Assembly: GCA_028713895.1 (NCBI GenBank)
Contig: JAQTNH010000001.1
Span: forward strand, 181,808 to 245,807
Length of the DNA: 64,000 nt
Direction of reading: 5' to 3'
From: Candidatus Nanoarchaeia archaeon
GTDB lineage: Archaea; Nanobdellota; Nanobdellia; CSSed11-243R1
Position numbers and translations under genes: made by a program. Below the pieces are notes generated by a model. That model was given only the letters and a program-made list of their open reading frames with translations, was not told the origin of the DNA and searched no databases. Within the stretch, counting starts at the first letter, position 1. The number at the start of each line of letters is the position of its first letter. Positions 1 through 64,000 of this stretch are shown one piece after another.

Positions 1-1104
1 GCGAAGCTGGTTCCAAAAGTAATTGAAGAGTGCGGGCAGAAAGCCGTCAAGGCCGTGATAATAATTTCATCAGGGTTCTCTGAAGCAGGTAACAAGGCTC
101 TGGAAAAGGAAGTCATTGAAACTGCGCAGAAACACAACATTAGAATTCTAGGGCCGAACTGCCTCGGAGTAATTGTCCCGCGCATAAACATGAACGCGAG
201 CTTTTTCAGCAAGACTCCTGAAAAGGGCGGGATAACATTCATATCGCAGAGCGGAGCATTGGGGGTTGCAATGCTTGACTGGGCAATAAAGCACCAGCTC
301 GGCCTGAGCGCATTCGTGTCAATGGGAAATGCAGGCGATGTTGATTTCGCAGACATGATTAAATACTTTGAGAAAGACGCAGACACAAAAGCAATCTGCC
401 TGTACATGGAAAGCCTGAAAGACGGCAGAAAGTTTTTGGAAGCGACGAAAGACTGCAAAAAGCCGATAATTGTGCTGAAAGCTGGCAGGACTGAAGGCGG
501 GCAAAAAGCAGCAGCAACGCACACAGCAGCCCTGGCAACAGAGGACAGGGTTTATGACGGCGCGTTCAGGCAGTACAGGCTGATTCGCGTGAACACCCTT
601 TACCAGCTGTTTGAGATTGCGCAGTATTTTGTTTACGGGCACGCGCCAAAAGGAAAGCGCGGGCTGATAGTAACAAACGCGGGCGGGCCTGGAGTGCTGG
701 CAAGCGACGGATTTGAGCGCGAAGGGATTGAAATCGTAAAAATAGACGAGGCAAAAGAAGAGCTTAACAAAGTCCTGCCGCAGCAGTGGAGCAAAAGCAA
801 TCCTGTTGACATTGTCGGAGATGCAACACCTGACAGGTACAAGGCTGTGTTTGACGTCTTGAAAAACAAGAAGTTCTTTGACTTTGTGCTGTGCATACTC
901 ACCCCGCAGGCGATGACAGAGCCAAAGGATGTTGCTGAACTTTTCGTGAAATTTTACAGGGAGACTGGCGTCCCCTGCTTTGGGTGCTTCATGGGCGGGG
1001 ACTCAATCAGCACAGCGAAAAGGATATTAAGGGATAATCACATTACCAATTTTGTTGAGCCAGATTATGCGGCCAAAGTCATATCAAAGATGGTGAAAAA
1101 ATGA
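1..1104 (+). CDS. Acyl-CoA synthetase (ADP-forming) alpha subunit, C-terminal part; the reading frame is open from base 1, so the gene starts upstream of the window
   Basis: CoA-binding/succinyl-CoA-synthetase-like flavodoxin domain with the SQSGALG motif. The frame is open to the window edge. Confidence 0.6.
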   Translation, partial: AKLVPKVIEECGQKAVKAVIIISSGFSEAGNKALEKEVIETAQKHNIRILGPNCLGVIVPRINMNASFFSKTPEKGGITFISQSGALGVAMLDWAIKHQLGLSAFVSMGNAGDVDFADMIKYFEKDADTKAICLYMESLKDGRKFLEATKDCKKPIIVLKAGRTEGGQKAAATHTAALATEDRVYDGAFRQYRLIRVNTLYQLFEIAQYFVYGHAPKGKRGLIVTNAGGPGVLASDGFEREGIEIVKIDEAKEELNKVLPQQWSKSNPVDIVGDATPDRYKAVFDVLKNKKFFDFVLCILTPQAMTEPKDVAELFVKFYRETGVPCFGCFMGGDSISTAKRILRDNHITNFVEPDYAAKVISKMVKK

Positions 1105-1739
1105 ATATAAACCTTATCGAATTTTCAACTGCAGTCAAGGAAATAGTCCGCGGGAAAGTCTCGGACAAAACAACAGAGTTCTTGAAGTCGCTGCCAGACG
1201 GCGTAATAATAAAGAAATTTGGATTTATTCTGAATGGCAATACAATACAGGTGGTTTCGCCGTTCAGGAGCCTGCCTGCAATCACCAAAATGGTGCTGCG
1301 CGCAAGCGAGCATGACGATTACAACTACACAATCCGTGTGCAGGGAGACGGGCAGATGACAAACCTGACAAAGAGGTTCGTGTCTGCAGTTGATGTTGAC
1401 TCTGCAAAAAAAGAGCTTCTGCTCGGGAAAAATACAGACAGGGAATTCTACGAGATTGTCGCGACTCCGGACTTTGAAGTAAAATACACAGAGTACGAAG
1501 GCACAACAATCAAGGCAAATGACCCTGAGATGGCGCGGAAATACTTCCAGAGCCTGATGGGGCTGTTCCCGTATGTCGAGCTGGAAAAAACCCACAGGAA
1601 AGTAAAGATGGAGTTCGAGTTCCAGAAAGAGGCATACAAGGAGTTCCGCAAGGAACCTGCGCATAAAGGGCATCTTTCGTGCGCAATTGAGCTGGACGGA
1701 ATACCTGCAGGCACAAAAGGCGGAAGCTTCATTTACTGA
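1101..1739 (+). CDS. Hypothetical protein co-transcribed with the upstream synthetase gene (ATGA start/stop overlap)
   Basis: 212-aa ORF with a 4-nt overlap with the upstream gene. No ATP-grasp motifs are recognisable, so it is not called as the ACD beta subunit. Confidence 0.5.
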   Translation: MNINLIEFSTAVKEIVRGKVSDKTTEFLKSLPDGVIIKKFGFILNGNTIQVVSPFRSLPAITKMVLRASEHDDYNYTIRVQGDGQMTNLTKRFVSAVDVDSAKKELLLGKNTDREFYEIVATPDFEVKYTEYEGTTIKANDPEMARKYFQSLMGLFPYVELEKTHRKVKMEFEFQKEAYKEFRKEPAHKGHLSCAIELDGIPAGTKGGSFIY

Positions 1740-1744
1740 TTTTT

Positions 1745-1954
1745 ATGGCAGAATCTCTTGAAACAATAATCGGAACTGGGATGATACTAACCGCAGGAGC
1801 ATTAACATACAGCGCAGGATACACTCTGGAAAAATTTTCAGAAAACGGATACAAACTTGGAATCGCACTCAGTGCTATAGGATTTTTGCTTGCAGCTCCG
1901 CTTATGTTTATAGGGCCCTATCTTGTAAATCAGGGGATTCCAGAAGAGAAATAA
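1745..1954 (+). CDS. Small membrane protein (2 predicted TM helices)
   Basis: 69-aa hydrophobic ORF directly after the previous gene. Confidence 0.4.
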   Translation: MAESLETIIGTGMILTAGALTYSAGYTLEKFSENGYKLGIALSAIGFLLAAPLMFIGPYLVNQGIPEEK

Positions 1955-2236
1955 TCATTTCTTCTTTTTCAATTCGGGCTTTTTGCCAGTGATATCAAAG
2001 CCTGACTTCACCAATTGCTCGCTTGTCATGATTTTTACGTTCTTCTCGCTGGACTTCTCGCCAAACATCTGGAGAATCTGCTCAACTGACTTGTTTCCCT
2101 GCTCGTTCAGGCAGACATCGCAGACTTTTGCGCACTTGCTGTCTTCGTTATCATAGACAATGCGGATTTCCTTGATAAATTTGCATATAGAACATTTGTC
2201 TTTTTCATAGCCGAGTGATATGCCGTAGCGCGCCAT
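1955..2236 (-). CDS. Small zinc-ribbon protein (CxxC...CxxVCxxC), translationally coupled to the upstream GTPase gene
   Basis: Start MARYG at 2236 overlaps the stop codon of the GTPase gene. It has a Cys cluster and a Lys-rich tail. Confidence 0.5.
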   Translation of the reverse strand: MARYGISLGYEKDKCSICKFIKEIRIVYDNEDSKCAKVCDVCLNEQGNKSVEQILQMFGEKSSEKNVKIMTSEQLVKSGFDITGKKPELKKKK

Positions 2237-3297
2237 TATGCCTTGCCTTCGTGGATTTTTCCTGCACCAACAACCTTGATGCTTTTCCAATGCGCTTCAG
2301 GATTATAAATTATGCAGTGCTGCCCTTTTTCAAATGCGAACGCGACTTTTGTCTCGACTGTGACATGTGCTTTTTGCCCGGTTGTAATGCTCTGGACTTC
2401 TGCGCCGTCTTTTACTATTTTTGTGACTGTGACCGGGAGTGTCTGCATTCCTATGTTAAACAGGACTTCGCTGTCCTGCCTGAGCTCGTCCTTGAAGAAC
2501 TTGCTCACTTCAAAATCAGCAATAATAGTTTTGCCTTTCTCGAGCGAACCTTCTGCTGCAACAACATCGCCCTGCTGGACATCCCATTTGTTCAGCCCTT
2601 TGTAAAGAATATCAACACGCTGGCCTGCAGCCGCCTTCTCGACAACAAGCCCCTCGACTTTGATTTCCTGGACAATGAATTCCTTTGTCCACGGCATCAT
2701 GAAAGTTTTATCGTACTTTTTGACGGTGCCGCGGTCAATCACTCCGACAATTGATGTGAACCCGCTCTTTGCCTCGACAGGAGCCTCGATTCCCATTTTG
2801 AATTTCCCGTTTGCATCGCGCAATTTTGGGCTAAGCTGGGTGAGGGCTGTTTTCAATTCATTGAATCCCTCCTCAGTCAGGGAGGATGTGCCGATGATTT
2901 CAACATTCTTCAAGGAAGTTTCTGCGAGAATCTTCGGGAGCACTGCCTTGAGCCTGTCAACATTTTCAGGGGCTGAGTCTGTTTTTGTGATTGCAATGAC
3001 TCCGCTCTCAAGCTTCATGTAATTTATGAGGAGGATTAGCTCTCCGAGCTTTGGCAAATCAATTGTTGCAGGCACGCAGAACAAACAGGCGTCTGCTTCA
3101 GCCATCAAAGCAAGGGTCGGCTTTATTTTCATTGAGTCGTAGGGCGCGTCTGCAAGATAAACAAGCGCGTCCCCTATCTTGAAAGAATGACAGGTATAAT
3201 CTTCAGTCTCTATTTCCAGCTTCTGCTGCAGCATTTTTACGATAGTTGTTTTTCCGGACTCCTTGGGCCCGATTACGCAAACTTGCAAGCTTTTCAT
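2236..3297 (-). CDS. EF-Tu/SelB/aIF2-gamma-like translational GTPase paralog (G domain plus beta-barrel domains II/III)
   Basis: P-loop GPKESGKTT, G4 TKTD and G5 SSL motifs. The G3 motif is degenerate (DAPY instead of DxxG). The start MKSLQ at 3297 was chosen over the 47-aa upstream extension of the ORF-track call. Confidence 0.6.
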   Translation of the reverse strand: MKSLQVCVIGPKESGKTTIVKMLQQKLEIETEDYTCHSFKIGDALVYLADAPYDSMKIKPTLALMAEADACLFCVPATIDLPKLGELILLINYMKLESGVIAITKTDSAPENVDRLKAVLPKILAETSLKNVEIIGTSSLTEEGFNELKTALTQLSPKLRDANGKFKMGIEAPVEAKSGFTSIVGVIDRGTVKKYDKTFMMPWTKEFIVQEIKVEGLVVEKAAAGQRVDILYKGLNKWDVQQGDVVAAEGSLEKGKTIIADFEVSKFFKDELRQDSEVLFNIGMQTLPVTVTKIVKDGAEVQSITTGQKAHVTVETKVAFAFEKGQHCIIYNPEAHWKSIKVVGAGKIHEGKA

Positions 3298-3376
3298 AGA
3301 AAGGGCAAAATGATTTGATTTTATAAAAGTTATGTTTAGCTTCAGCATACATTTAGAAACTGTTAAATAGAATAAA

Positions 3377-3715
3377 TTGTTTGGTGTGATTATGATTGTT
3401 AAAAAATATGAGTTCTTGGAACCTGATGGAATACTCAATGAATTAAAGAGTTTATTGGAAGATGAAGCAGATATAGGACATGGCGGATGGTTTGGAGATG
3501 CGGATGTTTATCATTTGGGAGACTCAACTCTGGTTATGGAATATGAATTAAATGAGCACCAGCCAGGTGCCAAATTTAGCTATCTTAGATGTTATCTGGC
3601 GTCATCAAATGAGGAAATCAACAAAAAAGATTTTGACCTGCTTGTGGGGTATATACGCAGGATAAAACCAGACTGTGATTTAACCAAAGTTTTGAATGAA
3701 ACCAAACCAGCTTAG
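3377..3715 (+). CDS. Hypothetical protein
   Basis: 112-aa ORF. The start could instead be MIVKK at 3392. Confidence 0.4.
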   Translation: MFGVIMIVKKYEFLEPDGILNELKSLLEDEADIGHGGWFGDADVYHLGDSTLVMEYELNEHQPGAKFSYLRCYLASSNEEINKKDFDLLVGYIRRIKPDCDLTKVLNETKPA

Positions 3716-4254
3716 CTGCGTATATCGGTTTCAAACTTCTCAATAAAGGACCGGATTTGGGTGAACCTGTCGAAGATTGACCTGCTCTTGTGGTATCTGC
3801 CCTGCTTCTTCTCGACGAGCCCGATGGCTTTGAGCTTGTTGAGGATTGAATAATAGCTTGAGACGCAGGAATTCCACTTCAAAGCCTTTTCAAGCACCTG
3901 CTTTTCAGCTTCACTAAGACTCAGCCTGCCTTTGCTGTGCATGCCGAGCAGGTTTTCATACGGCTTGCTTCCGCGCTTTGTGTCAGTGATGTTGTGCTTG
4001 AGGATTATCCCGTCGAGAAGCGCGCTGTCTTCTGCTGAAACCTGCTTTGTATTGAAGATTGTCTCGATGTAGCTCTTCCAGTTCGCAGCTGAAAGCCCGA
4101 GTTCTTTCCTGTCATAAATCAAACGCATGAGTTCGTATGCAGGCGCTGAAAGATTTTCATCCTTATAGAACACGTCTTTCAAAAAATCATTCAGGATTTC
4201 ATAATTGCTTGACCTGAACTTGATTAATGTCTTGTTTTTGTCTTTGATAGGCAT
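3712..4254 (-). CDS. Winged-helix DNA-binding protein (MarR/ArsR-like wHTH near the C-terminus)
   Basis: The segment SYYSILNKLKAIGLVEKKQGRY resembles a wHTH recognition helix plus wing. Confidence 0.5.
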   Translation of the reverse strand: MPIKDKNKTLIKFRSSNYEILNDFLKDVFYKDENLSAPAYELMRLIYDRKELGLSAANWKSYIETIFNTKQVSAEDSALLDGIILKHNITDTKRGSKPYENLLGMHSKGRLSLSEAEKQVLEKALKWNSCVSSYYSILNKLKAIGLVEKKQGRYHKSRSIFDRFTQIRSFIEKFETDIRS

Positions 4255-4324
4255 GAAATTGACTTGATTTTTTGGATTTATAATGATATCGCACCTGAAA
4301 AAAGATTATAAAGACAATAATTTT

Positions 4325-4600
4325 TGTTTAGCTGGTATGGTAATAGTCCGGGAAGGTTATGCAATCATCGCTGCGAGCGAGAGCAAGGCATTGCAGAGAG
4401 ATATGGACTTGTTATAGCTCCTGATGAAGACATTAACTGCCTGAGCGTAGAGTATTTGAAAGAACTCCATGCACAAAACCCAAAGGCGGCAGCCGTACTG
4501 ATTAATACAATTCCTCCGGGCTTGGACGCCTGTAGCGGGCTTGAAAAAGCAGTGCACGCAAGTTTACGCATCAAAAAGCATATAAAGATGTAAATTGATG
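4325..4600 (+). ncRNA. rnpB: Candidate structured ncRNA, possibly a reduced RNase P RNA
   Basis: GC-rich ~275-nt segment covered only by three mutually overlapping short ORFs on both strands. The 5' segment TAGTCCGGGAAGG and the 3' segment ACAATTCCTCCGGGCTTGG, ~165 nt apart, resemble the two strands of the RNase P P4 pseudoknot (AGUCCGGGC / ACAGAAnCCCGGCUUA). There are internal hairpins (TGCAAT...ATTGCA) and a GAAAG motif. Confidence 0.35.
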
Positions 4601-4608
4601 TATATTGC

Positions 4609-4824
4609 ATGAGATTCCAGATGAGCGTGTCAAAAGAAATGGCTTCTGCGCTTAATTGCGAGCAGAAAGAGCGAATGCTTGGAAGCCTGCAGGAAACAAT
4701 GCGCTCGATTATTGCGGATTACTTTATGATTAAAAGGATGCAGAGCCAGGAGTCTGCGCCGAAAAAAATAAAAAAACAAAAAGAAGAAAAACTTGAAATA
4801 ATCCACAACCCCCTGGTTGTGTGA
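4609..4824 (+). CDS. Hypothetical small protein
   Basis: 71-aa ORF with a Lys-rich C-terminal region. Confidence 0.3.
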   Translation: MRFQMSVSKEMASALNCEQKERMLGSLQETMRSIIADYFMIKRMQSQESAPKKIKKQKEEKLEIIHNPLVV

Positions 4825-5031
4825 TTACTTCTTATAGTCTTTTACAACATAGTATACCATCCATAAGCCCGCTATTCCCACAAGCATGTAGACTAATGTT
4901 GCAATTATGTTGATTTTTATCAGCTGCACAAACAAGAAGTTGACTAAATCGAACCCGAAGAGTCCGTAAAGCCCCCAGTTTAATGCACCGATAATCACCA
5001 GAACTAATGCAATAAGGTCCATTTTCTCCAT
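4825..5031 (-). CDS. DUF378-family small membrane protein
   Basis: The motif LNWGLYGLFGFDLV and two TM helices are typical of DUF378. Confidence 0.6.
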   Translation of the reverse strand: MEKMDLIALVLVIIGALNWGLYGLFGFDLVNFLFVQLIKINIIATLVYMLVGIAGLWMVYYVVKDYKK

Positions 5032-5093
5032 TGCACTGTCACCTCCACCATTGATATAAAACAGAAGAAGTTTTTAAGTTATTAACTTTGCTT

Positions 5094-5231
5094 TCAGTCA
5101 GCGAATTCGTCGCGGCCAAACAGCACTTCGCCTGTGTAGCCGCAGTCCTCGCAGAAATGTTTACCTGCATCTGCGCCGCTTTCAATAAAAGTTATATTGA
5201 CCGAAGCGCAGTGCGGGCATTTCTTCACCAT
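5094..5231 (-). CDS. Zinc-ribbon micro-protein (45 aa, CPHC...CEDCGY)
   Basis: Not in the ORF track because it is under 60 aa. Its ATG overlaps the TAA of the upstream micro-gene (TAATG). Four Cys are arranged as two CxxC pairs. Confidence 0.45.
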   Translation of the reverse strand: MVKKCPHCASVNITFIESGADAGKHFCEDCGYTGEVLFGRDEFAD

Positions 5232-5374
5232 TATTTCTTTGCCAATTTGTGTTTTTTGATGTACTGCCAGATTTTCTTTGTCATCTCAGACGGAGTCACT
5301 GCTTTGTTTCCTACAATTGCTGCAAATTTTTCGTCTGGTTTAATCTGATAGCCGCCAAATGGTTTTTTTGCCAT
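5231..5374 (-). CDS. SWIB/MDM2-like half-domain micro-protein (47 aa)
   Basis: MAKKPFGGYQIKPDEKFAAIVGNKAVTPSEMTKKIWQYIKKHKLAKK matches the N-terminal half of the SWIB consensus (LSPELAAFVG...SRTEVVKKLWEYIKENNL). The call rests on recalled family patterns, not a search. Not in the ORF track. Confidence 0.4.
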   Translation of the reverse strand: MAKKPFGGYQIKPDEKFAAIVGNKAVTPSEMTKKIWQYIKKHKLAKK

Positions 5375-5443
5375 GATTGCACCTCACTTTTGATAAAATA
5401 GATAAACCCTAAGGACTTATAAAATATTATGTGAGGTGAGTTT

Positions 5444-5707
5444 ATGGCGAAACCAGAACATAATCCAATGGCTGTGGCAAAAACAGCAGCAGTGATGTTC
5501 GGAGCATGGACAGCTTTGCTGTGGATTATTGGAAGCATAGGGATTTACAGCGGAAACGGAATTTATGGCGGAATGTTTACAATGCTTAAAAGCTGCCATC
5601 TTTTCTTCGACGTAGGAGCGCTTGGCTTAATACTGGGCACTGCTGAATCGCTGGTATACGGCTTTGTTGCAGGATACGCATTTGCGTGGCTGTACAACAA
5701 GATGTAA
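5444..5707 (+). CDS. Small membrane protein
   Basis: 87 aa with 2-3 TM helices. Confidence 0.5.
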   Translation: MAKPEHNPMAVAKTAAVMFGAWTALLWIIGSIGIYSGNGIYGGMFTMLKSCHLFFDVGALGLILGTAESLVYGFVAGYAFAWLYNKM

Positions 5708-5793
5708 AGTTTTTTAAAGAGTTCATTATTTGAATTTTTATGGAACTTCCTTTTTAAGTAGTTCTAATAAGAAAAAGAGATGTAACAGCAGTT

Positions 5794-6843
5794 ATGGCAA
5801 AAAATGATTTGAAAAAATATGTGGGAAAGAAAGTCGCAGTTGCAATGAGCGGAGGCGTTGACTCAAGCGTCGCAGCCTATCTGCTAAAAAAAGCCGGCGC
5901 AGACGTGTTCGGAGTCACGATGCAGATTGTTCCGTGGTCGCGCTGCTGCCTGCCTAAAGACATTGTCATGGCAAAAGTGATTGCGCACCAGCTCGGGATA
6001 AAGCATTATGTCATCAACCTGATAAAGCCGTTCAAAAAGGCGGCAATAGATTATTTTGTTCGGGAAAGCCGCAGGGGAAGAAATCCCAATCCGTGCGTTC
6101 CATGCAACCTGGAAATAAAGTTCGGGGCGCTCATGAAAGCGGCAGCAGCGAAAGGCGCAGAATTCTTTGCAACAGGGCATTATGCGCGGCTGGAAAACGG
6201 GAAGCTCAAACGCCCGAAGGATGTGAAAAAGGACCAGTCGTATGTTCTCGGCATGCTGCCAAAAGAAATTTTCAAAAAGCTGATTTTCCCGATAGGAGAC
6301 TATACAAAAGAGAATGTCCGCAAGATTGCGGCAAAAGCAAAGATACCTGCAGCAGAGAAACCCGGCAACCAGGACTTGTGCTTCCTTAACATGGAAAAGG
6401 GAAACTTCATAGAGGACTGGAGCAAAAAAAAGAACAAACCAGGAAACATTGTGGACAATAAAGGGAAAAGTCTCGGAAAGCACGAGGGAATTGTGCATTA
6501 CACAGTAGGACAACGGAGAGGGTTGGGTTTGAACACGCAGGAAAAGCTTTATGTGACAGAAGTTGATGCTGGAAAAAACAGGATTGTTGTGGGCGCTGCA
6601 GGGGAACTGTTCAGGAAAGACTTTTATGTTGATGATGTGAACTGGCTCACTGATGCGCCGAAGAAATTGATGAATGTTGACGTGCTTGTGCGCAACAAGG
6701 CTGAACCGCAGAAAGCAAAGATTTTAATTGCAGGGAATCAAGTTAAAGTGACGCCTGCAAAGCCAATCTGGGCAGTGAGCCCTGGGCAGATTGCAGTGTT
6801 CTTGAAAGGAGATGTTGTACTTGGCGGCGGATGGATACTGTAG
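5794..6843 (+). CDS. mnmA: tRNA-specific 2-thiouridylase MnmA
   Basis: PP-loop SGGVDSSV, catalytic Cys motifs NPCVPCN, length 349 aa. Confidence 0.85.
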   Translation: MAKNDLKKYVGKKVAVAMSGGVDSSVAAYLLKKAGADVFGVTMQIVPWSRCCLPKDIVMAKVIAHQLGIKHYVINLIKPFKKAAIDYFVRESRRGRNPNPCVPCNLEIKFGALMKAAAAKGAEFFATGHYARLENGKLKRPKDVKKDQSYVLGMLPKEIFKKLIFPIGDYTKENVRKIAAKAKIPAAEKPGNQDLCFLNMEKGNFIEDWSKKKNKPGNIVDNKGKSLGKHEGIVHYTVGQRRGLGLNTQEKLYVTEVDAGKNRIVVGAAGELFRKDFYVDDVNWLTDAPKKLMNVDVLVRNKAEPQKAKILIAGNQVKVTPAKPIWAVSPGQIAVFLKGDVVLGGGWIL

Positions 6844-6856
6844 CGACCTCATTGAG

Positions 6857-7567
6857 ATGAAGAAATACATAAATCACAGAGTTAACTCGCTTACAGAATT
6901 GCATATAATTGATTACTTAAGCCGATATTCTGACATGCTTCTTGAAGAGATTGTAAAAAAACCAAATTATAGATATGTAGTGATTGACAACAAGCTGGCA
7001 TACTCCTGCTGCAAAAAAAAGTTATCGCAAATGCTGACAAACATACACGGGGAATACGAAATGGCGTTCAGCATGAGAATTGATGACATGAACACGTTGG
7101 CTGAACTGGTTGCAAAGCAGGGACTGCATGACCTTGAGACTATGGCGCGGCTGGGCGAAAGCTGCTACAGTGTAAGCCATATTGCATCTGATAACCAGGA
7201 TGATGACGTGTCTGCGGTGGGAAAGATAATGGCGTATTCTGTGCTGCACTCTGCGTTTAACAGGGTGTTTAACTTTAAAATTAGAAACGAAAGAGGCAAA
7301 GAAGTCATATTCAACGCAAACACCCTGTCAAAGTGCTCAAAAGAAATATGTGAAAACAGGCTGTACACGGGCGATGAGACAAAAGAGAGATTGATATCCC
7401 TTCTTCCAAAAGTTTTGCGCGACCCAAAGTCAATTGCTTATTTTGAGACAAGGCTGCGCACATTCAGCTATCAAAGGGTGCAGAAAAGGAAAGGACTGCT
7501 GGAGAAGTTTGAAAGCGGGGAAATATCCCATGCGAGCATATACATCAAACAGGACTACGCTGCATAG
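6857..7567 (+). CDS. Hypothetical protein
   Basis: ORF 6812..7567. The internal start MKKYI at 6857 avoids overlap with mnmA. Confidence 0.45.
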   Translation: MKKYINHRVNSLTELHIIDYLSRYSDMLLEEIVKKPNYRYVVIDNKLAYSCCKKKLSQMLTNIHGEYEMAFSMRIDDMNTLAELVAKQGLHDLETMARLGESCYSVSHIASDNQDDDVSAVGKIMAYSVLHSAFNRVFNFKIRNERGKEVIFNANTLSKCSKEICENRLYTGDETKERLISLLPKVLRDPKSIAYFETRLRTFSYQRVQKRKGLLEKFESGEISHASIYIKQDYAA

Positions 7568-7623
7568 AACACCAGGGCTGCATTGAATACATTTAAAAAG
7601 GGGCATTTCTTTTTTTTGGTTAT

Positions 7624-8901
7624 ATGGATGAACCCAAAACATTTGAAGAACTGAACATAAGCGCTGATTTAAAAAGAGCGCTAAAAGAGCTTAATCTTAC
7701 CTCACTTTTTCCCATCCAGGCGCAGGCAATACCGCTGATGCTTGACGGAAAGGACATAATAGGGCAGGCGCAGACTGGAACAGGCAAGACAGCCGCATTT
7801 GCGATTCCGATAATTGAAAAGATAGATGCAAGCCTTGGAGCGCCGCAGGCAATGGTGCTTGTGCCGACACGCGAGCTTGCTGTGCAGGTCTGCGATGAGA
7901 TAAAAAAGCTCAGCAGATACAAACGCATCAACACGCTGGCAGTATATGGCGGCGCAAGCATTGAGCGCCAGATTGAAGCAATGGAACGCGGAGTTCACGT
8001 AATTGTGGGGACCCCGGGAAGAATAATTGACCACCTGAAGCGAGGAACACTGCGTTTAAGCAGGATAAAAATGTTTATTCTTGACGAAGCAGACAGAATG
8101 CTTGACATGGGATTCATTGACGACATAAAATTTGTGCTTGAACTGATTCCGCAGGACAAACAGACAGCACTGTTCTCAGCAACAATGCCTGAACCAATTG
8201 TTTATCTTGCAAAGGATTACATGAGAGACTACCAAATGATTTCGGTGAGCAAGGACGAAATAACAGTCGAGGAAATCGAGCAGGTGTATGTTGAGGTTGA
8301 CTATTACAACAAGATTGACACTCTCAAAAAAATAATCCAGGTCGAGCAGATTGAGTCTGCAATAATTTTCTGCAACACGAAACTCGGGGTGGACAAGCTC
8401 CAGAGCATCCTGCAAAAGATGAGATACCACGCAGAAGCAATCCATGGAAACCTTTCGCAGGGCAGAAGAAACAAGGTTATGGCTGATTTCAAGGCAGGCA
8501 GAATCCAGTTCATGATTGCAACAGATGTTGCAGCGCGAGGGCTGGACATAAAAGGGGTAAGCCATATCATAAATTACAATGCGCCTAAAGACCCGAAAGA
8601 TTATGTGCACAGGATAGGAAGAACAGGCAGGGCTGGAAAAACAGGCAAGGCAATCACATTCATTTCTGACCAGGATGCTGAAGCGCTCGGAAGCATTGAG
8701 TGGTACATCAACATGAAAATAAAGAAGGTTGATTATGGCGTGCCAAAGAGCAAGCAGCAGGGACCGCGCAGCCACGGCGGACAGCAGGGCGGATATGGCG
8801 GGCAACGCGGCGGATATGGGCAGCGCAGCGGGTATGGAGAACGCGGCGGAAACCAGGAAGCGCGACGCGAGCGCAACAAGTATGCCCTTGGCGAATTTTA
8901 A
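7624..8901 (+). CDS. DEAD-box ATP-dependent RNA helicase with a Gly/Gln-rich C-terminal tail
   Basis: Q-motif, AQTGTGKT, DEAD, SAT and HRIGRTGR motifs. The tail is GGQQGGYGGQRGGYG. Confidence 0.9.
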   Translation: MDEPKTFEELNISADLKRALKELNLTSLFPIQAQAIPLMLDGKDIIGQAQTGTGKTAAFAIPIIEKIDASLGAPQAMVLVPTRELAVQVCDEIKKLSRYKRINTLAVYGGASIERQIEAMERGVHVIVGTPGRIIDHLKRGTLRLSRIKMFILDEADRMLDMGFIDDIKFVLELIPQDKQTALFSATMPEPIVYLAKDYMRDYQMISVSKDEITVEEIEQVYVEVDYYNKIDTLKKIIQVEQIESAIIFCNTKLGVDKLQSILQKMRYHAEAIHGNLSQGRRNKVMADFKAGRIQFMIATDVAARGLDIKGVSHIINYNAPKDPKDYVHRIGRTGRAGKTGKAITFISDQDAEALGSIEWYINMKIKKVDYGVPKSKQQGPRSHGGQQGGYGGQRGGYGQRSGYGERGGNQEARRERNKYALGEF

Positions 8902-8912
8902 AAACCCTAAAG

Positions 8913-9782
8913 GTGATTAAAATCGTAGAACATGAAGAAAAAGTAGAAAAATTCTATACTACAGGCTCAAAAGTCAACCTGGCGGATTTTGATTCAACTG
9001 AGCTAAGAATAGACAATGAGGGATTTCTTTCATTCGGATACTGGGAAAACAAGACTGACAGATATCTTGACGCCACAAAGAGGCTGCTGAAATTTGTGAT
9101 TGAGAACAGCGAGGTAAAAGACGCGGACAGGATTTTGAATGTCGCATGCGGCTTTGGCCCGGAATCCTTTGCTTATTTTGAACATTTCAAGCCGAACGAA
9201 CTGATTGGGATTGACATAGCAAAAGTCCACACTGACTATGCGAACCTGAAAGCCAAGCAGCTTGGCGTGGCTGACAAGGTAAAATTTGTGCACGGAGACG
9301 CGGTTGCGCTGGATTTTCCAGACAGAAGTTTTTCGCACATACTCGGGATAGAAGGGCCTGCGCATTTCAACACGCGCGAAAAATTCTTCAAGTCAGCAGG
9401 GCGGGTGCTCAAGCAGGGCGGAGAACTTCTGCTTACTGACGTCATACTCGGAGAAAAATTCAAAGCATGGAATCCCCTGCACCAGACTGTCCTCAGGGTG
9501 GGGGCAAAGGGATGGGTTGTTCCGATGGCAAACGGGGTCAAGGAAGCCGCTTACAAAAAGCAGCTTGAAGATGCAGGATTTGAAATTGTTTTTTTGAAAA
9601 AAATAGGGGACAAAGTGTTCCCAGGATACAGCAGGAGCTTTGATTCGGAAGTCATACAAAAGCACACAAAGTGCATGGGGTTCATGACTTCAATGGGATT
9701 CACGTTCATAGGAAAGCTGCTCGGATGGCTTTACAAGAAAGGGTTCATAGAATACGTTTACGTGAAGGCGCGGAAGAAATAA
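8913..9782 (+). CDS. Class I SAM-dependent methyltransferase, RebM-like (sugar O-methyltransferase-like)
   Basis: FGYWE motif, SAM-binding loop ILNVACGFG, DAVALDFPDRSF. A GTG start is inferred. It is a paralog of 27671..28522. Confidence 0.75.
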   Translation: MIKIVEHEEKVEKFYTTGSKVNLADFDSTELRIDNEGFLSFGYWENKTDRYLDATKRLLKFVIENSEVKDADRILNVACGFGPESFAYFEHFKPNELIGIDIAKVHTDYANLKAKQLGVADKVKFVHGDAVALDFPDRSFSHILGIEGPAHFNTREKFFKSAGRVLKQGGELLLTDVILGEKFKAWNPLHQTVLRVGAKGWVVPMANGVKEAAYKKQLEDAGFEIVFLKKIGDKVFPGYSRSFDSEVIQKHTKCMGFMTSMGFTFIGKLLGWLYKKGFIEYVYVKARKK

Positions 9783-9787
9783 TTCAT

Positions 9788-10594
9788 TTAGAATTCGTCA
9801 AGCGGGCTTTTGATTTTTTTCAACTCAACATTTGAGACGTGAGTATACCGTTCTGTCGTATTGAGCGATGAGTGCCCAAGCAGGGTTTGTATCTTTCTTA
9901 TGTCAACCCCGTTTTCCAGCAGGTGCGTGGCGTACGAATGCCTAAGTGTGTGCGGGTGGACATTTTTTGTGATGCCTGCGCGCGCTGCAGCGAGAGTCAC
10001 GACTTTTTGTATTGCGCGCTTTGAGAGCTGCTTTCCTTTTGTTGCAAAGATGTATTCAGACGGATACTTTCTGTTCTGCAGATACTCTTTCAGATTTGTG
10101 ATGAATTTGTCAGAAAGAAGAATCATCCTGTCCTTTGCGCCCTTGCCGCTGCGCACCCATCCGGTTTTTTCCTCAAGCTCCAGGTCATTTATCTTCATGT
10201 TGATGCACTCGTTCAGGCGGATGCCTGTTGAGTAAATGAATTCAAGCATGAGCCTGTGCTTTTTGTTTTCAGTTAATTCAATCATGCGCCTGACTTCGTC
10301 TTTTGTGAGAACAACAGGCACCTGCTTTGGAATCTTAGGCGTCTTTATTGCAAAAGCTTTTTTCAGGACTTCGTTGTAAAAGAAAATCAGGGATGATTTT
10401 GCCAGGGCAAGTGTTGCATTTGAAACGCTGCGGCCAATCATGTCAGAAAGATAATTGCGGACATCGTTTTCATCAACAGCAACGGGCTCTTTTTTTATGA
10501 ATTCAAGAAACTTGCGGTTGTAGAACAGATAGGTTTTGATTGTTTCATTGCTCAAGCCGCGCAGGCGTAGTTCGGTTTCAAGCTGTTTTAACAT
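9788..10594 (-). CDS. xerA: Tyrosine site-specific recombinase (XerA/XerC/XerD family)
   Basis: Catalytic R...HxLRH...Y signature: HTLRHSYATHLLENGVDIRKIQTLLGHSSLNTTERYTHV. Confidence 0.85.
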   Translation of the reverse strand: MLKQLETELRLRGLSNETIKTYLFYNRKFLEFIKKEPVAVDENDVRNYLSDMIGRSVSNATLALAKSSLIFFYNEVLKKAFAIKTPKIPKQVPVVLTKDEVRRMIELTENKKHRLMLEFIYSTGIRLNECINMKINDLELEEKTGWVRSGKGAKDRMILLSDKFITNLKEYLQNRKYPSEYIFATKGKQLSKRAIQKVVTLAAARAGITKNVHPHTLRHSYATHLLENGVDIRKIQTLLGHSSLNTTERYTHVSNVELKKIKSPLDEF

Positions 10595-10697
10595 GCCAAA
10601 TTAAACGAACTTTTGGATTATACATGTTTTGGTTTATACAAAATTTTATAAGTGGCGTTTTAGTAGCTTTATTTGGTGGGGTTCTTGAAAGCGTGCA

Positions 10698-11912
10698 ATG
10701 ATGAAAGACATTTATTTTTGCAAAACAGATGAAGAATGGCTCAAACATTCAGAGGAACTGGAATACCCCATACATGTTACGCCATGTTCTATAATAATAG
10801 ACTATGATGATGACAATTGCATTTACAGACAACTTGACAACATACCTGCTGTTGCACGGCTGAACCACATAAAACAGCTTGGCATTGCAAATGAATGCAG
10901 GAATCTGGCAGGCAGCGGCCAGACGCGTTATATTCATTCGCTGATTTGTGCAACAAAAATTGATTATCTGGCGCAGATGAATAACCTTAACAGAGAGCTC
11001 GCAGTCACAGCTGCAATGATGCATGACATGGCAACAACGCCGTATTCTGACTCGGTTTCAAAAAAACTTAAATTGGGCGATGAAGCGAATTTTGAAAGCG
11101 TGCTAAACAGCAGCACTGGGGCGCTTGCATTCCTGGACAAGCATAACATTTCAAAAAAAGAGCTCTGCGACCTTGTGACAGGAAAGGATAAATCCGTGCT
11201 GGGGCAGCTTGTCAGCAGCAAAGGCTCGATTGATGTTGACAGGTGGAGTTATACCATATATGACGCCCAAAGAATTGGAAAACTTTCTTCTGTACTCGGC
11301 AACCCTTATTGCCCAGACCCGTTCAAGTCAATGAAAATTATTGACAACACTGTTGTGTTTGAAGATGTCAACGAAGTACGAAAGTTCCTTGAGACAAGAG
11401 TGTACATGTTTGAATCTGTTTACAGGAACGACGAGCTCATGGCAAAGGAAGCTTTTGTCGGCGAGCTGGCAAAGGAAATGTGGGAAAAAGGGATTATTAA
11501 TAAGTCAAATATTTTCAGACTGGATGACAGCCAATTCGAAAGTTTATGCCACAGATATAATGAAGAACTTTCAGCCCGAATATTCCATGTAGGATATTTT
11601 GACAGTTATGGCAAACTGCCTGCCGGTGAAGAAGAGGTACGGCAATTCATGGCAGGCATCACAGACAGGCCTTTTGTCGTAAAAAAAGGGTTCTCCATGA
11701 ACCCCGCCACAGACACGCCTGTGCTGTTTAAGGGAAAAGTGAAGCCGTACAAAGAGATTGATATGCCGCATTCCAACAGCTTACAGATGAGAGCGGACTC
11801 TTTCAAATATACTGCAGTGTACGGGTTTGAAGAGGACTCAGAACTTGCAAAAGCTGTTCGCAAGGCAGAGGCAAAGTTCGGAAGAGTGAATGCCCCGACA
11901 GAAACTAAATAA
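10698..11912 (+). CDS. HD-domain phosphohydrolase, dNTP triphosphohydrolase (Dgt/SAMHD1)-like
   Basis: H...HD...D architecture: RYIHSL, MMHDMATTPYSDS (compare LLHDIGHxPFSH) and DVDRWSYTIYD (compare DxDRxDYLxRD). Confidence 0.6.
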   Translation: MMKDIYFCKTDEEWLKHSEELEYPIHVTPCSIIIDYDDDNCIYRQLDNIPAVARLNHIKQLGIANECRNLAGSGQTRYIHSLICATKIDYLAQMNNLNRELAVTAAMMHDMATTPYSDSVSKKLKLGDEANFESVLNSSTGALAFLDKHNISKKELCDLVTGKDKSVLGQLVSSKGSIDVDRWSYTIYDAQRIGKLSSVLGNPYCPDPFKSMKIIDNTVVFEDVNEVRKFLETRVYMFESVYRNDELMAKEAFVGELAKEMWEKGIINKSNIFRLDDSQFESLCHRYNEELSARIFHVGYFDSYGKLPAGEEEVRQFMAGITDRPFVVKKGFSMNPATDTPVLFKGKVKPYKEIDMPHSNSLQMRADSFKYTAVYGFEEDSELAKAVRKAEAKFGRVNAPTETK

Positions 11913-11935
11913 GTTCTGACAATCTTGATTTTACC

Positions 11936-12409
11936 ATGATAATCAGAACAGCAAAAATAAAAGATTTGCCAGCTGTGCTTAAACTTGATTTAATGCTGAA
12001 AAAAGACCAGAACAGATACAACAAGAAGTATTTTGCACTTGCAGGTGAAAAGAGCCTGGTAAAAGAAACAAAAAAGTTCCTGAAAGGAAAACTAAACAGC
12101 AAAAAATCGCGCATTTTTATTGCAGAAGCGAATGGAAAAATAATAGGAATCTGCATGGCTGAACTTGAAAAGCGGCCGCCAATATTCAAATACAGGAACA
12201 ATGGTTTTATTGAATCAGTTTATGTCCTGCCTGTGTTCAGAGGAAAAGGAATTGGAACCCTGCTGCTCAAAAGCGCAATTAAATGGCTGAAAAAGAACAA
12301 GATGTCTTTTATCACGCTTGCAGTCCATGAGCAAAATATTCCTGCAATAAATGCCTATAAAAAATCCGGATTTGTTAATTTTTTCAATAAAATGCTGAAG
12401 GTGTTATGA
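11936..12409 (+). CDS. GNAT-family N-acetyltransferase
   Basis: Acetyl-CoA-binding motif VLPVFRGKGIGTLLL and a conserved NIPAINAYKKSGF tail. Confidence 0.8.
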   Translation: MIIRTAKIKDLPAVLKLDLMLKKDQNRYNKKYFALAGEKSLVKETKKFLKGKLNSKKSRIFIAEANGKIIGICMAELEKRPPIFKYRNNGFIESVYVLPVFRGKGIGTLLLKSAIKWLKKNKMSFITLAVHEQNIPAINAYKKSGFVNFFNKMLKVL

Positions 12410-12410
12410 A

Positions 12411-13091
12411 ATGTTGGACTTTGACAAGCTGATTGACGAGCACCTGAAAAAGGAAAATCGTCCGAAAGGGATTGGGAGATATTATCCGAGCGAAGCAGGA
12501 ACCTGCATGCGAAAAATCTGGTACTCGTACAAGTTTCCCTCTGAAGTTGAGCCAGAGCTTCTCAAGATTTTTGAGATGGGAAACATAGTCCATAATTTTG
12601 TTGTTGAAGTTCTGAAGAGCGAAAAAGTCAAGGACATTGAGCTTCTGGAATCCGAATTCCCGTTCAGGGAAGAGGTTGAAGATTTCATGATTTCCGGCAG
12701 GATTGACAATCTCATCAAAATTAAGGCGAGCGGGAAGATTTACCTGGTCGAGGTCAAGTCAACGAAGAGCATTGATTATGTAAAGGAAGCTTCACCGCAC
12801 AATGTGCAGCAGCTCCAGCTTTACATGCACTTCACAGGGGTGCACAACGGCTTTTTGCTTTACATCGACAAGTCAAACCTGAAGACAAAGACTTTTGAAA
12901 TAGAGTACAGCGAGGAAGAGGCAAAGCGGATTCTTGAGCGCTTCAAGTCGCTGCACAAGCACCTTAAAGAAGAAAACCTTCCCGAAGCAGAGGGCAGAAG
13001 CCACAAGGAAATCAAATGGATGTGCGGCTACTGCGAATACAAGGACAGGTGCCACACAGACACGCCAAAGGCAAAACACGAAGAGGAATAA
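12411..13091 (+). CDS. Cas4-like PD-(D/E)xK nuclease with a 4-Cys cluster (DUF83/RecB-like)
   Basis: D...EVK (GRIDNLIKIKASGKIYLVEVKS), QxxxY (QQLQLYMHF), an N-terminal Cys (GTCMRK) and a C-terminal CGYCEYKDRC. No cas genes are nearby. Confidence 0.7.
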   Translation: MLDFDKLIDEHLKKENRPKGIGRYYPSEAGTCMRKIWYSYKFPSEVEPELLKIFEMGNIVHNFVVEVLKSEKVKDIELLESEFPFREEVEDFMISGRIDNLIKIKASGKIYLVEVKSTKSIDYVKEASPHNVQQLQLYMHFTGVHNGFLLYIDKSNLKTKTFEIEYSEEEAKRILERFKSLHKHLKEENLPEAEGRSHKEIKWMCGYCEYKDRCHTDTPKAKHEEE

Positions 13092-13538
13092 TTATTTTTT
13101 CATTTTCTTAATAATGCGCCAGGCAACTATCCCAAAGACAGCAAGGATTATCAGCAGTGTAACGAAAACAGCTATCTTGTCCTGGAAGTTTGTTGCGACG
13201 CCTTCCATCACAAGTATTGCGCCGGTAGCCAGCCCTGTTATGCGTATGAAGTTCTCGCTCAACAGCAGCCCGACAAGCAGTAATATGAATCCTATCGGCG
13301 CAAAGATGTAGAAGCGCATCTGGTTGTACGGCTTCATGGCGTCTTCATATGCCTTGTTGCATGAGTCCCAATATGCCTGGTTTTCAGCATCGGTTTTTGA
13401 CTCGACAGCAATAGGCTTGCAGTAAGTGTCATATCTTGGCTCTTCAATGAAGATGCTTGTCCCTACATTGACAAGCGCTACAAAAATAATTGTCATAACT
13501 ATGCTGGCCAGTATTGTGAGCCCGAGCTTGCTTACCAT
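13092..13538 (-). CDS. Membrane protein (3-4 TM)
   Basis: 148-aa hydrophobic ORF. Confidence 0.5.
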   Translation of the reverse strand: MVSKLGLTILASIVMTIIFVALVNVGTSIFIEEPRYDTYCKPIAVESKTDAENQAYWDSCNKAYEDAMKPYNQMRFYIFAPIGFILLLVGLLLSENFIRITGLATGAILVMEGVATNFQDKIAVFVTLLIILAVFGIVAWRIIKKMKK

Positions 13539-13629
13539 GAGGTATCCAAAAGCCGGGCATATTTATAAAGTTCTGCTAAGAGCCGGCAGAAAACGCACAT
13601 TTAAAAAATATAACCGAGTTCTAAAAAAT

Positions 13630-13995
13630 ATGATTTTATTAAAAGGGCTAAAAAGACGAGCACGCAGGCAGGCAAGGGAGACGCTGGACACTCTCATAGT
13701 GGAATCCGTCTGCAAGGACTGCATCCCAAAAACAAGATATGGCATACAGGATTATTTGCGGGAGCAAGGATTTGAAGTCAGTGACGAGACAATCGGGAGG
13801 CATGCGAAGAAACTGCTGTACTGCTTAACTTACAGGGAGATAAGAAAAGAATCGAATACGCTTGTTTCTACAGAATTCAGAATGCCCGACCGCACCCAAT
13901 TTTACCTTCCAAAAGATGCTAACATGCGTGAAAAAGCACTGCGCAGATTTGCGTATTCCAAATTACAAAAGTTGTATAAATATGAAGTGAGTTAG
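13630..13995 (+). CDS. Hypothetical basic protein
   Basis: The internal start MILLKG was chosen because the longer ORF (from 13426) overlaps the convergent membrane-protein gene. A TATA-like TTTATAAA lies at ~13562. Confidence 0.35.
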   Translation: MILLKGLKRRARRQARETLDTLIVESVCKDCIPKTRYGIQDYLREQGFEVSDETIGRHAKKLLYCLTYREIRKESNTLVSTEFRMPDRTQFYLPKDANMREKALRRFAYSKLQKLYKYEVS

Positions 13996-14016
13996 AAAAC
14001 TATTGAGGTGATAGTC

Positions 14017-14088
14017 ATGGCGACAAAAAAGAAGCATCATGCAAAGAAAAAATCAAAATGCAGCTGCAAGAAATGCAAATGCAAGTAG
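14017..14088 (+). CDS. Possible 23-aa Lys/Cys-rich micro-peptide (MATKKKHHAKKKSKCSCKKCKCK)
   Basis: A GAGGTGA Shine-Dalgarno site lies 6 nt upstream of the ATG. It is too short for the ORF track. Confidence 0.2.
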   Translation: MATKKKHHAKKKSKCSCKKCKCK

Positions 14089-14111
14089 TAATATAACTTA
14101 TTTTTCTTTTT

Positions 14112-14513
14112 TTATTGTATAAGAAAACTCCAGTCGTATCCCTTTTTCTGGCGGTAATGCTCCAGCACTTTCTTGAAAAATTCGCTGACTGACTCAGGAG
14201 TCCGTTCAACTTTGCCTTCGATTATTCTTTGTTTTTGTGAAGGTTCGTCAAAATCCTGGTAATAGGACCGTGCAGTAAGCCCTGACTCATAAGTCTCAAC
14301 CAAAACCAGGCATACCAGAGTTTTGTCAAAATGAGTGATGAGCACATAATTGTTTTTATCGTCTATAACACAAGCAGAATCCCTGATAAGCCCTTTTGCT
14401 TTGCAGTTCTTCCCTACACTGTCCAGAAGGGATTCGAGCTCAGGAGATTTTACCCACTCCCTGAATTGTTTCCTGTACGCTTCAAAGCCCTGGGCCTCGG
14501 GTGCGGTTTCCAT
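14112..14513 (-). CDS. Hypothetical protein
   Basis: 133-aa ORF. Confidence 0.45.
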   Translation of the reverse strand: METAPEAQGFEAYRKQFREWVKSPELESLLDSVGKNCKAKGLIRDSACVIDDKNNYVLITHFDKTLVCLVLVETYESGLTARSYYQDFDEPSQKQRIIEGKVERTPESVSEFFKKVLEHYRQKKGYDWSFLIQ

Positions 14514-14640
14514 AAAAAAACAAAATCTGCTTTGGCTTATAAAGTTTACTACTGAGGGGTGTATACACTTCTTTTTATTGGGGCTGTGTTTTGGGTTTTA
14601 TACAACATTTGTTGGAGGTGAAATATTGGAAAAGAACAAA

Positions 14641-15363
14641 ATGATTTTTACGGGAATGATTATCCTTGGAATCTGCATTCTGGCGGCAATTGGCATTATC
14701 GGCTTCGGGGTTGTTTCATGGACAAGCTCGTTCAGCCAGAAGACAATCAGCGCGACAGGCGAGGCAGAGAAGATAGTTGCGCCTGACCAGGCTGTGATAG
14801 GCATAGGCTACACTGTAACAAAAGCCACTGCCGCAGACGCGCAGAGCGACATGAACACAGTGATGGACAAGGTGATTGCTGGCCTGAAAGCAAGCGGAAT
14901 CGCGGACGCAGACATCAAAACAACTTACTTTGACGTAAGCCCGGCATACAACTGGAGCAGCGGAACCTCGGAGATTTACGGCTACACCGCAACACATAAT
15001 ATAGATGTCAAAACAACAGAGTTCAGCAAGGCGGGGGCAATCATTGACACGGCAACACAAGCTGGCGCGAACCAGATAAACAGCGTGAGATTTGAGCTGA
15101 AAACAGACACTGAGAAAACAATAAAGCAGGAACTGTTCACACTGGCGTCACAGGATGCGCGCACAAAAGCTGACAGCATTGCAACAGGGCTCGGCACATC
15201 AGTCAAGAGCGTGAAATCTGTTTCAATAAGCGACTACTATTACCCGCCAATCATGTATGCATATGACTCAGTTTCAAAAGCAGAGGCTGGAGTTGCACAG
15301 ACAAGCGTGTCGCCAGGCGAGCTGACAGTCTCAGTGAGCGTAAATGTTGAATTCTTAATTTAA
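14641..15363 (+). CDS. SIMPL-domain (DUF541) membrane-anchored protein
   Basis: N-terminal TM helix followed by the SIMPL pattern (IGIGYTVT...TTYFDVSPAYNW...ATHNIDVKT...SVRFEL). A GGAGGTGA Shine-Dalgarno site is upstream. The long ORF-track N-terminus from 14350 is rejected. Confidence 0.7.
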   Translation: MIFTGMIILGICILAAIGIIGFGVVSWTSSFSQKTISATGEAEKIVAPDQAVIGIGYTVTKATAADAQSDMNTVMDKVIAGLKASGIADADIKTTYFDVSPAYNWSSGTSEIYGYTATHNIDVKTTEFSKAGAIIDTATQAGANQINSVRFELKTDTEKTIKQELFTLASQDARTKADSIATGLGTSVKSVKSVSISDYYYPPIMYAYDSVSKAEAGVAQTSVSPGELTVSVSVNVEFLI

Positions 15364-15389
15364 TCCTTTTGTTTTCTTATTTTTGTTTT

Positions 15390-15589
15390 TTTTCACTCTG
15401 AAAAAGTTTAAAAGGCAGTATCCTCTCAATTTAAGACAGGGAAATGTTGATGGTTGAGGTGGAAAAATGAATTCTAAGGGAGAGAGCAGACTAAATTTAA
15501 TTCTAAACAGGTTCGGAGCGTCAAAAGCATCCGCATCACTGAAGATTTTCCTCGCACTCATCATTTTCGGCATAGCGTCAGCTTTCCTC
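15390..15589. repeat. Copy 1 of a ~200-bp duplicated promoter plus signal-peptide module
   Basis: Near-identical to 21856..22054. It carries the TATA box, the Shine-Dalgarno site GAGGTGG, and a first 41 codons identical between the two giant genes. Confidence 0.9.
15406..15412 (+). promoter_or_regulatory. TATA box (TTTAAAA) of giant surface protein gene 1
   Basis: AAAGTTTAAAAGG lies 55 nt upstream of the ATG. GAGGTGG at 15456..15462 is the Shine-Dalgarno site. Confidence 0.5.
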
Positions 15590-18500
15590 CTCGGCGTTGT
15601 CTTCGCAACACACAGCTATTCGCCAGCCCCGGCAACAGTTCCAAACTGGACAAGTTCATGCGGCAACAGTGACGAAGGTCCAGGACCTGGAGATGCAATG
15701 ATAAACCTGACAAAAAATATCACGCTGACAGCAACAGGCAATGACACTTCATATCTCAACTTAACGCTCCTCAACTCAACTTCAAATTATACAATCCAAG
15801 ACTTCCTCACATTCTACCCGGCAAGCACGCTTAGCTGTTTAAAATCATCAGACACTTTAATTGAATGCACCAACACAACTGCAAATGTTCTGGCAGGGAC
15901 TGGAATGACAGTCCAGTTTAATACATCAGTCAACAGGAGCAGGCTTTGCATGGCAAACGGGCTGGACATGTTTTATTGGAATATATCAACCCTGGACAAT
16001 GAAACCAGTTTTAATTCTACGATATTGATAGACAAATTTGATTCACAAAGCCCAATGCCTTCAGGCATGATGATAACATCAACCAAATACACAAACGGTT
16101 CAAATTGGTTTGTAACAAGCCCGTATGATCTAACAGTTCCAACCGGGACAGACGGGAGCGGTTCAGGAATAAACACAAGCTCATGCGTGTATACAACGAA
16201 TATGAGCGGAATGCCTACTGTATGGACTGCAGCTACGTATGCAGACCCCAACTGTACAAAAACAGGAATAACAATTGCAGACGGTGTTTTGCACCAATCA
16301 AGTTTAGCTGTATCTGACATTGCAGGCAACCGTGGCGGATCTGGCTCATTAGACATTTATGGAGACGCATTAGCTCCAACAATCACATGGAATTCCCTTG
16401 CCAGCGCATACAAATTAGGCACAATAGTCACGCTTAATGTAACAGCCGCAGACGCGGGCTCAGGAGTCAATACGTCTGCGTTCACATTTAATGTTTCCTG
16501 CACAGGCAGCTCAAACGGCTCGCTTGGCGCGCTAACATGCACGCCGGGCTTGGTTCCCAAATCAACAGAATGCACACAGGCCTGGACAGCCCCAGATGCA
16601 GTTGCAAACTGCAACATAACTGCAAACGCAACAGATGCCCTCGGGCAGACAAATACAAGCATCGCAAACCTGAACATTGACTTTGGATGCGGAGACAACA
16701 TTTCATATTCAACCGTATTAATCCATAATATAACAGGATGCACCTCAGGCGCTCTTTTCATCAATACAAGCAATTTAGTTCTTGACTGTGACGGATATGC
16801 AATAGATGGATACGATGTCACAGAATCAGGCATTGAAATATCCCCAGGAATCGAAAATGTAACAATCCAAGACTGCATTATTTGGGGTTACACTGACACA
16901 GCCGGCATCGTGGGCAACGGACTTGGCAGCAGCGACGGCAACATAAGCATAGTATCCAACACATTTTATAGCAATGGACAGGCTATCCTCTTGAATGCAA
17001 CTTCAGCAGGAAGCAATGATTATGACATAAACAGCAATATAATCTACAACACAACAGATGCTTCAAAGGATGCAATCTATGTTGGAAGTTCGGGAAACAT
17101 CTACATAGACCACAATGAGATTTATAGTGCTGCCAGCACAGGAATATCTGTGCGTTCATCAAGCGGAACAATCTCAAACAATGTAATAAACAACACTCTT
17201 ACAGGATACGGCATTTCAACAAATGCATTCGCAGGAGTTATAGAACTCAATAATGTTTCGTATGCAGAACGCGGAATCAATTATTTTGCATCAGGCCCCA
17301 TTGCGAACATTACAAACAACACTTTGAATATCAATGACTACGGATTATACATCTCTTCAAGCATGGACATATCAGTATGGCATAATAATGTATATAATAA
17401 TACTATGAATGTTCTTTCAACTAGCCCCATTGAATTGTCCTATAGCAGCGAAGGAAACTACTGGGGACACGATGGATGCCCTGTGTTCAGTGCAGGGATA
17501 GATTCAAACTCAGCAACTGTAATCGACAGCTACGCTTACAATACATCAAGCGGATGGCTGACAACAACACCAGCGTTCTGCGCGCCGCAAATAATTACAT
17601 TTGCAGATGTTTTCAGTGGCTTTGCATATGCGAACATAGGAATCGGAGAATCAATGGCGATGCCATTTGTTCTGGATGTTTATGTTAACATAACAAACAC
17701 AACACCAGCATGGGTGAATCTTACAGGAGCTGGCGGCAGTTTGTGCATGGAGAGCTATGCGCCTAATGTAATGCTCAGCTATGAGGATTTGGGAGACGGC
17801 CCTGTATTCAACGCAGAGTGCACATTAAACAAAACAATACTTGCAACGCTGGGTCCACAGCATAACCTGACTGCGGTGGCATACTATGTGTCGTCACCAG
17901 CTATAACAAACACACAAAATTTCACATTGAATTCTGACTTTGAACGCCCAGTTATGAACTTTGGATGGTGGGACACAACAGGCGGGGACGGAACTCCTGT
18001 AAAATTTGTAAGCCCTGAGAACATGTTTAACAGGCAGGACATATTTTTCTCGCCAACAGACAATGCCGTACGGATAAGAGTTAATGTAACAGACAACAGC
18101 GTAGTGTCGTATGTGGAAGCAAATATGACTTCGCTTGACAGCGCAATGGCACTGACAGGCGGAAACTGCAGCGGAGTTGTAAACCTTACAGGTGTCGGCG
18201 GAAATTTCTGGGAATACAACTGCAGCCTTGGAGGCTTCAACAGAACGTTCATACAGGATGTCCTGAACGGAGGCACATTCAGCCCGGTATTCGAAGGACA
18301 GACAGACGTACAGATAGCAGCACATGATGTATTCGGAAACCCGACTGCAATAGCGTATAATACTTCTGAAATCACACCAGTGGAATGCGTGGGATACGTA
18401 GAGGGGCAATGCATGTCACTTGTTACACCGATAGTCATACATGACATTGAAGTGATGGGGCCGACAAGCATCAGCGCCATACATGACCAGATAGAAGAAT

Positions 18501-21500
18501 TTTCTGGCTGCATATGGGGAGCAAACTGCAGCGCATGCGGACCAGGAGAAACCCCTGAGACAGACGGATGTTATGAAGCTGCACAGCTTTGCTTCCTGTT
18601 TGGTTCGCAGACAACAAACTTCAGCAATGTTGCAAATTTCTCGGATGTAAACTTTTCGGTTGAGATGCAGGTAAACATGTCATGCCTTGAAGAAGCTGGA
18701 GGAATTGTGACTGACATACCCATGCCGACTGGACACACAACAATGATGAAAGTGAATTTCAGCAGCATTGACTTCAACAGCCAGGAGACTGCTGGAAAAC
18801 TTGCACAGCTTCCAGAAAACCTCAACGTGTACATAAGCCCGGCAGGAACTTTCGGGGACTCGTACATTATGCTGAACTCAAGCTACTTTGAGATGCTGAA
18901 TGCTTCCGCAACAATCGTGTTCTATCACTTGCCATTCATATCAGCGCCGTATGTTTACGGAATTGGGGGCGCAGTGACTGCCACACCGACAATAACATGG
19001 GCGCCATTCAATGATGACTTGTGGGACGGACGACCTGCTGGAAACCTTACATTCAATGTAGGTGGGTTCTCAGGATACGAGATAACAGACTCAATAAAGC
19101 CGACAGTGGTGATTGATGCGCCGGCAGCAGGCACAAACCTGACTGTTAACACAACATGGCTTAACATGACTTTGAACGGGACAGGCACACAGATAAGCAA
19201 TGTGCTTGTGTATGATGGAGCAGTACTTAAATACAATTACACAGCAAATGAAAGCATGTGCCTGAATGTAACGCTCGGTTCAGAGCTGTTCTTCTGCAAC
19301 ATTTCGCTTACAGGGCTGGCAGACGGAACGCACACACTGACTGTCCAGGCATTTGACTTTGGCGGAAACGAATCGCCGGGAAACAACAACACCACAACGC
19401 GGGCATTTATAATTGACTCGAGTGCGCCAAACATCACGATAACAGCGCCTGTGTCAAATGCAGTGCTTAACGCAGCAATGCTTCCGTACAATATAACCGG
19501 AACAGCAGCTGACAATTATGTGGGCATATCAAATATAACGTGGTATATAGACAATGCTGAACAGGGCACAGTTGACATGTCGCCACTGCCATTGTGGTGG
19601 ACAAGCTGGAACCCCTCAGACGGAGTGTACAACATTACTGCGCAGTCATGCGACTATTTCAGCAACTGCGCAAATGCGACAGCAGTAACACTGATAACAG
19701 TTGATGCGCTAAAACCAAAAATCTCAATAACCTACCCGACAAACAACCTTAACATCTCGTCATCAACGCTGGTAGTGAACACAACGACAAACGAGACAAA
19801 CCCGAACAGGCTTCTTGTTTATGTCAACGGTGCATTAACAAACAACACAACATACTCAAGCGGGGAACAAAACAACACAATTGTGCTTACCCTTGCAGAC
19901 GGAACATATGTTGTGTATGCAACTGCAACAGATACGGCAGGAAACTCCAATACAACATCCAATTACACTGTAATGATAGACACGACTGCGCCGACACTGA
20001 ACATTATAACACCAACTAATAATTCATATCAAAACCGCAACAATACAATAGTTAACTGGACAGTGAACGATACAAACTACAACTACACTTACATTGAACT
20101 TTACAATTCAACAGACGACCTCGCAGCGAACGGCACAGTCCCGTATACGTTTGGGCCATACACTTATCCGAACTATATAGTAAATTGGACAGATGTGCCA
20201 GACGAGGTTTACAGGCTTGTATTAGTTGCATACGACATAGTGGCAAATAACAGGACAGAAACGGTTTATAATATTACAGTTGACACGACTGCGCCAAAGA
20301 TTGCGGTATCGTACCCGGCAAACAACAGCAACTCAACCAGCTCGACTGTGACAATAAATGTGACAACAAACGAAACAAATGCAAACTCAATGAAACTGTA
20401 TGTTGGTGGCTTGCTTGTCAACACGACAAGTTACACGGCAGGAAACAACAAGGTAAAAACATTCACTGTCAGCATGGCAGACGGCAACAGAACATTCTAT
20501 GCGAATGCAACAGATTTGGCTGGGAACTACAATGCAACAGGAACGTATTACATAATAGTTGACACGACTGCGCCGGCAATGAGCAGCATATTTGCTGATA
20601 CAATCACAAATGAAAGCGCAGACATACACGTGACAACAAACGAGATAGCAAATTGCTCTGTTGATTTCGGAACTGATACGTCATACGGCTCGGTTGCAAG
20701 CTCAGTAAGCGGAAGCGGAGCGCTAAGCCTCGCAATTCCAAGCGCAGCCCAGGGAACATTGTATTATTACAGATGGAACTGCACTGATGTCTACGGAACC
20801 AGCGGAGTAAGCGCAGGATACACGTTCACAACAGCGAACTACCAGACAGATACGATTGTCAACACAACAACCACAAACATGACATTCAACTTTACAGAGG
20901 ACGGAACCAATACGACAAATGCAGGCGTTGAGATTTCGCTCAATGAAACAATTGATGCGACTGTCAAAATTGCAAAGGGAATAGCCCCGACTGCAAATTT
21001 CAGCGCGTCCGGCATAACAGGACTTGGAACGTACTACACAATTGAGTCAGATGAAATCAACAGCACAAATGCCGAGTGGCTGATGATAAAGCTGTATTAT
21101 GAGGACTCGCAGGTGCCAATCGGGATAAATGAATCCACACTCAGGCTGTACTGGTACAACACAACAAGTTCAGCATGGGAAATCATAACACCTGGCGGAG
21201 TTGATACAGTAAACAACTATGTCTGGGGTAACACAACGCACTTCAGCGAGTACACAATCGCGGGAGCAGCAGACACAGAGGTAACAGCACCAACATCACC
21301 AGGCGGCTCAAGCGGAGGAATACCTTCTGCGGGACTGACTCATGAAGTCAATCTTGACGTGCAGGTGACATACACGCAGGCAGGAATGGCTGTGAAGGAC
21401 AAGATAAACTTCACTCTTAACGGAGAGAAGCACGTGCTAACCCTTTCGTCAATGATGATTGACCAGATTGTTGTTGACATAAGCTCGCTTTCGCAGAGAA

Positions 21501-21826
21501 TAACAGTGGACATGAACACGCCAAAAGCAGTTGACCTTGACGGAGACGGGATAAACGACCTTGAACTGAAACTGACAAAGATAATAGCTGGACGGGCGGA
21601 TTTGACGCTTACAAAGATTACAGCGACAGGAGCTGCAGCAGAGCCTGAAGAGGTTACAGTTGAAACGCCGGCAGAAGTTCCGACAGAAGAACCGCAGCCA
21701 ACAGTGACTGTAATCAGCGAAGAAATCAAGGCAGTTTCAGGCAACTACGGGATATACATTGTAGCTGCAATAGCCTTGCTGGGAATCATAGCAGTAACGT
21801 ATTACGTGTTCTTCAGAAAGAGGTAA
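15467..21826 (+). CDS. Giant cell-surface protein (2119 aa): signal/anchor N-terminus, parallel beta-helix (NosD/pectin-lyase-like) repeats, Ig-like repeats, fibronectin-III-like domain, Ca-binding DxDGDGxxD loop, C-terminal TM anchor
   Basis: Hydrophobic N-terminus. Beta-helix repeats are visible as NVINNT / NNTLNIN. About 5 tandem ~95-aa repeats end in DTTAP. The C-terminus is YIVAAIALLGIIAVTYYVFFRKR. The protein is full of N-x-S/T sequons. Confidence 0.9.
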   Translation: MNSKGESRLNLILNRFGASKASASLKIFLALIIFGIASAFLLGVVFATHSYSPAPATVPNWTSSCGNSDEGPGPGDAMINLTKNITLTATGNDTSYLNLTLLNSTSNYTIQDFLTFYPASTLSCLKSSDTLIECTNTTANVLAGTGMTVQFNTSVNRSRLCMANGLDMFYWNISTLDNETSFNSTILIDKFDSQSPMPSGMMITSTKYTNGSNWFVTSPYDLTVPTGTDGSGSGINTSSCVYTTNMSGMPTVWTAATYADPNCTKTGITIADGVLHQSSLAVSDIAGNRGGSGSLDIYGDALAPTITWNSLASAYKLGTIVTLNVTAADAGSGVNTSAFTFNVSCTGSSNGSLGALTCTPGLVPKSTECTQAWTAPDAVANCNITANATDALGQTNTSIANLNIDFGCGDNISYSTVLIHNITGCTSGALFINTSNLVLDCDGYAIDGYDVTESGIEISPGIENVTIQDCIIWGYTDTAGIVGNGLGSSDGNISIVSNTFYSNGQAILLNATSAGSNDYDINSNIIYNTTDASKDAIYVGSSGNIYIDHNEIYSAASTGISVRSSSGTISNNVINNTLTGYGISTNAFAGVIELNNVSYAERGINYFASGPIANITNNTLNINDYGLYISSSMDISVWHNNVYNNTMNVLSTSPIELSYSSEGNYWGHDGCPVFSAGIDSNSATVIDSYAYNTSSGWLTTTPAFCAPQIITFADVFSGFAYANIGIGESMAMPFVLDVYVNITNTTPAWVNLTGAGGSLCMESYAPNVMLSYEDLGDGPVFNAECTLNKTILATLGPQHNLTAVAYYVSSPAITNTQNFTLNSDFERPVMNFGWWDTTGGDGTPVKFVSPENMFNRQDIFFSPTDNAVRIRVNVTDNSVVSYVEANMTSLDSAMALTGGNCSGVVNLTGVGGNFWEYNCSLGGFNRTFIQDVLNGGTFSPVFEGQTDVQIAAHDVFGNPTAIAYNTSEITPVECVGYVEGQCMSLVTPIVIHDIEVMGPTSISAIHDQIEEFSGCIWGANCSACGPGETPETDGCYEAAQLCFLFGSQTTNFSNVANFSDVNFSVEMQVNMSCLEEAGGIVTDIPMPTGHTTMMKVNFSSIDFNSQETAGKLAQLPENLNVYISPAGTFGDSYIMLNSSYFEMLNASATIVFYHLPFISAPYVYGIGGAVTATPTITWAPFNDDLWDGRPAGNLTFNVGGFSGYEITDSIKPTVVIDAPAAGTNLTVNTTWLNMTLNGTGTQISNVLVYDGAVLKYNYTANESMCLNVTLGSELFFCNISLTGLADGTHTLTVQAFDFGGNESPGNNNTTTRAFIIDSSAPNITITAPVSNAVLNAAMLPYNITGTAADNYVGISNITWYIDNAEQGTVDMSPLPLWWTSWNPSDGVYNITAQSCDYFSNCANATAVTLITVDALKPKISITYPTNNLNISSSTLVVNTTTNETNPNRLLVYVNGALTNNTTYSSGEQNNTIVLTLADGTYVVYATATDTAGNSNTTSNYTVMIDTTAPTLNIITPTNNSYQNRNNTIVNWTVNDTNYNYTYIELYNSTDDLAANGTVPYTFGPYTYPNYIVNWTDVPDEVYRLVLVAYDIVANNRTETVYNITVDTTAPKIAVSYPANNSNSTSSTVTINVTTNETNANSMKLYVGGLLVNTTSYTAGNNKVKTFTVSMADGNRTFYANATDLAGNYNATGTYYIIVDTTAPAMSSIFADTITNESADIHVTTNEIANCSVDFGTDTSYGSVASSVSGSGALSLAIPSAAQGTLYYYRWNCTDVYGTSGVSAGYTFTTANYQTDTIVNTTTTNMTFNFTEDGTNTTNAGVEISLNETIDATVKIAKGIAPTANFSASGITGLGTYYTIESDEINSTNAEWLMIKLYYEDSQVPIGINESTLRLYWYNTTSSAWEIITPGGVDTVNNYVWGNTTHFSEYTIAGAADTEVTAPTSPGGSSGGIPSAGLTHEVNLDVQVTYTQAGMAVKDKINFTLNGEKHVLTLSSMMIDQIVVDISSLSQRITVDMNTPKAVDLDGDGINDLELKLTKIIAGRADLTLTKITATGAAAEPEEVTVETPAEVPTEEPQPTVTVISEEIKAVSGNYGIYIVAAIALLGIIAVTYYVFFRKR
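19090..20570 (+). repeat. About 5 tandem ~285-nt (95-aa) Ig-like domain repeats inside giant gene 1
   Basis: Repeating (D)TTAP linker followed by V/I-rich beta strands, e.g. PKISITYP..., PTLNIITP..., PKIAVSYP... Confidence 0.6.
20840..21640. repeat. Copy 1 of an ~800-bp duplicated C-terminal module
   Basis: About 90-95% identical to 26628..27420. It encodes TANYQTDTIVNTTTTNMTFNF...LRLYWYN...VDLDGDGINDLELKLTKI. Confidence 0.85.
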
Positions 21827-21862
21827 GCCTCCTTTCTTTTTTATTTTTTTATTATTTTCACT
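21827..21862 (+). terminator. Oligo-T tract (archaeal-type terminator) after giant gene 1
   Basis: TCCTTTCTTTTTTATTTTTTTATTATTTTCAC directly follows the stop codon. Confidence 0.4.
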
Positions 21863-22054
21863 CTAATAAAGTTTAAAAGGGAGCATGCTCTATTCTAAAG
21901 ACAGGGAAATGTTGATGGTTGAGGTGGAAAAATGAATTCTAAGGGAGAGAGCAGACTAAATTTGATTCTAAACAGGTTCGGAGCGTCAAAAGCATCCGCA
22001 TCACTGAAGATTTTCCTCGCACTCATCATTTTCGGCATAGCGTCAGCTTTCCTC
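21856..22054. repeat. Copy 2 of the duplicated promoter plus signal-peptide module
   Basis: See 15390..15589. The TATA box is at 21872..21878. Confidence 0.9.
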
Positions 22055-25000
22055 ATCTATGGAGTTTATGCCATAGACTTAAGGCACATCAGCGATGGCA
22101 ATGCAATCGCAGCAGATAACGAGACAATCGAAATTCCTGCGGAAGAAATTGCAGCCGAAGTTTCAGAAGCCACAGCACTTCCTGAAAAGCCCCAGGCAGT
22201 ATTTGCTGACAGGCCGGGTTTAACGCCGAAAGAAAAAGATATCAATGCAAAAAACACATTTGAAAGAAAATTTCCGTCTTTAGCTAACGAGTATATCCTG
22301 TTCCTTAAAAGCCCGATGAAGGTTGAAGGGCCATCCATTGCGTCTGTAACAAATTCAGAACAGCTGCAGAAAACAATGTCTGACAGGGGAATCAAGACGT
22401 ATAATACAATACCTGAACTCAATGCAATCATTGCCTATGTGCCTGATTCGCAAATTGACTCAGTAAATAGGATTCCTGGAGTGGAAAATGCTGAGCCCAT
22501 CAAATATTTTCATTCCCTGCTTAATGTAAGCATACCCACAATAAATGCGGATGATGTATGGGATTTGGGATACAATGGCACAGGCGTTGATGTCTGCATA
22601 ATTGACACGGGCGTTGACAAGTGGCATCCAAGCATCAAGCAGGCAACCGCGTCTGCAGATTTCACAACACACGACTGGTGCATTGACCTGGGCTTACAGA
22701 ATCATGGCTATGACGAGGGAGTATTCCAGTCAGTTGTCGGCTCAAACAGACAGTTTAACATGTCGCTGAATGTAACAAACTCAACAATGAACTGGCTTGA
22801 AGTCGGAGTGACATCTTATTACAACGGCAACTGGAGCGGTGATGAGCAAAGGTATGACATGACAATCTTTTGGCCAAATAACACAAAAATAAATGACACA
22901 AATTCCATTCCAAATGCAAATATGCGCATTGACGATGACTTAAATTATTGGGCGGTTCTGAACCTTTCAATCGGCAGTGTAACCGGGCTTTATACAATCC
23001 AAATAGATGAGACAAACATCGGAACCAGCATGGATTACCCGCTTGTTATTTGGGGCTCAAATGTAACATGGCTGTACACTAACTTTTACGAATACAGCGG
23101 TTACATCTGCGATACATTTAACACAACATACTCAAATTTTAATCCATACGAATCAACTGACAGCGTCTTTAAGGACAGGCGCGCATTCAACAACATTGTT
23201 GCAAATGATGACGCTGGACACGGGACTCATGTAGCAGGAACAGTAGCAAGCAACAACACAACTTATGAAGGAGTTGCGCCCGGCGCAAACTTGTATATTG
23301 CAAAAGCTCTTGACATGTACGGGATGGGTACAACACCAGGAGTTATAGACGCAATACTCTGGTGCCAGAGCAAAGATGTTGATTTAATAAGCATGAGCCT
23401 TGGAGGAGCTGCAGGACAGGGATGCAATGATTCTGAAGTTGTAATTTTGGACTCTGTGGTTGCAGACAATATGCTCCCAATTATTGCCGCGGGCAATGAA
23501 GGAGAACATGGCGCAGTTACAATAGGCTCGCCCGGCTGTGCAAGAAATGTTTTGACAATCGGCGCAGTTAATGACAGCGATGTTATAGCATGGTTCTCAA
23601 GCCAGGGGCCGACAAACGACACAATGCCACGAATAAAACCTGAAGTTGTTGCGCCTGGTGTAGCAATCTATTCAACAATACCAACAGGCAGATGGGACAA
23701 TATGCAGGGGACATCAATGGCAACACCGCATGTTGCGGGTTTGGCTGCCCTGATCAGGCAGGCGCATCCAACATGGACGCCTGGACAGATTAAAGCGGCA
23801 ATCATAAATTCCGCCAACCAGACAAAAGTTGGGTTTGGAGCGCATAATACTACATATGGATATGGAAGAGTTGATGCACTTGAAGCAGTCAATGACACGT
23901 GGGTGGCATCAATAAATATGACAAACGACACAATAGACAGCACTTTAAAAATGAATCTTACAGCTGCAAAAAACCTGAAGGTAACAATATACTGGGAGGA
24001 AAACGCATCAGACAGCCACAGCAGGATATATCTTAACCTGACAAACAGCAGCGGTGATATTGAGGACGAATCAAGTGACAGAAATGAAACAATACAGCTG
24101 GCTGCAGTAGCTTCAGCAGCAGCTGGCGAATACCACATAAGAGTAATCGGGGACCATGTACACGGTACAAAGATTGTCTGGATTGCAACAAATGTACCTT
24201 TATCCGAATCTATACCTCCTGTGCTGACGATTGTTTCGCCGCAGAACGCAACTTACGGAGCGTCTGTTGAGTTCAATGTTTCCACAAACGAGGCAGCAAG
24301 CTTATGCGTTTCCAGCCTGGACGGGGCAGCAAATGTCTCGATGGGCAACACTTCGTTAACTGCATGGAACTACACAAGCTCAGGCATGACAAGCGGCCTG
24401 CACAATGTAACGTTCTACTGCAATGACACTTCAGGAAACTGGAACCTTACACCTGTACGCTATTTCACATCTGACATCAGTGCGCCGGTTGTAACAATAA
24501 TATCACCGCAGGACACAACTTACGGAAAGACAGTTGCATTCAATGTTTCCACAAGTGAAGCGGCAGCGTGGTGCAACATCACAATGGATGGAATTGTAAA
24601 CATTTCGATGAGCAACACTTCAGCAACGTCATGGGCATACACAAATTCCAGCATGATAGACGGAGGGCACAATGTGACTTTCAGGTGCAATGATTTGTAC
24701 AACAACACAGGCACAAATCTGACCAATTTCACAGTTGATGCGGTTGAACCTTTGATAACAATTGTTGTGCCACAAAACACAACTTATGGAATCAACGTCA
24801 CATTTAACATAACCACAAATGAAGCAGCGTCAGCCTGTAATTTCAGCCTGGACGGGGCTGCAAATGTCTCAATGACAAATATTTCAACAACTGCGTGGGG
24901 ATACTTTAAGACAAACATGGCTGAGGTGCTGCATAACCTAAAGTTTTACTGCACTGACCTGTACGGCAACACAAATATAAGCGCCACTGTGTACTTTTCA

Positions 25001-27601
25001 GTCAACACGAGCTTCTTAGCAACAATAACATATCCTGCAAACCAGCCGTATAATACTGTAAACATGACTGCCAATGTCTCCACAACTGCAAATGCAGATG
25101 TGTGCCTGATAAGCATTGACGGCGGAGCAAATGCTTCGATGGGCAATTCAACTCCAACAGCATGGAACTACAGCATGATAGACTTGTCAGAAGACGTACA
25201 CAATCTCAGCGTGTGGTGCAATAACAGCGGCGGAACCCTTGCAACAACAGCAACAGGCTCATTCACAATTGATTTGACAGAACCGATGATAACGATGGTT
25301 GCGCCCGGAAACACAACGTACGGCACAACTGTGGTATTCAATGCAACAACAAATGAAGCAGCGTCATGGTGCAACTTCAGCCTGGACGAAACGACAAATG
25401 TGAGCATGACCGGAGCTGCAGCTTCATGGGCATACACAAATTCAAGCATGACAAATGGAGGGCACAATGTGACTTTCTACTGCAGCGACTTGGCAGGGAA
25501 CGCCAACAACAGCGCAATAAGAATTTTCACAGTTGATGCGATTTTACCTGTGATAACAATAAATTCCCCTGCAAATACGACATACAATACAACCACGACT
25601 TTGTTTAATGTTACAGCAAACGAAAATGCTTCATGGTGCAGGTATAGCCTGGACGGGGCTGCAAATGTCTCAATGACCAACAGCTCGATGACATCATGGT
25701 TTAACTCCACCACTGTAGCAGAGAACAACCATAATGTTGTGTTCTACTGCAGCGATGTTTACAGCAACATCAATTCTACAACTGCGCTGTACTTCATCAC
25801 AGACACAACAAAGCCGGTGATAGCAATAGTCTCGCCAGGCAACACAACGTACGCCAACACAACAATCTGGTTCAACATAACAGTAACAGAAACGCGCCCG
25901 GACAACTGCGTCTACAGCCTGGACGAAGCAGCAAATGCGACAATGACAAGGAGCGGAAGCGCATGGAATGCTTCAAAGAATGACTTTAGCGGAGAAACAC
26001 AGCACAACATAACATATTACTGCAATGATACAGCCGGAAATGTGAATGGCAGCGCAATGAGATACTTTGTAGTTGATACTGTCGCGCCGCGCGTTACGAT
26101 ACTCTTGCCGCTGAATAACACAAAATTCAATAACCAATATGTCAATTTCAGCGTAAATGCGTCTGACGCCAACATTTTACAGCTCAAGATGATAGAAGAC
26201 AATTATGTAGCGCAGACAGTGAATCTTTCCAGCTCAGGAATAACTAATGTAACACTGGACATCGGCCCTGGAACGCATGTAATAAAAGCGAATGTCACGG
26301 ACAGCGCAGGAAATTACAATTTAACTGACAGCACCATAGTTTTGATGGATACCATAGCGCCGGTAATGTCAGGCATCAGCGAAGAAGACATAAATGACAC
26401 CTGGGTAACGTGGCTGGTAACAACAGATGAAAATGCAACCTGTTTTGTAGAGTATGGCACCGACACAGGATATGGAAGCACAACAGGGAGTTCAACTGGA
26501 GAAGGTTCGCATGAACATACTTTAGCTGGGATTGATGCAGCAACGCTTTACCACTACAGATGGAACTGCACTGATACATACAACAACAGCGCAGTAAGCA
26601 GCGATTACACATTCATAACAGCAAACCACCAGACAGATACGATTGTCAACACAACAACAACAAACATGACATTCAATTTCACAGAGGACGGAACAAATGT
26701 AACAAGTGCAAAGATTGAGATTTCGCTCAATGAAACAATTGATGCGACTGTCAAAGTTACAAAAGAAATCACTCCGACTGCAAATTTCAGCGTGTCCGGC
26801 ATAACCTTGATTGGAACGTACTACACAATTGAGTCAGATGAGATTAACTCGACAAATGCCGAGTGGCTGATGATAAAGCTGTACTATGAAGACTCGCAGG
26901 TGCCAATCGGGATAAATGAATCCACATTAAGACTGTACTGGTACAACGCAACAAGTTCAGCATGGGAATTGGTTACTCCTGGCGGGGTTGACACAGGGAA
27001 CAACTATGTATGGGGCAACACAACGCACTTCAGCGAATATGCAATCGGTGGAGCAGCAGACACAGAGGAAGTAACACCAACATCACCAGGCGGCTCAAGC
27101 GGAGGAATACCTTCTGCGGGACTGACTCATGAAGTCAATCTTGACGTGCAGGTGACATACACGCAGGCAGGAATGGCTGTACGGGATATGATAAACTTCA
27201 CTTTGAACAGAGAGAAGCACGTGCTAACCCTCACTTCAATGATGCTGGATCAGGTTGTAGTTGACATAAGTTCGCTTTCGCAGAGAATAACAGTGGACAT
27301 GAACACGCCAAAAGCAGTTGACCTTGATGGAGACGGGATAAACGACCTTGAACTGAAACTGACAAAGATAATATCTGGACGGGCTGATTTGACGCTTACA
27401 AAGATTACAGCGACAGGAGAAACAGCAACACCTGAAACAGCTGCAACTCAAGCGCCTGCAGAGGCACCAGCAGAGGTTTCTACAGAGCAGCCAACAGGAA
27501 TCCAGGCGGTTTCAAGCAACTACGGAGTATACATTGTAGCTGCAATCGCACTGGCAGGGCTTGGAGTATTGATATATTACGTGTTCTTCAGAAAGAGGTA
27601 A
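21932..27601 (+). CDS. Giant surface-anchored S8 (subtilisin-like) serine peptidase (1889 aa) with about 8 Ig-like repeats and a shared C-terminal module plus TM anchor
   Basis: S8 catalytic triad: Asp in VCIIDTGVD, His in HGTHVAGTVAS, Ser in GTSMATPHVAGLAALI. The N-terminus is identical to gene 1. Eight ~95-aa repeats each carry a conserved Cys pair. The protein is dense in sequons. The C-terminal anchor is IVAAIALAGLGVLIYYVFFRKR. Confidence 0.9.
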   Translation: MNSKGESRLNLILNRFGASKASASLKIFLALIIFGIASAFLIYGVYAIDLRHISDGNAIAADNETIEIPAEEIAAEVSEATALPEKPQAVFADRPGLTPKEKDINAKNTFERKFPSLANEYILFLKSPMKVEGPSIASVTNSEQLQKTMSDRGIKTYNTIPELNAIIAYVPDSQIDSVNRIPGVENAEPIKYFHSLLNVSIPTINADDVWDLGYNGTGVDVCIIDTGVDKWHPSIKQATASADFTTHDWCIDLGLQNHGYDEGVFQSVVGSNRQFNMSLNVTNSTMNWLEVGVTSYYNGNWSGDEQRYDMTIFWPNNTKINDTNSIPNANMRIDDDLNYWAVLNLSIGSVTGLYTIQIDETNIGTSMDYPLVIWGSNVTWLYTNFYEYSGYICDTFNTTYSNFNPYESTDSVFKDRRAFNNIVANDDAGHGTHVAGTVASNNTTYEGVAPGANLYIAKALDMYGMGTTPGVIDAILWCQSKDVDLISMSLGGAAGQGCNDSEVVILDSVVADNMLPIIAAGNEGEHGAVTIGSPGCARNVLTIGAVNDSDVIAWFSSQGPTNDTMPRIKPEVVAPGVAIYSTIPTGRWDNMQGTSMATPHVAGLAALIRQAHPTWTPGQIKAAIINSANQTKVGFGAHNTTYGYGRVDALEAVNDTWVASINMTNDTIDSTLKMNLTAAKNLKVTIYWEENASDSHSRIYLNLTNSSGDIEDESSDRNETIQLAAVASAAAGEYHIRVIGDHVHGTKIVWIATNVPLSESIPPVLTIVSPQNATYGASVEFNVSTNEAASLCVSSLDGAANVSMGNTSLTAWNYTSSGMTSGLHNVTFYCNDTSGNWNLTPVRYFTSDISAPVVTIISPQDTTYGKTVAFNVSTSEAAAWCNITMDGIVNISMSNTSATSWAYTNSSMIDGGHNVTFRCNDLYNNTGTNLTNFTVDAVEPLITIVVPQNTTYGINVTFNITTNEAASACNFSLDGAANVSMTNISTTAWGYFKTNMAEVLHNLKFYCTDLYGNTNISATVYFSVNTSFLATITYPANQPYNTVNMTANVSTTANADVCLISIDGGANASMGNSTPTAWNYSMIDLSEDVHNLSVWCNNSGGTLATTATGSFTIDLTEPMITMVAPGNTTYGTTVVFNATTNEAASWCNFSLDETTNVSMTGAAASWAYTNSSMTNGGHNVTFYCSDLAGNANNSAIRIFTVDAILPVITINSPANTTYNTTTTLFNVTANENASWCRYSLDGAANVSMTNSSMTSWFNSTTVAENNHNVVFYCSDVYSNINSTTALYFITDTTKPVIAIVSPGNTTYANTTIWFNITVTETRPDNCVYSLDEAANATMTRSGSAWNASKNDFSGETQHNITYYCNDTAGNVNGSAMRYFVVDTVAPRVTILLPLNNTKFNNQYVNFSVNASDANILQLKMIEDNYVAQTVNLSSSGITNVTLDIGPGTHVIKANVTDSAGNYNLTDSTIVLMDTIAPVMSGISEEDINDTWVTWLVTTDENATCFVEYGTDTGYGSTTGSSTGEGSHEHTLAGIDAATLYHYRWNCTDTYNNSAVSSDYTFITANHQTDTIVNTTTTNMTFNFTEDGTNVTSAKIEISLNETIDATVKVTKEITPTANFSVSGITLIGTYYTIESDEINSTNAEWLMIKLYYEDSQVPIGINESTLRLYWYNATSSAWELVTPGGVDTGNNYVWGNTTHFSEYAIGGAADTEEVTPTSPGGSSGGIPSAGLTHEVNLDVQVTYTQAGMAVRDMINFTLNREKHVLTLTSMMLDQVVVDISSLSQRITVDMNTPKAVDLDGDGINDLELKLTKIISGRADLTLTKITATGETATPETAATQAPAEAPAEVSTEQPTGIQAVSSNYGVYIVAAIALAGLGVLIYYVFFRKR
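24210..26350 (+). repeat. About 8 tandem ~270-290-nt Ig-like repeats, each with 2 conserved Cys, inside giant gene 2
   Basis: Repeating pattern P(V/L)(I/V)T(I/M)VSPxNTTYG...NV(S/T)TNEAA(S/A)xC...SLDGAANVSM...HNVTFYC(N/S)D... Confidence 0.7.
26628..27420. repeat. Copy 2 of the duplicated C-terminal module
   Basis: See 20840..21640. Confidence 0.85.
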
Positions 27602-27640
27602 AACCTCCTTTCTTTTTTATTTTATTTTTATTGCAAAATA
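27602..27640 (+). terminator. Oligo-T tract after giant gene 2
   Basis: AACCTCCTTTCTTTTTTATTTTATTTTTATTG. The same sequence follows gene 1. Confidence 0.4.
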
Positions 27641-27670
27641 TTTATAATGCCACCTAAATTAGTTCTTGGC

Positions 27671-28522
27671 ATGAACCAGCATGAAAAAGACGTGGAAAAT
27701 TTCTATTCAAAAGGCGCGCGCAGGGTTGTGAAGGAAGGCGAGAATTTCAAGCATTTCTCTGAGGGGTTTATCTCATTCGGATACTGGGAGCCTGGGGACA
27801 CTTATGTTGACGCTGCAAAGCGCCTGCTCAGGTTCTTCATTGACAACAGCGGAATAAAAAAGGCAGGCAGGATTTTGAATGTCGCATGCGGATACGGGGC
27901 TGAGTCATTCGCGTACTTCAAGAAGTTCAGGCCAGGCGAGCTGATTGGGATAGACATAACCCAGGCGCATGTTGATTACGCAAACTGGAAAGCAAAAGAG
28001 CTTGGTGTTGCGAAAAAAGTAAAGTTCGTTCATGGCGATGCGGTTGCGCTGGATTTCCCTGACGCAAGCTTCTCGCACATACTCGGGATAGAAGGGCCTG
28101 CGCATTTCAACACGCGCGAAAAATTCTTCAAGTCAGCAGGGCGGGTGCTTAAAAAGAAGGGGGAACTTCTGCTCACTGACATAATTTTGGGAGAAAAATT
28201 CAGAAAATGGAACCCAGTCCACCAGATTGTTCTAAGGGCAGGAGCAAAAGGATGGGTTGTTCCAATCATAAACGGCATCAAGGAAAAGGAATACGTGAAG
28301 CAGCTTGAAGGCGCGGGATTTGAAATTGTTTTTTTGAAGCGCATCGGCGACAAAGTGTTCCCTGGCTATGCAGGGCATTTTACAGAAGAAAAAAGAAAAG
28401 AGAACAGGAAGCGAATGAGCTTCTTTGCAGAACTGGGGCTTACAAAAATAGGAAGGATGCTCGGATACCTTTACAGGAAAGGGTTCATCGAGTACATCTA
28501 TGTAAAGGCGCGGAAGAAATAA
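27671..28522 (+). CDS. Class I SAM-dependent methyltransferase, RebM-like, paralog 2
   Basis: About 80% amino-acid identity to 8913..9782. An ~80-nt DNA stretch is near-identical (28049..28130 versus 9310..9390). The start MNQHEK aligns with paralog 1. The alternative start is 27647. Confidence 0.75.
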   Translation: MNQHEKDVENFYSKGARRVVKEGENFKHFSEGFISFGYWEPGDTYVDAAKRLLRFFIDNSGIKKAGRILNVACGYGAESFAYFKKFRPGELIGIDITQAHVDYANWKAKELGVAKKVKFVHGDAVALDFPDASFSHILGIEGPAHFNTREKFFKSAGRVLKKKGELLLTDIILGEKFRKWNPVHQIVLRAGAKGWVVPIINGIKEKEYVKQLEGAGFEIVFLKRIGDKVFPGYAGHFTEEKRKENRKRMSFFAELGLTKIGRMLGYLYRKGFIEYIYVKARKK

Positions 28523-28579
28523 GTTTTTAAACAGACAAATATTGTAATTTTTCGGTGGGGTTCTTAGAAAGGTGAAATC

Positions 28580-28975
28580 ATGCATGACAACATATTTTTA
28601 GACTTGATGGCAGGAGACAGCGAACTGCTGCTTGTTATAAACAGCCAGGACGAGAAGCTAAAGAAGAAGGATGATTTTCTTGGAGAGATATTCGAACGAA
28701 AGGACGGCATGTGCTCGTACATGCAGGTGGCAAGCCTTGCCTCTGTGCTGTATCCTGACGGAACAAGACTGGACAGCACTTTCAAAGAAAACAGCAAAAA
28801 CTATATTTTTAAGATAATTGACAAAAAAAGAATTGAGGGCAGGAACCCTGTCATCAGCGGAAAAGCCTATGCGTATGAGCTAAAGTCTAATTCATTTTCT
28901 GAAATAGGGGAAGACGTAATAGTGCGGATAAAAAATGTGCTTGGCTACAAGGTGCCTGCGACACTCAAGTCCTGA
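28580..28975 (+). CDS. Hypothetical protein (131 aa)
   Basis: Preceded by the GGTGGGGTTCT leader motif and an AGGTGA Shine-Dalgarno site. Confidence 0.5.
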   Translation: MHDNIFLDLMAGDSELLLVINSQDEKLKKKDDFLGEIFERKDGMCSYMQVASLASVLYPDGTRLDSTFKENSKNYIFKIIDKKRIEGRNPVISGKAYAYELKSNSFSEIGEDVIVRIKNVLGYKVPATLKS

Positions 28976-28977
28976 AA

Positions 28978-31518
28978 TTATACCATATCTTTCTGTAAGT
29001 ACTTATAATATAGGTGCTTTGCCAACTCAGTTACTGCAAAATATGCCAGCAGGATTGCTGCAATTGCTGCGAGAAGCCCCAGCGGAAGCGGCACGAACTT
29101 GAACAGCTGCCCTATCCGGGAGAACTGGACAATGAAAAGCGTGACTGCTATTGTTGCAAGCGAAACCAAAATCAGGGGCTTGCTTGGCAGCTTGCTTGCG
29201 AAGAAAGGCTTTCTGCTGCGCACTGCAAACACAATGATTATCTCTGAGAGCCCGCTCTCGAGGAACCATGCTGTGCGGAACATGTCAGCGCCTGCATTAA
29301 CCACAAACAGCAGGACAAAAATTGTCACGAAATCAAACACCGAGCTGATTGCGCCGAGAAATGCGCTGAGCTTTACAATGTGCGAAAGATTCCAGCGGCG
29401 AGGCTTCTTCAGCTCAGAATCGTCAACAGTGTCGGTTGCAACAGCCATCATCGGGGTGTCTGACAAAGCATTGTTCAGAAGAATCTGTGTGGGAAGGAGC
29501 GGAAAAAATGAAAGGAACGGCGAAATTATCCCGAGAGTGCCCATGTTCCCGAAGTTCGCGCTGATTGTGTTGACAATGTATTTCACAATGTTGCTGAAAA
29601 TAATCCTGCCCTCGCGGACTCCTGTGAGAACAACATCCAGGCCTTTGCGAAGCAGGACAATGTCAGCAGCGTCCTTTGCAACATCAACCCCGCTGTCAAC
29701 TGAGATGCCGACATCAGCCTCCTTGAGTGCAGGCGCGTCATTTGCGCCGTCGCCAAGATATGCAACAATGTGCCCGCTCTCGCGGAGCGCCTTTATTATC
29801 CTGTATTTGTGCTCGGGGTTTATCCGCGCAAAAATAACAGTCTCGTCAGCAATGTTTTTCAGCTCCTGCTCGCTCATTTTTTCAATCTGCTCGCCAGCCA
29901 GAACGCGGGTCGCATCAACCTCCAGACCAACCTGCCTTGCAATCGCGATTGTTGTGTGGGGCTCGTCTCCGGTGAGAATCTTGATTTTCATCCCAAGATG
30001 TTTTGCGTGCTCAAGGTATTCTTTTGCTGATTTTTTCGGGGGGTCCATAAAAACAAGGAACCCGACAAAAGCCATTGCATTCTCGTCGCTCTTGCTTATC
30101 CGCGCCTTTGCTGTTTCTTTTACTGCAACTCCAATCACGCGATAGCCCTGATTTCCGAGCACCTGGTTTTTTTCAAGTATTGCAGACGCGAACTTTTTAA
30201 TCGGGACAGTGAATTTTCCAACTTTTATGTGCGTGCATGCTTTCAGCACGCTCTCCACTGCGCCTTTTGTTATAATTAGACGCTTATTGTCTGACTGGAC
30301 AAGCACGGACATCATGCGCCTGCGGTAGTCAAAAGGCGCATCAGCAAGCTTTACAAAACCCTTTGCGGAAAAGTTGTTTGTCTTTGCATACTGCCGGATT
30401 GCAACATCAATGGGATTGCCTTTCAGCTCAACAGCTGAATTGCAGACAAGCCCGTACTCAACAAGCCCAGGCACAGTTTTCCCGTTGATATCAATGAAGC
30501 TCTCAAGAGTAATCCTGTTCTCGGTGAGCGTGCCTGTCTTGTCAGTGCAGAGAATGTCAACGTTTCCCAAATCCTCGATTGAAACAAGCTTCTTTACAAC
30601 AACATTTTTCTTTGCAAGAACAGCTGCGCCGAATGAAAGAGAGATTGTGATTATAATAGGCAGGGACTCTGGGATTATCCCCACTGCCAGGGCAACAGCG
30701 AAAAGGAAGGAATCCATCCACTGCTTGCCAAGAAAAGCATTGACAAAGAAAATCAGGATTACGACAGTAACAATTATGTTTGTGAGGGTTTTTCCGAATT
30801 TGCGGATGTTTTTCTGGAAATCGCTTTCTGACTCAACCTCGCGCATGAGAGCCGCTGTTTTTCCTAACTCAGTTGAATTGCCAGTGCCAACCACCACCCC
30901 GGTTGCCTCACCTTCTGAAACAATAGTCCCCATGAATGCAAGGTTTGAAAGCTCCTGCACCAGAGGTTTTTCTTTTTCCAGAAGTTTTGCGTTCTTTATT
31001 GCAGGATAAGGCTCTCCGGTAAGAAGGGATTCGTCCACAGAAAGATTGTTTGCAGCCAAAAGGCGGATATCAGCCGGAATCTTGTCCCCGTTTTCAATAA
31101 AGACAATATCCCCCGGAACCAGCTCGTTTGCATTAACCTCAATCTCCCTGCTGTCGCGGAGAACTTTTGCGTGATAGGAGATGTACTGCTTGAGCTTCTC
31201 GACTGTTTGCGCAGACTTGTATTCCTGGTAAAACCCCATCAGGCCGTTTATCAGGACAATTATAAGGATAATCAGGGAATCCATGGCTGATGCGACAAAC
31301 AATGAGAGAAGCGCTGCAACAATAAGCACCAGAATCAGGGGGCTGGTGAACTGGGAAATAAGGATATTCAGCCAGGTACGCGCTGCTTTGGAAATCTCAT
31401 TTTTCCCGTATTTGGACAGCCTGTTCTTGGCTTCTGCCGTGCTCAACCCTGACATGGATGTGTCCAGCCTGCTGAGAAGCGTCTCACCAGGAAGCTGCCA
31501 GTAAATGTTGTTTTCCAC
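28978..31518 (-). CDS. P2-type cation-transporting P-type ATPase (Ca2+/Mg2+-like)
   Basis: DKTGTLT phosphorylation site, TGDEP... and GDGANDAPALKEADVGISV hinge, PESLP in TM4, about 10 TM helices, 846 aa. Confidence 0.9.
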   Translation of the reverse strand: MENNIYWQLPGETLLSRLDTSMSGLSTAEAKNRLSKYGKNEISKAARTWLNILISQFTSPLILVLIVAALLSLFVASAMDSLIILIIVLINGLMGFYQEYKSAQTVEKLKQYISYHAKVLRDSREIEVNANELVPGDIVFIENGDKIPADIRLLAANNLSVDESLLTGEPYPAIKNAKLLEKEKPLVQELSNLAFMGTIVSEGEATGVVVGTGNSTELGKTAALMREVESESDFQKNIRKFGKTLTNIIVTVVILIFFVNAFLGKQWMDSFLFAVALAVGIIPESLPIIITISLSFGAAVLAKKNVVVKKLVSIEDLGNVDILCTDKTGTLTENRITLESFIDINGKTVPGLVEYGLVCNSAVELKGNPIDVAIRQYAKTNNFSAKGFVKLADAPFDYRRRMMSVLVQSDNKRLIITKGAVESVLKACTHIKVGKFTVPIKKFASAILEKNQVLGNQGYRVIGVAVKETAKARISKSDENAMAFVGFLVFMDPPKKSAKEYLEHAKHLGMKIKILTGDEPHTTIAIARQVGLEVDATRVLAGEQIEKMSEQELKNIADETVIFARINPEHKYRIIKALRESGHIVAYLGDGANDAPALKEADVGISVDSGVDVAKDAADIVLLRKGLDVVLTGVREGRIIFSNIVKYIVNTISANFGNMGTLGIISPFLSFFPLLPTQILLNNALSDTPMMAVATDTVDDSELKKPRRWNLSHIVKLSAFLGAISSVFDFVTIFVLLFVVNAGADMFRTAWFLESGLSEIIIVFAVRSRKPFFASKLPSKPLILVSLATIAVTLFIVQFSRIGQLFKFVPLPLGLLAAIAAILLAYFAVTELAKHLYYKYLQKDMV

Positions 31519-31598
31519 GAGGAATATGACGCAACAATAAGTTTTATAAATTGCCTTTTAGGGGATTATTATTGGTGGGGTTCTGATGGTGGTTAAAA

Positions 31599-31736
31599 AT
31601 GGATGGCAAATTAAGGCTATTGCTTGTCGCAGCGCTGGTTGCGGCGGGGATAACAGCGGCAATCGCGCTTCCAGGCTGGTGGAAAGCGCTCGGAATCGCA
31701 CCCATAGTTGCAGGGCTTGTCTTTGCAAAGATGTGA
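31599..31736 (+). CDS. 45-aa hydrophobic micro-protein (MDGKLRLLLVAALVAAGITAAIALPGWWKALGIAPIVAGLVFAKM)
   Basis: Downstream of a GGTGGGGTTCT motif (31574..31584). Below the ORF-track size cut-off. Confidence 0.35.
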   Translation: MDGKLRLLLVAALVAAGITAAIALPGWWKALGIAPIVAGLVFAKM

Positions 31737-31821
31737 ACCTATAGCTTTAAAAAGGGAAGTATTCTCGATATTTTATACAGGAAATCAAAATTCCTGGAAT
31801 AAAATAAACGGAGAATGAAAA

Positions 31822-31986
31822 ATGGGATACGGAGACAATAGGAACTTCGGCGAACCACGCGAAATGCACAAAGCAGTTTGCGCGGATTGCAAAAAAGAAT
31901 GCGAAGTACCTTTTAAACCAGCAGCAGACAAACCAGTCTATTGCAGGGAATGCTACGCAAAACACAGACCACCACGAAGATTCTAG
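31822..31986 (+). CDS. 54-aa zinc-ribbon protein (CADC...CRECY)
   Basis: MGYGDNRNFGEPREMHKAVCADCKKECEVPFKPAADKPVYCRECYAKHRPPRRF. Shine-Dalgarno-like GGAGAATGAAAAATG is upstream. Not in the ORF track. Confidence 0.45.
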   Translation: MGYGDNRNFGEPREMHKAVCADCKKECEVPFKPAADKPVYCRECYAKHRPPRRF

Positions 31987-32122
31987 TTTTAGAGAATTCG
32001 TAAGGACTAATAGCGTAAAACTGTTTTTTTGTGGCTGCGGCTGTGATGGTCGCGGTTGTTTTTTATTTTTAAATGGAGCTTAGGGAGAAAACTAAATAAG
32101 CACGGACTTTTTCTGAAAAATC

Positions 32123-32410
32123 ATGGAAGACAAGGTAAACCAGAAGGAATTCAGGTGGGTACGCCCAAACGTTGTGACGTACAAAATACTTACAGGGCCT
32201 GACAGGCACTTTATAGCATTCAGGGTGGACGGCAAACAGGAAGTCGCGCTCTCAAAAGAGAAGACAATCGAAGCGCTGGCTTTGAAGCTCTTTACGCCGG
32301 GACAGACAACTGAAGTCATAACAGGCGAGAAACGCGGCTTTGAGAAAGTCAGCCAGAACGACTTGCTTGCCCTGAAACTTAAGCTGAAGAACCTGCTTGT
32401 CAATGCCTGA
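32123..32410 (+). CDS. Hypothetical protein (95 aa)
   Basis: ORF with a balanced composition. Confidence 0.4.
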   Translation: MEDKVNQKEFRWVRPNVVTYKILTGPDRHFIAFRVDGKQEVALSKEKTIEALALKLFTPGQTTEVITGEKRGFEKVSQNDLLALKLKLKNLLVNA

Positions 32411-32451
32411 TTTCTCAGATTCGTGAACAAACTGATTTAGTCTTAGAACTA

Positions 32452-33213
32452 TCAGTCCTCGCCTTCGGCTTCTGCTTTTGATGCGCGGCGGCGAAGCCTG
32501 AGTTTTTTGAAAAGCCAGAATCCTGCAAACATTGTGAAAGCGCCGATTACGGTTATTACTGCAAGAATTACAAATGCTGTAAAGCTGCCGTTGACAAGGA
32601 AGTGCCCGATATTTGTGTAAATGAGAACCTTTGGAATTGTCGCGATCAGGGTGACAACAAGATATTTCCAGAACGACATTTTTGTGAGCCCTGCGCTGTA
32701 GCTGATTACGTCAAAGGTTGCAATGGGCAGAATCCTTATGATTGCGAAGACAAGGATTCCCTTGTGCTCGCTGAAGAACCTGTCTGCTTTTTCCAGCTGC
32801 TTCGGGCTGACAAGCTTCTCGACAATCGGCCTTCCGAAGAAACGCGAAATGTAAAAAGGGAATACTGAGCCAAGCACTGTGCCAAAAATTGCGAGCAGAG
32901 AGCCCCAGAGCGGGCCATAAAGCGAGCCCGCTGCTATTGTGACAATCTGCCCTGGAATCGGAGCAAGTATTGACTCAAGTATGAAAATTATCACGATGAT
33001 GACCGGAGCCAGCATCCCGAAGCTCTTTACAAACTCAGTGATAAGTTCAGGATTGATGTCCGCAAGAAAGGACGCTATTTTCTGGTAATTGTTATTGTAG
33101 CCAACCCACAATGCTGCGAAGTTGAGCAGAACCAGAAAAGCGATTACAAGCAGCCAGGCGTTCTGCGCAAACCAGCTGCGCGATGTTTTTTCCATACCAA
33201 AAATAAACTGCAC
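32452..33213 (-). CDS. DedA/TVP38/SNARE-associated family membrane protein
   Basis: The motifs LAPIPGQIVTIAAGSLYG and the VISYSAGLT pattern are typical of DedA. Confidence 0.75.
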   Translation of the reverse strand: MQFIFGMEKTSRSWFAQNAWLLVIAFLVLLNFAALWVGYNNNYQKIASFLADINPELITEFVKSFGMLAPVIIVIIFILESILAPIPGQIVTIAAGSLYGPLWGSLLAIFGTVLGSVFPFYISRFFGRPIVEKLVSPKQLEKADRFFSEHKGILVFAIIRILPIATFDVISYSAGLTKMSFWKYLVVTLIATIPKVLIYTNIGHFLVNGSFTAFVILAVITVIGAFTMFAGFWLFKKLRLRRRASKAEAEGED

Positions 33214-33273
33214 ATTCTTAAATAGGTTTACTGGGGGATTAATTTAAATAGTTTAAGCTGCTTACAGGATATC

Positions 33274-33927
33274 ATGGCTAAAAAAGTTCGCGTAGAACTT
33301 AAATGGGTTGTAATGACAGCAACGCTGTCCCTGATAGCCCTTATTGCATTGCTAAAATACAACACAGGATACTTCAAGGACCTTATTTTTACAGGAGCCA
33401 TTGTTACGATACTGTTCCTGCTGTATGAAAGATTAAGAATGACTCCGGAGACTTACGCAGCAGTATGCCTGGCAATAATAGTCCACAATCTCGGAGCGTT
33501 TGGTTTTTACGGCAACAACCCGATACTGCCGAGCATACCTTACGATGTAATAACCCATGTCATGGGCATTTTTGCGGCAACACTTATTGCCGCGAATTTT
33601 TTGTCGCATTATCTGAAAGTACGCAAAGATTTTGTCGCCAAAGATATTATCCTGCTGTGCGTGATTTTTCTTGTGGGACTTGGCATAGGCTCGGTGGTTG
33701 AAACCATGGAGTTCACAGGATACCTGATGTGGGGCGCAGGCGAAGGGTTTTTCCAGTTCGGAACAGGAGATTATAACGGGATAAGCGACTGCGGAAAATT
33801 AACTGACATTGTCGGCGGAGGATATTTTGACACCATGGAAGACCTGATTGCCAACATGTTTGGCGCTGCCGCAGCTGTTATCCTGATGGGAATAAACTTT
33901 TTTGTCTTAAAAAGAGAGCTCGTCTGA
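33274..33927 (+). CDS. Polytopic membrane protein (about 6 TM)
   Basis: 217-aa hydrophobic ORF. Confidence 0.5.
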   Translation: MAKKVRVELKWVVMTATLSLIALIALLKYNTGYFKDLIFTGAIVTILFLLYERLRMTPETYAAVCLAIIVHNLGAFGFYGNNPILPSIPYDVITHVMGIFAATLIAANFLSHYLKVRKDFVAKDIILLCVIFLVGLGIGSVVETMEFTGYLMWGAGEGFFQFGTGDYNGISDCGKLTDIVGGGYFDTMEDLIANMFGAAAAVILMGINFFVLKRELV

Positions 33928-34149
33928 TGGCTGTTGTGCGGTTTTAGCAGCCTGCCTTTGTTCCCTGATTTTTTTCATGAATTCCCTGCGCTTGTTTTTC
34001 ATCTTTGCTTTTGCTATCTGCATCCTTTCCCTGACTTCAGGACGGTTGAGATAAATTTTCCGCTGGGCTTTCATGCGCGCGTAAATCGCTTTCCTGCGCT
34101 CTTTCATTATCGCTTTCCAGTCTTTTTTTGGCTCGGTTTCGTTTTCCAT
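33907..34149 (-). CDS. Small, highly basic Lys/Arg-rich protein (80 aa)
   Basis: Start MENETEPKK chosen. The longer ORF-track N-terminus has odd composition and overlaps the convergent gene. Confidence 0.35.
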   Translation of the reverse strand: MENETEPKKDWKAIMKERRKAIYARMKAQRKIYLNRPEVRERMQIAKAKMKNKRREFMKKIREQRQAAKTAQQPSDELSF

Positions 34150-34210
34150 TGCACAAGTTAGGAGATTCTGCGGAAGTATATGCTTTTTGGAAGCCTGCAG
34201 GGGAAAACAT

Positions 34211-34217
34211 TTAAAAA
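34211..34217 (+). promoter_or_regulatory. TATA box of the ORFan operon
   Basis: TTTAAAAA lies 29 nt upstream of the GGTGGGGTTCT leader. Confidence 0.45.
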
Positions 34218-34223
34218 CACATG

Positions 34224-34237
34224 TATACTGCAGGATA
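34224..34237 (+). promoter_or_regulatory. Palindromic operator-like box TATACTGCAGGATA (copy 1 of 4)
   Basis: Imperfect palindrome centred on CTGCAG, sitting between the TATA box and the leader motif. The same box occurs at 38383, 42921 and 43788. Confidence 0.5.
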
Positions 34238-34239
34238 CA

Positions 34240-34250
34240 GGTGGGGTTCT
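34240..34250 (+). promoter_or_regulatory. GGTGGGGTTCT leader motif
   Basis: Invariant 11-mer, 10-23 nt upstream of start codons at 8 loci. Confidence 0.55.
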
Positions 34251-34260
34251 GGGGCAAGTT

Positions 34261-34524
34261 ATGGCTAGTGAAGTGTATAAAAAAGTTATTGATATAATGA
34301 CACAAAGTGGGGTAAATCCTCTCAAAGCAATTTATGAGTTGCAGACTTATTGTGAAGAATCGAAAATATCTACGGAGGATTTTGATTATGGACACATCAA
34401 AGAATATAGGTTACACTTTTCAGAACCCGAACACGTAAAGAATTTGGAAAATAAAGTGGGTGCTCTTGCTGTCAAAAAAATTATGAGACGCCTTGAAAAG
34501 GTTGTTGAGGCAATAGAAAAATAA
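34261..34524 (+). CDS. ORFan operon gene 1 (87 aa)
   Basis: Start MASEVYKK, 10 nt after the leader motif. Confidence 0.5.
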   Translation: MASEVYKKVIDIMTQSGVNPLKAIYELQTYCEESKISTEDFDYGHIKEYRLHFSEPEHVKNLENKVGALAVKKIMRRLEKVVEAIEK

Positions 34525-34533
34525 AGGCATATT

Positions 34534-35103
34534 TTGGGTTTTAAGAGAGTAATGAGGCTAAGGATGGATGAACTGATAAAAATTCTGGACAAGGTGGGGA
34601 TTTGCCAGTGCGATAATTTGGACAAAGAACAGAAGGCTGTAGCAAAGGCAGTCAGTTTATACCTGAACAATAAACCCTGTTTGTACAGTGATGTTCTTGC
34701 CTGTGCATTGAGATTTATAGAACACAGGGGGCAGAAGGTTGCAACATGTGAAAGATATGCATTTCATCTGGAAGACGTTTCAAGTCAGCCATCAAATCCG
34801 TGTTTTGAACAAGAAGGAGTTTATTCGTCCAGCCTGCAGGATATGTTAGACAAAATAGTAAACGAAAGGGATGCGCCAGAATGTGCTGATTTTGACTACA
34901 CTATCAGGAGCAAAGAACCTGTAAAAAAGCCTGGTGCAGATGGATACCTGGACAAAATAAAGCCAATCACAGCCGCAAGCATGTTTTTTTACAAAGACAG
35001 AATACAGTTTTATAAATATCTCAAAAAATGCCTGAAAAATCCTGCCAAGATAACATATCAGGTTGATTTAGAAATGGCAGGGCCGTTGGTGCAGAACAGA
35101 TGA
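34534..35103 (+). CDS. ORFan operon gene 2 (189 aa, several Cys)
   Basis: Same strand, 9-nt gap. Confidence 0.5.
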   Translation: MGFKRVMRLRMDELIKILDKVGICQCDNLDKEQKAVAKAVSLYLNNKPCLYSDVLACALRFIEHRGQKVATCERYAFHLEDVSSQPSNPCFEQEGVYSSSLQDMLDKIVNERDAPECADFDYTIRSKEPVKKPGADGYLDKIKPITAASMFFYKDRIQFYKYLKKCLKNPAKITYQVDLEMAGPLVQNR

Positions 35104-35807
35104 ACCCAAATAAACTGTCAAACAATGACCTGAGATGGATTCATCAAAACCTGGGCAGAGTCCTTGAGGGATACGAAGCGTATATCGGCAATGGCATCGA
35201 GCTCAGGGCAGAAGGCCCTTTTGTACTGACTCCTGAAAAGCCGAACACTGCCAGAACCATTGTTACTGTATGGCAGGACGATGAAAAATTAGCAAAAATG
35301 TTTGCCATCCTGTTTAAGCACGGAGACGGAACAGGAGACGCAAACACCTACAAGCCAGGGCAGCTGATTGTGCCGTACTACTTACAATTTGAGAACAAGC
35401 CTGAAAGGATTTTTCCACGAAAAAAAGACTGTGAGGAAGAAATATTCCTGCCATTCTTCTCTGTAATCGGGGGAAAGACTTATGACAATATTGTTTCGCT
35501 GGAAGAGCTGACTGTTGACAGTGTTGAAAATCCAAAAACAATTGTCAGAGCCAAGACTCTGGGCAGTTCGGTAAAAGAATACGAAAATATGATATGCGGG
35601 GCGGATATTAAAAAACAACAGCCTTACCACCTGCGCACCACAGGATACAAGAACGGAGCAAGGTTCGGGGACCCGCACGCCATATATCAAAGGGACGACC
35701 TGGAATCAATACAGGTAGCAGGATTCATTTCGCTTGAAAAAGAAAATCCGCTCATCAGAATTTTCAGGGAGATACCTGCGCAGCCGTACAAAAAATGCTA
35801 TGTTTAA
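35100..35807 (+). CDS. ORFan operon gene 3 (235 aa)
   Basis: ATGA overlap with gene 2. Confidence 0.5.
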   Translation: MNPNKLSNNDLRWIHQNLGRVLEGYEAYIGNGIELRAEGPFVLTPEKPNTARTIVTVWQDDEKLAKMFAILFKHGDGTGDANTYKPGQLIVPYYLQFENKPERIFPRKKDCEEEIFLPFFSVIGGKTYDNIVSLEELTVDSVENPKTIVRAKTLGSSVKEYENMICGADIKKQQPYHLRTTGYKNGARFGDPHAIYQRDDLESIQVAGFISLEKENPLIRIFREIPAQPYKKCYV

Positions 35808-35819
35808 CGCTTTCGGACA

Positions 35820-36473
35820 ATGAAGAATATGACAAACAAATACCTTTTTTTTGCTGAAAAACTGGACGAGCTTTCAGAATTGTGTAATGACAAAGCCCTG
35901 GAAATGGGGGCGCGCAGCAAAAATCTTGCGCATATACTGTTAAGGGAACAGACGCCAGAATTTTACAGAATCTTTGTTGACATGGCACGTCTGGGATACA
36001 AGTACTCAATACCAAGCAGCACAGGTATTCTACTGAATTTTGTGGGCACAAAAGCCAAGGACAAAATTGTGACTCACATAAACCCCCAAAAAGCAATTCC
36101 CTGCGCTTTATTTTGCAAGAGCTTAGAATGGAGACACATGGACTATTTTCTTAAAAAATTAAAATGCACCCCATACGGACATGAAACAGAAATTTACTAT
36201 GTCGGGGGCCCAGAGATTATGGAAGCAATTGGTATTGCTGTTGAGAAAGGAGGGCCTTCATGCGAAGAGCGTTTTAATGACGGCCACAGGCTCTGCTTTG
36301 ATGCGAATAATATTTACAAGCTTAACAAACAAGACTTTGTGGGTTACCTTATGGATATGGTTACAGAAAAGGGGAAACACAATTATTTTGAATTAAGAAA
36401 CGCGGCTTTCCAGGCAGCAGGCACGAAAGAGCTCGGGATAGAGGCTGCGATAGAACTGATGATGGAAGGATAG
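35820..36473 (+). CDS. ORFan operon gene 4 (217 aa)
   Basis: 12-nt gap. Confidence 0.5.
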   Translation: MKNMTNKYLFFAEKLDELSELCNDKALEMGARSKNLAHILLREQTPEFYRIFVDMARLGYKYSIPSSTGILLNFVGTKAKDKIVTHINPQKAIPCALFCKSLEWRHMDYFLKKLKCTPYGHETEIYYVGGPEIMEAIGIAVEKGGPSCEERFNDGHRLCFDANNIYKLNKQDFVGYLMDMVTEKGKHNYFELRNAAFQAAGTKELGIEAAIELMMEG

Positions 36474-36476
36474 GAT

Positions 36477-36791
36477 GTGATTTTAGATATGGGCAAAAAG
36501 ACTGCGCCAGAATGCGTAGAAATTGACATGGCAAAAGGGAACCAAAAAGAGATAGCTGCGCGCATTGGCAAACATTCTGAAAACGGAACGCTTGAGGTAA
36601 GGCTGCTGTTCCCGGATGTCTGGAACGCAGACACATACTGCCTGAGCGGAAGGCTTCCAATTCTAGAGAAACCGCCTGTGCATCTGCTGCTGTACAGCCT
36701 GGCCAGCAATTACAACCAATTGTACTCATGTTCATACAAAAGTGGGGACAGCCATGCTGTGCTTGAGCCCCTTATGAAAAAAGAGCGTTGA
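36477..36791 (+). CDS. ORFan operon gene 5 (104 aa)
   Basis: 3-nt gap. Confidence 0.45.
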   Translation: MILDMGKKTAPECVEIDMAKGNQKEIAARIGKHSENGTLEVRLLFPDVWNADTYCLSGRLPILEKPPVHLLLYSLASNYNQLYSCSYKSGDSHAVLEPLMKKER

Positions 36792-36800
36792 ATTGCTGTT

Positions 36801-37346
36801 TTAATCTTCTGTCGTATCCCCGATACAGCTTATAATCTCTATGCTGCCCTCTGCAATGGAGTTCATGCCCAGTAAAGGGATAACTTTTATTGTTTTTTTA
36901 TTGATAACCTGAAGTGAATAATCCGCATAAGGAAATTCCAGATAACCGGCTTGTTCAGACAGTTCCAATGCTTTAGCAAAATTTGGAAGCTGTATTTTAT
37001 ACTCCTTTTCAGAATCTGTTAATTCTTCAAGGAAGGGGCGATAAAAAAGAGTAAAACCATAGCTTATTTTTGATTTATATCCATGTTCAACAATTTCAGC
37101 AGAATATACTTGTACATAATGGTCATGTACTTGGCTCTCTATCTCCTCACGAGAACCCTTAACACTAAGGATATGCAGTTTTGGCGTTTCTTCCATAAAA
37201 GGAGCAAAAAATTCCTTATTGGCTTTTAGGTATTCACTAAAATCTGGCTTGTAGCCTGGATATCTCTCTTTTATTTTTTCCCTTATTGCTTCAATCCTCT
37301 TTTTTATGAAGTCTTTTACAAAAGTAGTATTTGTCATATCTAACAT
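36801..37346 (-). CDS. Conserved hypothetical protein, paralog A of 39976..40509 (C-terminal ISCIGDTTED)
   Basis: About 70% identity to the paralog on the opposite strand 2.6 kb away. Confidence 0.55.
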   Translation of the reverse strand: MLDMTNTTFVKDFIKKRIEAIREKIKERYPGYKPDFSEYLKANKEFFAPFMEETPKLHILSVKGSREEIESQVHDHYVQVYSAEIVEHGYKSKISYGFTLFYRPFLEELTDSEKEYKIQLPNFAKALELSEQAGYLEFPYADYSLQVINKKTIKVIPLLGMNSIAEGSIEIISCIGDTTED

Positions 37347-37420
37347 ATTGGAATAACCATTAATAAACTTATTTCACTGAAGAGGGGTTAACAAGTCAGT
37401 TAAACTTCGCTGAATTGCTG

Positions 37421-38209
37421 TTAATCGAAGTTTGAGAATACGAGTATGCTGCTCTCAGGATGTGAGTAACGAAGGTTCTTTTCTTTTAAAAAGTGCCCCC
37501 TGAGATAAGAATCCACAAACTGTTCAAGGGAATACCATGTTGCATCTTCTCCCTCGAAATGCTTGACTTTTTTGCCGAACTTAAACCGCAGGTCATAGGT
37601 GGTGATTGTGCCAGCCTCTTCAGTTTCAACAGACTCTTTCTTAGCCAGTGTTATTTCGCCTTTCAGGACATCATCAACATAGACCAAAATCTTATTTTTT
37701 TCGCTGATAGGTTCGACCTTTTTATTGGCGTAAAACTCTGAAAATGCATTTTTGCCCTTATGTTTTACAGCATCCAAAAAGTAATTCTCGGCTTCACTAG
37801 AAGAAGGCGCATTTTTGTGAGCCATCACTTTCTTCAGGCTGGGCATAAAATTTTCAGATGTCTTTACAATAGCATTCAAATCCCGTCCTCCAGTGACATG
37901 AGTCAATCTTAACTTTCCTGCTTTGGCTTTTTCTGCAAGCTTTATCAGCTTTTCCTCGTTTTTGGGACTAATTTTTTTATTGTAAGGCAGCCCTGGCTTT
38001 GGGCTGTCTTTCAACAAAGAAAAATACTGGTCAGAAGTCAACAGAAAGTCCAATGCATTATAATCAATGTCTGTCAGGGAGTCTTTGTATACATTGAGAC
38101 TGCGATACTCCTTGTTGAGATGGTACTCTTTCTGGATATCCCTAAATTTATCTGACTTTGGCTTTTTATCCAAAGGTACTCCAGTTACGTATTTTATTAT
38201 GTGTTCCAT
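37421..38209 (-). CDS. Hypothetical protein (262 aa from MEHIIKY)
   Basis: ORF 37421..38257 with a probable internal start. Confidence 0.45.
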   Translation of the reverse strand: MEHIIKYVTGVPLDKKPKSDKFRDIQKEYHLNKEYRSLNVYKDSLTDIDYNALDFLLTSDQYFSLLKDSPKPGLPYNKKISPKNEEKLIKLAEKAKAGKLRLTHVTGGRDLNAIVKTSENFMPSLKKVMAHKNAPSSSEAENYFLDAVKHKGKNAFSEFYANKKVEPISEKNKILVYVDDVLKGEITLAKKESVETEEAGTITTYDLRFKFGKKVKHFEGEDATWYSLEQFVDSYLRGHFLKEKNLRYSHPESSILVFSNFD

Positions 38210-38382
38210 GATATGTAGCCTAGCATATCGTGATTTATAAATCCAACTCGCCAGCAAAACTACGCTTATTTCTGTTAGAAGAAGTTCTTAGAAAAAAGCC
38301 TTAATCCTTAAACTTCAGAAGACTTTTAGGAATCGTGCCATAGCTCTTTGATTTACAGCTTCGTTAAATTTAAAAGCAAGTA

Positions 38383-38396
38383 TATACTGCAGGATA
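38383..38396 (+). promoter_or_regulatory. Palindromic box TATACTGCAGGATA (copy 2)
   Basis: Preceded by CGTTAAATTTAAAAGC (BRE/TATA). Here the GGTGGGGTTCT leader is replaced by GGTGCTATAAAG. Confidence 0.5.
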
Positions 38397-38410
38397 TAGG
38401 TGCTATAAAG

Positions 38411-38737
38411 ATGGGATACCTGAGGGTCATAACTGAATTGCATGCCAGGAGAGCAGGGCTTGTGCTGGAAGAAAGAGAACTGTTTGAAAACTTAGGCAGC
38501 TCTGTTGATATTGGACAAGCAGCAAAACGAGGAGCTTATTCTTTACAGATAACAGAAACCGTGCACAAAAGCGAATCAGGAAAAATAAGCATAGACGAGT
38601 TTGTGGACATCATAGACACCCAAAAATCTGCAATAGTGTTCAGCATGGAAGGCAGTAGAATCTTTGACAGGGCAGAAGCAGAAAGAACGATAGAGCAAGA
38701 GATTAAAAAGTATTTTGTGGATCCTTTAGTTCTTTGA
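38411..38737 (+). CDS. Hypothetical protein (109 aa)
   Basis: Start MGYLRV, 15 nt after the palindromic box. Confidence 0.45.
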   Translation: MGYLRVITELHARRAGLVLEERELFENLGSSVDIGQAAKRGAYSLQITETVHKSESGKISIDEFVDIIDTQKSAIVFSMEGSRIFDRAEAERTIEQEIKKYFVDPLVL

Positions 38738-38786
38738 GCGCTCTCGGGGCGAAAGATTTTTATCTGTATACAGTTTAGAAACCTGC

Positions 38787-39134
38787 ATGGAAACAACAAT
38801 GTGGATGATTTTGGGCGCAATAATTGTGATTGCCCTGATATACGCAGTTGTTTTGGTTCACAAAAACAAAAAACTGCTAAAGCCATGGACTGACGAAACA
38901 TGGATTGAATCAGGCGGAATGTTTCTTTTGATCGGGTATGTCCTTTCTTTGCTGGGCATTGAAATGAGCGTATTAATGGCTATTGGTTCAATTTACTTTG
39001 TAATCGGGTTTGTTAAAAAACATATTATAAAAGAGAAGAAACTGAATGAAAGGCAGAGAATGTATGCAACAATAGGAATAGCTGTATTGGTTGCGCTGTG
39101 TGTTATTATTTTCTTAATCTTTGTTGTCAAATAG
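38787..39134 (+). CDS. Membrane protein (3 TM)
   Basis: 115-aa hydrophobic ORF. Confidence 0.5.
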   Translation: METTMWMILGAIIVIALIYAVVLVHKNKKLLKPWTDETWIESGGMFLLIGYVLSLLGIEMSVLMAIGSIYFVIGFVKKHIIKEKKLNERQRMYATIGIAVLVALCVIIFLIFVVK

Positions 39135-39260
39135 AGTCATGAAACGCTTTCTGGCAAGTTCTTTTGAGTTCCAGCTCTCTCAGGGTAATTTATTGTCAAT
39201 ATTGAAGAAAAATAAAAGAAAAATAAGAAAAAAGTTGGGGAATGACTAAATTTGTTAAAA

Positions 39261-39356
39261 TTACTCTGTTTCTTCTTGTGTTTCTTCAGCTGCGTTCTCT
39301 GCTGGTGCTGCTTTTTCTTCTTCGTGCTTGTGTGCGCTCTTTTTTGGTCTTGCCAT
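39261..39356 (-). CDS. 31-aa micro-protein MARPKKSAHKHEEEKAAPAENAAEETQEETE
   Basis: Strong Shine-Dalgarno site AAGGAGGT 7 nt upstream of the ATG. The longer ORF-track version is rejected. Confidence 0.3.
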   Translation of the reverse strand: MARPKKSAHKHEEEKAAPAENAAEETQEETE

Positions 39357-39547
39357 GGTAGAACCTCCTTTGATTTGGGTTCGTGATTTCAGAAAAAGGG
39401 TATTAATACGCCTTTCGAAAGGTATATAGGGAGTTTTGGGGGCTAGGGGTGTGGTCGGGGTATTTGTTTTCAATATGGAAATTAAAGCAGAGAAAGGTTT
39501 ATAAGTGACTACTTGTTAGTAATGATTTAGTAGCGGGTGGACAAAAA

Positions 39548-39934
39548 ATGGGAAAACTGTCTGGAATACAAAAGATATTGGCGGAATCCTCTGATAAAGA
39601 GTTAAAAACAAGTTTAGCAAAAGGAAGGATAAAGATTCCAGGAGTAGAATTATCGGTAGATTTTGATGCAATGCTGGCGATAAAGGATATTAAATCCTTT
39701 TTAAAAAAGCCTCCAGAGGAATACTTGATATATATTTCTTGTCCGTCTTGTCCAAACCATGACATAGATTCATTCACATTAAGTTATAATTCAACATCAG
39801 ATACTTTAGAATACTTTTCGGAAGCAGATAAAGATTGTATTGATCTTGGTGAAAATGGATGCAAAAATTATAAGTCCTGCAAGATGGTTAAGCTGTACAA
39901 TGAGCTTAAGAAACAAGAAAGTTCTGAAAACTAA
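39548..39934 (+). CDS. Hypothetical protein (128 aa, Cys cluster CPSCPNH...C...C)
   Basis: ORF. Confidence 0.45.
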   Translation: MGKLSGIQKILAESSDKELKTSLAKGRIKIPGVELSVDFDAMLAIKDIKSFLKKPPEEYLIYISCPSCPNHDIDSFTLSYNSTSDTLEYFSEADKDCIDLGENGCKNYKSCKMVKLYNELKKQESSEN

Positions 39935-39975
39935 TTTTTTCTTAAAATGTTCGCTGAATATGGAGTGATGATAAA

Positions 39976-40509
39976 ATGAAAAAATCTGATACTACGTTTA
40001 TAAGAGAATTCATAAAAAAGAGAATCATAAGGATAAGAAAAGAAGTGAATGAAAGATATCCAAACTTTAAAACAGATTTTAGCGAATATTTGGCAGCCAA
40101 CAAGGAATTTTTTGCACCTTTCATGGAAGAGAAACCTGAGCTGCATACCCTCACTGTCAAAGGTTCTCGTGAGGAAATAGAAGACAAAGTTCGTGACCAC
40201 TACATACAAATGTATTCTGCTGAGATTGTGGAAGAAGGGCGCAAATCAAAAGTAAGCTATGGTTTCAGTCTGGTATATCGTCCTTTTATTGAAAGATTAA
40301 CAGACCCTGAAAAGGAGTATACAATTCAACTTCCAAACTTTACTAAAGCCATGGGGCTGTTGGATCATTTAAAATTTCCTTATGAGGATTATTCAGTTCA
40401 AGTCATCAAGAAAAAAACTATAAAGATTATTCCATTATTAGGCATAGAATCTCTTGCACAAGGAGGAATAGAAATTATAAGTTGTATCGGGGATACGACT
40501 GAAGATTAA
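39976..40509 (+). CDS. Conserved hypothetical protein, paralog B of 36801..37346
   Basis: Preceded by the repeat TTCTTAAAATGTTCGCTGAATAT. Confidence 0.55.
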   Translation: MKKSDTTFIREFIKKRIIRIRKEVNERYPNFKTDFSEYLAANKEFFAPFMEEKPELHTLTVKGSREEIEDKVRDHYIQMYSAEIVEEGRKSKVSYGFSLVYRPFIERLTDPEKEYTIQLPNFTKAMGLLDHLKFPYEDYSVQVIKKKTIKIIPLLGIESLAQGGIEIISCIGDTTED

Positions 40510-40706
40510 AAATGACTGTTAATTGCCTTAACCGATTTTTTATTTCAGTAATTCTTTTGGGTCCCAGCTCTCTTAGGGGCAGGTTTAAAGGGAATTCAGC
40601 GCAGGGTTTTTGAGTCGATTACTGGAAATAGTGGACAACACCCTAAATTTGATAAAGATAAACCCTCATTAGATTTTACTATTGCAAAAATTCGTGAGGT
40701 GATATT

Positions 40707-40940
40707 ATGGATCTTGCTATAAAATTCTGGAAAAACTGGCTTGAAGAAAAGAATCCAATGAAAAGATGGAGAATGATTGAAAAATTGCCTGTGGTTATAG
40801 AGATTACTGATTATATTGCACTCAACAAGATTTCTAAAAAAGAAAGATTAAGAACGTTTTCACCAACACTTGATTCGCTATTCGAAGATTTAAAAGATAC
40901 AATTTATAGCCTGGAGCTAAAGAAGAAGACAAGAAAATGA
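40707..40940 (+). CDS. Hypothetical protein (77 aa)
   Basis: ORF. Confidence 0.35.
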   Translation: MDLAIKFWKNWLEEKNPMKRWRMIEKLPVVIEITDYIALNKISKKERLRTFSPTLDSLFEDLKDTIYSLELKKKTRK

Positions 40941-41050
40941 AACGTAGCGCTGCAATAAAGAAGTCAATAAAAGGAGTTTTAATATGAATTGCATGATTGG
41001 TACAATTAAATGGACAAAAGGTATAAATAGATGTACTTATTAGTAAAATA

Positions 41051-41602
41051 GTGAACGGTATGGTACAACAGTTTAGATTATCCAAAGTTTCGGGAAAATT
41101 TATTGAGATACTTCTGTGGCTTATCGGGCTAAATCGCGAAGAAATCTATGTTTCAGAGCTAAGCAAGGAACTAAAAATGTCAAAGTCAACAGTCATAAAA
41201 TGGCTTGAGGAATTAACCAAATGGGAGCTTGTAACCGAACGAAAGCGCGGAAACATGCATTATTACAGGATAAATGGAGAAAACCCAATTATAAAGCAAT
41301 TCAAAATCCTGCAAAGCGTTTCTGAATTGACTCCGCTCATGAAAAGCTTGAAAGGTATGGCTGAAGTTTATTTGTTTGGCTCTTCAGCGCGAGGCGAGGA
41401 CAGGCCAGACAGTGATTATGACATTCTTGTTGTAACCAAACTTAATTCAAATGAAGTCTTTAAGAAACTTAAGAATGAGGACAGACTCAAAAACAGGAAA
41501 ATAAGCCTGCTTATAGTAAAACCCTTTGAATATGCAGACATGGCAAAACATGATCCTGCACTTTACCAAAGGATAGAAATAGACAAAATCAGGCTGGTAT
41601 AA
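41051..41602 (+). CDS. Minimal nucleotidyltransferase (MNT) with N-terminal wHTH
   Basis: NTase motif LFGSSARGEDRPDSDYDILVV. Confidence 0.75.
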   Translation: MNGMVQQFRLSKVSGKFIEILLWLIGLNREEIYVSELSKELKMSKSTVIKWLEELTKWELVTERKRGNMHYYRINGENPIIKQFKILQSVSELTPLMKSLKGMAEVYLFGSSARGEDRPDSDYDILVVTKLNSNEVFKKLKNEDRLKNRKISLLIVKPFEYADMAKHDPALYQRIEIDKIRLV

Positions 41603-42075
41603 TGGACATAAACGAAGCAAAAGATGAAGGACTAATAAGTGATTTGCCTAAAGAAGAAAATGTTACAGACATTGTTGAAAAAGAAATAAAGTCTGCAGAG
41701 TATGACTTAAGCGAAGCAAAAGAAGGGTTCAGCAAGGGCAAGACAAAATGGCCTGTAGTACAGGCCTATTATGTTATATTTCATGCTGCAAGAGCGCTGA
41801 TGTATAAGTTCAAGCTGAAGGAAATAAAGCATGAGGGAATAGTTGTTTTCCTGGAAGAGAGGGTAAAAGTCGGAAAACTGAGAAACGAGTTTGTGACAAT
41901 ATTCAAATCGCTTAAATCAACTAGGGAAGACTCAAACTATGACAGCGATTTCAGCGAAGAACGCGCAAGAAAATCAATAGAAAGCGCAGAAGAGTTTTTG
42001 AAAGAAATGAAGGCGCAGCTGAGCGAAAAAAAGGCCGGAAAAACCGGCAAACAGTTTGTTTTCTTGTTGTTGTAA
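41602..42075 (+). CDS. HEPN-domain protein, partner of the MNT (MNT-HEPN module)
   Basis: Start overlaps the MNT stop. The HEPN-like motif is TREDSNYD. Confidence 0.65.
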   Translation: MDINEAKDEGLISDLPKEENVTDIVEKEIKSAEYDLSEAKEGFSKGKTKWPVVQAYYVIFHAARALMYKFKLKEIKHEGIVVFLEERVKVGKLRNEFVTIFKSLKSTREDSNYDSDFSEERARKSIESAEEFLKEMKAQLSEKKAGKTGKQFVFLLL

Positions 42076-42159
42076 AAGTCCAATAATTCTTTGAGTTTAG
42101 GGCTCTTTGGGCAGGGTTTTTGGGCTAAAAAGGGCACGCACTTATAACGAACGCAAGAA

Positions 42160-42513
42160 TTATCTGTCCTTATACCCAAATTTTTTATTATATTTTGGAT
42201 GATCAATGATGTCTAAAACAAAAGCAATGATTTCTATTTCGCTTTCATTGTTTGTAAGAGTATAAAGCATGCGCCAAAAATTCGGGAGCTCTATCCTGAA
42301 AAGGTTTGTGATGCCATATTTTTGTTTGTACTCTTCAGGTATGAGCTTCTTGGCTATCGGGTCACCATAGTGAGGATTAGATTTCAGAAATTCTACTTTG
42401 TTGTTCAGAGCATTAAGAATTATCTTTTCTGTTTTTGAGCCAGGCGCCTGTTCATTGAGGTATTTGTAAACTTCCTCTGCTTCAGGCGAAAGTATGACCC
42501 TTATTATCTTCAT
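42160..42513 (-). CDS. RelE/YoeB-like toxin candidate
   Basis: 117-aa basic protein. The C-terminal IEIIAFVLDIIDH pattern resembles YoeB/Txe. It overlaps the upstream small gene by 4 nt. Confidence 0.4.
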   Translation of the reverse strand: MKIIRVILSPEAEEVYKYLNEQAPGSKTEKIILNALNNKVEFLKSNPHYGDPIAKKLIPEEYKQKYGITNLFRIELPNFWRMLYTLTNNESEIEIIAFVLDIIDHPKYNKKFGYKDR

Positions 42514-42788
42514 AGTTCCACACCTGCTGCAATTGCCCTCTTAAGGTTCTGATTTGTATTGTGTATCCATGTTATGCCTTTCATTGTAATCAATATTTTA
42601 TTGCTTTTTTCAAGATATTCAAGAATTATTTTAAGGGTGTTGTGATTAATCTGTTTGGGAAGCCTTCGCTTAAGTTCAGCTATTGTAATTGCGCTTTCAT
42701 CCATGTTTGTCAGGACATTTTCCACCATGAAGACAGTATTAAGAGTAGGTGAATGTTCCAATTTTTCCATTTGAACCTGTTTTGCCAT
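42510..42788 (-). CDS. Putative antitoxin / small DNA-binding protein
   Basis: Start MAKQVQM. It is coupled to the toxin-like gene. Confidence 0.35.
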   Translation of the reverse strand: MAKQVQMEKLEHSPTLNTVFMVENVLTNMDESAITIAELKRRLPKQINHNTLKIILEYLEKSNKILITMKGITWIHNTNQNLKRAIAAGVEL

Positions 42789-42920
42789 ATTTATCACTCC
42801 GTATCATTTAGTTATTAATAAATAAGTAATAGTTACTATTTTATATAGTTACTCTTCGTTTGAGGTTCCAGTAATTTCTTGAGTCCTGGGGGCACGCTTC
42901 GTTAACTTTAAAAACCAATA

Positions 42921-42934
42921 TATACTGCAGGATA
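42921..42934 (+). promoter_or_regulatory. Palindromic box TATACTGCAGGATA (copy 3)
   Basis: Flanked by the TATA box TTTAAAAA (42907) and the leader motif (42940). Confidence 0.5.
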
Positions 42935-42939
42935 TAAGT

Positions 42940-42950
42940 GGTGGGGTTCT
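42940..42950 (+). promoter_or_regulatory. GGTGGGGTTCT leader motif
   Basis: See the motif family. Confidence 0.55.
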
Positions 42951-42973
42951 AGAATTAAATAAGCTGATGTTAA

Positions 42974-43717
42974 ATGAAAATCAAATTTCATGGCGTATCA
43001 AACGGCTATGCTTACGAAAACCAAAATTTGGGGTGTATTTGTTTAGATGATAAAATCCTTTTAGACTGTGGCATAACAAGTTTTCCACGACCTTATTTTG
43101 ATAGCTTAGATGCATTATTTTTGTCTCATGGACATAAGGATCACATAGTTGGTATAAGCTCGCTTACATTGGGCTTAGCTGTTGAAACAGACAGAAAAAC
43201 AAGAAGGGATAGGGATTTTTGCATCTATGTTCCTGCAGGCATAAAAGACAAAATAGAAGACCGTATTGATAAAACATACAAAGACAAAGTAAAGATATTT
43301 GAAAAGAATCCAGGGGATAAATTCAGATTTTTGGATGAATATGACATAAAAACTGTCAAAGTAGAGCACAAGGGAGATTGTTTAGCATACAGATTTGAGA
43401 AGGATGGAAAAAGTTTTGTTTATACTGGCGATGCTGTACCTTCTCAAGAAGTAATTGACCTTTCAAAAAATGTTGATGTGCTGATACATGAAGCCAGCTT
43501 TGTAAATAAGTTTAGAGAAGTGGCAAATAGCTGGAAACACTCGACTTCTGAACAAGCAGCAGAGGTTGCACAAAAGTCTGGTGCAAAAACACTGATTTTA
43601 ACATTAATCTCACCTCATGTAAGGCTGAATAATATGGAAGAATACCTGACTGAAGCACAAAATGTCTTTCTTGGCAAAATTATTATTGCATACGAAGGCC
43701 TGGTTTATGAGTTATAG
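42974..43717 (+). CDS. Metallo-beta-lactamase-fold hydrolase
   Basis: HxHxDH motif (HGHKDHIVG) and downstream His/Asp residues. Confidence 0.8.
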   Translation: MKIKFHGVSNGYAYENQNLGCICLDDKILLDCGITSFPRPYFDSLDALFLSHGHKDHIVGISSLTLGLAVETDRKTRRDRDFCIYVPAGIKDKIEDRIDKTYKDKVKIFEKNPGDKFRFLDEYDIKTVKVEHKGDCLAYRFEKDGKSFVYTGDAVPSQEVIDLSKNVDVLIHEASFVNKFREVANSWKHSTSEQAAEVAQKSGAKTLILTLISPHVRLNNMEEYLTEAQNVFLGKIIIAYEGLVYEL

Positions 43718-43787
43718 TGATGCTGTTTGATAATCCAGTAATTCTTTGAGTCCTGGGGGCACGGTTCGTTAACTTTAAAAACGACTG

Positions 43788-43801
43788 TATACTGCAGAAT
43801 A
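43788..43801 (+). promoter_or_regulatory. Palindromic box TATACTGCAGAATA (copy 4)
   Basis: TATA box at 43774 and leader motif at 43808. Confidence 0.5.
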
Positions 43802-43807
43802 TAGGTT

Positions 43808-43818
43808 GGTGGGGTTCT
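43808..43818 (+). promoter_or_regulatory. GGTGGGGTTCT leader motif
   Basis: See the motif family. Confidence 0.55.
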
Positions 43819-43832
43819 AAGAGGGAAAATAA

Positions 43833-44258
43833 ATGAATGGTGATAAGATGGATTACAGGCTGCCTAACAGGTATGTTAAAGCTACAGACCACAACAAAGA
43901 ACTGGAAGTGAATATGGACGCGGAAAGAATTCTTAAAATATGGTGTTCTGGCTGCAGCAAAAATAAGAAATGCGATTACATGCCAACATTGGTTTCAATG
44001 ATTGGCGTCACTGAAGTTGATAAAGCAGACGAGGAAAATTTGATGGAAACTATAACATTCATATACAGGCCTGATATGGACAGCAGCAGAGCTCCCTTTT
44101 GCAAGAATGCAGACGAGAAATCGATTGTACGTTTTGAGGAAGCTTCTGAAAGATTACGCAAGGAAATCGAGCTTAAAGAAAATTACAAGCGATCCCAAAA
44201 AGATAAATATCTTGGCTTAGAGATTAAAATAATTGGAGACACAGTAAACGATGAGTAG
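43833..44258 (+). CDS. WCSGC-motif protein, paralog 1 (141 aa)
   Basis: Shares the YRLP..YV...WCSGC...C...C pattern with the next gene. Confidence 0.55.
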   Translation: MNGDKMDYRLPNRYVKATDHNKELEVNMDAERILKIWCSGCSKNKKCDYMPTLVSMIGVTEVDKADEENLMETITFIYRPDMDSSRAPFCKNADEKSIVRFEEASERLRKEIELKENYKRSQKDKYLGLEIKIIGDTVNDE

Positions 44259-44268
44259 GTGGGGTTCT
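44258..44268 (+). promoter_or_regulatory. GGTGGGGTTCT leader motif (starts at the stop codon of the previous gene)
   Basis: 13 nt upstream of the ATG at 44282. Confidence 0.5.
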
Positions 44269-44281
44269 TGGAGTGGGATAA

Positions 44282-44704
44282 ATGAGCAATGACAAAAAAA
44301 ATTACAGACTGCCTGAAGGGTATGTTGAAACTGACGGAGATTGGGGAGTAGACTATAAAACAGCAGTTAATGTGCTCAGGAACTGGTGTTCTGGCTGCAA
44401 GAAAAAGGAAGATGGAAATTGTGAAACTGTGATAGACCTTGTAGGTTTATTGAGTATGGAAGAAATCCCTGGCGTAGCTTATGAGTTCATGACACGAATC
44501 AAGCCTAAGAAGGGTGGAAGAAGCATTCTTTACTGCACAAAGGCTGACAGCCTATCAATTGCATATTTTGAGGAAAGGCAGAGGGACTTAGAAAGAGAAA
44601 AAAGAAAATTAAAGGCTGCTATCGATGAAGGCTTTGCCGAAGCAGAAAAAGAATTAGCAAAAGGAAGAGAGGCAAGACTAAGAAAGTTGGGATTAAAGAA
44701 ATAG
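44282..44704 (+). CDS. WCSGC-motif protein, paralog 2 (140 aa)
   Basis: Paralog of 43833..44258. Confidence 0.55.
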   Translation: MSNDKKNYRLPEGYVETDGDWGVDYKTAVNVLRNWCSGCKKKEDGNCETVIDLVGLLSMEEIPGVAYEFMTRIKPKKGGRSILYCTKADSLSIAYFEERQRDLEREKRKLKAAIDEGFAEAEKELAKGREARLRKLGLKK

Positions 44705-44721
44705 ATGGAGAGTGATGAAAG

Positions 44722-44976
44722 ATGGAAAAACCATATCAAATAAAACCATATCAAGTTTTACAAGAATATCAAAGTTTACACGAAGGAATCAAACCTTTAA
44801 AACATGCTTCGAAGTATGCCCCAATAGTAGTAGAACTGGGAGAAACTGTAACTTTAAGCAGTTTAGGCATAGACACTTCCAGTAGACTGGCGTTTCTATG
44901 CAGCTTGCCTTCAGATACGGTAATGCATACAGACAGAGATGGACATGTTACATGCACATTCTCTATAGAGAAATAA
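44722..44976 (+). CDS. Hypothetical protein (84 aa)
   Basis: ORF. Confidence 0.4.
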   Translation: MEKPYQIKPYQVLQEYQSLHEGIKPLKHASKYAPIVVELGETVTLSSLGIDTSSRLAFLCSLPSDTVMHTDRDGHVTCTFSIEK

Positions 44977-44998
44977 ACAAATCTTGAGAGGGATATAA

Positions 44999-45481
44999 AT
45001 GAACAAAACGCTAACTGAAATTTTAAAAAAGGACCCGAAGGATGTAACTATCCAAGAAAAAGAGTGTCTGGATTTAGAAGAAATCAGTAAGTTAGCTGAT
45101 AGATTTAATAAGCAGTACGAAAGTCTCATACAGCAAGCCAATGAGCCATACAAAGACAAGGAAAATGTAAGTTTGGTGTTCTGCGATGGAAAACTTGTTA
45201 AGGCTTACACTATGCAACGTTATGATATCCCTTTTGATGAGATTTCTAAAATTGAACAAGAACAGGGCAAAGCATGTTATGTAGTTGAGATGATAAACAA
45301 ACCGTCTGAAGACGACATCCGTATTTTTGAACCCCAAACAGGCATAAGAGACTCCTACAAAAACCTTAATGATGCATATAAAAAAATGGGTGACGATATG
45401 CATACTTTTGAGCAGGAATTGCGTGAAGGAATCAAAGAAGTGCGTAAGGAAGTTAAATCGCTTGAAAAGAAGCAAAAATAA
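44999..45481 (+). CDS. Hypothetical protein (160 aa)
   Basis: ORF. Confidence 0.5.
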   Translation: MNKTLTEILKKDPKDVTIQEKECLDLEEISKLADRFNKQYESLIQQANEPYKDKENVSLVFCDGKLVKAYTMQRYDIPFDEISKIEQEQGKACYVVEMINKPSEDDIRIFEPQTGIRDSYKNLNDAYKKMGDDMHTFEQELREGIKEVRKEVKSLEKKQK

Positions 45482-45525
45482 AATTTTCTTAAAATGTTCG
45501 CTGAATATACATTAAACGAAGTTTT

Positions 45526-45828
45526 TTAATGCGATTTTTGATGTTTTTTATGGTTTTTTTGAACCTTTATTATTACTTTGCTTGCTTTTCCTGCTTCCAA
45601 GGCTGGCAAAAGGTGCGACAGGAACTGTTCTGCAGTCATCTTTCGGACTGTGCCATTGGTGGTCTGAGTCCATTGGCCTTTGACTTTCTTGTATTTCTGT
45701 TTCCAGCCGCTTTTCTTGATAATGAGATAGATCGTGCATTCGTCGTTCTTCATGATTTTAGCTCGTGTTAGACACACACGTTTACTTGTTTTGACTCTGC
45801 TTGCAGGGACAATGTTTTTGCCTGGCAA
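45526..45828 (-). CDS. Hypothetical basic protein
   Basis: ORF. The real start may be the internal MKNDEC. Confidence 0.3.
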   Translation of the reverse strand: MPGKNIVPASRVKTSKRVCLTRAKIMKNDECTIYLIIKKSGWKQKYKKVKGQWTQTTNGTVRKMTAEQFLSHLLPALEAGKASKVIIKVQKNHKKHQKSH

Positions 45829-46127
45829 GTCCTGTTTGTGCAGTCTGAGTCATCATTGCAGTAATCAGTGCAAATTCCTATGCTTTCATTTGCTTTTTGA
45901 GTGCAAATGCCTTCAGCGAAATTCAGGCATTCAACATAGCATATCTGGCCTGAGCTGCATTCATCATTTATGTGGCATTCTCCTGGATTATGCACATAGA
46001 CATGGTGCTCAACAGCTGTGAAATTTGGCTTAACAATCATAACGAGAGCGACAAATGCAAGAACAATAACAGCAAAAAGAATGTTTCTAGAACAAAAGAT
46101 GCATTTGAAATCTAATTTTTTAGCCAT
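45768..46127 (-). CDS. Secreted Cys-rich small protein (signal anchor plus about 12 Cys)
   Basis: Start MAKKLDF preceded by GGAGGG. The mature part is NPGECHINDECSSGQICYVECLNFAEGICTQ...CTDYCNDDSDCTNRTC. Confidence 0.5.
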   Translation of the reverse strand: MAKKLDFKCIFCSRNILFAVIVLAFVALVMIVKPNFTAVEHHVYVHNPGECHINDECSSGQICYVECLNFAEGICTQKANESIGICTDYCNDDSDCTNRTCQAKTLSLQAESKQVNVCV

Positions 46128-46150
46128 AGTTATCCCTCCAAAACATCCTG

Positions 46151-46303
46151 TCAAAGCTTGAATCTTTTTGGCTTCTTTTCTGTTTCCTCTTCTAATACAA
46201 GAGCGCCTACATAGCCGCATTTATTACATTGGTATTGGCCAAAATTGCCGCCCATGTAGAGGTCTATCTCTTTTGAGCGGCATTTTGGGCACATCTTTGC
46301 CAT
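46151..46303 (-). CDS. 50-aa zinc-ribbon micro-protein (CPKC...CNKCGY)
   Basis: Not in the ORF track. The arrangement TAATATG couples it to the upstream gene. Confidence 0.45.
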   Translation of the reverse strand: MAKMCPKCRSKEIDLYMGGNFGQYQCNKCGYVGALVLEEETEKKPKRFKL

Positions 46304-46304
46304 A

Positions 46305-46544
46305 TTATTTGCAGCAATTGTTGTTGCAGCTGCAGTGGCCTTTCTTCATCAGTGCAAATGCTATCACTAGCAATGCAAGAATCCACCATGCGATGCCATC
46401 AAAGATGATTCCTTTTGTGTTAAGTATCCACACAAGCAAGCCTGCGAAGACAAGTCGCGCTAAAAAGCCGCCGTGGCAGCCGCAGCACATTCCTTGCCAG
46501 GACCACACCATCATTTTTGGTTCAATTTTTGATTTTTTTGCCAT
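46305..46544 (-). CDS. Small membrane protein with CCGCHGG and CSCNNNCC motifs
   Basis: Start MAKKSK preceded by GAGGTG. Two TM helices. Confidence 0.5.
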   Translation of the reverse strand: MAKKSKIEPKMMVWSWQGMCCGCHGGFLARLVFAGLLVWILNTKGIIFDGIAWWILALLVIAFALMKKGHCSCNNNCCK

Positions 46545-46587
46545 ATTTTTACACCTCAAAGTTTTAAGATTTGCTCGAATCTTTTAA

Positions 46588-46854
46588 TCATGATTCGCGT
46601 TCAATTTCGCGGGCTTTTGTTTTTACGTCTACTACAACTTCGCGCTCTTTGTTAAGCACGCCAGTAAATTCTTCCAAATGTTTTATGCCTATGTCTGCCT
46701 GGTTTTTTGCATCCTCAAGAAGCTTTAAATTGTTCTTTTCAATAGCGCGATCTATTATAGTTTTGATGGTTTTGAGATTATTTGCTGCTTTTTTAATCTC
46801 TTCAAAGCCTATTCCCTCAAGCGCCTGAAGGTTCTTTGGCAGTTCTTTTGGCAT
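46588..46854 (-). CDS. Hypothetical protein (88 aa, start MPKELPK)
   Basis: ORF-track call trimmed to the Shine-Dalgarno-supported start. Confidence 0.4.
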   Translation of the reverse strand: MPKELPKNLQALEGIGFEEIKKAANNLKTIKTIIDRAIEKNNLKLLEDAKNQADIGIKHLEEFTGVLNKEREVVVDVKTKAREIERES

Positions 46855-46858
46855 GTAA

Positions 46859-47575
46859 TCACCCTTTTTTAATTTTGTAGTATATTTTCTTTCCAATGGC
46901 TTCTTTTTCCAGGGCGCCCAGCTCTGCGAGCCTGTTCAGCCTGAATGAAGCTGTTGAACGGGATAAATTGATATAGTCAGCGAGCTGGTTTGCTGTGACG
47001 CGCTCCTGGCGGCCGACCCAGTCAATAACTTCCTTGTCCTTGATTGTGAGCTGGCTTATGTGAGTTATTGCGCTGTCCAGAGTCTGTGAGGAAACTCCTT
47101 TTTCAGCTATTTCGTCCTTTGTTCGCTGCAATAGGTCAAGTATAAAGTCTAATTTCTCTAAATCATTGAGTTTTTCAAGGCGATGGTCCATTGACTTAAG
47201 AACATGATTTAATTCCTCTAAAATCTGGGAATTTATGATTTTAACCTGTGATAAAGGATGCTGCTGCGCTGCCTTTATAGTGTCTTCCCACTGCTTTATT
47301 GCTATGTGCGAAGCTTCTTCCTGCAGCTTTAGCTTTGTTGGCTCGTGTTGAACAGTTGATTGGCGCTCCTGCCTTATTTTGGCTAAATCTGCCTCAAAAT
47401 CATGTTTTAAGTGTTCGTCAACAGGTTCGTCAGTTGTTGATTGCTGTTCAACAGAATTTTTTTGCTCGTCTAGAAGGTAGGGCCTAACTATTTTTTCAGA
47501 ATCCATCTTTTCTACCGGAAGGCTGTCTTCAGGCTTGCTGCTGAAAAGACGTTTTAAAGCGTCTAATATCCCCAT
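46859..47575 (-). CDS. Transcriptional regulator with C-terminal wHTH and N-terminal coiled coil
   Basis: The wHTH segment is LADYINLSRSTASFRLNRLAELGALEK. Confidence 0.6.
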   Translation of the reverse strand: MGILDALKRLFSSKPEDSLPVEKMDSEKIVRPYLLDEQKNSVEQQSTTDEPVDEHLKHDFEADLAKIRQERQSTVQHEPTKLKLQEEASHIAIKQWEDTIKAAQQHPLSQVKIINSQILEELNHVLKSMDHRLEKLNDLEKLDFILDLLQRTKDEIAEKGVSSQTLDSAITHISQLTIKDKEVIDWVGRQERVTANQLADYINLSRSTASFRLNRLAELGALEKEAIGKKIYYKIKKG

Positions 47576-47639
47576 TTCACCTGCTTTTTAAAGGCAAGGG
47601 ATGTTTATTAAGCTTTCTATGGCGCATTTTAGGGGTTCG

Positions 47640-47940
47640 CGCGCGAGCGCACCTGTTGGCGCAGTTCCAACACATCCAACACTTTAGTCAACAACTTCGA
47701 CACATTCGACACATCATCCAACACATTCGACAGTCAACACATCCAACACTTCCAACATATGTTGAACACATGCTTAATTTGCCTATTTTTTCCTTCAAAT
47801 TACGTGGTTTTAGTGTTCAACAGATTCGTCAAAAACCCAACAGATTCAACAGTCAACACATTCGACAGTCAACAAGTTCGACAACAAGTTCGACACATTC
47901 GTCAACAAGTTCGACAGATGGTCCAACACATAGATTAGAG
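47640..47940. repeat. Iteron-like degenerate direct-repeat array with a 9-bp inverted repeat
   Basis: More than 20 copies of short units (TTCGACAC/G, ATCCAACAC, GTCAACAC/AAG). The inverted pair is GTTGAACAC (47762) and GTGTTCAAC (47815). Confidence 0.6.
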
Positions 47941-48108
47941 CTGAAGTATAGTATTACATTATTATTCAATATTGAAATCAAATAAAGTGAGATGGGTTTT
48001 TAGGAGTAAAAAGAGAGGGTGGGCCTAAGTTGGTAAGAGGTGAGAATAAGGGGTCAAAAAGTGAGGGTTCTAAGAGAGATGTTTGAAAAGAAGGCAAAAA
48101 TGGCGAGA

Positions 48109-48456
48109 TTAACTGTTGTTTCGTTTAATTAAGTCTTCTACAATTAGTTTTGGGTCAATATCTTTGTTTTTCAGGCGAAACATGCGCATCCTGATTCCTG
48201 TTGACTCGTAAACGGCTTCTGGTTCGAGCATTTCCACAAAATTCTGGAGGTATTTGTCAATCAAGTAGCTTACTGCATAGGGTTTCAGGCTTGTATTCTT
48301 TGCTATTTTGCGTATCCAGACCCAAGCTTCCTGTGTTTTAAGGTATGCAAGCACCTTGAAAACCTTATGCATTGGGTCGCGTTCAGATGGCTGACGCTGC
48401 TTTCGAACTGACTTTAACTCGAATTCTTTGGCGCAGTGTGGACAAACGACCTTCAT
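48109..48456 (-). CDS. Zinc-ribbon (CPHC) plus wHTH-like small regulator (115 aa)
   Basis: Start MKVVCPHCAKEF with the Shine-Dalgarno site AGGTG. The ORF-track N-terminal extension is rejected. Confidence 0.5.
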   Translation of the reverse strand: MKVVCPHCAKEFELKSVRKQRQPSERDPMHKVFKVLAYLKTQEAWVWIRKIAKNTSLKPYAVSYLIDKYLQNFVEMLEPEAVYESTGIRMRMFRLKNKDIDPKLIVEDLIKRNNS

Positions 48457-48548
48457 ATTTACACCTGTAAAAAGATAAGAATATGGTAGAATATAAAGCT
48501 TATTATTAGTCAAATTGCCTAATAGCTGTGTTTTAATGCATTTTAGCG

Positions 48549-48851
48549 TTATCCAGTTGTTTTCATTACAGCTGTACAAACATGACTTACGCACTTGCAG
48601 GAACCTGCGCCGCAATCCATTGTTCCATTACTGCATTCCATTGTGCAAAAAGTATCCATACAATTTGGCGTTTGGTCAACTGGAACACAGGAAGTTGAAT
48701 GACAGCACTGGGCTTCAACGCAATCTAAATCTTCAGTGCATTCAGGCTGCTGGGCTTCGATTTGATTTAAAACAGGTTCGTACTTATTAAACAAAAGTAA
48801 GGCTGCAACCAAAGCAACCACGATTACAAAAAAAGCTAACCAAATTTTCAT
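48549..48851 (-). CDS. Secreted Cys-rich small protein, paralog of 45768..46127
   Basis: Signal anchor, then QQPECTEDLDCVEAQCCHSTSCVP...CKCVSHVC with about 16 Cys. Confidence 0.55.
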   Translation of the reverse strand: MKIWLAFFVIVVALVAALLLFNKYEPVLNQIEAQQPECTEDLDCVEAQCCHSTSCVPVDQTPNCMDTFCTMECSNGTMDCGAGSCKCVSHVCTAVMKTTG

Positions 48852-48883
48852 AATAAAAAAGAAACATTCAAAGAATAAAAAGA

Positions 48884-49336
48884 TTATGACGCAGAGGATT
48901 TACCCTGTTTTTCAGGCTTAAGCGATGGAAGCGGTATTGGCGAAGGAAGCCCTACTTTTGCTGCCTGTTCAATCGCTTCTATCTGGCTTTTATTCATTGC
49001 CGCGTTAAGTATCCCAACCATCAGTTTGGGCTCAAGTTTTTTATTCTTTTTCCATTCATCAACCACTTTGCTAATCTCGTCTTTAGTGTTCACATAAACT
49101 ATTTCGCCTTTAACCAAAATCTCTCCGAGGTTCTGGTCTTTTGGCTCTTTCAGTTCATATTTGACAGCATAAACAAAGTCTATTATGACGCCATTATTTT
49201 CCCTGCCAAAAGATTTAAGCTCGCGAACATCATCAATTTTAATGTCGTTTGAGCGTGCACTTGGCTTTATAATATCCGCTTTGATAATATTTCTAACCGC
49301 TTTGGTTTCTCTTAATGTAATATTAACAATTGGCAT
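48884..49336 (-). CDS. Hypothetical protein (150 aa)
   Basis: ORF. Confidence 0.45.
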   Translation of the reverse strand: MPIVNITLRETKAVRNIIKADIIKPSARSNDIKIDDVRELKSFGRENNGVIIDFVYAVKYELKEPKDQNLGEILVKGEIVYVNTKDEISKVVDEWKKNKKLEPKLMVGILNAAMNKSQIEAIEQAAKVGLPSPIPLPSLKPEKQGKSSAS

Positions 49337-49424
49337 TTTGTATCACCAGCTTGAGCAAGCTTTTGAGAATTTATAAAATTAACTAAATCAGCAGATTTTT
49401 AAATGAGCCATTTCTTGCATTTCT

Positions 49425-49435
49425 GGTGGGGTTCT
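49425..49435 (+). promoter_or_regulatory. GGTGGGGTTCT leader motif
   Basis: TATA box TTTTAAAT lies 26 nt upstream. The ATG is at 49449. Confidence 0.55.
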
Positions 49436-49448
49436 AGATGGTGAAATA

Positions 49449-49715
49449 ATGGCTTACAAACAGAAAAAAATACTCAAAAATGAAACAGCTGAAGTTTTTT
49501 GCAATGATTTCAGGAATATTCTGAAGGTGTCAACCAGCATTGATGATGCTTTTGACAAGGTTGATGTTTACCAGCATAACAGGGATGTGGCGTATACAGA
49601 AGCAATGGAACTCGAAGAGCGCGAGAATTTCAAGGCTAAACTTGCGCTTGGAGGGATAATGCTCGGAATCGTTGCTGCAAGTTTAATCGGCTACTATGTA
49701 TACATAAATCTATAA
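49449..49715 (+). CDS. Small C-terminally TM-anchored protein (88 aa)
   Basis: ORF with a C-terminal hydrophobic helix. Confidence 0.5.
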   Translation: MAYKQKKILKNETAEVFCNDFRNILKVSTSIDDAFDKVDVYQHNRDVAYTEAMELEERENFKAKLALGGIMLGIVAASLIGYYVYINL

Positions 49716-49933
49716 ACACCAGAACCCAAAAGATAAAAAACTTGGACATGCTTAGTAAATGGGGCTGATAAAATGGTGTACAGGATACAAAATGCAGTGA
49801 ACAGAGTTGAGGACATACTTGAAAATTTTGATACATATACTAGTTTAGCTGCGGTAATCCAGAACGTGCCTACCACTAAAAGGTATCAAACCAAACACAT
49901 GTCAGACTATTTTTTTGAAAAAATTGCGAATGT

Positions 49934-50515
49934 TTAGGACGAAATCGAAGGAATCCTATTTTTAAGTTTCTGCACAGCGAAAGCCATTGTTCCGCCCACA
50001 AGTGCTGTGACAAGCTGAAGCATGCCCATATTCATGAATGCCTTTGGAATTATTGCGAGCGAGACGAGAACAAATGCTGCGCCAAGGATAACTGCTGTCT
50101 TTGCCGCAGATGCTATCCATAGAACAGGGAAAAAGCGCAGATTATGCTGCAGCTGAAGCCATTTGAATGCCAGAACAATTAGCGCGTTTCCAAGCCAAAT
50201 GAATGGAAGGGCATAAACCAGGTACATTGTAAATCCGCCGAACACATATCCGCCTGCGATAATGCCCAAACTTGGGAAAAGAATTACCGGAAGAAGCTTT
50301 ATTCCGCGCAGGTTAAACGCCGCCAAAACAAGAGCCATGTTCACGAGAGAGCCGACCAAGAACTGCGGCTGCTTCAGGAACATTGGAATAAAAAACGCAA
50401 GCGCAGAATAAACTGAAAGCTCAATCAGCTCCTGAATATTACTTATCTGGAACTCCTGTTTATTGAAGATGCTGTGAACATAATCGCAGAATCCTGAAGT
50501 TTTATCATTTTTCAT
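49934..50515 (-). CDS. Polytopic membrane protein, possibly an ECF-transporter S-component-like protein
   Basis: 193 aa, 5-6 TM helices. The family assignment is uncertain. Confidence 0.5.
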   Translation of the reverse strand: MKNDKTSGFCDYVHSIFNKQEFQISNIQELIELSVYSALAFFIPMFLKQPQFLVGSLVNMALVLAAFNLRGIKLLPVILFPSLGIIAGGYVFGGFTMYLVYALPFIWLGNALIVLAFKWLQLQHNLRFFPVLWIASAAKTAVILGAAFVLVSLAIIPKAFMNMGMLQLVTALVGGTMAFAVQKLKNRIPSISS

Positions 50516-50569
50516 GCAATATCGAAGCTGACAGCAATATTTTAATGTTGCGGACGCATTGGATTCTGC

Positions 50570-51481
50570 ATGGAGACAAGCGCGGATGTCAAAAAAGTAA
50601 TCGGGCTGCTCAAGGGCAAAAAGAAGCTCATTGCAATGCTTGCGCCTTCCTTTGTTGTGGATTTCAAGTATCCTGACACAATTATCCTACTCAAACAAAT
50701 GGGGTTTGACAAGGTAAGCGAGCTGACATTTGGCGCGCGCATAATAAACAAATATTATCATGAAATAATCAAGAAAAATCCGGACACGATGTTCATAAGC
50801 ACTGCATGCCCGGTTGTCGCGATGATGGTGAAGTCGCAGTATCCGCAGTATGCGGGCAATCTCATGCCTGTTGTGTCTCCGATGGCTGCAACCGCGAGGA
50901 TTCTCGACAAAAATTATCCAAACCATGATATTGTGTTCATTGCGCCGTGCCCAGCAAAAAAAGAAGAGGCAAAAATCTACGGAAAGCTGATTGACGCGGT
51001 GATTACATACAAAGAACTGAAGCAGCTGATTGAATATGCCCAAGAAAACAAGATGATTAAGCCCAAAAAAGTCAAAAGCCATCTTTTTGACAGGTTCTAT
51101 GCAGACTACACGAAAATTTACCCGATATCAGGAGGTTTGTCAAAGACGCTTCATAAAAGAGACATACTGAAAGAAAATGAAGTAATCGTGCTGGAAGGGC
51201 CTGCTGAAATGCAGAAGCTGTTCAGCTCAAAGATTCCAAAACACATACGCTTCCTTGATGTGCTGTTCTGCAAGGGCGGATGCATCGGAGGGCCTGGAGT
51301 GAATTCCCAAGAGCCGATTGAAGCGCGGCGCGCGAAAGTGCTCAGCTATCTTGAGCTGGCAAAACATGAGAAGATGGGCAAGAGGCGCGGGATGATTAAG
51401 GACACTGAAGGCGTTGAGTTCAACACGCCAAAAAAATACATAGGCAACAAGTGCTTTACAGAATGCGAAAGGGATTTTTAA
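50570..51481 (+). CDS. [FeFe]-hydrogenase-like H-domain protein (Fe_hyd_lg_C, Nar1/HydA-like)
   Basis: Motifs ISTACPVVA (L1-like, only one Cys), IAPCPAKKEE (L2, MPCxxKxxE) and FCKGGCIGGPG (L3). There are no N-terminal ferredoxin domains. Confidence 0.55.
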   Translation: METSADVKKVIGLLKGKKKLIAMLAPSFVVDFKYPDTIILLKQMGFDKVSELTFGARIINKYYHEIIKKNPDTMFISTACPVVAMMVKSQYPQYAGNLMPVVSPMAATARILDKNYPNHDIVFIAPCPAKKEEAKIYGKLIDAVITYKELKQLIEYAQENKMIKPKKVKSHLFDRFYADYTKIYPISGGLSKTLHKRDILKENEVIVLEGPAEMQKLFSSKIPKHIRFLDVLFCKGGCIGGPGVNSQEPIEARRAKVLSYLELAKHEKMGKRRGMIKDTEGVEFNTPKKYIGNKCFTECERDF

Positions 51482-51690
51482 CCCATTTTCAGAACGGATT
51501 CTTCGACAACAAATTCTTTTCCCTGGATGTCAACCTTGTCTCCGACGTGGAGCTTTTTGCGGTTTTGAGTCTCAATCGCGCCGTTTACTTTAACGTGCTT
51601 GCTTCGGATAATCAGCTTTGCCTGTCCGCCTGTCGAGGCGAATCCCTTCAGCTTCACGAATGCATTCAGCTCGATGTATTTGTCTGCCAT
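51478..51690 (-). CDS. S4-domain RNA-binding protein (YbcJ-like)
   Basis: 70 aa. The motif KLHVGDKVDIQGKEFVV is typical of S4-like proteins. Confidence 0.65.
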   Translation of the reverse strand: MADKYIELNAFVKLKGFASTGGQAKLIIRSKHVKVNGAIETQNRKKLHVGDKVDIQGKEFVVEESVLKMG

Positions 51691-51697
51691 ACCAGAA

Positions 51698-52582
51698 TCA
51701 GATTTGTTTTGTCTTTAATATGTTTGTCCTTCCGAGCGGCTTCTTCTCGATGAGCCCGCTTTCCTCAAGATTGCGGATTAGCCTGCTCAAGCGCGGCTTT
51801 GAGAACTCAAGTGCGTTCTGCACGTCTTTCTGGTTCACCTCGCCTTTTTCGCGCACAAACTCATAAATTTTTTTCTCATCGCTGCTCAGCCCGACAGTAA
51901 CTATCTTTTTTTCGCGCTTCTTGAACTGCAGAACAATAATTATAACCGCTGCTATTGCGGACAATATGATAAGCGCTGGGATTAAAATGGTTAATATTGA
52001 AACTCCCCTGGACGCTTGTTCGTAAGTAACAAAAGCCTCAAAATCTTCGCTTGGAGATGTCTTTTCCCAGTTCAGGATTATACGCTTGCCATCGCTCAGC
52101 ATGCTGTCCGGCTCAGGAACTGCGAGAGACTCCTTGTCAAGCTCAGAGACAAAATAACCCTGGGGCAGCATGATTGTGAAACCAAACAATTGGGTGTTTT
52201 CGGGAATCGGCTGCTGGATGCGCACAAGCTGTTTACCACCTGATTGCGAGACTATGTTGGAAAAATAGACATCTGCAACAACAATTTTGCTTGAGCCCGA
52301 ACCAACAGAAATGTAAAAAGACAGTGCGCTGTCTGAGATTGTGAAATTGATATTCTCAAAAGAGCTTCTGTCGTAAACAACAGCTCCCTCTGCTTCGAAG
52401 GGCAGGGAAATTTCTACGTTTCCTTCAAAAGGACCTGCTGTCACAAAAGAGTATTGAGCAGAGGATACTGCAGTTTCGGACAAATCCAGGACAACACCCA
52501 TCTCCTCGATGCCCTGTGCATAAGAACTATTGAATGCTACCAAAATCAAAACTACTGATGCGAATAATGAAAATCTTTTCAT
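51698..52582 (-). CDS. Membrane-anchored wHTH transcriptional regulator with an N-terminal extracytoplasmic domain
   Basis: Signal peptide, about 190-aa outside domain, one TM helix (ILTILIPALIILSAIAAVIIIVL) and a C-terminal wHTH (FVREKGEVNQKDVQNALEFSKPRLSRLIRNLEESGLIEKK). Confidence 0.55.
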   Translation of the reverse strand: MKRFSLFASVVLILVAFNSSYAQGIEEMGVVLDLSETAVSSAQYSFVTAGPFEGNVEISLPFEAEGAVVYDRSSFENINFTISDSALSFYISVGSGSSKIVVADVYFSNIVSQSGGKQLVRIQQPIPENTQLFGFTIMLPQGYFVSELDKESLAVPEPDSMLSDGKRIILNWEKTSPSEDFEAFVTYEQASRGVSILTILIPALIILSAIAAVIIIVLQFKKREKKIVTVGLSSDEKKIYEFVREKGEVNQKDVQNALEFSKPRLSRLIRNLEESGLIEKKPLGRTNILKTKQI

Positions 52583-52646
52583 GCGCTCACTTAAAATAAA
52601 TAAAAAAGGGAAAGAATTAAATCTTTCCTATTTTTCCATGTTTGGC

Positions 52647-53450
52647 TTATTCAGACGCGACTTCAGTTTCATTCTCTATTTCAACTTCAGTCTCTTCCAC
52701 AGGTTCGGTTTCTTCTACCTCAACCGCTTCCTCAGGCTCAACCCCAGTTTCTTCCACTTCAGTTTCAGATTTAACATTATTTCCATGATTAGTCTTCTCT
52801 GTTTCTTCTGTCTCTGTTTCGACTTCTTCCGCGCTCTTTTCAGTCTGAAGCTTTACCTTAACGCTGGTTTCCTCTTTTTTGTTCTGTATCTCTATCTTGA
52901 GCTTTGCAGTTGAGTTGCCCATTCCAGCCACCATTTCGTCAACAGTTGCCTGCTGCTCTGCTGTAAGGGTGCCTTTGGTCTTAATCATTATATTGTCAAG
53001 CTTCTCAACGTACATCCTGTGCTCGTTGATTCCTGCTTCGATTTCAGCAACCGCTTCTGCCTCGTCTGTTGCATTGCTTTCGCTCAAATCCGCCACCTCT
53101 ACCTCAACTTCAGCAAGAGATTCGTCATGAGCTTTCTGCGCTTTTGCAGCCTGGTCCAGCTTCTTTTCCTGCACCATTTGCTGCACTTCTGCAAGCCTCT
53201 CGTTTGCATGTTCAAGTCCAAGCTTTGCCTTGTCTGCCTTGTCGAAAGTCAGGGCAAGCTGGATTCGCTCCATTGCGCGCTCAAGTCCGTAGAACGGGCT
53301 GTCTGGAGTCACGCCTGCATCAGGTAGTCCTTCAACAATTGTTTCCTCTGCCGGAACTTCGATTGTCTCGTTTGTACTCTCTGCCAATGCGACAGGCAGG
53401 AAGAACAATACTGCAATCAAAATACCGAACAACATCTTATTTGCGTTCAT
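52647..53450 (-). CDS. Secreted acidic protein, DUF5667-like
   Basis: Signal peptide, SPFYGLERAMERIQLA...GLEHANERLAEV, then an E/T-rich tail. Confidence 0.5.
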   Translation of the reverse strand: MNANKMLFGILIAVLFFLPVALAESTNETIEVPAEETIVEGLPDAGVTPDSPFYGLERAMERIQLALTFDKADKAKLGLEHANERLAEVQQMVQEKKLDQAAKAQKAHDESLAEVEVEVADLSESNATDEAEAVAEIEAGINEHRMYVEKLDNIMIKTKGTLTAEQQATVDEMVAGMGNSTAKLKIEIQNKKEETSVKVKLQTEKSAEEVETETEETEKTNHGNNVKSETEVEETGVEPEEAVEVEETEPVEETEVEIENETEVASE

Positions 53451-53470
53451 CTTCACATCCTCCATTTATC

Positions 53471-53794
53471 TTATTTAATAGTAAGACCATTATTATATCT
53501 TCTTTTATTTGGCTGATAAGGCGGTTGTTGTGCTTCAATGCGTTTTGAAGTCCATACTTCAACAGTCTCCTGAGAGTTTGTTTGAGTTTTTGCGTTCATC
53601 TCAGCCATTTTCATTTGTATGTCCCTGTCCAATTCCTCTTCTAACCGGCTCGGGTTTGACATCTGACCAGCTTCAAGGCCAGGGGACTCATTAACAGGGT
53701 ATGCTTCGGGAATGCGCGGTTTTCTACATTTTTTCCGTACACTATTCAAACTGCCTTCATCATCCAAACTTGTTTTGTAGTCTGATGTCTCCAT
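53471..53794 (-). CDS. Hypothetical protein
   Basis: The internal start METSDY was chosen to avoid a 70-nt overlap with the upstream gene. Confidence 0.3.
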   Translation of the reverse strand: METSDYKTSLDDEGSLNSVRKKCRKPRIPEAYPVNESPGLEAGQMSNPSRLEEELDRDIQMKMAEMNAKTQTNSQETVEVWTSKRIEAQQPPYQPNKRRYNNGLTIK

Positions 53795-53807
53795 GCTGTA
53801 TCGCTCC

Positions 53808-54692
53808 CTAAAAAAATCCTGCAACCGCGTGTTTTGCCTTTTTAAAATATGCACCAAATTTTTTAAAGCCTGAAACAAAATAATTTTTAATCTTCGTTCC
53901 TATCGAAATCTTTTCTTGCGCAGGCTTGTGCATTGACTCTATTGTTCTTTCAAGATTGATGTAATGGACGTCATCCTCTGTCTGGACTCCCTGCGCTTGG
54001 TAAATTCTGTCAAGCATCCTTTTAGCCAGACTATTATCAGGGTCAATTGACAAGGCATTTTGAACGTTTTTCCTTGCACGATCGTAGTTACCGATTTCGT
54101 AACATCTTCTGCCCTTTTTGAGATAGTCCACAATCTCAAGCCTCTGCTCAAGCATGCTGTATGGCCCAAGTGAAGAATGCCCTGATTTCACTTTCATGAG
54201 TTTCCGCACTATTTTTGGTTTTTTGACACTAATCCCAACGGCTTGTTTTTCTTCAGCAGCAACAGGCAATGTTTTTGTCTGTTCTACTTCTTCTTCAAGA
54301 AGCCCGGTAATCTGTATTCTTCGCGGTTTACGCAAATATGCTTCTTCAAACTGCTGTGCAGCTGTCTTTTCATAGACTTCTACAATTTCTATCTCGTCTT
54401 TAGAATAGATATACAGCTCTTCGGTTTCAGGCCCCTTTTGTTCGTATGTCGGATACTTATCTGCTGATTTTTCATAGATGTGCGCTACAAATTTATGCGC
54501 TTTTGTTTCCAATTCTTTTTTAGATTTATCCAAATTGTTAACGTCTGTTCTCAGAGCCAAAGTTACAAAAACTTCCGCTTCAGCAGCCTGTTTATCCTCT
54601 TTTGTAAAAGTATTGGTTACGCTATCAGACTCATGGTTAATCCCTTCATGTCCGTCTACAACAAGAGATGCAAGCGACATTTTAACCATCAC
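53808..54692 (-). CDS. Hypothetical protein with C-terminal TPR-like helices
   Basis: 294-aa ORF. Confidence 0.5.
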   Translation of the reverse strand: MMVKMSLASLVVDGHEGINHESDSVTNTFTKEDKQAAEAEVFVTLALRTDVNNLDKSKKELETKAHKFVAHIYEKSADKYPTYEQKGPETEELYIYSKDEIEIVEVYEKTAAQQFEEAYLRKPRRIQITGLLEEEVEQTKTLPVAAEEKQAVGISVKKPKIVRKLMKVKSGHSSLGPYSMLEQRLEIVDYLKKGRRCYEIGNYDRARKNVQNALSIDPDNSLAKRMLDRIYQAQGVQTEDDVHYINLERTIESMHKPAQEKISIGTKIKNYFVSGFKKFGAYFKKAKHAVAGFF

Positions 54693-54900
54693 CTGTCAGA
54701 TATGGAGATTCGCTGAAATCAAAATCCTGGTAAATCCGTGCTCTCATCTGTTTGAGTTCGTCGTGTGTTATTTCTCCGTGTATATGTTGTTTGTATAAAC
54801 CTACCAATGATTTCAAAAACAGTTCCATATCGTTAGACACTCTTTGGTATGGACCCACATTTTCCTCGTTTGCAATCCGGTTCAAATTCATTTTAATCAC
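54682..54900 (-). CDS. Hypothetical small protein
   Basis: 72 aa. Its end overlaps the downstream gene. Confidence 0.4.
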   Translation of the reverse strand: MIKMNLNRIANEENVGPYQRVSNDMELFLKSLVGLYKQHIHGEITHDELKQMRARIYQDFDFSESPYLTGDG

Positions 54901-55054
54901 TCTATATGTATAGACAGCCAGGGTACATTATTTCTTACAGAGAACTGTTTCAAGAGGCCTTAAGAATAACCCTAAAACAATGATGTTTAAAGGAAAAAAG
55001 CCCGAAACAGGTATTTAACTGTTCTAAGAGGTTTTTTTGCAGAGAAAAAATCAA

Positions 55055-55158
55055 TAGCCCCGCGCGGATTCGAACCGCGGTCACAAGGTCCAGAGCCTCG
55101 TATCCATAGTCTCTATCCTCGTCGCCTAGAATAGATTTGACCACTAGACTACGGGGCT
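55055..55158 (-). tRNA. tRNA-Gln(CUG) with a putative 32-nt non-canonical intron in the D-loop region
   Basis: Perfect 7-bp acceptor stem AGCCCCG/CGGGGCT plus discriminator A. T-arm CGCGG-TTCGAAT-CCGCG. Anticodon arm CGAGG-CTCTGGA-CCTTG gives CUG with U33. Variable loop TGAC. The gene is 104 nt. Removing 55106..55137 gives a 72-nt canonical tRNA. The 3' end of the intron (AGACTA) pairs with the exon D-stem strand (TAGTCT), as expected for a BHB-type substrate. Confidence 0.6.
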
Positions 55159-55192
55159 ATCTAAAAGATAAACAGAAATCTGGTTTATAAAG

Positions 55193-56242
55193 TTATTCGA
55201 AAAACTCAGGGTCTGCACTACCGAACAATCGCTTGTTCTCTTCCTCGTGTTTTTTGTTTAATTCATCGCGCAATTTCCTGTGCTGTTCGTAACGCTGGCG
55301 CGGAGTCGGATAATCAGGCATATCCATCTCCTTGCAAGGCTTGTTGACTTTCTCGACAGTCTTTGCCAATCGTTCAACATCGCCAGAACCTTTCTTGTCT
55401 TTAGAACCTTCAGGCGAGGCCTGTTGTGGCTCCTGTGCATTTTCAAGCTGCTCTTTCTTGCTTCGCTTGTAATCGCTGTACAGACTCCTGCTGTCCTCGT
55501 ATATGTTCTGCTCAAAGAAACTGAGATCGTTCCTTTCTGATTCGCGCAAATCTCGTATGGACTTGTTAAGCCCCCTTATTTTTACGCGCTCATAGGTCTT
55601 GCCCTTTTTTGAGTACGCTGCAAAATAATACATCTCTTTTAAAATAAAAACTCCAGCAGCTATGCCTAGTCCGATAGGCGCTGAGTATTCCAGCGGCAAG
55701 CCCAACGCTGTTGTCACAGAAGTTGCAACGGTTCCGCTTGCAAGAGGTATTGTTGCTTTTTGTATTCCCTTACCTATCTTTGATTTTATGCTTTTAACGT
55801 GCATCTTGAAATCAAATTTTTCATCCTGGCAGTCCTTTATCTCATCTGCAAAATCCTCGTAGTGCGGCCTTCGAAGACGGACATAGTACATTATCCTATC
55901 GTATATTTTTTTGTTGTAAATATGCTCAGGTGTTTTTTCGTCAAAACAATTGACTATTTTTTCCAAATCATCCTTAACCAGTTTAAGACTGTCAAGCCCC
56001 TCATTTGCACGGTCTATCTCAGTCTTGAACTCCTCGCGCTCCAAATAGGAAGTTGACTTGTTAAGAAGACCCTGAAGCCTGTATACCCTGCGCTTTTCAG
56101 CCTGGTACTGCGCGATTGACTCAACATATCCATAAACTTCGAATGGGCGAATCAATCTGTTATCATAAACTGTCTTGTCAAGAACCCGCTCTAAGTTAGC
56201 TGCAACCTTCTTCCCAGATTTAGAGCCAATTGTCTTTTCCAT
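55193..56242 (-). CDS. Hypothetical protein with one TM segment (349 aa)
   Basis: ORF. Confidence 0.5.
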   Translation of the reverse strand: MEKTIGSKSGKKVAANLERVLDKTVYDNRLIRPFEVYGYVESIAQYQAEKRRVYRLQGLLNKSTSYLEREEFKTEIDRANEGLDSLKLVKDDLEKIVNCFDEKTPEHIYNKKIYDRIMYYVRLRRPHYEDFADEIKDCQDEKFDFKMHVKSIKSKIGKGIQKATIPLASGTVATSVTTALGLPLEYSAPIGLGIAAGVFILKEMYYFAAYSKKGKTYERVKIRGLNKSIRDLRESERNDLSFFEQNIYEDSRSLYSDYKRSKKEQLENAQEPQQASPEGSKDKKGSGDVERLAKTVEKVNKPCKEMDMPDYPTPRQRYEQHRKLRDELNKKHEEENKRLFGSADPEFFE

Positions 56243-56345
56243 AATCGCACCCGTAATATACTATATACAGTCTTTACCTATAAATTTATCGTCACTGAAA
56301 GGTGAATATATTACTTATTTAATCCGTGAAATTGTGGGTTTAAAT

Positions 56346-57074
56346 ATGGTCGCATTGATAGCGTCAAAAAAAGACAAAGCAGCGCTCAACATATCGAAAC
56401 ACCTCTCTAATGTATATAATATAGGTGAGGAAAGCATCAAGACTGGGAAACTTCCTGAGACCAGCGATTTGTACATCTTTCTTTCAAAGCACAAGTCAGA
56501 GAGCGGGAAAGCAACACTGACTGCGCATTTTCCAGGGAACTTCGGGGAAGACAACAGCTATGGCGGAGAAGCAAAAACGCTGGCATGTAGCGCTCCGAGC
56601 TGGCATAAGGAGTTCATGAAACAGCTGTGGAAGCTCAGAGAAAGAGTTCTGGAATTCCAGATTGTGACAGAGCCGACGCATCACGGCCCAACAAAATTTG
56701 ACAAGCCTGTTTTGTTTGTTGAAATCGGCTCGAGCGAAAAAGAGTGGACAAATGAAATCGCCGGAAAAGTTGTCGCAGAAGCTGTGGAACAGACAATCAA
56801 AGCGCATCCGCACTATGAAAAAATCGCGATTGCATTCGGCGGAGGGCATTATTCGGAGAAGTTTACAGATTTGATTATAAATGACAAATATGCAATCGGG
56901 CATATTGCTGCAAAGCACTCAATAGATGACCTGACAGGGGATGTAATGGACCAAATGGTTGAAAAAAGCGCAGAGCCTGTGGAATACTGCCTGATAGACT
57001 GGAATGGCTGCAACCAAAAGCAAAAGATTATTGAGTGGGCAAAGAATAGGAGATTAGAGGTGATAAAAGTATGA
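56346..57074 (+). CDS. dtdA: D-aminoacyl-tRNA deacylase, archaeal DTD2 type
   Basis: N-terminus MVALIASKKDKAALNISKHL matches the DtdA family start, about 240 aa. The ORF-track upstream extension is rejected. Confidence 0.65.
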   Translation: MVALIASKKDKAALNISKHLSNVYNIGEESIKTGKLPETSDLYIFLSKHKSESGKATLTAHFPGNFGEDNSYGGEAKTLACSAPSWHKEFMKQLWKLRERVLEFQIVTEPTHHGPTKFDKPVLFVEIGSSEKEWTNEIAGKVVAEAVEQTIKAHPHYEKIAIAFGGGHYSEKFTDLIINDKYAIGHIAAKHSIDDLTGDVMDQMVEKSAEPVEYCLIDWNGCNQKQKIIEWAKNRRLEVIKV

Positions 57075-57337
57075 AACTGTTGAGAAGAATACCAAAAGAG
57101 GAGCTGATTGCAGACATTATATTTTTCATAATTCCTGCAGTGATTTCACTTCTCGTAGTAATCCTGTTTGACATGCACTGGAGCTTTTATCCTGGACGAG
57201 AAATACAGTTCATTTTCACGAACAAACTTCCATACCTGATTGCATTCTTTGCCGGAGGAACAGCAGGATTTTTCCTCATAAAACTGCTCATGTTCGGGTT
57301 CATTGAAGAAGAAAAAGCAATCAAAAAGAGGAAATAA
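57071..57337 (+). CDS. Small membrane protein
   Basis: 88 aa, 2 TM helices. ATGA overlap with dtdA. Confidence 0.45.
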   Translation: MKLLRRIPKEELIADIIFFIIPAVISLLVVILFDMHWSFYPGREIQFIFTNKLPYLIAFFAGGTAGFFLIKLLMFGFIEEEKAIKKRK

Positions 57338-57338
57338 T

Positions 57339-57842
57339 ATGGTTGATGTGCTTGTACAGATACTGTCCACGTTCGCGCTTGTGCTGGGTGTGGCTGGCGG
57401 AGAAGCGCTTGCATCACGGGCATTCGGGATGTTCAAGAAGCCGTGGATGTACTTGTTTGAAATAGTGGCTTTTGTTGTCGGCATTGTGATAATCTTCAAC
57501 TTTTTCTCGTTCACAGACTTCAGCGCAGTGCTTTTCATACTGACTTATTTTGCAATCGGTTTTTTGGTGATTCTGGTTGTGCGCGGAATAATGACTGCGG
57601 CAGGAGTTTTTGCAGAACACATCAAGGAAAAGGTGCTGAAAGTGCGGGATGAAAAAGATTATGTGCTTGGGCTGAACAAGGCGCTTGAGAGAAGGGGTTT
57701 TGCAAAGGCAGAAATCGTGCGGATTGCAAAAGAAGTGGGGTACAAGCCGGATTTGGTGGATGATGTCCTTATTTTCTTCGGCTACAAAAAAGCTGATAAA
57801 CCCAAAAAGACAGTTAAAAAGCAGAGAAGAAAGAAAAGGTAA
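57339..57842 (+). CDS. Membrane protein with a basic C-terminal tail
   Basis: Start MVDVLVQ after AGGAAATAAT. 3 TM helices. Tail KKQRRKKR. Confidence 0.5.
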   Translation: MVDVLVQILSTFALVLGVAGGEALASRAFGMFKKPWMYLFEIVAFVVGIVIIFNFFSFTDFSAVLFILTYFAIGFLVILVVRGIMTAAGVFAEHIKEKVLKVRDEKDYVLGLNKALERRGFAKAEIVRIAKEVGYKPDLVDDVLIFFGYKKADKPKKTVKKQRRKKR

Positions 57843-57885
57843 GGCTTATTAATTGTAAAGTAGTAACATAATAAAGGGGCAGCTT

Positions 57886-59958
57886 ATGGTTTGTGAACAA
57901 GAAATACGAAAGATAGGTAATAAGAACTTTCTTATGATAAACTGTCTTCACTGTGCAAACAACTCCTCATTGGGCAACATAACCTGCTTCAGACGCATTC
58001 TTGACAAAATCAGGGAGAATAAGGATGTAGACAGCATAATTTTCCAGCGCGGATACAAAAAAATCCTTAATCCAAGCTCATTCAAAACGCTAAGGGAATA
58101 TGTGGATGTGATTGACAGCATCGAGGACGAAGAAGAAATGTGCGACGCTGACTTTGAAGCGTTCTCAATCCTGAAATTCAAGATGCAGGAAGACCCTGTG
58201 GGCGCAATACTGCACCTTATGAACATAGAACCGTGCAAGGATGACAAAAAAGTTTTTGACAGCATCAAAAAGAAATTTGAAAAGACAGAAATCTGGAAGC
58301 TCGTGAATGAAAACAAATCAAAATACAAGGAAAACGAACTTTTTCACATAATTTTCAGGGACAGGATACTGCCCGGATTTGTCAGCTTTTATACAGAGGC
58401 AATACCGCGCGATGCAAAAATAATTGAAAAATATGAAATCGCAGGCTCAAGCGTGCAAATCTATGAGATGAATGAAAAACCGCATCCTGTTTACCACATC
58501 ACGCCAAAAGAACTGAACCTCGGACGAAACGAACTTATACTCCTCAACAAGGCATTCATGAGGCTCAGCAAGGAAGAGTTTGACCAGAAGCGCGGACAGG
58601 CAATATGCGAGAAAGTGATAACCGAGCTCAGCCCTGAGATTTCAGAAGAAAAGAAAAAGGAGCTTGCAGCTGCGCTGCGAAGATATTCATTCGGATACGG
58701 AATAATCGAAGTGCTTTTCCAGGACCCGCGGATACAGGATGTATTTGTAGATTCTCCGGGAGACAAGCAGATTTACATCAACCATGCTGACTATGCTGAG
58801 TGCGCAACAAACATTATACTGTCTGCAGAAGAGCTTGAGAAGCTCTCAACACGATTCAGGCTGATTTCAGGACGCCCGTTTGACGAGAGCTACCCGATAC
58901 TTCACGCCGAGCTCAAGGATATGGGAATACGTATCGCAGGAGTCACAGAGCCGATGACATTCAACGGAATAGGATTCGCTTTCAGAAAGCACTCTGTGCA
59001 GCCGTGGACAATGCAGCAGTTCATAAAAAACGGAACAGTCAGCGCAGAAGCTGCAGGACTGATTTCGTTCCTTGTTGACGGGCAGCAGAGCATACTTGTA
59101 ACAGGCTCGCGAGGAAGCGGAAAGACATCAATACTCAGCAGCCTGTTTGCAGAGATTCCGCAGAATTTCAGGATAATCACAATCGAAGACACGCCTGAAC
59201 TCCCAATTGAGGAGCTCAGGGATTTGGGATACAATATCCAGCACCTCAGGGTAAAGTCAAGCCTGCAGAGAGAAGCTTATGAAGTAACTGCTGAAGAAGC
59301 GCTCAGAAGCGCGCTCAGACTTGGAGAATCTGTACTTGTAATAGGAGAAGTACGTGGGGAAGAAGCAAAATCGCTTTTTGAAGCCATGAGAATCGGGGCG
59401 GCAGGAAATGTTGTCATGGGAACAATCCATGGCAGCTCAGCGTATGATGTATGGGATAGAATTGTAAATGATTTGAAAGTCCCTTCAACAAGCTTCAAGG
59501 CAGCAGACATTGTCATAAACTGCGCGCCTGTCAGGAAAGGGGAAAAAATAAAAAGGGAACGAAGAATTATCGGGATAACAGAGATAGGAAAGTTCTGGAA
59601 CGCAGACCCGCAGAAAGAGAAAGGATTTGTTGACTTGATGGTATACAACCGCTCACGGGACAGGCTTGAGGTTTCAAAAGATTTGCGAAAAAGCTATGCG
59701 CTAAAAACAATCGCTATGAAAAAAGGGATGTCAATGGCAGATGTGATGAAGAGCATAAAGACGCGCGCAAAGATAAAAGAAGCAATTGTCAAGGCGTCAA
59801 ACAAGAACAACAACCTGCTTGATGTAAAGTTCGCGCTTATGTCAACAAACAAGTTCATTGAAATCATGAAAGGCTTCAGGACAAAGCCAAGCTATCCAAA
59901 AGTCCTCAGGGATTTCAGGAAATGGCTTGCTGTGCAGCAGAAAACATTTAAGGGATAA
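57886..59958 (+). CDS. Type IV pilus/archaellum-type secretion ATPase (FlaI/ArlI/GspE family) with a long N-terminal extension
   Basis: Walker A GSRGSGKTS, Asp box ITIEDTPEL, Walker B/His box GEVRGEEA...TIHGSS. 690 aa. Confidence 0.8.
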   Translation: MVCEQEIRKIGNKNFLMINCLHCANNSSLGNITCFRRILDKIRENKDVDSIIFQRGYKKILNPSSFKTLREYVDVIDSIEDEEEMCDADFEAFSILKFKMQEDPVGAILHLMNIEPCKDDKKVFDSIKKKFEKTEIWKLVNENKSKYKENELFHIIFRDRILPGFVSFYTEAIPRDAKIIEKYEIAGSSVQIYEMNEKPHPVYHITPKELNLGRNELILLNKAFMRLSKEEFDQKRGQAICEKVITELSPEISEEKKKELAAALRRYSFGYGIIEVLFQDPRIQDVFVDSPGDKQIYINHADYAECATNIILSAEELEKLSTRFRLISGRPFDESYPILHAELKDMGIRIAGVTEPMTFNGIGFAFRKHSVQPWTMQQFIKNGTVSAEAAGLISFLVDGQQSILVTGSRGSGKTSILSSLFAEIPQNFRIITIEDTPELPIEELRDLGYNIQHLRVKSSLQREAYEVTAEEALRSALRLGESVLVIGEVRGEEAKSLFEAMRIGAAGNVVMGTIHGSSAYDVWDRIVNDLKVPSTSFKAADIVINCAPVRKGEKIKRERRIIGITEIGKFWNADPQKEKGFVDLMVYNRSRDRLEVSKDLRKSYALKTIAMKKGMSMADVMKSIKTRAKIKEAIVKASNKNNNLLDVKFALMSTNKFIEIMKGFRTKPSYPKVLRDFRKWLAVQQKTFKG

Positions 59959-59992
59959 TTTTAAATAGGCATATTCTTTTTAGGATTTTATT

Positions 59993-60064
59993 GGGTTTGT
60001 AGCTCAGCGGGAGAGCACACGGCTGAAGACCGTGGGGTCGGGAGTTCAATCCTCCCCAAACCCA
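59993..60064 (+). tRNA. tRNA-Phe(GAA)
   Basis: Acceptor GGGTTTG/CAAACCC, D-arm GCTC/GAGC, anticodon arm CACGG-CTGAAGA-CCGTG, T-arm GGGAG-TTCAATC-CTCCC, discriminator A. No intron. Confidence 0.85.
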
Positions 60065-60272
60065 CTAATCTTTTCTCTTGTAAGCCGAAAGACTTCGTCT
60101 TTGGCTGCAGAGACAAAATCTCCGCAGAGAAAACATTAATGAAAAGAGAACATATCACTTTCTTGGCAACCTACCTTCGTTATCAAAGAAGGCGGAAACA
60201 TTAACGAAAGAAAGGGGAACTACTCCGAATCTTTATAAACATGGACGCTTCTAATGTAGTATTGGTGGTGTA

Positions 60273-61040
60273 ATGACAAGATTCATTGTTTTCGCAAGCG
60301 GAAAGGGTGGGGTAGGAAAAACAACACTTACAACGAACCTTGGTGCAGCTATCCACAAGTTCGGCAAAGACGTCATTGTTGTAGACGGCAACATGAGCAC
60401 TCCGAATGTTTCTGTTCTATTAGGCATGCCAAAGCTTCCGGTAACGCTTCATGATGTGCTCGCTGGAAAGGCAAAAGCGCGGGAAGCAGTATACCTTCAC
60501 CCTTCAGGCCTGAAGATAATGCCTGCAGGATTGGGGATAAGCCAGATGAAAATGAGCCAGAAAAAGCAGCTGGCTCATGTGCTGAATGAGTTCGCGAACC
60601 AGACAGAATACATGCTCATTGACTGCGCAGCAGGATTAGGGCAGGAAGCAATGCAGGCAATGCATGCAGGCGACGAACTGATACTTGTAACAAACCCAGA
60701 AATCCATGCAATGACTGACGCGCTTAAAGCGTATGAATATGCAAAAGAAATAGGCATCCGCCCGATTGGAGTCGTGGTAAACAAAGTGCGCAACAAGGAA
60801 TGGGAAATGACAAAGAAAAATGTCGAGGAATTCATTGAACTGCCTGTCATCGGAATGATTCCAGAAGATGACAATGTAAAGAGGTCAATCGCATACAAAA
60901 AGCCGCTGGTTTATGCTTATCCGAAATCGCCTGCAGCACGGGCAATCAAAAGGCTGGCAGCATCCATCATTGGCGAGGATTACAGGATGCTTGAGCCGGA
61001 AACCTTTGGCGAGACAATTCTTAGACTAATAGGATTTTGA
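60273..61040 (+). CDS. MinD/ParA-family P-loop ATPase
   Basis: Deviant Walker A SGKGGVGKTT. Confidence 0.85.
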   Translation: MTRFIVFASGKGGVGKTTLTTNLGAAIHKFGKDVIVVDGNMSTPNVSVLLGMPKLPVTLHDVLAGKAKAREAVYLHPSGLKIMPAGLGISQMKMSQKKQLAHVLNEFANQTEYMLIDCAAGLGQEAMQAMHAGDELILVTNPEIHAMTDALKAYEYAKEIGIRPIGVVVNKVRNKEWEMTKKNVEEFIELPVIGMIPEDDNVKRSIAYKKPLVYAYPKSPAARAIKRLAASIIGEDYRMLEPETFGETILRLIGF

Positions 61041-61042
61041 AT

Positions 61043-61828
61043 ATGGCACGAAAGAAAAAAGTCGCGGTACTCCTGAGCGCCGGTGCTGCAAAGGGATTTG
61101 CGCACCTTGGTGTCCTTAAGGCACTTGAGGAACATAATATACCTATTGACTTAATTATCGGGACAAGCATGGGCTCATTGGTCGGGGCATGCTATTCAAT
61201 TGTCCCAAAAGCGGATTACTGGATTAAAAAACTAGCAGAGGTAACACCGCTCCATCTTTTCGATTTAAACGATTTCAAGATAAATCCGCGCGGACTGATG
61301 ACTGGGAATTCTCTGCAGCATTACATTGAAAAGCACCTGGGCATATCAACTTTCAGGGACACAATCATACCGCTGATAATCAATTCCGCAGATCTTGTCT
61401 CAAACAAAAGCGTGAAGTTTACCAGGGGAAAGATATCTGATGCTGTGCGCGCCAGCGGAGGGATACCTTTAATTTTTGATGTTGTACGGCAGAAAAACAA
61501 GCTTCTCGTGGACGGCTTTGTGATTGACCCTATCGGCATAAAATGGCTGAAAGGAAAATATGATTTGGTTATTGTGGTAAACGTAAATACTGCGAATGAC
61601 AACCTGATTACAGAAAAATCAAATGCTTTTGACATATTGCTGCGTTCAGTAGAGCTGATGCAGAGAGAGCTTGTGCACGAGAAAATAAAATGTTTGAATA
61701 ATGCCGTGCTGATTGAGCCCAATATGAATGGACTGCGATACACTGATTTCCACAGGGCGAAGGAATTTGTGGAGCGCGGATACGCTGCGGGCAAAAAAGT
61801 AATCAAACAAATCAAAAAGTATTTATAA
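61043..61828 (+). CDS. Patatin-like phospholipase family protein
   Basis: GxSxG (GTSMGSLVGA), a Gly-rich oxyanion hole (LSAGAAKG) and a DG motif (VDGF). Confidence 0.7.
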   Translation: MARKKKVAVLLSAGAAKGFAHLGVLKALEEHNIPIDLIIGTSMGSLVGACYSIVPKADYWIKKLAEVTPLHLFDLNDFKINPRGLMTGNSLQHYIEKHLGISTFRDTIIPLIINSADLVSNKSVKFTRGKISDAVRASGGIPLIFDVVRQKNKLLVDGFVIDPIGIKWLKGKYDLVIVVNVNTANDNLITEKSNAFDILLRSVELMQRELVHEKIKCLNNAVLIEPNMNGLRYTDFHRAKEFVERGYAAGKKVIKQIKKYL

Positions 61829-61940
61829 CACTACATTCTTTGAAGTATTATGGCAACCAAATTGATTCATTGCTAAAGAGAATTCTGAGATTTTGATAGT
61901 TGCGAGAAGTTTTAAAAGTACAGATTCCTCAAATAAGAGT

Positions 61941-63242
61941 ATGGAATACGAGACGCCGAAAGGCATGCGGGACTTTCTGCCAGAGGAGAAAATACTGCGC
62001 GATGAAGTAGTTGCAAAACTCAAGAAAACATTTGAGCTGTACGGGTTCAACCCAATTGAAACTCCTGCGCTGGAAGACTACAAAACCTGCACTGCAAAGT
62101 TCGGAGCAGGAGAAGAAGCTGATGTCCTGCAGGAGCTTTTTGCGCTGGAAGACAGGGCAGGAAGAAAGCTTGGACTGCGATTTGAGATGACATTTCCGCT
62201 GGCGAGAGTGATAGCCAACAATCCCCAGCTTGCAAAGCCATTCAAGAGATACGCAATGGGGCCTGTGTGGAGAAACGGGCCTATAAAGCTGGGAAGATAC
62301 CGCGAATTCTGGCAGGCTGACGTGGACATAGTGGGCACAAGCGAACTGAGTTCAGACGCGGAAATGCTAAGCCTTGCTGAAACAGCATTCAAGAAACTCG
62401 GGCTGGATATTGTAATCAAGGTGAACAACCGCAAGCTGCTGAAAGGCATGATGAACAGCTGCAATATCCCTGAGAAAGAACAGGATTCTGTAATAATCAC
62501 AATTGACAAGCTGAACAAAATAGGGCTTGAAGGGGTAAAGGCTGAGCTGAAAGAAAAGGGAATCAGCACAGACAGCATCTCAAAACTTCTGAAGCTTATC
62601 CAGCTCAAAGGAAATGCAAAACAAATCACAGCAATGCTAAAGAGCGAGCTGCGAAATGAAATCGCCGGCGAAGGAATCGCTGAAATCAATGCGCTGTTTG
62701 AGTACCTGAAAGAGTTCGGAGTGAAGAGTGCGGAGCTTGACGTGAGCCTTGCACGCGGCTTGAGCTATTACACAGGAACAATCTTTGAAGTTTTCATGAA
62801 AGAGGGAGAAATAAAGTCCTCGATTGCTGCAGGCGGACGCTGGGATGATATGATTCAGAAATTCGCAAACAGCAAGCTGCCAATGCCTGCAGTCGGAATA
62901 TCTTTCGGGCTTGACGTAATATGCGATGTGCTGAAACTGCAGGAGAAGACAAGCGCAAGGAAAAGCATTGTAAGCGCATACCTTGTCCCGCTGGGCACTG
63001 TAAAAGAATCCATAAAGATTGCGCAGAAACTCCGCGAAGGGGGAATCAATACAGACCTGGACCTTACGGGAAAGAGCATAAGCAAGAACCTTGAATATGC
63101 AAACAGGCAAGGCATCCCTTACGTTGCAATTATAGGCCCAAAAGAGCTGAAGGAAGATTCAGTCATGCTCAAAGACATGAAAAAAGGCGAAGAGAAAAAA
63201 ATCAAAACAGCTGAGTTGGTTAAAGCTTTAAAGAACAAATGA
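61941..63242 (+). CDS. hisS: Histidyl-tRNA synthetase
   Basis: Class II aaRS motifs, HisRS GGRWDD and an anticodon-binding C-terminal domain. Start MEYETPKGMRDF. Confidence 0.9.
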   Translation: MEYETPKGMRDFLPEEKILRDEVVAKLKKTFELYGFNPIETPALEDYKTCTAKFGAGEEADVLQELFALEDRAGRKLGLRFEMTFPLARVIANNPQLAKPFKRYAMGPVWRNGPIKLGRYREFWQADVDIVGTSELSSDAEMLSLAETAFKKLGLDIVIKVNNRKLLKGMMNSCNIPEKEQDSVIITIDKLNKIGLEGVKAELKEKGISTDSISKLLKLIQLKGNAKQITAMLKSELRNEIAGEGIAEINALFEYLKEFGVKSAELDVSLARGLSYYTGTIFEVFMKEGEIKSSIAAGGRWDDMIQKFANSKLPMPAVGISFGLDVICDVLKLQEKTSARKSIVSAYLVPLGTVKESIKIAQKLREGGINTDLDLTGKSISKNLEYANRQGIPYVAIIGPKELKEDSVMLKDMKKGEEKKIKTAELVKALKNK

Positions 63243-63263
63243 TTCAGGTAAAACGGTGAGAGG

Positions 63264-64000
63264 ATGAGTAATCTAACACAGTTCTCCGGATACGGGGGCT
63301 ATTACAGCCAGCAGCAACAGGGCGCTGCACAGTATGCCTATCCCAAGAAGAAATTCCCGTGGCTTTATGCTGTTCTTGGCGCGGCTGCAGTTCTCACAAT
63401 CGGACTAATAGTCTATTTCCTGTTCTTCATGCAGACATCTCCTGCGCTGGAATTGTCCTCGCCAAGCATAGACATCCAGACATCCCCAGGAGACAGCGCA
63501 ACAAGCACAGTAACAGTTACAAATCCGCGAAAAAGCACAATACAGACAAACCTGCAGACAAATCTTCCTGCATGGATAACAATTGACAAAACTTCGCTTA
63601 CGTTAAGGGCGGGCGAGACGGCAACAGTAACAATAACTGCAAGCCCTGTTGCAGACTCGCAGACAACCTCAGGAAGCATAAATTTCGAGGGCACAGACGT
63701 GTTCGTACAGATAAACGCGCAGGTTTTGCCAGTGCCGCAGATATCCCTGAATGTGCCAACCACCTCGTTCACAATTTATGAAGGCGAAAAACGAAGCATA
63801 CTTGCGACAGTTTCAAATACAGGATTGTCAAACGCGGTAAACGCAAACCTGAGCATAACAGGAATCCCAGCTGAATGGCTGCAGATGGACACAGCGCCGT
63901 TTACACTGGAAGCAGGCAAGGAAGTTTCAAAAACAATAGTAATCGATATCCCAGAAATAGCTGAGACAGGAAACTACCAGGGGCTGCTTAACCTGAAAGG
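63264..64000 (+). CDS. N-terminally membrane-anchored surface protein with Ig/CARDB-like repeats; the frame is still open at the window end, so the gene continues downstream
   Basis: ATG at 63264 after GGTGAGAGG. A TM helix, then repeats of the type TVTVTNP...TNLQTNLPAWITIDKTSLTL. The ORF track misses it because there is no stop inside the window. Confidence 0.6.
   Translation, partial: MSNLTQFSGYGGYYSQQQQGAAQYAYPKKKFPWLYAVLGAAAVLTIGLIVYFLFFMQTSPALELSSPSIDIQTSPGDSATSTVTVTNPRKSTIQTNLQTNLPAWITIDKTSLTLRAGETATVTITASPVADSQTTSGSINFEGTDVFVQINAQVLPVPQISLNVPTTSFTIYEGEKRSILATVSNTGLSNAVNANLSITGIPAEWLQMDTAPFTLEAGKEVSKTIVIDIPEIAETGNYQGLLNLK

Follow-up and report, generated by a model that had tools for sequence, protein, structure and literature searches.

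Two related methyltransferase genes, MT1 and MT2, bracket a block of about 19 kb in the window (the whole 64-kb stretch of DNA analyzed here, from the ~1-Mb genome of an uncultured Nanoarchaeia (DPANN) archaeon), and a tyrosine recombinase gene lies at one edge of that block. The arrangement raises the question of whether the two genes are the ends of an integrated or recombining island, as a preliminary description of the locus had proposed, or are paralogues that have exchanged sequence across ordinary chromosomal DNA.

Two methyltransferase genes sharing an exact 77-nt tract

Both methyltransferase reading frames named in the preliminary description are present. MT1 (8913..9782, plus strand, GTG start) encodes a class I SAM-dependent methyltransferase of 289 aa (Pfam Methyltransf_25/11/31), with RebM as its best match in the PDB (PDB ID: 3BUS, E 1.3e-18, residues 25-181). 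The paralogous MT2 is also on the plus strand, and two NCBI annotations differ in its start: one uses the upstream ATG at 27647 (27647..28522, 291 aa) and the other the ATG at 27671 (27671-28522, 283 aa). The 291-aa MT2 protein carries the accession MDD5239046.1. The genes are direct repeats with a spacing of 18,740 nt (18.7 kb). Their proteins had been put at ~80% identity; we measured 68% (193/284), the value of 81% being that of positives.

Within each gene lies a tract of 77 nt, at 9333..9409 in MT1 and 28073..28149 in MT2 (both plus strand), which encodes SHILGIEGPAHFNTREKFFKSAGRV. This string occurs twice in the window, with 0 occurrences expected from shuffles. A shared stretch of ~80 nt, described earlier as almost identical, is thus real, but it measures 77 nt and, with 0 mismatches between the copies, is exact. 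Outside the tract the two genes are only 69% identical at the DNA level (240 differences over 772 sites). When all sites were shuffled in 10,000 trials, the longest identical run averaged 17.7 nt and reached at most 41, never 77. A codon-level shuffle that held the amino-acid differences fixed gave a 25-codon run in 1 of 50,000 trials. Among degenerate codons that specify the same amino acid in both genes, 40% differ synonymously outside the tract, against none in the 25 consecutive codons inside it.

Orthologues of MT1 and MT2 in related contigs

Each gene has orthologues of its own in related contigs, those used for comparison of the junctions being ~78-83% identical to the window in nucleotide sequence. 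MT1 orthologues occur in contigs L096, L097 and L012 in the context DEAD helicase-MT1-XerA, and MT2 orthologues (82% and 87% identical in L004 and L013, respectively) in the context SIMPL-surface protein-MT2-p131-P-type ATPase. As pieced together from short contigs, MT1-type and MT2-type genes would be linked in one relative's genome and the whole block would be present there. The preliminary description had called for a phylogeny of the two methyltransferases, and this resolves separate MT1 and MT2 clades. In a neighbor-joining tree drawn partly from incomplete sequences and lacking support values, MT1 groups with P0038, and MT2 with P0002, P0007 and P0019. Quartet sites outside the tract agree, with 86 supporting (MT1,L096 | MT2,L004) versus 19 and 18 that favor the other two groupings. 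In the 3' half the orthology signal weakens and the pattern becomes star-like. On these relationships, MT1 and MT2 are assigned as old RebM-like paralogues. Of the two origins suggested earlier for the shared stretch, recent gene conversion or recent duplication, the second is refuted because the proteins of the copies are only 68% identical and related contigs contain separate orthologues of each.

The tract shows a different pattern. The two window genes have 0/77 differences there, whereas against its own orthologues MT1 has 10-12/77 (L096, L097 and L012; 10 in L096 and 12 in L012) and MT2 has 6/77 (L004) and 10/77 (L013), most of these differences being synonymous. The expectation for the MT1-MT2 pair over the tract is about 13 differences, and the Poisson probability of 0 is ~2e-6. 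In the motif SAGRVL both window copies carry a Gly codon (GGG), where 7/7 other sequences compared have A or N; by this comparison the codon is a derived change common to both copies.

Origin of the shared tract

One explanation would dispense with recombination and explain the identity by codon bias together with strong purifying selection at a conserved catalytic motif, part of the outcome that the preliminary description had named as refuting its own reading. No segment of the family is more conserved than the one that the tract encodes (columns H142 to L166 are invariant in an eight-sequence alignment), and the tract is the slowest-evolving part of the gene. Close orthologues diverge by 0.08-0.16 in nucleotide sequence there versus 0.22-0.24 elsewhere, and since orthologue divergence in the tract is ~0.55x the gene average, selection adds to the similarity of the copies. 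However, the orthologues that encode nearly the same peptide still differ at 6-12/77 sites, and the outgroups at 23/77. MT1-type and MT2-type sequences from other contigs, compared with each other, show ordinary synonymous divergence (7-14/77 differences, mostly synonymous). The rarity of the run in the codon-level shuffle and the Gly codon shared by the two copies also speak against selection as the sole cause. Rfam found only a tRNA at 59,993 in the window and no family overlapping the tract, and a scan for dif-like palindromes (11-6-11) found none inside or overlapping it. We consider it very unlikely that selection alone produced the identity.

A technical origin was also weighed: a local collapse or cross-polishing of the two paralogues, or a false join of the halves of the locus at a k-mer that both contain. 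In its favor, the sequence comes from a metagenome-assembled genome, and assemblers commonly use k-mers of 77 nt. Against this, two independent assemblies (a 36-kb contig of GCA_028713185.1 and a 956-kb contig) give the same MT1 and MT2 sequences in the same order and are collinear across the block, with 10 SNPs over ~35.5 kb and 0 in MT1 or MT2. Both reading frames are intact. A swapped join is disfavored because each copy matches its own orthologues on either side of the tract. An assembly artefact is therefore extremely improbable.

The tract is closer within the genome than to orthologues, the surrounding gene follows an orthology tree, the run exceeds chance, and the two copies share a derived change, the signs by which gene conversion is recognized. 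Taken with the conserved junctions and the identity of XerA described below, these observations make it likely that the tract arose by short-tract gene conversion between old paralogues and that the intervening DNA is ordinary chromosome. The conversion proposed in the preliminary description is thus strongly supported. In the sequence of events that we favor, the methyltransferase gene would have been duplicated before this lineage parted from those represented by the related contigs. More recently, on a timing that we infer, homologous recombination between MT1 and MT2, presumably of RadA type, would have moved, without crossover, a 77-nt patch from the region where the gene is most strongly conserved. 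This would have wiped out all synonymous differences in the patch and left both genes with the same derived Gly codon. The DNA between the genes carries xerA, which encodes the housekeeping resolvase of chromosome dimers, together with some small conserved genes and two giant surface-protein genes that evolve fast and likewise exchange sequence. That such conversion has recurred over a long time is only hinted at, by the star-like pattern of the 3' half.

A XerA-type recombinase beside MT1

As previously described, a tyrosine recombinase gene abuts MT1; it lies at 9788..10594 on the minus strand, convergent with MT1 and separated from its stop codon by a 5-nt gap. The 268-aa product scores 259.6 bits against the NCBIfam model NF040815.2 (recomb_XerA_Arch), above the equivalog cut-off of 220. 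Its best PDB match is Pyrococcus abyssi XerA (PDB ID: 4A8E, E 3e-48), and archaeal XerA homologues are 53-60% identical to it. Residues R126, K151, H215, R218, H241 and Y250 align with R135, K160, H226, R229, H252 and Y261 of the P. abyssi enzyme. Five of these, R135, K160, H226, H252 and Y261, are the reported catalytic residues (PMC3646895); we count R229 as a sixth from the conserved tyrosine-recombinase pattern. By these sequence features the protein is classed as a housekeeping-type archaeal XerA.

In a distant relative, a XerA-class gene adjoins the same MnmA-like gene. Two further XerA relatives with 70-72% identity, in L014 and L015, have other neighbors and are for that reason uninformative on the block. 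A scan of the 64-kb window for dif sites (11-6-11 imperfect inverted repeats, expected in single copy near the replication terminus) returned only chance-level candidates, none of them paired around the block.

Composition and variability of the intervening DNA

The genes around the two methyltransferases were compared with those of the related contigs. To the left of MT1 is a DEAD-box helicase gene (7624..8901, plus strand; Pfam DEAD, Helicase_C), the C-terminal end of which is kept beside the MT1 orthologue in L096. Past the recombinase gene lies a gene for a 404-aa HD-domain protein (10698..11912, plus strand; Pfam HD, E 1.5e-6). The GNAT, Cas4-like and two giant surface-protein genes listed in the preliminary description are present, but the gene called HD-dNTPase-like there has only a weak HD match, and its product falls far below the cut-off of the dGTPase model. 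The GNAT acetyltransferase gene (11936..12409, plus strand, 157 aa; Pfam Acetyltransf_1) is an outlier in GC (0.354), and eight inter-assembly SNPs are bunched in it at 11975-12033. It is followed by a gene for a stand-alone Cas4-like PD-(D/E)XK nuclease (12411..13091, plus strand, 226 aa; Pfam PDDEXK_1, Cas_Cas4), which scores 52 bits on TIGR00372, under the cut-off of 65. The next gene, p148 (13092..13538, minus strand), encodes a small conserved protein with an 88% identical counterpart in L006, a distant relative in which it likewise adjoins a SIMPL gene. The SIMPL/DUF541 gene of the window (14626..15363, plus strand; 245 aa as annotated; Pfam SIMPL) has counterparts with 89% (L004) and 79% (L006) identity. 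Beyond MT2 are p131 (28580..28975, plus strand), a conserved downstream partner that L004 and L013 have in the same place (76-78% identity), and a P-type cation ATPase gene (28978..31518, minus strand; Pfam E1-E2_ATPase), 88-92% identical in the same two contigs.

Most of the block is taken up by two giant surface-protein genes on the plus strand. The first (15467..21826) encodes 2119 aa with beta-helix and Ig-like domains, and the second (21932..27601) 1889 aa with a subtilase S8 domain and Ig-like domains (Pfam). The pair share 226 nt at their 5' ends at 92.5% identity and their last 1,093 nt at 85%, and the second gene has exact repeats of 106, 90 and 66 nt in common with the first gene and its upstream region. 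All exact repeats of at least 30 nt in the window come from either the methyltransferase pair or the giant-gene pair, which indicates that exchange between paralogues is general in the region. The number of surface-protein genes varies between relatives, with two giants in the window versus a single 956-aa homologue in L004. Part of the block interior is variable also because in L096 the gene beyond XerA differs from the HD gene.

These data bear on the proposal that the block of ~19 kb is an element that has integrated or can excise, its direct-repeat ends being the methyltransferase copies and its integrase the recombinase, or that homologous recombination loops it out. Direct repeats with an exact 77-nt core would in principle be enough for homologous recombination, the tyrosine recombinase gene adjoins one of them, and the proposal would fit the interior differences between relatives and the unusual GC of the GNAT gene. 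However, the repeats are full-length genes at 68% protein identity whose outer and inner neighbors are conserved in relatives; in the synteny comparison that the preliminary description had proposed, both supposed boundaries fall in conserved local gene order. The recombinase fits the XerA equivalog model, rather than one for mobile-element integrases, its orthologues are MT1-adjacent in related contigs, and the distant relative keeps a XerA-class gene beside the same MnmA-like gene. A direct-repeat search of the window found no att or dif-like repeats, the only bracketing repeats being the diverged paralogues, and the sole tRNA gene of the window, at 59,993, is not near the block. Base composition shows no break (GC of 0.43-0.45 in the block and 0.446-0.447 in the flanks). 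From the HD to the SIMPL gene, tetranucleotide usage correlates with the flanks at r 0.95, and GC3 of the non-giant part is also flank-like. The giant genes deviate more (r ~0.6, GC unchanged), probably owing to their amino-acid composition.

No plasmid genes were seen, and PADLOC returned only generic-domain matches. Viral contigs were scanned with two block genes, giving only weak matches for the Cas4-like protein (29-34% identity) and none for the HD protein. No chimeric MT1/MT2 protein was found among 217 homologues. A scan of metagenome contigs (80 of 98 related loci kept) yielded neither a further close relative nor a chimeric methyltransferase, and a search of genome contigs for more relatives gave one bacterial match at 52%. 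The two assemblies are collinear across the block, the deletion of which would take xerA with it. An island bounded by the methyltransferases is, on this evidence, highly improbable.

Possible function of the methyltransferases

We also considered whether, as the preliminary description had suggested, the methyltransferases O-methylate glycans of the adjoining giant surface proteins, a function that would be compatible with gene conversion between their genes. The best solved-structure matches include the sugar O-methyltransferase RebM (3BUS) and a D-glucose O-methyltransferase (6UV6), MT2 starts 45-69 nt after the second giant gene, and the L004 MT2 orthologue comes after the single surface-protein gene of that contig. 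However, neither MT1 nor the single methyltransferase gene of L006 lies beside a surface-protein gene. MitM ranks beside RebM among the solved-structure matches, and to our knowledge it is not a sugar methyltransferase. The neighbors of distant homologues are mixed (CMAS, YhhN, FMN reductase, SmpB, B12-radical SAM, tRNA and Fe-S genes), and no glycosyltransferase or other glycosylation genes were found near methyltransferase homologues in the loci checked. A role in surface glycan methylation therefore seems unlikely.

Discussion

The conversion between MT1 and MT2 is in itself an ordinary finding that carries little weight beyond annotation, although it would place short-tract homologous recombination between dispersed paralogues at work in a reduced DPANN genome. 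It also advises caution, in that a repeat plus a tyrosine recombinase need not signify a mobile island when the recombinase is a housekeeping XerA. As a lead for biology, the two giant surface-protein genes are more useful, since their number and size differ from those in a related contig and they exchange sequence. We can further speculate, with little expectation that it holds, that the methyltransferase copies are recurrent substrates of recombination that sometimes loop out or amplify the 18.7-kb segment with xerA and the giant genes. If so, loop-out and amplification would provide reversible variation of the surface-protein repertoire in a DPANN population, and the star-like 3' half and the identity patches of the giant genes would reflect a recombination hot spot active over a long period.

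Compared with RebM-type sugar O-methyltransferases (3BUS), MT1 and MT2 share the class I SAM-dependent methyltransferase domain, and RebM is the top solved-structure match; the relationship is distant, however, and the genes here stand in no natural-product or glycosylation context. The locus resembles genomic islands with att repeats in having direct repeats that bracket a block and a tyrosine recombinase gene at one edge. It differs from them in that the repeats are diverged but intact paralogues and the recombinase is a housekeeping XerA; a tRNA target and a GC anomaly are absent, and relatives keep both junctions. The recombinase matches the archaeal XerA/dif system (PMC2958812, PMC3646895) by equivalog score, similarity to P. 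abyssi XerA and catalytic residues, although no dif site was identified in the 64-kb window and nothing ties XerA to the methyltransferase repeats. In Thermococcales, dif does not adjoin xerA either (PMC2958812).

For the tract itself, the nearest precedent is concerted evolution of prokaryotic paralogues by gene conversion, as described for the duplicated mtrA genes of methanogens (PMC4632066); recurrent cases of conversion between paralogues are surveyed in PMC6053082. Unlike that case, the tract here is only 77 nt long, the copies lie 18.7 kb apart and differ at 31% of nucleotides elsewhere, and the DPANN host is known from metagenomes alone. The two systems are nevertheless alike in that a segment of the paralogues is closer within the genome than to orthologues while its flanks follow the orthology tree, and in that conversion is limited to a conserved segment of the gene.

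Results

MT1 (8913-9782, plus strand) and MT2 (27671-28522, plus strand, or from 27647) encode class I SAM-dependent enzymes of a family distributed across DPANN archaea and many bacteria. Their nearest solved structures include RebM (3BUS, E 1.3e-18), MitM and a D-glucose O-methyltransferase, so the label "RebM-like" is a fair description of the similarity. The reading frame positions of the preliminary description were borne out, and the protein identity of about 80% that it gave for the pair was corrected to 68% (193/284). A tyrosine recombinase gene (9788-10594, minus strand) lies 5 nt from MT1. The ∼19-kb block between the two genes contains genes for an HD-domain protein (10698-11912), a GNAT protein (11936-12409), a Cas4-like PD-(D/E)XK nuclease and a SIMPL/DUF541 protein, three small ORFs, and two giant surface-protein genes: one for a 2119-aa product in which beta-helix and Ig-like domains occur, followed by one for an 1889-aa product that combines subtilase S8 with Ig-like domains. 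The block is flanked on the left by a DEAD-box helicase gene and on the right by a 131-aa ORF (p131) and a P-type ATPase gene.

The window sequence is that of a metagenome-assembled genome assigned to Candidatus Nanoarchaeia, in which the MT1 protein corresponds to MDD5181901.1/MDD5239035.1 and the MT2 protein to MDD5181912.1/MDD5239046.1. Contig JAQTPB010000006.1 (36,007 nt) of assembly GCA_028713185.1 equals window positions 3045-39051 and is collinear with the window, with 10 differing positions and none in either MT gene over the 35,478 nt compared (3045-38522); in the second assembly the same MT proteins are on a 956,240-nt contig. The same arrangement is present in both assemblies, and that of MT1 and MT2 has thus been recovered twice. 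Eight of the 10 single-nucleotide differences fall within 59 nt (11975-12033), in the N-terminal part of the GNAT gene, which is the sole GC outlier of the block (GC 0.354, GC3 0.38).

The string quoted in the preliminary description, where it was attributed to recent gene conversion or duplication, is present in two copies of 77 nt without mismatch (9333-9409 in MT1 and 28073-28149 in MT2), as direct repeats 18,740 nt apart. Outside this tract, MT1 and MT2 differ at 240 of 772 aligned nucleotide sites, and 40% of degenerate codons for the same residue differ synonymously; within it, 25 codons in a row are identical. When all sites were shuffled, the longest run never exceeded 41 nt (10,000 trials), and when synonymous states were shuffled with amino-acid differences held fixed, a 25-codon run arose in 1 of 50,000 trials. 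The decisive evidence on tract identity is the comparison with orthologs on metagenomic contigs of relatives. Over the 77 nt, MT1 differs from its own orthologs at 10 to 12 sites, MT2 from its own at 6 and 10, and MT1-type from MT2-type genes of different contigs at 7 to 14, versus 0 between MT1 and MT2 within this genome. Purifying selection alone was rejected as the cause of the identity, since the orthologs do differ there, mostly synonymously. The tract changes at 0.55 of the gene average in ortholog pairs, and from this relative rate ∼13 differences would be expected between MT1 and MT2 (Poisson P(0) ∼2e-6). SAGRVL is encoded with a GGG codon in both window copies, and Ala or Asn occupies that place in 7/7 other sequences; the GGG is a derived change, found in both paralogs of one genome only.

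In a neighbor-joining tree of 45 homologs, built without support values, MT1 groups with P0038 and MT2 with P0002, P0007 and P0019; neither cluster includes P0004 or P0008. Of the contigs on which these homologs are encoded, three carry MT1-type genes (L096, L097 and L012; ∼80-81% nucleotide identity to the window) and two MT2-type genes (L004 and L013; ∼78-83%). With the tract left out, the orthologous grouping (MT1 with L096, MT2 with L004) has 86 quartet-informative sites in its favor, versus 19 and 18 for the alternatives. Support is concentrated 5' of the tract, with 62 orthology-supporting sites in the 5' 410 nt of the alignment; in columns 505-870 (∼9415-9782 and ∼28155-28522) the four sequences give 24 sites for orthology, 13 for concerted evolution and 11 for the third grouping. 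Older conversion events may account for this nearly star-like 3' half. The relatives are short metagenomic contigs, from which we infer that both paralogs and the whole block may occur together within one sister genome.

The recombinase is of the housekeeping type. It scores 259.6 bits against NCBIfam NF040815 (recomb_XerA_Arch; cut-off 220), its nearest solved structure is Pyrococcus abyssi XerA (4A8E, E 3e-48), and the catalytic residues of that enzyme (PMC3646895) are matched in the alignment by R126, K151, H215, R218, H241 and Y250. Archaeal homologs number in the thousands at 53-60% identity, including Methanoperedens XerA. In Thermococcales genomes, xerA and dif are not neighbors (PMC2958812). 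A more distant relative (L006/L007) has a XerA-class gene beside the same MnmA-like gene that lies 3 kb from xerA in the window, with a single methyltransferase and the pair of SIMPL and p148 (a small conserved protein) nearby in rearranged order. Compared with window 4-34 kb, this relative shares within ∼25 kb SWIB, DUF378, MnmA-like, XerA-class, SIMPL, p148, VTT-domain and giant-protein genes and one methyltransferase gene; its segment from p148-SIMPL to the methyltransferase is inverted, and its XerA-class protein is 38% identical to that of the window, both above the XerA model cut-off.

In the assembled contigs we found no support for the proposal that the block is an island bounded by the methyltransferase repeats with a XerA-like integrase at its edge, since its junctions are conserved and the recombinase is of the housekeeping type. 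At the left junction, L096, L097 and L012 keep the MT1 ortholog convergent with a XerA ortholog of 92-93% identity, again 5 nt apart, and L096 has the helicase C-terminus upstream. At the right, L004 carries, in this order, SIMPL (89%), one 956-aa surface protein, the MT2 ortholog (82%), a p131 homolog (76%), an extra 239-aa gene and the P-type ATPase (88%), and L013 the MT2 ortholog (87%), p131 (78%) and the ATPase (92%). The MT genes themselves are the only repeats bracketing the block, dif-like sites of the 11-6-11 type neither form a pair around it nor occur in the tract, and the sole tRNA gene of the window is at 59,993. The block genes other than the giant pair resemble the flanks in GC, GC3 and tetranucleotide usage; the giant pair departs from them in tetranucleotide usage but not in GC. 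There was no chimeric MT1/MT2 protein among 217 homologs, and a scan of metagenomic contigs for close relatives (80 of 98 related loci kept) added none. The block interior is variable, with two giant genes here versus the one 956-aa gene in L004. In L096 (2-118), xerA is divergent from a gene whose beginning encodes membrane-protein sequence without match to any window ORF; the HD-domain gene is absent at that place, and the xerA-proximal interior is therefore not conserved.

The giant genes have in common a 226-nt stretch of 92.5% identity (15368-15592 and 21833-22057) that takes in 99 nt of upstream sequence as well as the first 47 codons. Over their last 1,093 nt (20768-21856 and 26555-27632) they are 85% identical, with perfectly matching segments of 106, 90 and 66 nt. 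The pattern suggests a surface-protein locus that evolves fast, its ends conserved and its middle variable. All exact repeats of at least 30 nt in the 64-kb window come from the giant pair or the MT pair, so homologous exchange between paralogs is general in this neighborhood and involves the giant genes too. A 37-nt repeat family spanning 47675-47931, where short degenerate GTCAACAAGTTCGACA-like units recur at spacings of 9-16 nt, recurs within the giant genes, where copies of 65% identity lie at 20837 and 26624.

The stretch at ∼38000-46000, which has low GC (0.34-0.38 versus ∼0.45 elsewhere) and many small ORFs, makes a stronger candidate than the MT1-MT2 block for a region that varies or was acquired. 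JAQTPB010000006.1 ends inside it, at 39051. Several small ORFs are preceded by a ∼45-nt conserved promoter-like element (TTTAAAAAC...TATACTGCAGGATAT...GGTG), with repeats at 34199, 38358, 42896 and 43763.

Discussion

A possible role of the MTs as glycan methyltransferases, also raised in the preliminary description, is unsupported. A surface-protein gene directly precedes the MT2-type gene here and in L004, but neither MT1 nor the single copy in L006 follows one, and the neighbors of more distant homologs are heterogeneous (CMAS, YhhN, FMN reductase, SmpB, B12-radical SAM, MetRS/Dus and NifS/NifU), with no glycosyltransferase among them.

As judged from sequence comparison, the MT1/MT2 pattern bears the usual marks of gene conversion between old paralogs, in a short event without crossover. 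Conversion is thus the part of the earlier reading that stands (0 tract differences versus 6 to 12 to orthologs), and recent duplication the part that falls. The conversion is an ordinary finding: gene conversion between prokaryotic paralogs is well documented, including in archaea, e.g. for duplicated mtrA (PMC4632066, PMC6053082). Set against these known cases, MT1/MT2 is a further instance, with a very short tract and in an uncultured DPANN archaeon.

Follow-up and report, generated by a model that had tools for sequence, protein, structure and literature searches.

What is the role of an 11-bp sequence, GGTGGGGTTCT, that recurs exactly and in one orientation just upstream of eight start codons in the genome of a Nanoarchaeia (DPANN) archaeon? 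We analyzed a 64-kb stretch of this genome (the "window", to which positions refer unless a related contig is named), which is 99.95–100% identical to contigs of the MAG GCA_028713185.1 (uncultured Nanoarchaeia, DPANN), with no rearranged variants. The motif is predicted to head the mRNAs of about eight accessory or mobile-element transcription units of this archaeon, and it looks like a selected, lineage-specific and so far undescribed control signal.

The motif and its eight sites in the window

All eight exact copies listed in the original prediction are present, at positions 10675, 28554, 31574, 34240, 42940, 43808, 44258 and 49425, all on the + strand, versus 0.03 expected; none of 100 shuffles reached eight copies. 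A search across the window found no copy with one mismatch and seven with two (8.6 expected, which is chance level), so within the window the motif is all-or-none. It is the most repeated complex (non-low-complexity) 9-, 10- and 11-mer of the window, its reverse complement does not occur there, and it is absent from the 16 kb of the same genome that flank the window; the sequence inspected for this host comes to about 80 kb of a genome of about 1 Mb (the longest contig on record is 956 kb). The eight copies are not independent events: those at 10675 and 28554 belong to a diverged duplication (their flanks are 76% identical over 42 nt), and those at 34240, 42940 and 43808 belong to a promoter cassette (below). 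The degenerate copy reported at 48063 is there as well (48063–48078, + strand, GAGGGTTCTAAGAGAG); it is like the leader of the 43808 copy, lacks a TATA box and precedes just a 17-codon ORF, and it is probably a decayed remnant.

The genes downstream of the eight copies are indeed an accessory set, as had been proposed, and are mostly ORFans. TATA boxes were scored with a TATA position-weight matrix, and an 8-mer was called strong at a score of at least 8.8 (background P ≤ 0.009). The copy at 10675–10685 is followed 12 nt later by the ATG of an HD-domain gene (10698–11912) that heads an HD / GNAT / Cas4-like nuclease operon, and it is divergent from xerA (9788–10594, − strand); its TATA box (TTTATAAG, 10645–10652) ends 22 nt upstream. 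A 131-aa ORFan (28580–28975) has its ATG 15 nt after the copy at 28554–28564, with a separate SD, AAGGTGA, between motif and ATG and a TATA box (TTTTTAAA, 28524–28531) that ends 22 nt upstream. The third copy (31574–31584) precedes by 14 nt the ATG of a 45-aa membrane peptide (31599–31736); its TATA box (TTTATAAA, 31543–31550) ends 23 nt upstream and appears to be common to the divergent, leaderless gene of a P-type ATPase (28978–31518, − strand). The copy at 49425–49435 is separated by 13 nt, which again contain a separate SD (GATGGTGA), from the ATG for an 88-aa protein with a C-terminal anchor (49449–49715); the TATA box of this copy (TTTTTAAA, 49396–49403) ends 21 nt upstream.

The remaining four copies include the three in cassettes. 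That at 34240–34250 follows a palindromic operator (34224–34237) and is 10 nt upstream of the ATG at 34261, where an 87-aa gene begins a 5-gene ORFan operon (34261–36791); its TATA box (34210–34217) ends 22 nt upstream. The copy at 42940–42950, the last part of a cassette at 42858–42950 whose TATA box (42907–42914) ends 25 nt upstream, lies 23 nt before the ATG that opens the gene for an RNase Z / Apyc1-like phosphodiesterase with an MBL fold (42974–43717). At 43808–43818 the motif ends a cassette (43725–43818) that fills the entire intergenic gap; its TATA box (43774–43781) ends 26 nt upstream and WCSGC paralog 1 (43833–44258) starts 14 nt downstream. The copy at 44258–44268, 13 nt ahead of the ATG with which WCSGC paralog 2 (44282–44704) starts, begins with a G that is the last base of the paralog 1 stop codon; its sole TATA-like box is weak (ATTAAAAT, score 5.2), and this copy probably lies within an operon or is served at best by a weak internal promoter. 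No internal cistron of the HD operon or the 5-gene operon has a copy, and a transcript or cassette therefore usually carries just one.

Conservation in related contigs

A metagenome scan added seven exact sites and two one-mismatch variants, all in related contigs (XerA 66% identical), making 17 sites with those of the window, 15 of them exact. Variants at promoters are limited to two, GGTGGGGCTCT and GGTGAGGTTCT, each with a single transition. WCSGC paralogs only 29% identical in protein are both preceded by the exact motif, which is also unchanged within duplications that are 74–84% identical and in related metagenome contigs with unrelated downstream genes; it is absent from HD-gene homologues of 44–48% identity in other DPANN contigs. 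Since related metagenome contigs have kept it, the motif looks like a selected control signal, and its exactness across diverged paralogs, duplications and relatives supports strong selection on the 11-mer. Contig L150 carries an orthologue of the window's 34240 locus that retains the motif, in the arrangement motif-geneA-motif-geneB where the window has motif-geneB. The exact copy at L150:1134 is inside an operon, 8 nt after the upstream stop codon and without a TATA box, and homology to the window's 34240 site begins precisely at the motif. Given this copy and the weak TATA box at 44258, the motif seems to be active anywhere in the RNA, not only at +1.

No cis structure is predicted at the motif (z-scores of −0.9 to +1.7 in a structure test on its sites), no Rfam family matches the motif region, and about 110 kb of related sequence contain no antisense match to it. 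Neither a regulator nor another trans-acting partner of the motif emerged from the sequence analyzed. Its pairing with the canonical 16S 3' tail, which may differ from the host's, was equaled by 6% of composition-matched shuffles, and the proposed check of 16S complementarity gave no special fit to the canonical anti-SD.

Placement within promoter and leader

Strong TATA boxes end 21–26 nt upstream of the motif at seven of the eight window sites and 21–28 nt upstream at 15 of the 17 sites overall. In leaderless genes of the same genome the TATA box ends 20–24 nt before the start codon, and from this equal spacing the motif is predicted to be the first ~11 nt of the transcript; it should coincide with the transcription start or be no more than about 3 nt away from it, the starts being predicted from promoter geometry. 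The TATA-like boxes of the window sites are strong except the weak one at 44258, and the idea that the motif forms the transcript 5' end as a leader or initiator gains from the promoter geometry, while its "initiator" part is weakened by L150:1134 and 44258. The distances from motif end to ATG (12, 15, 14, 10, 23, 14, 13 and 13 nt in site order) agree with the range of 10–23 nt, six of eight within 12–15 nt, that had been given for them; they make a narrow range instead of the "fixed distance" also claimed. Overall, 13 of 17 sites have the ATG 10–15 nt away; such spacing is not obligatory, since motif and ATG directly adjoin in the variant L151:8412.

Immediately after the motif, 16 of the 17 sites have "not C" and then a purine, and separate SD-like GGTGA/GGTGG runs lie 3' of the motif at 28554, 31574 and 49425. 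GGTG is also the 5' start and SD of other short-leader mRNAs of this genome; the motif-specific part is GGGTTCT together with the unusual distance to the ATG, the GGTG head being common to other short leaders. Like Shine-Dalgarno or standby sites, the motif has a GGTGG start that can pair with the canonical anti-SD CACC(U), and at L151:8412 it stands at normal SD distance. Unlike them, its GGTG is 17–30 nt from the ATG at 16 of the 17 sites, a distance at which an SD would not work, there is usually a second, purine-rich SD-like run after it, and the invariant GGGTTCT has no complementarity to the canonical 16S tail. The view that the motif is not a canonical Shine-Dalgarno site at working distance is thereby upheld.

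At three window sites (34240, 42940 and 43808) the motif is the last part of a conserved promoter cassette of about 60–100 bp, in the order TATA box, 16–18-bp palindrome, motif; the original prediction had not picked up this cassette. The near-palindromic operator between TATA box and motif at 34224–34237 (TATACTGCAGGATA) recurs as a 14-mer at 38383–38396 and 42921–42934 and as a variant, TATACTGCAGAATA, at 43788–43801, and it is conserved in the related loci L148–L153. The cassettes are 80–93% identical and the genes downstream of them are unrelated; among homologous cassettes the motif shifts by 3–4 nt relative to the TATA box and operator. A further cassette (38358–38413, + strand), upstream of the gene at 38411–38737, has TATA box and operator but lacks the motif; the transcript predicted from it begins with GGTGCTATAAAG-ATG, which makes this cassette a natural "motif-less" control.

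Possible modes of action

The explanation that we favor, and to which we give about an even chance, is a single-stranded 5'-leader element that acts on RNA, through ribosome loading or stability, and marks a small regulon of accessory genes. Action at the RNA level is suggested mainly by one clear promoter-less copy (L150:1134) and one ambiguous one (44258). The motif could instead work as double-stranded DNA, either as an operator at the transcription start, bound by a sequence-specific repressor or activator, or as a specialised initiator or initially transcribed sequence that the pre-initiation complex reads, in a transcriptional regulon. Such a role would suit the placement of 15 of 17 sites on the predicted start, with a strong TATA box 21–28 nt before them, the restriction to first cistrons in the HD and 5-gene operons, and the winged-helix regulators nearby (46859–47575, 41051–41602, 42510–42797 and a MarR-like gene in L152). 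We nevertheless think it rather unlikely, because one exact copy has no promoter and that at 44258 a weak one, because the motif is neither palindromic nor repeated, unlike most archaeal operators, and because the TATA-to-start gap of the cassette promoters already holds a separate palindromic operator, against which the motif is offset by 3–4 nt between homologous cassettes; the narrow ATG distance and the constant SD-like run would also go unexplained at the DNA level. In the acr-aca anti-defence operons of phages, the Aca repressor binds a promoter palindrome, and Aca2 also binds mRNA. The window is similar in having small accessory or anti-defence genes, a strong promoter with a palindromic operator, adjoining small HTH genes and, among the targets, an Apyc1/RNase Z-like phosphodiesterase; it differs in that the 11-mer is outside the palindrome, the system is archaeal and no Aca homologue was identified here. 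Leaderless translation offers another reading, in which GTG (motif positions 2–4) starts a 5'-terminal mini-ORF, Met-Gly-Phe(-stop), with re-initiation at the nearby ATG. The GTG-to-TATA distance is that of leaderless-gene start codons, a stop codon follows TTC at four of eight window sites (six of 17 overall), and the short ORFs of 44258 and 28554 extend to the main ATG or stop just short of it. This is extremely improbable: the 15 exact copies contain no synonymous change, so the constraint is on nucleotides and not on a peptide, a T followed by a purine-rich, SD-like stretch yields the stops automatically (TGA, TAG, TAA, TGG), the ORF of 10675 and that of 34240 continue for 18 codons into the gene in another reading frame, and an operon-internal copy cannot be leaderless.

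Two known systems suggest further possibilities. In Enterobacteria, RfaH acts at the 12-nt ops element of horizontally acquired operons, which is located at a pause, after tens to hundreds of nt of leader (PMC5995543, PMC7819879). By analogy the motif, exposed in the early elongation complex as single-stranded non-template DNA or nascent RNA, might recruit a specialised elongation factor (an Spt5/NusG-type paralog or an analogue) that licenses acquired operons; like ops it is a near-invariant, strictly oriented, G-rich sequence of about 11–12 nt that has few copies per genome, in the untranslated leaders of a handful of foreign or accessory operons, ops is read as a single strand as we propose here, and internal positions would be workable in principle. 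We judge this quite improbable. The element would occupy +1 to +11, before promoter escape is complete, whereas ops is further downstream at its pause site; the target units are mostly one to five short genes, for which antitermination is of little use, whereas ops operons are long and typically lack an SD; by our own comparison the otherwise unrelated sequences share only a GG.GG start; and the promoters here are archaeal (TATA/TFB), with no NusG/Spt5-like paralog found among about 60 window and locus proteins or the Pfam lists. In T4-type phages, PeSL cassettes (PMC2839356, PMC4122927) are short, far better conserved than the ORFans that follow them, repeated in hypervariable parts of mobile genomes and coincident with module boundaries. 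They are a precedent for taking the 11-mer or the whole cassette as a boundary where gene modules might be gained, lost or exchanged, loosely like the cassette boundaries of integrons, its invariance reflecting crossover homology, and the 80–93% identity of cassettes with unrelated downstream genes, the extra motif-geneA unit of L150 with homology starting at the motif, the direct-repeat orientation of all copies, and the xerA gene adjoining a copy in the window and in L148/L152 fit with this. PeSL differ in combining a bacterial sigma-70 early promoter with a stem-loop, where the cassette here joins a palindromic operator and the 11-mer to an archaeal TATA box, and the 11-mer also stands alone, outside cassettes, at chromosomal genes. 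A crossover site would need no set relation to TATA box and ATG, five window sites have only the 11-mer in common, too short for efficient homologous exchange, and the recombinase is an ordinary 268-aa XerA that passes the NCBIfam XerA cut-off and falls below that for integron integrases. With no inverted-repeat attC-like partner, no reverse complement and no rearranged variants in the MAG contigs, exchange at the motif is very improbable.

For action on RNA there is an analogy, and only that, in eukaryotic 5'TOP / TCT-initiator genes, where the 5'-end sequence ties transcription start to post-transcriptional co-regulation; there too, the mRNAs of a defined set all begin with a fixed sequence, in another domain of life and with a different sequence and machinery. 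We infer, as the original prediction did, that the set may be a regulon and the motif a binding site for a regulator. In the favored RNA-level explanation the motif would be recognized as a single strand, just where the ribosome-binding region begins on its 5' side. The 30S anti-SD would dock on the GGUGG head, a standby or decoy site whose distance from the AUG is too great for initiation, and a dedicated trans-acting factor, either a protein or an RNA, would read the invariant GGGUUCU tail. Head and tail together would set the ribosome loading and/or mRNA stability of the whole set, so that its members are co-regulated, and at several promoters this control of the RNA would be combined with transcriptional control through the palindromic operator.

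Distribution, targets and promoter setting of the 11-mer

The 11-mer GGTGGGGTTCT (as a leader tag also written GGUGGGGUUCU or AGAACCCCACC) is present in eight exact copies in the 64-kb window, all on the + strand and at the positions originally given (10675, 28554, 31574, 34240, 42940, 43808, 44258 and 49425, each site being named here by the first base of its copy), where shuffled sequences lead one to expect 0.03. Among non-trivial 9-, 10- and 11-mers it has the highest copy number in the window; its reverse complement and copies with one mismatch are absent there, and copies with two mismatches are at chance level. The gaps between the motif and a same-strand ATG are, in coordinate order, 12, 15, 14, 10, 23, 14, 13 and 13 nt, so the predicted spacing of 10–23 nt holds at all eight sites. 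The copies are confined to non-coding DNA, which makes up at most 21% of the window, apart from the initial G of 44258, which doubles as the final base of a stop codon. The 16 kb flanking the window contains no copy. Chi, KOPS and DNA uptake sequences have high copy numbers in both coding and non-coding DNA, and their orientation is tied to the replication strand and not to genes; a genome-wide oriented oligomer of this type is ruled out by the non-coding placement, the same-strand ATG 10–23 nt on and the lack of copies in the 16-kb flanks. The degenerate copy reported at 48063 is real; it resembles the 43808 leader, lacks a promoter, and only a 17-codon ORF follows it.

The motif precedes an HD phosphohydrolase-like gene with a GNAT gene and a Cas4-like nuclease gene in the same operon (10675), a 131-aa ORFan (28554), a 45-aa membrane peptide (31574), a 5-gene ORFan operon (34240), an MBL-fold phosphodiesterase of the RNase Z/Apyc1 type (42940), two WCSGC paralogs followed by same-strand small ORFs at 44722–44976 and 44999–45481 (43808 and 44258), and an 88-aa anchored protein (49425). 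Internal cistrons of the HD and 5-gene operons carry no motif. The phosphodiesterase gene (42974–43717) encodes a short RNase Z-like protein that matches the NCBIfam RNase Z (3.6e-38) and cyclic-nucleotide-degrading phosphodiesterase (2.3e-20) models, both below cut-off, and the precomputed Pfam list assigns it Anti-Pycsar_Apyc1; possibly its role on the low-GC island where the gene lies is counter-defence. A PADLOC search for defence systems among the motif target genes recognizes only the Cas4-like nuclease domain. PHROGs gives only the MBL hydrolase and a weak Rep-O-like match.

Promoters of this genome are of the archaeal kind. Its leaderless genes have a TTTATAAA/TTTAAAAA-type box that ends 20–24 nt ahead of the start codon, and at three short-leader genes transcription appears to begin at a GGTG that itself acts as the Shine-Dalgarno sequence. 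When a TATA matrix trained on the motif-free promoters of the window is applied, a strong box (score ≥8.8, background P ≤0.009) ends 21–26 nt ahead of the motif's first G at seven of the eight sites; 44258, which overlaps the stop codon of the preceding gene, has a weak box only. Because of this spacing the motif should be the first ~11 nt of the transcript, within ~3 nt of the predicted starts. A single TTTTATAAA box within 31519–31598 seems to be bidirectional; a − strand leaderless P-type ATPase gene (GTG at 31518) starts 24 nt away from it, and the + strand motif-led gene for the 45-aa peptide begins 23 nt away.

Duplicated sites, the promoter cassette and its relatives

The eight sites of the window cannot be counted as eight separate events. 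Two class-I methyltransferase paralogs (8913–9782 and 27647–28522, 74% nucleotide identity) are each followed by a motif-bearing promoter, and the sites in question, 10675 and 28554, are 76% identical over 42 nt; at the first methyltransferase copy xerA (9788–10594, − strand) is interposed ahead of the motif promoter. Sites 34240, 42940 and 43808 have in common a cassette consisting of a TATA box, 10 nt, the near-palindrome TATACTGCAGRATATA, 0–4 nt and the motif, and a fourth cassette copy, at 38358, is without the motif and leads directly into GGTG-N8-ATG. At the remaining three sites (31574, 44258 and 49425) the 11-mer is the sole similarity to other sites. In every duplicated pair the flanks have diverged and the 11-mer is intact, and the motif is kept before both WCSGC paralogs, whose proteins are only 29% identical; this pattern marks purifying selection acting on the 11 bases themselves.

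Window proteins are present at 100% identity in the NCBI MAG GCA_028713185.1 ("Candidatus Nanoarchaeia archaeon", DPANN), and Logan assemblies of SRR22315508 and SRR22315509 contain them as well. For the HD protein the nearest homologs, from 35%-GC genomes, reach 44–48% identity, and the WCSGC protein has no homolog in the protein databases (it is an ORFan), so the chromosome is, by these protein comparisons, without a close relative there. The two upstream regions of HD-gene orthologs that were inspected lack the motif, and one of them (loci L139/L140) looks leaderless.

A scan of JGI metagenome contigs with the operator-plus-motif pattern identified six related stretches (L148–L153, GC 36–38%), which contain seven distinct exact motif sites, three of them (L149:1564, L150:1134 and L151:9858; stretch and position) not picked by the search pattern itself, and two variants with one mismatch in a promoter context, GGTGAGGTTCT and, abutting an ATG, GGTGGGGCTCT. 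Their cassettes are 80–93% identical to those at 34240, 42940 and 43808, and most of the downstream proteins are dissimilar (no BLASTP match). Exceptions include an ortholog in L150 of the 87-aa gene at 34261 (59% identical) and orthologs in L151 of the small genes at 42160–42797 (88–92% identical); the XerA of L148/L152 is 66% identical to that of the window, and its gene, as in the window, lies divergently beside a motif copy. The most telling case comes from L150, where the 34261 ortholog takes second place in an operon and the exact motif at L150:1134 stands 8 nt past the upstream stop codon, where a TATA box is absent (score −1.2); nucleotide homology between L150 and site 34240 begins exactly at base 1 of the motif. 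Among the matches listed, a TATA-plus-motif scan of GTDB genomes returned single chance matches in unrelated bacteria. The same scan of IMG/VR gave 20 singletons, none convincing, of which one Nanoarchaeota match (L080) is followed by a 4-codon ORF only, and the operator-plus-motif pattern has no match in IMG/VR. The literature searches turned up no report of a motif like this.

In four window promoters the 16–18-bp near-palindrome TATA(T)ACTGCAG(A/G)ATATA (34224–34237, 38383–38396, 42921–42934 and 43788–43801) separates the TATA box from the transcription start, and it recurs in L148–L153; together with the TATA box it is 80–93% conserved in the related metagenome contigs, ahead of unrelated genes. 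A dimeric repressor probably uses it as operator, and the small, highly conserved genes at 42160–42797 are candidates for encoding that repressor. A ~60-nt non-coding element CAGTAATTCTTTTGGGTCCCAGCTCTCTTAGGGGCAGG... (window 40548–40609) also recurs in the related contigs (L149:368–427 and 1203–1229; L150:1945–2011 and 2725–2934; L151:145–222, 959–998 and 1874–1937) and is related to the stretch that immediately precedes the TATA box in the cassettes at 42858 and 43725; it may represent a terminator-like hairpin, or else the end of a small mobile element. The 15-mer ATTAAACGAACTTTT just upstream of xerA (10598–10612), found in the opposite orientation at about L148:2640–2660, resembles GTTCGTTAAC, which precedes the TATA box in the promoter cassettes.

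The low-GC island and its surroundings

The region from ~36 to 48 kb has a lower GC content (36–39%) and includes a HEPN/nucleotidyltransferase pair, iteron-like repeats and a winged-helix protein weakly similar to Rep-O. The part from 39044 to 46659, which holds sites 42940, 43808 and 44258, was assembled as a separate 7.6-kb MAG contig (JAQTPB010000032.1, 100% identical to the window), and site 34240 is just upstream of it, where the GC content begins to drop. Of the adjoining MAG contigs one ends at ~39051 and the other starts at ~48080; this break may be due to repeats or to a different copy number of a mobile island. Because some sites lie in this low-GC, separately assembled region with its HEPN pair, Rep-O-like protein and iteron-like repeats, the motif gene set is in part on a plasmid- or virus-like island and in part on the ordinary chromosome. 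The HTH-nucleotidyltransferase (MNT) and HEPN pair at 41051–42075 is a typical toxin-antitoxin module. Dense short direct repeats, CAACA(C/A)(A/G)TTCGACA and relatives, fill 47650–47930, upstream of and divergent from the gene at 46859–47575 (− strand) for the 238-aa winged-helix protein with the weak PHROG "replication initiation O-like" match, and the two look like the iterons and initiator of an integrated plasmid or virus.

Elsewhere in the window, 15368–27635 is occupied by a tandem pair of genes for giant surface proteins (2119 and 1889 aa, with beta-helix/Big domains and an S8 peptidase) whose promoters and 5' ends are 92% identical and whose C-terminal parts are 84% identical; the second has internal repeats of ~267 nt (24197–25950). 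No paralogs of the giant surface protein were found outside the window.

Possible modes of action

Several known element classes do not describe the motif. A canonical Shine-Dalgarno sequence is complementary to the 3' tail of 16S rRNA and lies ~5–10 nt upstream of the start codon; at all eight window sites the GGTG is 17–30 nt from the ATG and is usually followed by a second, separate purine-rich run of this kind, so a working Shine-Dalgarno role is rejected, in agreement with the original prediction. The duplex of the motif with a canonical 16S tail, taken as a stand-in for that of this archaeon, has a free energy of −12.2 kcal/mol, an unexceptional value that 6% of shuffles reach. The best motif-16S duplex requires the helix-45 loop adenines, which are dimethylated and cannot pair. 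As to a structured leader, a riboswitch or a known RNA family, shuffled sequences fold as well as the eight leaders, which have no helix in common, and Rfam at gathering thresholds finds tRNA-Phe only. An antisense or wobble-complementary partner was sought in ~110 kb of related DNA, where only the motif's own opposite strand was found. Integron cassettes have imperfect inverted-repeat attC sites with R''/R' cores, and IntI has an integron-specific extra domain; the motif has no inverted partner, and the neighbouring 268-aa recombinase is an ordinary XerA (archaeal XerA model 259.6, cut-off 220; integron integrase model 219, cut-off 265). A tRNA 3'-end or primer-binding site is suggested by TGG-T-GGGGTTCT, which complements ...AGAACCCC-A-CCA; the single tRNA compared (Phe, 5' GGGTTTG) does not fit, and we keep the idea as a low-probability lead. 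A two-tier G-quadruplex, a reading of our own, could form in every leader except those of 10675 and 42940 (six of the eight) and was dropped.

The motif is predicted to be single-stranded and sits close to the ribosome-binding region, its conservation exceeds that of neighbouring sequence and genes, and it persists at a promoter-less intercistronic position. Given these properties together with its orientation and promoter geometry, we see about an even chance that it acts within the transcript, bordering the ribosome-binding region on its 5' side. The GGUGG head resembles the usual 5'-terminal Shine-Dalgarno sequence of this genome, at too great a distance from the AUG, and could park a 30S subunit at a standby or decoy site; the GGGUUCU tail, which is invariant, would imply a putative sequence-specific reader. 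Action as a double-stranded operator or initiator is rather unlikely. An archaeal Inr/+1 element is expected where transcription starts, a set number of nucleotides past the TATA box, and such spacing (~22–26 nt) holds at 15 of the 17 sites of the window and L148–L153, as measured to predicted starts, the exceptions being L150:1134 (no box) and 44258 (weak box); the position of the motif shifts by 3–4 nt between homologous cassettes. The original interpretation, a leader or initiator belonging to a dedicated expression module, is supported in part and in sharper form: the promoter geometry fits a leader, and the boxless L150:1134 and the weak box of 44258 weaken the case for an initiator. We take the motif to be a leader cis-element that would define a small regulon.

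An ops/RfaH-type element lies in the transcribed leader at a pause site, and a specialised NusG/Spt5 paralog is encoded in the same genome. We regard an ops-like recruitment signal, read on the non-template strand (PMC5995543, PMC7819879), as improbable here, since such a paralog was not found among the scanned proteins and precomputed Pfam lists (~100 kb, ~8% of the genome) and the promoter geometry places the motif at about +1 to +11, not at a pause downstream of promoter escape. PeSL-like mobile promoter cassettes are regulatory, are conserved far above their flanking genes and are repeated at module boundaries in a hypervariable region, which is true of the TATA-operator-motif cassette and not of the five window sites where the 11-mer is all that is shared. 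As an account of the motif, a PeSL-type recombination junction (PMC2839356, PMC4122927) suits the larger cassette well, though not the lone 11-mers, and is marginally less probable again. Least probable is a 5'-terminal GTG mini-ORF (encoding MGF), which we reject as the main explanation.

A wider and more tentative reading, which we think possible though doubtful, is that a DPANN clade and its mobile elements share the GGUGGGGUUCU leader tag, that one putative sequence-specific reader acting on RNA or single-stranded DNA switches accessory genes on or off as a block, be they chromosomal or plasmid/virus-like, and that the tag doubles as a junction for placing ORFan cassettes behind ready-made promoters. 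This would be an archaeal counterpart of the ops/RfaH-type or TOP-type control of a gene class, and the genes so switched would be fast-evolving ones, including counter-defence genes such as that of the Apyc1-like phosphodiesterase.

To our knowledge almost nothing is known about gene regulation in the DPANN archaea, an uncultured group with unmapped promoters and leaders. The motif is sharply defined, under selection and easily scanned for, and it connects chromosomal accessory genes with mobile-element genes. If it is a mere strong-promoter or leader module, it still helps the annotation of gene starts and operons in this clade. If a dedicated reader exists, the motif offers a route to it, for instance through phylogenetic profiles of the genomes that carry the motif, and a co-regulated set of symbiont genes would be definable from sequence alone. 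The promoter cassette, for its part, suggests how ORFan genes move and come to be expressed in these tiny genomes.

Follow-up and report, generated by a model that had tools for sequence, protein, structure and literature searches.

Two adjacent giant genes lie on the + strand of the window (the whole stretch of DNA that was analysed, 64,000 nucleotides, with positions counted from its first letter), and the two open reading frames of the original prediction, 2119 and 1889 amino acids (aa) long, were recovered exactly as described. Both reading frames are unbroken across 12 kb, about 1.2% of a roughly 1-Mb genome, and the spacer of 105 nt between the genes contains the start of the second copy of a block shared by their 5' ends. 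The proteins have been deposited as MDD5181910/11 and MDD5239044/45 under 'Candidatus Nanoarchaeia archaeon' and their present labels say no more than 'Ig-like domain-containing protein' and 'S8 family serine peptidase'. A second public MAG contig, JAQTPB010000006.1, matches at 100% identity over 25.6 kb, from 12034 to 37601; the two assemblies that cover the locus may share a study or sample series. The HisRS encoded in the window shows no more than 55% identity to sequences from DPANN MAGs, and a Xer-like tyrosine recombinase gene is found 5 kb upstream of the pair, at 9788-10594. The genes and the blocks that they share are as follows.

15467-21826, + strand: gene 1, 2119 aa, with 115 N-glycosylation sequons
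21932-27601, + strand: gene 2, 1889 aa, with 104 sequons
15368-15592, + strand: 5' shared block, copy 1, matching 21833-22057 by blastn
15407-15413, + strand: archaeal-type BRE/TATA element (TTTAAAA) of copy 1, a putative promoter; the copy also has a T-rich spacer
from about 15433, + strand: predicted 5'UTR of copy 1, from the putative transcription start
about 15456-15461, + strand: Shine-Dalgarno site GAGGTG of copy 1, ahead of the start codon (ATG, 15467) and leader codons 1-41/42
21833-22057, + strand: 5' shared block, copy 2, with TTTAAAA at 21872, reaching codon 41/42 of gene 2
20768-21856, + strand: 3' shared block, copy 1, of mosaic identity
26555-27632, + strand: 3' shared block, copy 2, in gene 2, aligned to copy 1 by blastn
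21827-21860, + strand: oligo-T tract of gene 1 (GCCTCCTTTCTTTTTTATTTTTTTATTATTTT), a putative terminator
27602-27632, + strand: equivalent oligo-T tract of gene 2, a putative terminator

Sequons occur in both proteins at a density of 5.4-5.5 per 100 aa, compared with 0-0.9 in the cytoplasmic proteins of the window. An extracellular location is indicated by this density together with an N-terminal hydrophobic leader and a C-terminal transmembrane (TM) helix, and both products are predicted to be giant cell-surface proteins, heavily N-glycosylated to judge by their sequons. The N-terminal half of the gene 1 product runs from an extended signal peptide through an uncharacterised N-terminal region and a parallel beta-helix to a 'stalk' conserved in the family (aa ~700-1205), and the C-terminal half is made up of about five Ig-like repeats, an FN3-like domain, a MAIN domain, a Ca-loop sandwich, a linker and the TM anchor. 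The gene 2 product begins with the same kind of signal peptide, followed by a pro-region, an S8 subtilase and Cys-pair Ig-like repeats, and continues with a further Ig-like unit and the same series from FN3-like domain through MAIN domain, Ca-loop sandwich and linker to TM anchor.

Searches with Pfam models identified Beta_helix (aa 489-646, nt 16931-17404) and Big_7/Big_13 in gene 1, and Peptidase_S8 (PF00082, E 1.9e-54, aa 216-645, nt 22577-23866) and Big_13 in gene 2, bearing out the beta-helix, S8 and Ig-like domains that had been predicted. The S8 triad and the oxyanion Asn of gene 2 are present in S8 order as D225 (IDTGV), H430 (HGTHV), N522 and S595 (GTSMATP), with an insert of ~200 aa separating Asp and His; on its sequence this head is a subtilase with an intact catalytic triad. 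The beta-helix head of gene 1 is probably glycan-binding or glycan-cleaving. A scan of the genome collection with the gene 2 head found no relatives. The Ig-like repeats of gene 1 number about five, as had been claimed (aa ~1208-1700, nt 19088-20566), a count that rests on four interior boundary motifs at 1208-1699 and a fifth start, near aa 1412, read by eye. Gene 2 was credited with eight Cys-pair repeats and has seven, with an 89-aa period at about nt 24197-26086 (first Cys at aa 792, second Cys of the last repeat at aa 1364), plus one extra Ig-like unit that lacks the Cys pair. That the central parts differ completely is true of the heads, but the Ig-rich C-terminal halves are distantly homologous; aligned over 1259-2119 of gene 1 the two proteins are 50% identical as a whole and 25-28% identical in separate HSPs of the Ig region.

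The 5' ends were thought to share an identical block of ~200 bp. A shared block is present and codons 1-41 of the two genes encode identical peptides, but the similarity is not uniform and amounts to 92.5% over 226 nt (blastn, E 1e-90). The core of the block at 15433-15589 (157 nt at 99% identity) has a single mismatch, synonymous and at 15499, while the upstream portion, 15368-15432, has 17 mismatches at a constant offset of 6465 nt, and in both copies the TTTAAAA box falls in this less conserved portion. The window contains exactly two copies of a 40-mer taken from the core, where chance would give 0. Transcription is predicted to start at ~15433 in gene 1 and ~21898 in gene 2. The leader of both genes carries MNSKGESRLNLILNRFGASKASASLK, with the pattern ..SKASAxLK followed by the h-region, and is present on about 10 of the best 150 homologues. 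By inspection it consists of a polar n-region of 26 aa, a hydrophobic stretch from aa ~27 and a signal-peptidase-I-like V-F/Y-A at aa 45-47, so that the signal peptide of gene 1 covers aa 1-47 with predicted cleavage between VFA and T, and that of gene 2 has its predicted cleavage between VYA and I. A class III (type IV pilin-like) signal peptide, defined by a short basic n-region and a [KR][GA] cleavage site directly before the hydrophobic stretch, was rejected by inspection since the 26-aa polar n-region precedes the hydrophobic stretch.

The 3' block proved to be longer and less alike than the ~800 bp at 90-95% originally proposed, with 85.3% identity over 1,093 nt (blastn, 20768-21856 against 26555-27632) that varies from 0.73 to 1.00 in 60-nt windows. 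Copy 1 has its start among the final FN3-like strands (aa 1768) and goes on through the MAIN domain, Ca-loop sandwich, linker, TM anchor and stop codon to the putative oligo-T terminator, and the C-terminal module (C-module) of the two proteins is 82-84% identical. The FN3-like domain, Ca-loop and C-terminal TM anchor assigned to the shared 3' end were located in both genes, and both stop codons are followed by CCTCCTTTCTTTTTTATTTT..., in agreement with the common oligo-T terminator that had been described. With promoter, 5'UTR, Shine-Dalgarno site and terminator all shared, the two genes probably therefore have the same expression signals. The features of the C-module are as follows.

20816-21286, + strand: MAIN (GAIN_B/ZU5-like) domain of gene 1, aa 1784-1940
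21239-21247, + strand: predicted autoproteolytic motif of gene 1, H1925-F1926-S1927, cleavage expected between F and S
21338-21616, + strand: membrane-proximal beta-sandwich of gene 1, aa 1958-2050 (AF2 model, module strands 195-287)
aa 2023-2031 of gene 1, + strand: Ca-type loop DLDGDGIND, within that sandwich
21746-21814, + strand: C-terminal TM anchor of gene 1, aa 2094-2116, then RKR (predicted helix, module residues 331-355)
26603-27073, + strand: MAIN domain of gene 2, aa 1558-1714, in a module with 83% aa identity to that of gene 1
27026-27034, + strand: predicted autoproteolytic motif of gene 2, H1699-F1700-S1701 (THFS at aa 1698)
27125-27403, + strand: membrane-proximal beta-sandwich of gene 2, equivalent to the gene 1 domain
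27521-27589, + strand: C-terminal TM anchor of gene 2, aa 1864-1886

The main functional point of this C-terminal cassette is the MAIN domain. A domain with an HFSEY motif had been recognised and does exist, but its autoproteolytic GAIN/ZU5-like (MAIN) nature, to which the fold and the HFS motif point, was missed. Foldseek gave matches to ZU5 and GAIN, the modelled domain is a beta-sandwich of GAIN_B/ZU5 type, and HFS occupies the turn between strands 135-140 and 145-152. The order of parts is also that of MAIN proteins, with a leader (aa 1-47), a beta-helix or S8 head, an Ig/FN3 stalk, the MAIN domain and a TM helix. The H and S are invariant in alignment A3, and 129 of 173 copies have HFS or H-X-S/T (HFS itself in 110). 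A MAIN profile found nothing significant among PDB sequences, and a word-index protein search with it found only three archaeal-type fragments, this type of search being too insensitive for an N/T-rich family. Bacterial MAIN domains cut between the F and S of HFS and the fragments stay associated; the same N-to-C architecture has been described for MAIN proteins, and archaeal cases with a pectin-lyase-like beta-helix, ZU5 and, as here, a TM helix for anchor are included in the supplement, with its DPAM table (bioRxiv 10.64898/2026.05.12.724683). The fold alone is no proof of cleavage because ankyrin ZU5 domains share it yet stay uncleaved. Taking fold, motif and architecture together, both proteins are probably cleaved between the F and S of HFS.

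The membrane-proximal beta-sandwich, in which the Ca-loop residues D260/D264/D268 (module numbering) are nearly invariant, would stay on the cell after the predicted cleavage, and in gene A of two related loci, L082 and L086, the Ca-loop domain and TM helix are present without MAIN. A disordered P/T/E-rich linker precedes the TM anchor and the tail of the protein reads ...NYGIYIVAAIALLGIIAVTYYVFFRKR, without PGF or LPXTG. A substrate of archaeosortase (PGF-CTERM) or sortase (LPXTG) was considered and rejected, no such signal being found by inspection or by the NCBIfam CTERM models (no match at E <= 0.1); among the best 150 homologues LPXTG is found in none, a PGF-like signal in one and a C-terminal hydrophobic run in 117. 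Exhaustive HMMER searching recovered the C-module from 1,683 cluster representatives, where it nearly always forms the extreme C-terminus of a protein 800-2,500 aa long. A word-index search with the module, again too insensitive for an N/T-rich family, returned two matches. At relaxed thresholds no Pfam or NCBIfam family covers the C-module, the only matches being a weak one to Pullul_strch_C and an FG-GAP loop match on the Ca-loop domain. The shared ends are family-wide sorting and anchoring modules, and variable middles framed by a common promoter and leader and a common C-terminal anchor module, as first proposed, are a real feature of the locus.

Comparison with related genomes, which the original prediction had recommended, revealed that the tandem layout and shared ends recur, in L082, L086, L089/L090, L124 and L147. 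The layout of L082 has a 105-nt spacer as here and that of L086 a 114-nt spacer. Shared ends are not obligatory, since the adjacent Ig-giant and S8-giant genes of L085 have no DNA blocks in common. Gene number varies from one (L083) to three among related loci and head content also varies between them, with an S8 partner recurring in L085 and L089/L090.

Divergence between the two genes varies sharply along their length. For the leader dS amounts to 0.034 and for the 3' block to 0.276 (dN 0.093, dN/dS 0.34), with saturation in the remainder. The 3' block contains an identical run of 106 nt with P = 5e-5, the value of the run-length test over all sites; with third codon positions only, the test gave 0.006. 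At aa 1768, in mid-domain, protein identity steps up from the 25-28% of the Ig-region HSPs to 83% in the C-module. Leaders from the same genome share 96-98% identity, those from different species 60% at most. The gene B leaders of L082 and L086 cluster with their paralogues and not with their positional orthologues; that of L082 is 98% identical to its own paralogue versus 88% to the L086 orthologue. Because synonymous divergence is mosaic and the leader trees of these sister loci are discordant with gene position, it looks as if gene conversion between the tandem copies, or unequal recombination, has kept the shared ends alike. Cassette shuffling or gene conversion had been suggested, and non-reciprocal recombination (gene conversion) fits the dS mosaic, the conserved promoter and UTR, the block edge in mid-domain and the grouping of the leaders better than protein-level constraint by itself.

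Purifying selection acting by itself, through the demands of export and anchoring or of a 5' regulatory RNA and with no recombination between the copies, is an unlikely explanation. Leader and C-module are conserved as protein throughout the family, the dN/dS of the 3' block is low enough to agree with constraint, and the gene A leaders of L082 and L086 are 97% identical (gene bodies 80-87%); conservation of the leader nucleotides could come partly from selection on translation-initiation or export signals. However, synonymous sites and the non-coding UTR and promoter are near-identical too, the step in protein identity is abrupt and lies inside a domain, and the leader phylogeny of L082 and L086 is at odds with gene position. 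Across these modules, orthologues from other species show differences of 40-50%. P0005, the orthologue of gene 1, has ~50% identity to it in the body and 52-64% in the C-module, where genes 1 and 2 share 82-84%. A structured RNA in the 5' block was rejected as its fold is no better than that of shuffled sequence (z = -0.56), and the sole match in an Rfam search was one tRNA, with none for the 5' block.

Programmed switching or antigenic variation, in which the identical ends would act as recombination sites for swapping or deleting heads, is less probable still, and this part of the original prediction has no support. The repeats would be adequate substrates for recombination (157 nt at 99% and ~1.1 kb at 85%, 6.5 and 5.8 kb apart), heads differ between related loci, one of which has a single gene, and there is the tyrosine recombinase gene upstream. 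Nevertheless, both are complete genes with separate promoters and terminators, there are no silent, partial or further copies in the 64-kb window and no inverted repeats or invertase sites around the promoter, and the two assemblies are identical across the locus. As the repeats are direct, crossing-over between them would delete or duplicate and not switch reversibly. The recombinase, being Xer-like and beside MnmA in relatives too, is probably a housekeeping enzyme.

It is very improbable that the arrangement is an assembly artefact, with collapsed or chimeric repeats making unrelated genes appear adjacent, even though the sequence comes from a metagenome-assembled genome, and short-read assemblers can be misled by repeats of 0.2-1.1 kb. 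The blocks are 85-99% and not 100% identical, with many differing positions, the frames are intact over 12 kb, and the same structure is found on two contigs, one of 36 kb from another MAG and one of at least 956 kb; the identity of the second contig and the same layout in relatives, including other species from other samples (L082, L086), argue that the locus is genuine. DGRs target DPANN surface proteins and DPANN genomes are rich in DGR targets. Targeted hypermutation of the C-terminal module, by a DGR or otherwise, would suit the clustering of 3' block mismatches in short patches but is the least probable reading of all, as no adenine specificity is seen among the substitutions (G>A 26, A>G 14, C>T 14, T>C 12, with others besides), both copies are long ORFs and not a template/variable repeat pair, and there is no reverse transcriptase among the Pfam-annotated neighbours.

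The reading preferred here, with a probability of roughly 0.7, is that of tandem paralogous giant surface-protein genes of MAIN-type architecture, in an uncultured DPANN (Nanoarchaeia) archaeon, whose ends have been homogenised by gene conversion. Each protein would be exported by a lineage-specific extended signal peptide of Sec type and would display its functional head, the beta-helix of gene 1 or the S8 subtilase of gene 2, on an Ig-like/FN3-like stalk, possibly in contact with a host or substrate. The MAIN domain would most likely cut its own chain between the F and S of the HFS turn, leaving an ectodomain of ~1,900 aa (gene 1) or ~1,700 aa (gene 2) clamped non-covalently on the last beta-strand of a stub, which would comprise a G/S linker, the small Ca-loop beta-sandwich, the P/T/E-rich linker and a single TM helix with its RKR tail. 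Because the hold on the stub would be non-covalent, force or denaturation could free the head from the cell. Homogenisation would have been most recent over the promoter-proximal transcript start and leader, and earlier and patchy over the 3' module.

A rather unlikely extension of the homogenisation reading is that the 5' and MAIN-anchor blocks serve as portable homology arms for the exchange, duplication and loss of heads, and that the subtilase may also process or release its neighbour. Such arms would fit the varying heads carried on the same ends, the gene number of one to three and the recurring S8 partner, with nothing implied about how frequent or adaptive exchange might be. If true, an episymbiont with a ~1-Mb genome would possess an inbuilt means of re-tooling its force-releasable host-contact proteins.

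DPANN archaea, which live attached to other cells, devote a large share of their very small genomes to giant surface proteins of unexplained mechanism. Placement in the MAIN family offers a concrete one, self-cleavage between F and S of HFS followed by the force-releasable display of protease and beta-helix heads, and would extend the family to Nanoarchaeia with a different anchor (Ca-loop domain and TM helix). The homogenised ends provide a clean small case of concerted evolution in an archaeal symbiont, and a warning to annotators and assemblers that such loci hold near-identical repeats of 0.2-1 kb. The outcome is a refined annotation of a kind of locus already known, and current ideas are not overturned.

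Among known systems, the SPEARE proteins of Nanohaloarchaeota resemble the present pair in being DPANN proteins with a Sec signal, a giant Ig/FN3-rich ectodomain and a membrane anchor, and have been proposed to act in host contact (PMC10266531). As described in that source, which cites Hamm et al. 2019, they are the products of single genes, 5-9 thousand aa long, with a VirB4/TraG-like ATPase domain that is lacking here. A MAIN/HFS module like the present one is not known from reports on SPEARE. MAIN proteins such as B. subtilis YfkN (Brogan & Rudner) have the same order of signal peptide, enzymatic or adhesion domains, GAIN_B-like sandwich and anchor, and are likewise very large, with HFS in the turn before the last strand (bioRxiv 10.64898/2026.05.12.724683). 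Unlike those anchored by sortase/LPXTG or SLH, the proteins here have a TM helix preceded by an extra Ca-loop beta-sandwich, and they differ from described MAIN proteins in their DPANN host, very dense sequons, lineage-specific leader and tandem members with homogenised ends. The likeness rests on fold, motif and architecture, cleavage in the archaeal branch being predicted only.

The eukaryotic GAIN domains of adhesion GPCRs and PKD1 and the ZU5/FIIND domains of PIDD, UNC5CL, NLRP1 and CARD8 have the same H-X-S/T site between the last two strands, and Nup98 also uses HFS. These GAIN/ZU5 proteins likewise carry large adhesion-type ectodomains upstream, and non-covalent association after cleavage is the shared model; sequence identity to their domains is only 9-13%. 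In contrast to eukaryotic GAIN, the present modules lack a helical GAIN_A subdomain and a 7TM signalling unit and end in a single TM helix with a 3-residue tail, and a signalling role through a tethered agonist is therefore unlikely. In Gram-positive bacteria, YSIRK-type signal peptides and LPXTG anchors frame the variable passengers of surface proteins, and tandem paralogues are homogenised by gene conversion. The present locus differs from these families in its membrane helix without sortase, its unrelated leader motif and its domain of life, but has in common with them conserved export and anchor ends, around unrelated middles, that evolve in concert.

The two neighbouring open reading frames have exactly the sizes of the original prediction, and blastn comparison of one locus with the other returned two collinear matches.

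Genes and the DNA blocks that they share (identities from blastn)
15467-21826, + strand: gene 1, ORF of 2119 aa
21932-27601, + strand: gene 2, ORF of 1889 aa
15368-15592 versus 21833-22057: 5' block, 92.5% identity over 226 nt (E 1e-90)
20768-21856 versus 26555-27632: 3' block, 85.3% identity over 1,093 nt

The genes are separated by a spacer of 105 nt. The 5' block had been described as ~200 bp of identical sequence; a TATA-type box and the codons to 41 are indeed shared, but identity is not uniform, with a single, synonymous difference (at 15499) in the core at 15433-15589 and 17 mismatches, at a constant offset of 6465 nt, in the ~65 nt preceding it. Each copy has a TTTAAAA box 60 nt upstream of the ATG, and near-identity begins close to the presumed archaeal transcript start, 20-25 nt past the TATA box; it stops at codon 41/42, a few residues short of where signal peptidase is predicted to cut (VFA↓T and VYA↓I). 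The 3' block begins within an FN3-like domain and is longer and less alike than the ~800 bp at 90-95% first estimated, with identity per 60-nt window ranging from 0.73 to 1.00; it continues past the stop codon into a CCTCCTTTCTTTTTTATTTT tract common to both genes, the putative oligo-T terminator of the original prediction. A 40-mer taken from the 5' core is present exactly twice in the 64 kb, where chance would give none. There is no further copy of either protein within the 64-kb window. The claim that the central parts differ completely holds for the heads (the variable N-terminal functional parts), but the C-terminal halves, rich in Ig-like domains, are distant homologues, with separate HSPs 25-28% identical.

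Both proteins are deposited as 'Candidatus Nanoarchaeia archaeon' from two MAGs, the longest contig being 956 kb, and the HisRS of the window has ≤55% identity to any match among 185,579 species genomes, DPANN MAGs being the best. It is very unlikely that an assembly artefact lies behind tandem genes with such similar ends, because JAQTPB010000006.1, a 36-kb contig from the second MAG, shows full identity to the window over 12034-37601, the two copies of each block have diverged at many positions and the tandem layout is also present in other species. All eight differences between window and contig fall within 59 nt (11975-12033) at the start of an acetyltransferase gene, followed by 25.6 kb of identity, and reflect either a hotspot of local variation or an effect of the contig end.

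Domain searches with Pfam bore out the predicted heads, finding a right-handed beta-helix (aa 489-646) with Big_7/Big_13 Ig-like domains in gene 1 and Peptidase_S8 (aa 216-645, E 2e-54) with Big_13 repeats in gene 2. In gene 2 the S8 triad is complete and the oxyanion residue is in place (D225, H430, N522, S595). Asp225 and His430 are separated by a sequon-rich insert of ~200 aa (22604-23221), for which (aa 225-430) there was no Pfam match. About five Ig-like repeats lie upstream of the FN3-like domain in gene 1, as predicted, whereas the 89-aa repeats of gene 2, each with a Cys pair, number seven and not eight. N-X-S/T sequons reach 5.4-5.5 per 100 residues in both proteins against 0-0.9 in the cytoplasmic proteins of the window, and K and R are scarce. 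With the N-terminal hydrophobic leader and C-terminal TM helix, these features argue for extracellular, membrane-anchored proteins that are probably heavily N-glycosylated. Pilin-type and sortase/archaeosortase signals are absent from both.

No Pfam or NCBIfam model covers the C-terminal cassette. Searching 1.84 billion representatives exhaustively with HMMER turned up 1,683 relatives of its protein, the C-module (29 at <1e-30), almost all of them at the extreme C-terminus of proteins of 800-2,500 aa, and a hydrophobic helix forms the C-terminal end in 117 of the 150 best homologues. The AlphaFold model, for which 20 homologues were used, shows a beta-sandwich (module residues ~27-172) followed by a G/S linker, another, small sandwich with a nearly invariant D-x-D-G-D-G-x-x-D loop (195-287), a disordered P/T/E-rich linker and a TM helix. 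Its fold relatives, each with its tabulated value, were Ankyrin ZU5 (11.3), CD97 GAIN (10.3), BAI3 GAIN (10.2), CELSR1 (8.9), UNC5B (8.8), the CARD8/NLRP1 FIIND (8.0-8.4) and Nup98 (4.6). On the modelled fold, the beta-sandwich belongs to the cis-autoproteolytic sandwich family. The 'HFSEY' domain of the original prediction thus stands as a conserved feature but is reinterpreted, HFSEY being a catalytic-type motif of a GAIN/ZU5-like sandwich. H and S of HFS are invariant in a diverse alignment, H-X-S/T is found in 129 and HFS in 110 of 173 domain copies, and the motif lies in the tight turn joining the penultimate to the last strand. Cleavage in GAIN, FIIND and PIDD takes place in the turn between these strands.

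Large S8 subtilase genes lie directly downstream of giants of this type in distant relatives (L085, 14915-19777; L089, 16367-20761; L090, 16366-20760), an adjacency given as without shared DNA blocks; its recurrence suggests that protease and adhesin are functionally paired and not neighbours by chance. Gene A of two related loci (L082, 4736-9895; L086, 4547-9886) has the family leader, Ca-loop sandwich and TM anchor without the self-cleaving domain, so the anchor sub-module serves with and without it. Three homologues (P0025, P0059, P0142) have a second such sandwich in which the His is missing and the final residues are PGFSYFA, EGFSVFA or PGLSYFA. This presumably resembles archaeal 'PGF-pre-PGF'-type domains, which hints that the latter are non-cleaving relatives of the fold.

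Most recently Brogan and Rudner (May 2026, bioRxiv 10.64898/2026.05.12.724683) named microbial GAIN_B-like domains 'MAIN' and reported that those of B. subtilis YfkN and other bacteria are cut F↓S within HFS, the fragments remaining associated and the ectodomain releasable. Their ~15,000 proteins run from signal peptide through adhesion or enzymatic domains and MAIN to a surface anchor, and their supplement includes archaeal proteins with a pectin-lyase-like beta-helix, 'ZU5' and a TM helix. Genes 1 and 2 fit this architecture in fold, motif position and domain order. Each protein would likely be exported and then cleave itself at HF↓S (F1926↓S1927 in gene 1, F1700↓S1701 in gene 2), leaving a glycosylated ectodomain (~1,900 and ~1,700 aa, respectively) clamped on the last beta-strand of a stub made of the Ca-loop sandwich, linker and TM helix with an RKR tail, from which force could release the head.

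The same unusual leader (M-x-S-...-SKASAxLK, an h-region, then a [VI][YF]A site) recurs in the closest homologues and is found in ~10 of the 150 best; since it is shared in this way, it reads as a lineage-specific extended signal peptide and no local peculiarity of the locus.

Shared blocks in related loci
L082 (JGI): two genes in tandem, their spacer likewise 105 nt; 5' block of 213 nt (94%), 3' block of 362 nt (73%)
L086 (sister of L082): two genes in tandem; 5' block of 212 nt (86%), 3' block of 328 nt (81%)
L089/L090: large genes in tandem; 3' patch of 144 nt (92-94%)
L124: large genes in tandem; 3' block of 999 nt (83%)
L147: large genes in tandem; 5' block of 115 nt (84%)
L085: Ig-giant adjoining S8-giant; no shared blocks
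L083: single gene; not applicable

The gene ends are far closer within genomes than between them. Leaders are 98% identical within the window and 96% within L082, against ≤60% between species, and the C-module of gene 1 is 82-84% identical to that of gene 2 and 52-64% to that of P0005, its head-orthologue (~50% identical over the body). Synonymous divergence (dS) amounts to 0.034 for the leader and 0.276 for the 3' block, where dN/dS is 0.34; elsewhere it has reached saturation. Divergence in the 3' block is patchy, with an identical run of 106 nt (P = 5e-5) and 43 codons without a third-position change (P = 0.006). In L082 the leader of gene B shares 98% identity with its paralogue, 96% with gene A of L086 and only 88% with gene B of L086, its orthologue by position, a pattern that points directly to gene conversion. 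The data are best read as repeated gene conversion or unequal exchange among tandem family members, atop constraint at the protein level. Crossing-over between the direct repeats could plausibly delete or duplicate. Recombinational switching, also proposed originally, is not supported, as no silent cassettes were found in the 64-kb window. DGR-type mutagenesis was rejected, the substitution spectrum not being A-biased and no reverse transcriptase appearing among the Pfam-annotated neighbours, as was the idea that the 5' block encodes a structured RNA (z = -0.56, no Rfam hit).

Two SAM-methyltransferase paralogues (8913-9782 and 27647-28522; direct orientation, 75% identity over 772 nt) bracket an ~18-kb segment containing a tyrosine recombinase (9788-10594, - strand), an HD protein, the acetyltransferase, a Cas4-like PD-(D/E)XK nuclease, a SIMPL/DUF541 protein and both giant genes, and may mark the edge of a duplicated or mobile segment. 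The stretch at 36000-50000 is low in GC (0.36-0.40 against 0.42-0.47 elsewhere) and looks like a genomic island or integrated element; it holds inverted paralogous ORFs (36799-37330 and 39989-40511, 76% identical), 95-nt direct repeats (87%; 42858-42951 and 43725-43819) around a metallo-beta-lactamase-fold gene (42974-43717) and several HTH/nucleotidyltransferase genes. A 303-aa ORF at 50570-51481 matches the C-terminal domain of the Fe-only hydrogenase large subunit (Pfam E 1e-39), unexpected in a ~1-Mb DPANN genome.

In place of two vague annotations the analysis offers a mechanism that is specific and can be tested, and it records sorting modules evolving in concert in a reduced archaeal genome. 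The likeness to the YSIRK/LPXTG surface-protein logic of Gram-positives is by analogy only, and the nanohaloarchaeal SPEARE giants differ in being much larger and having a VirB4-like ATPase domain. Judged by sequence and modelled fold, the locus works like the MAIN-domain surface proteins and, by the criteria that can be tested, is a member of their family, from which it is set apart by an anchor of Ca-loop sandwich plus TM helix, a DPANN host, a dedicated extended signal peptide and two members in tandem that evolve in concert.
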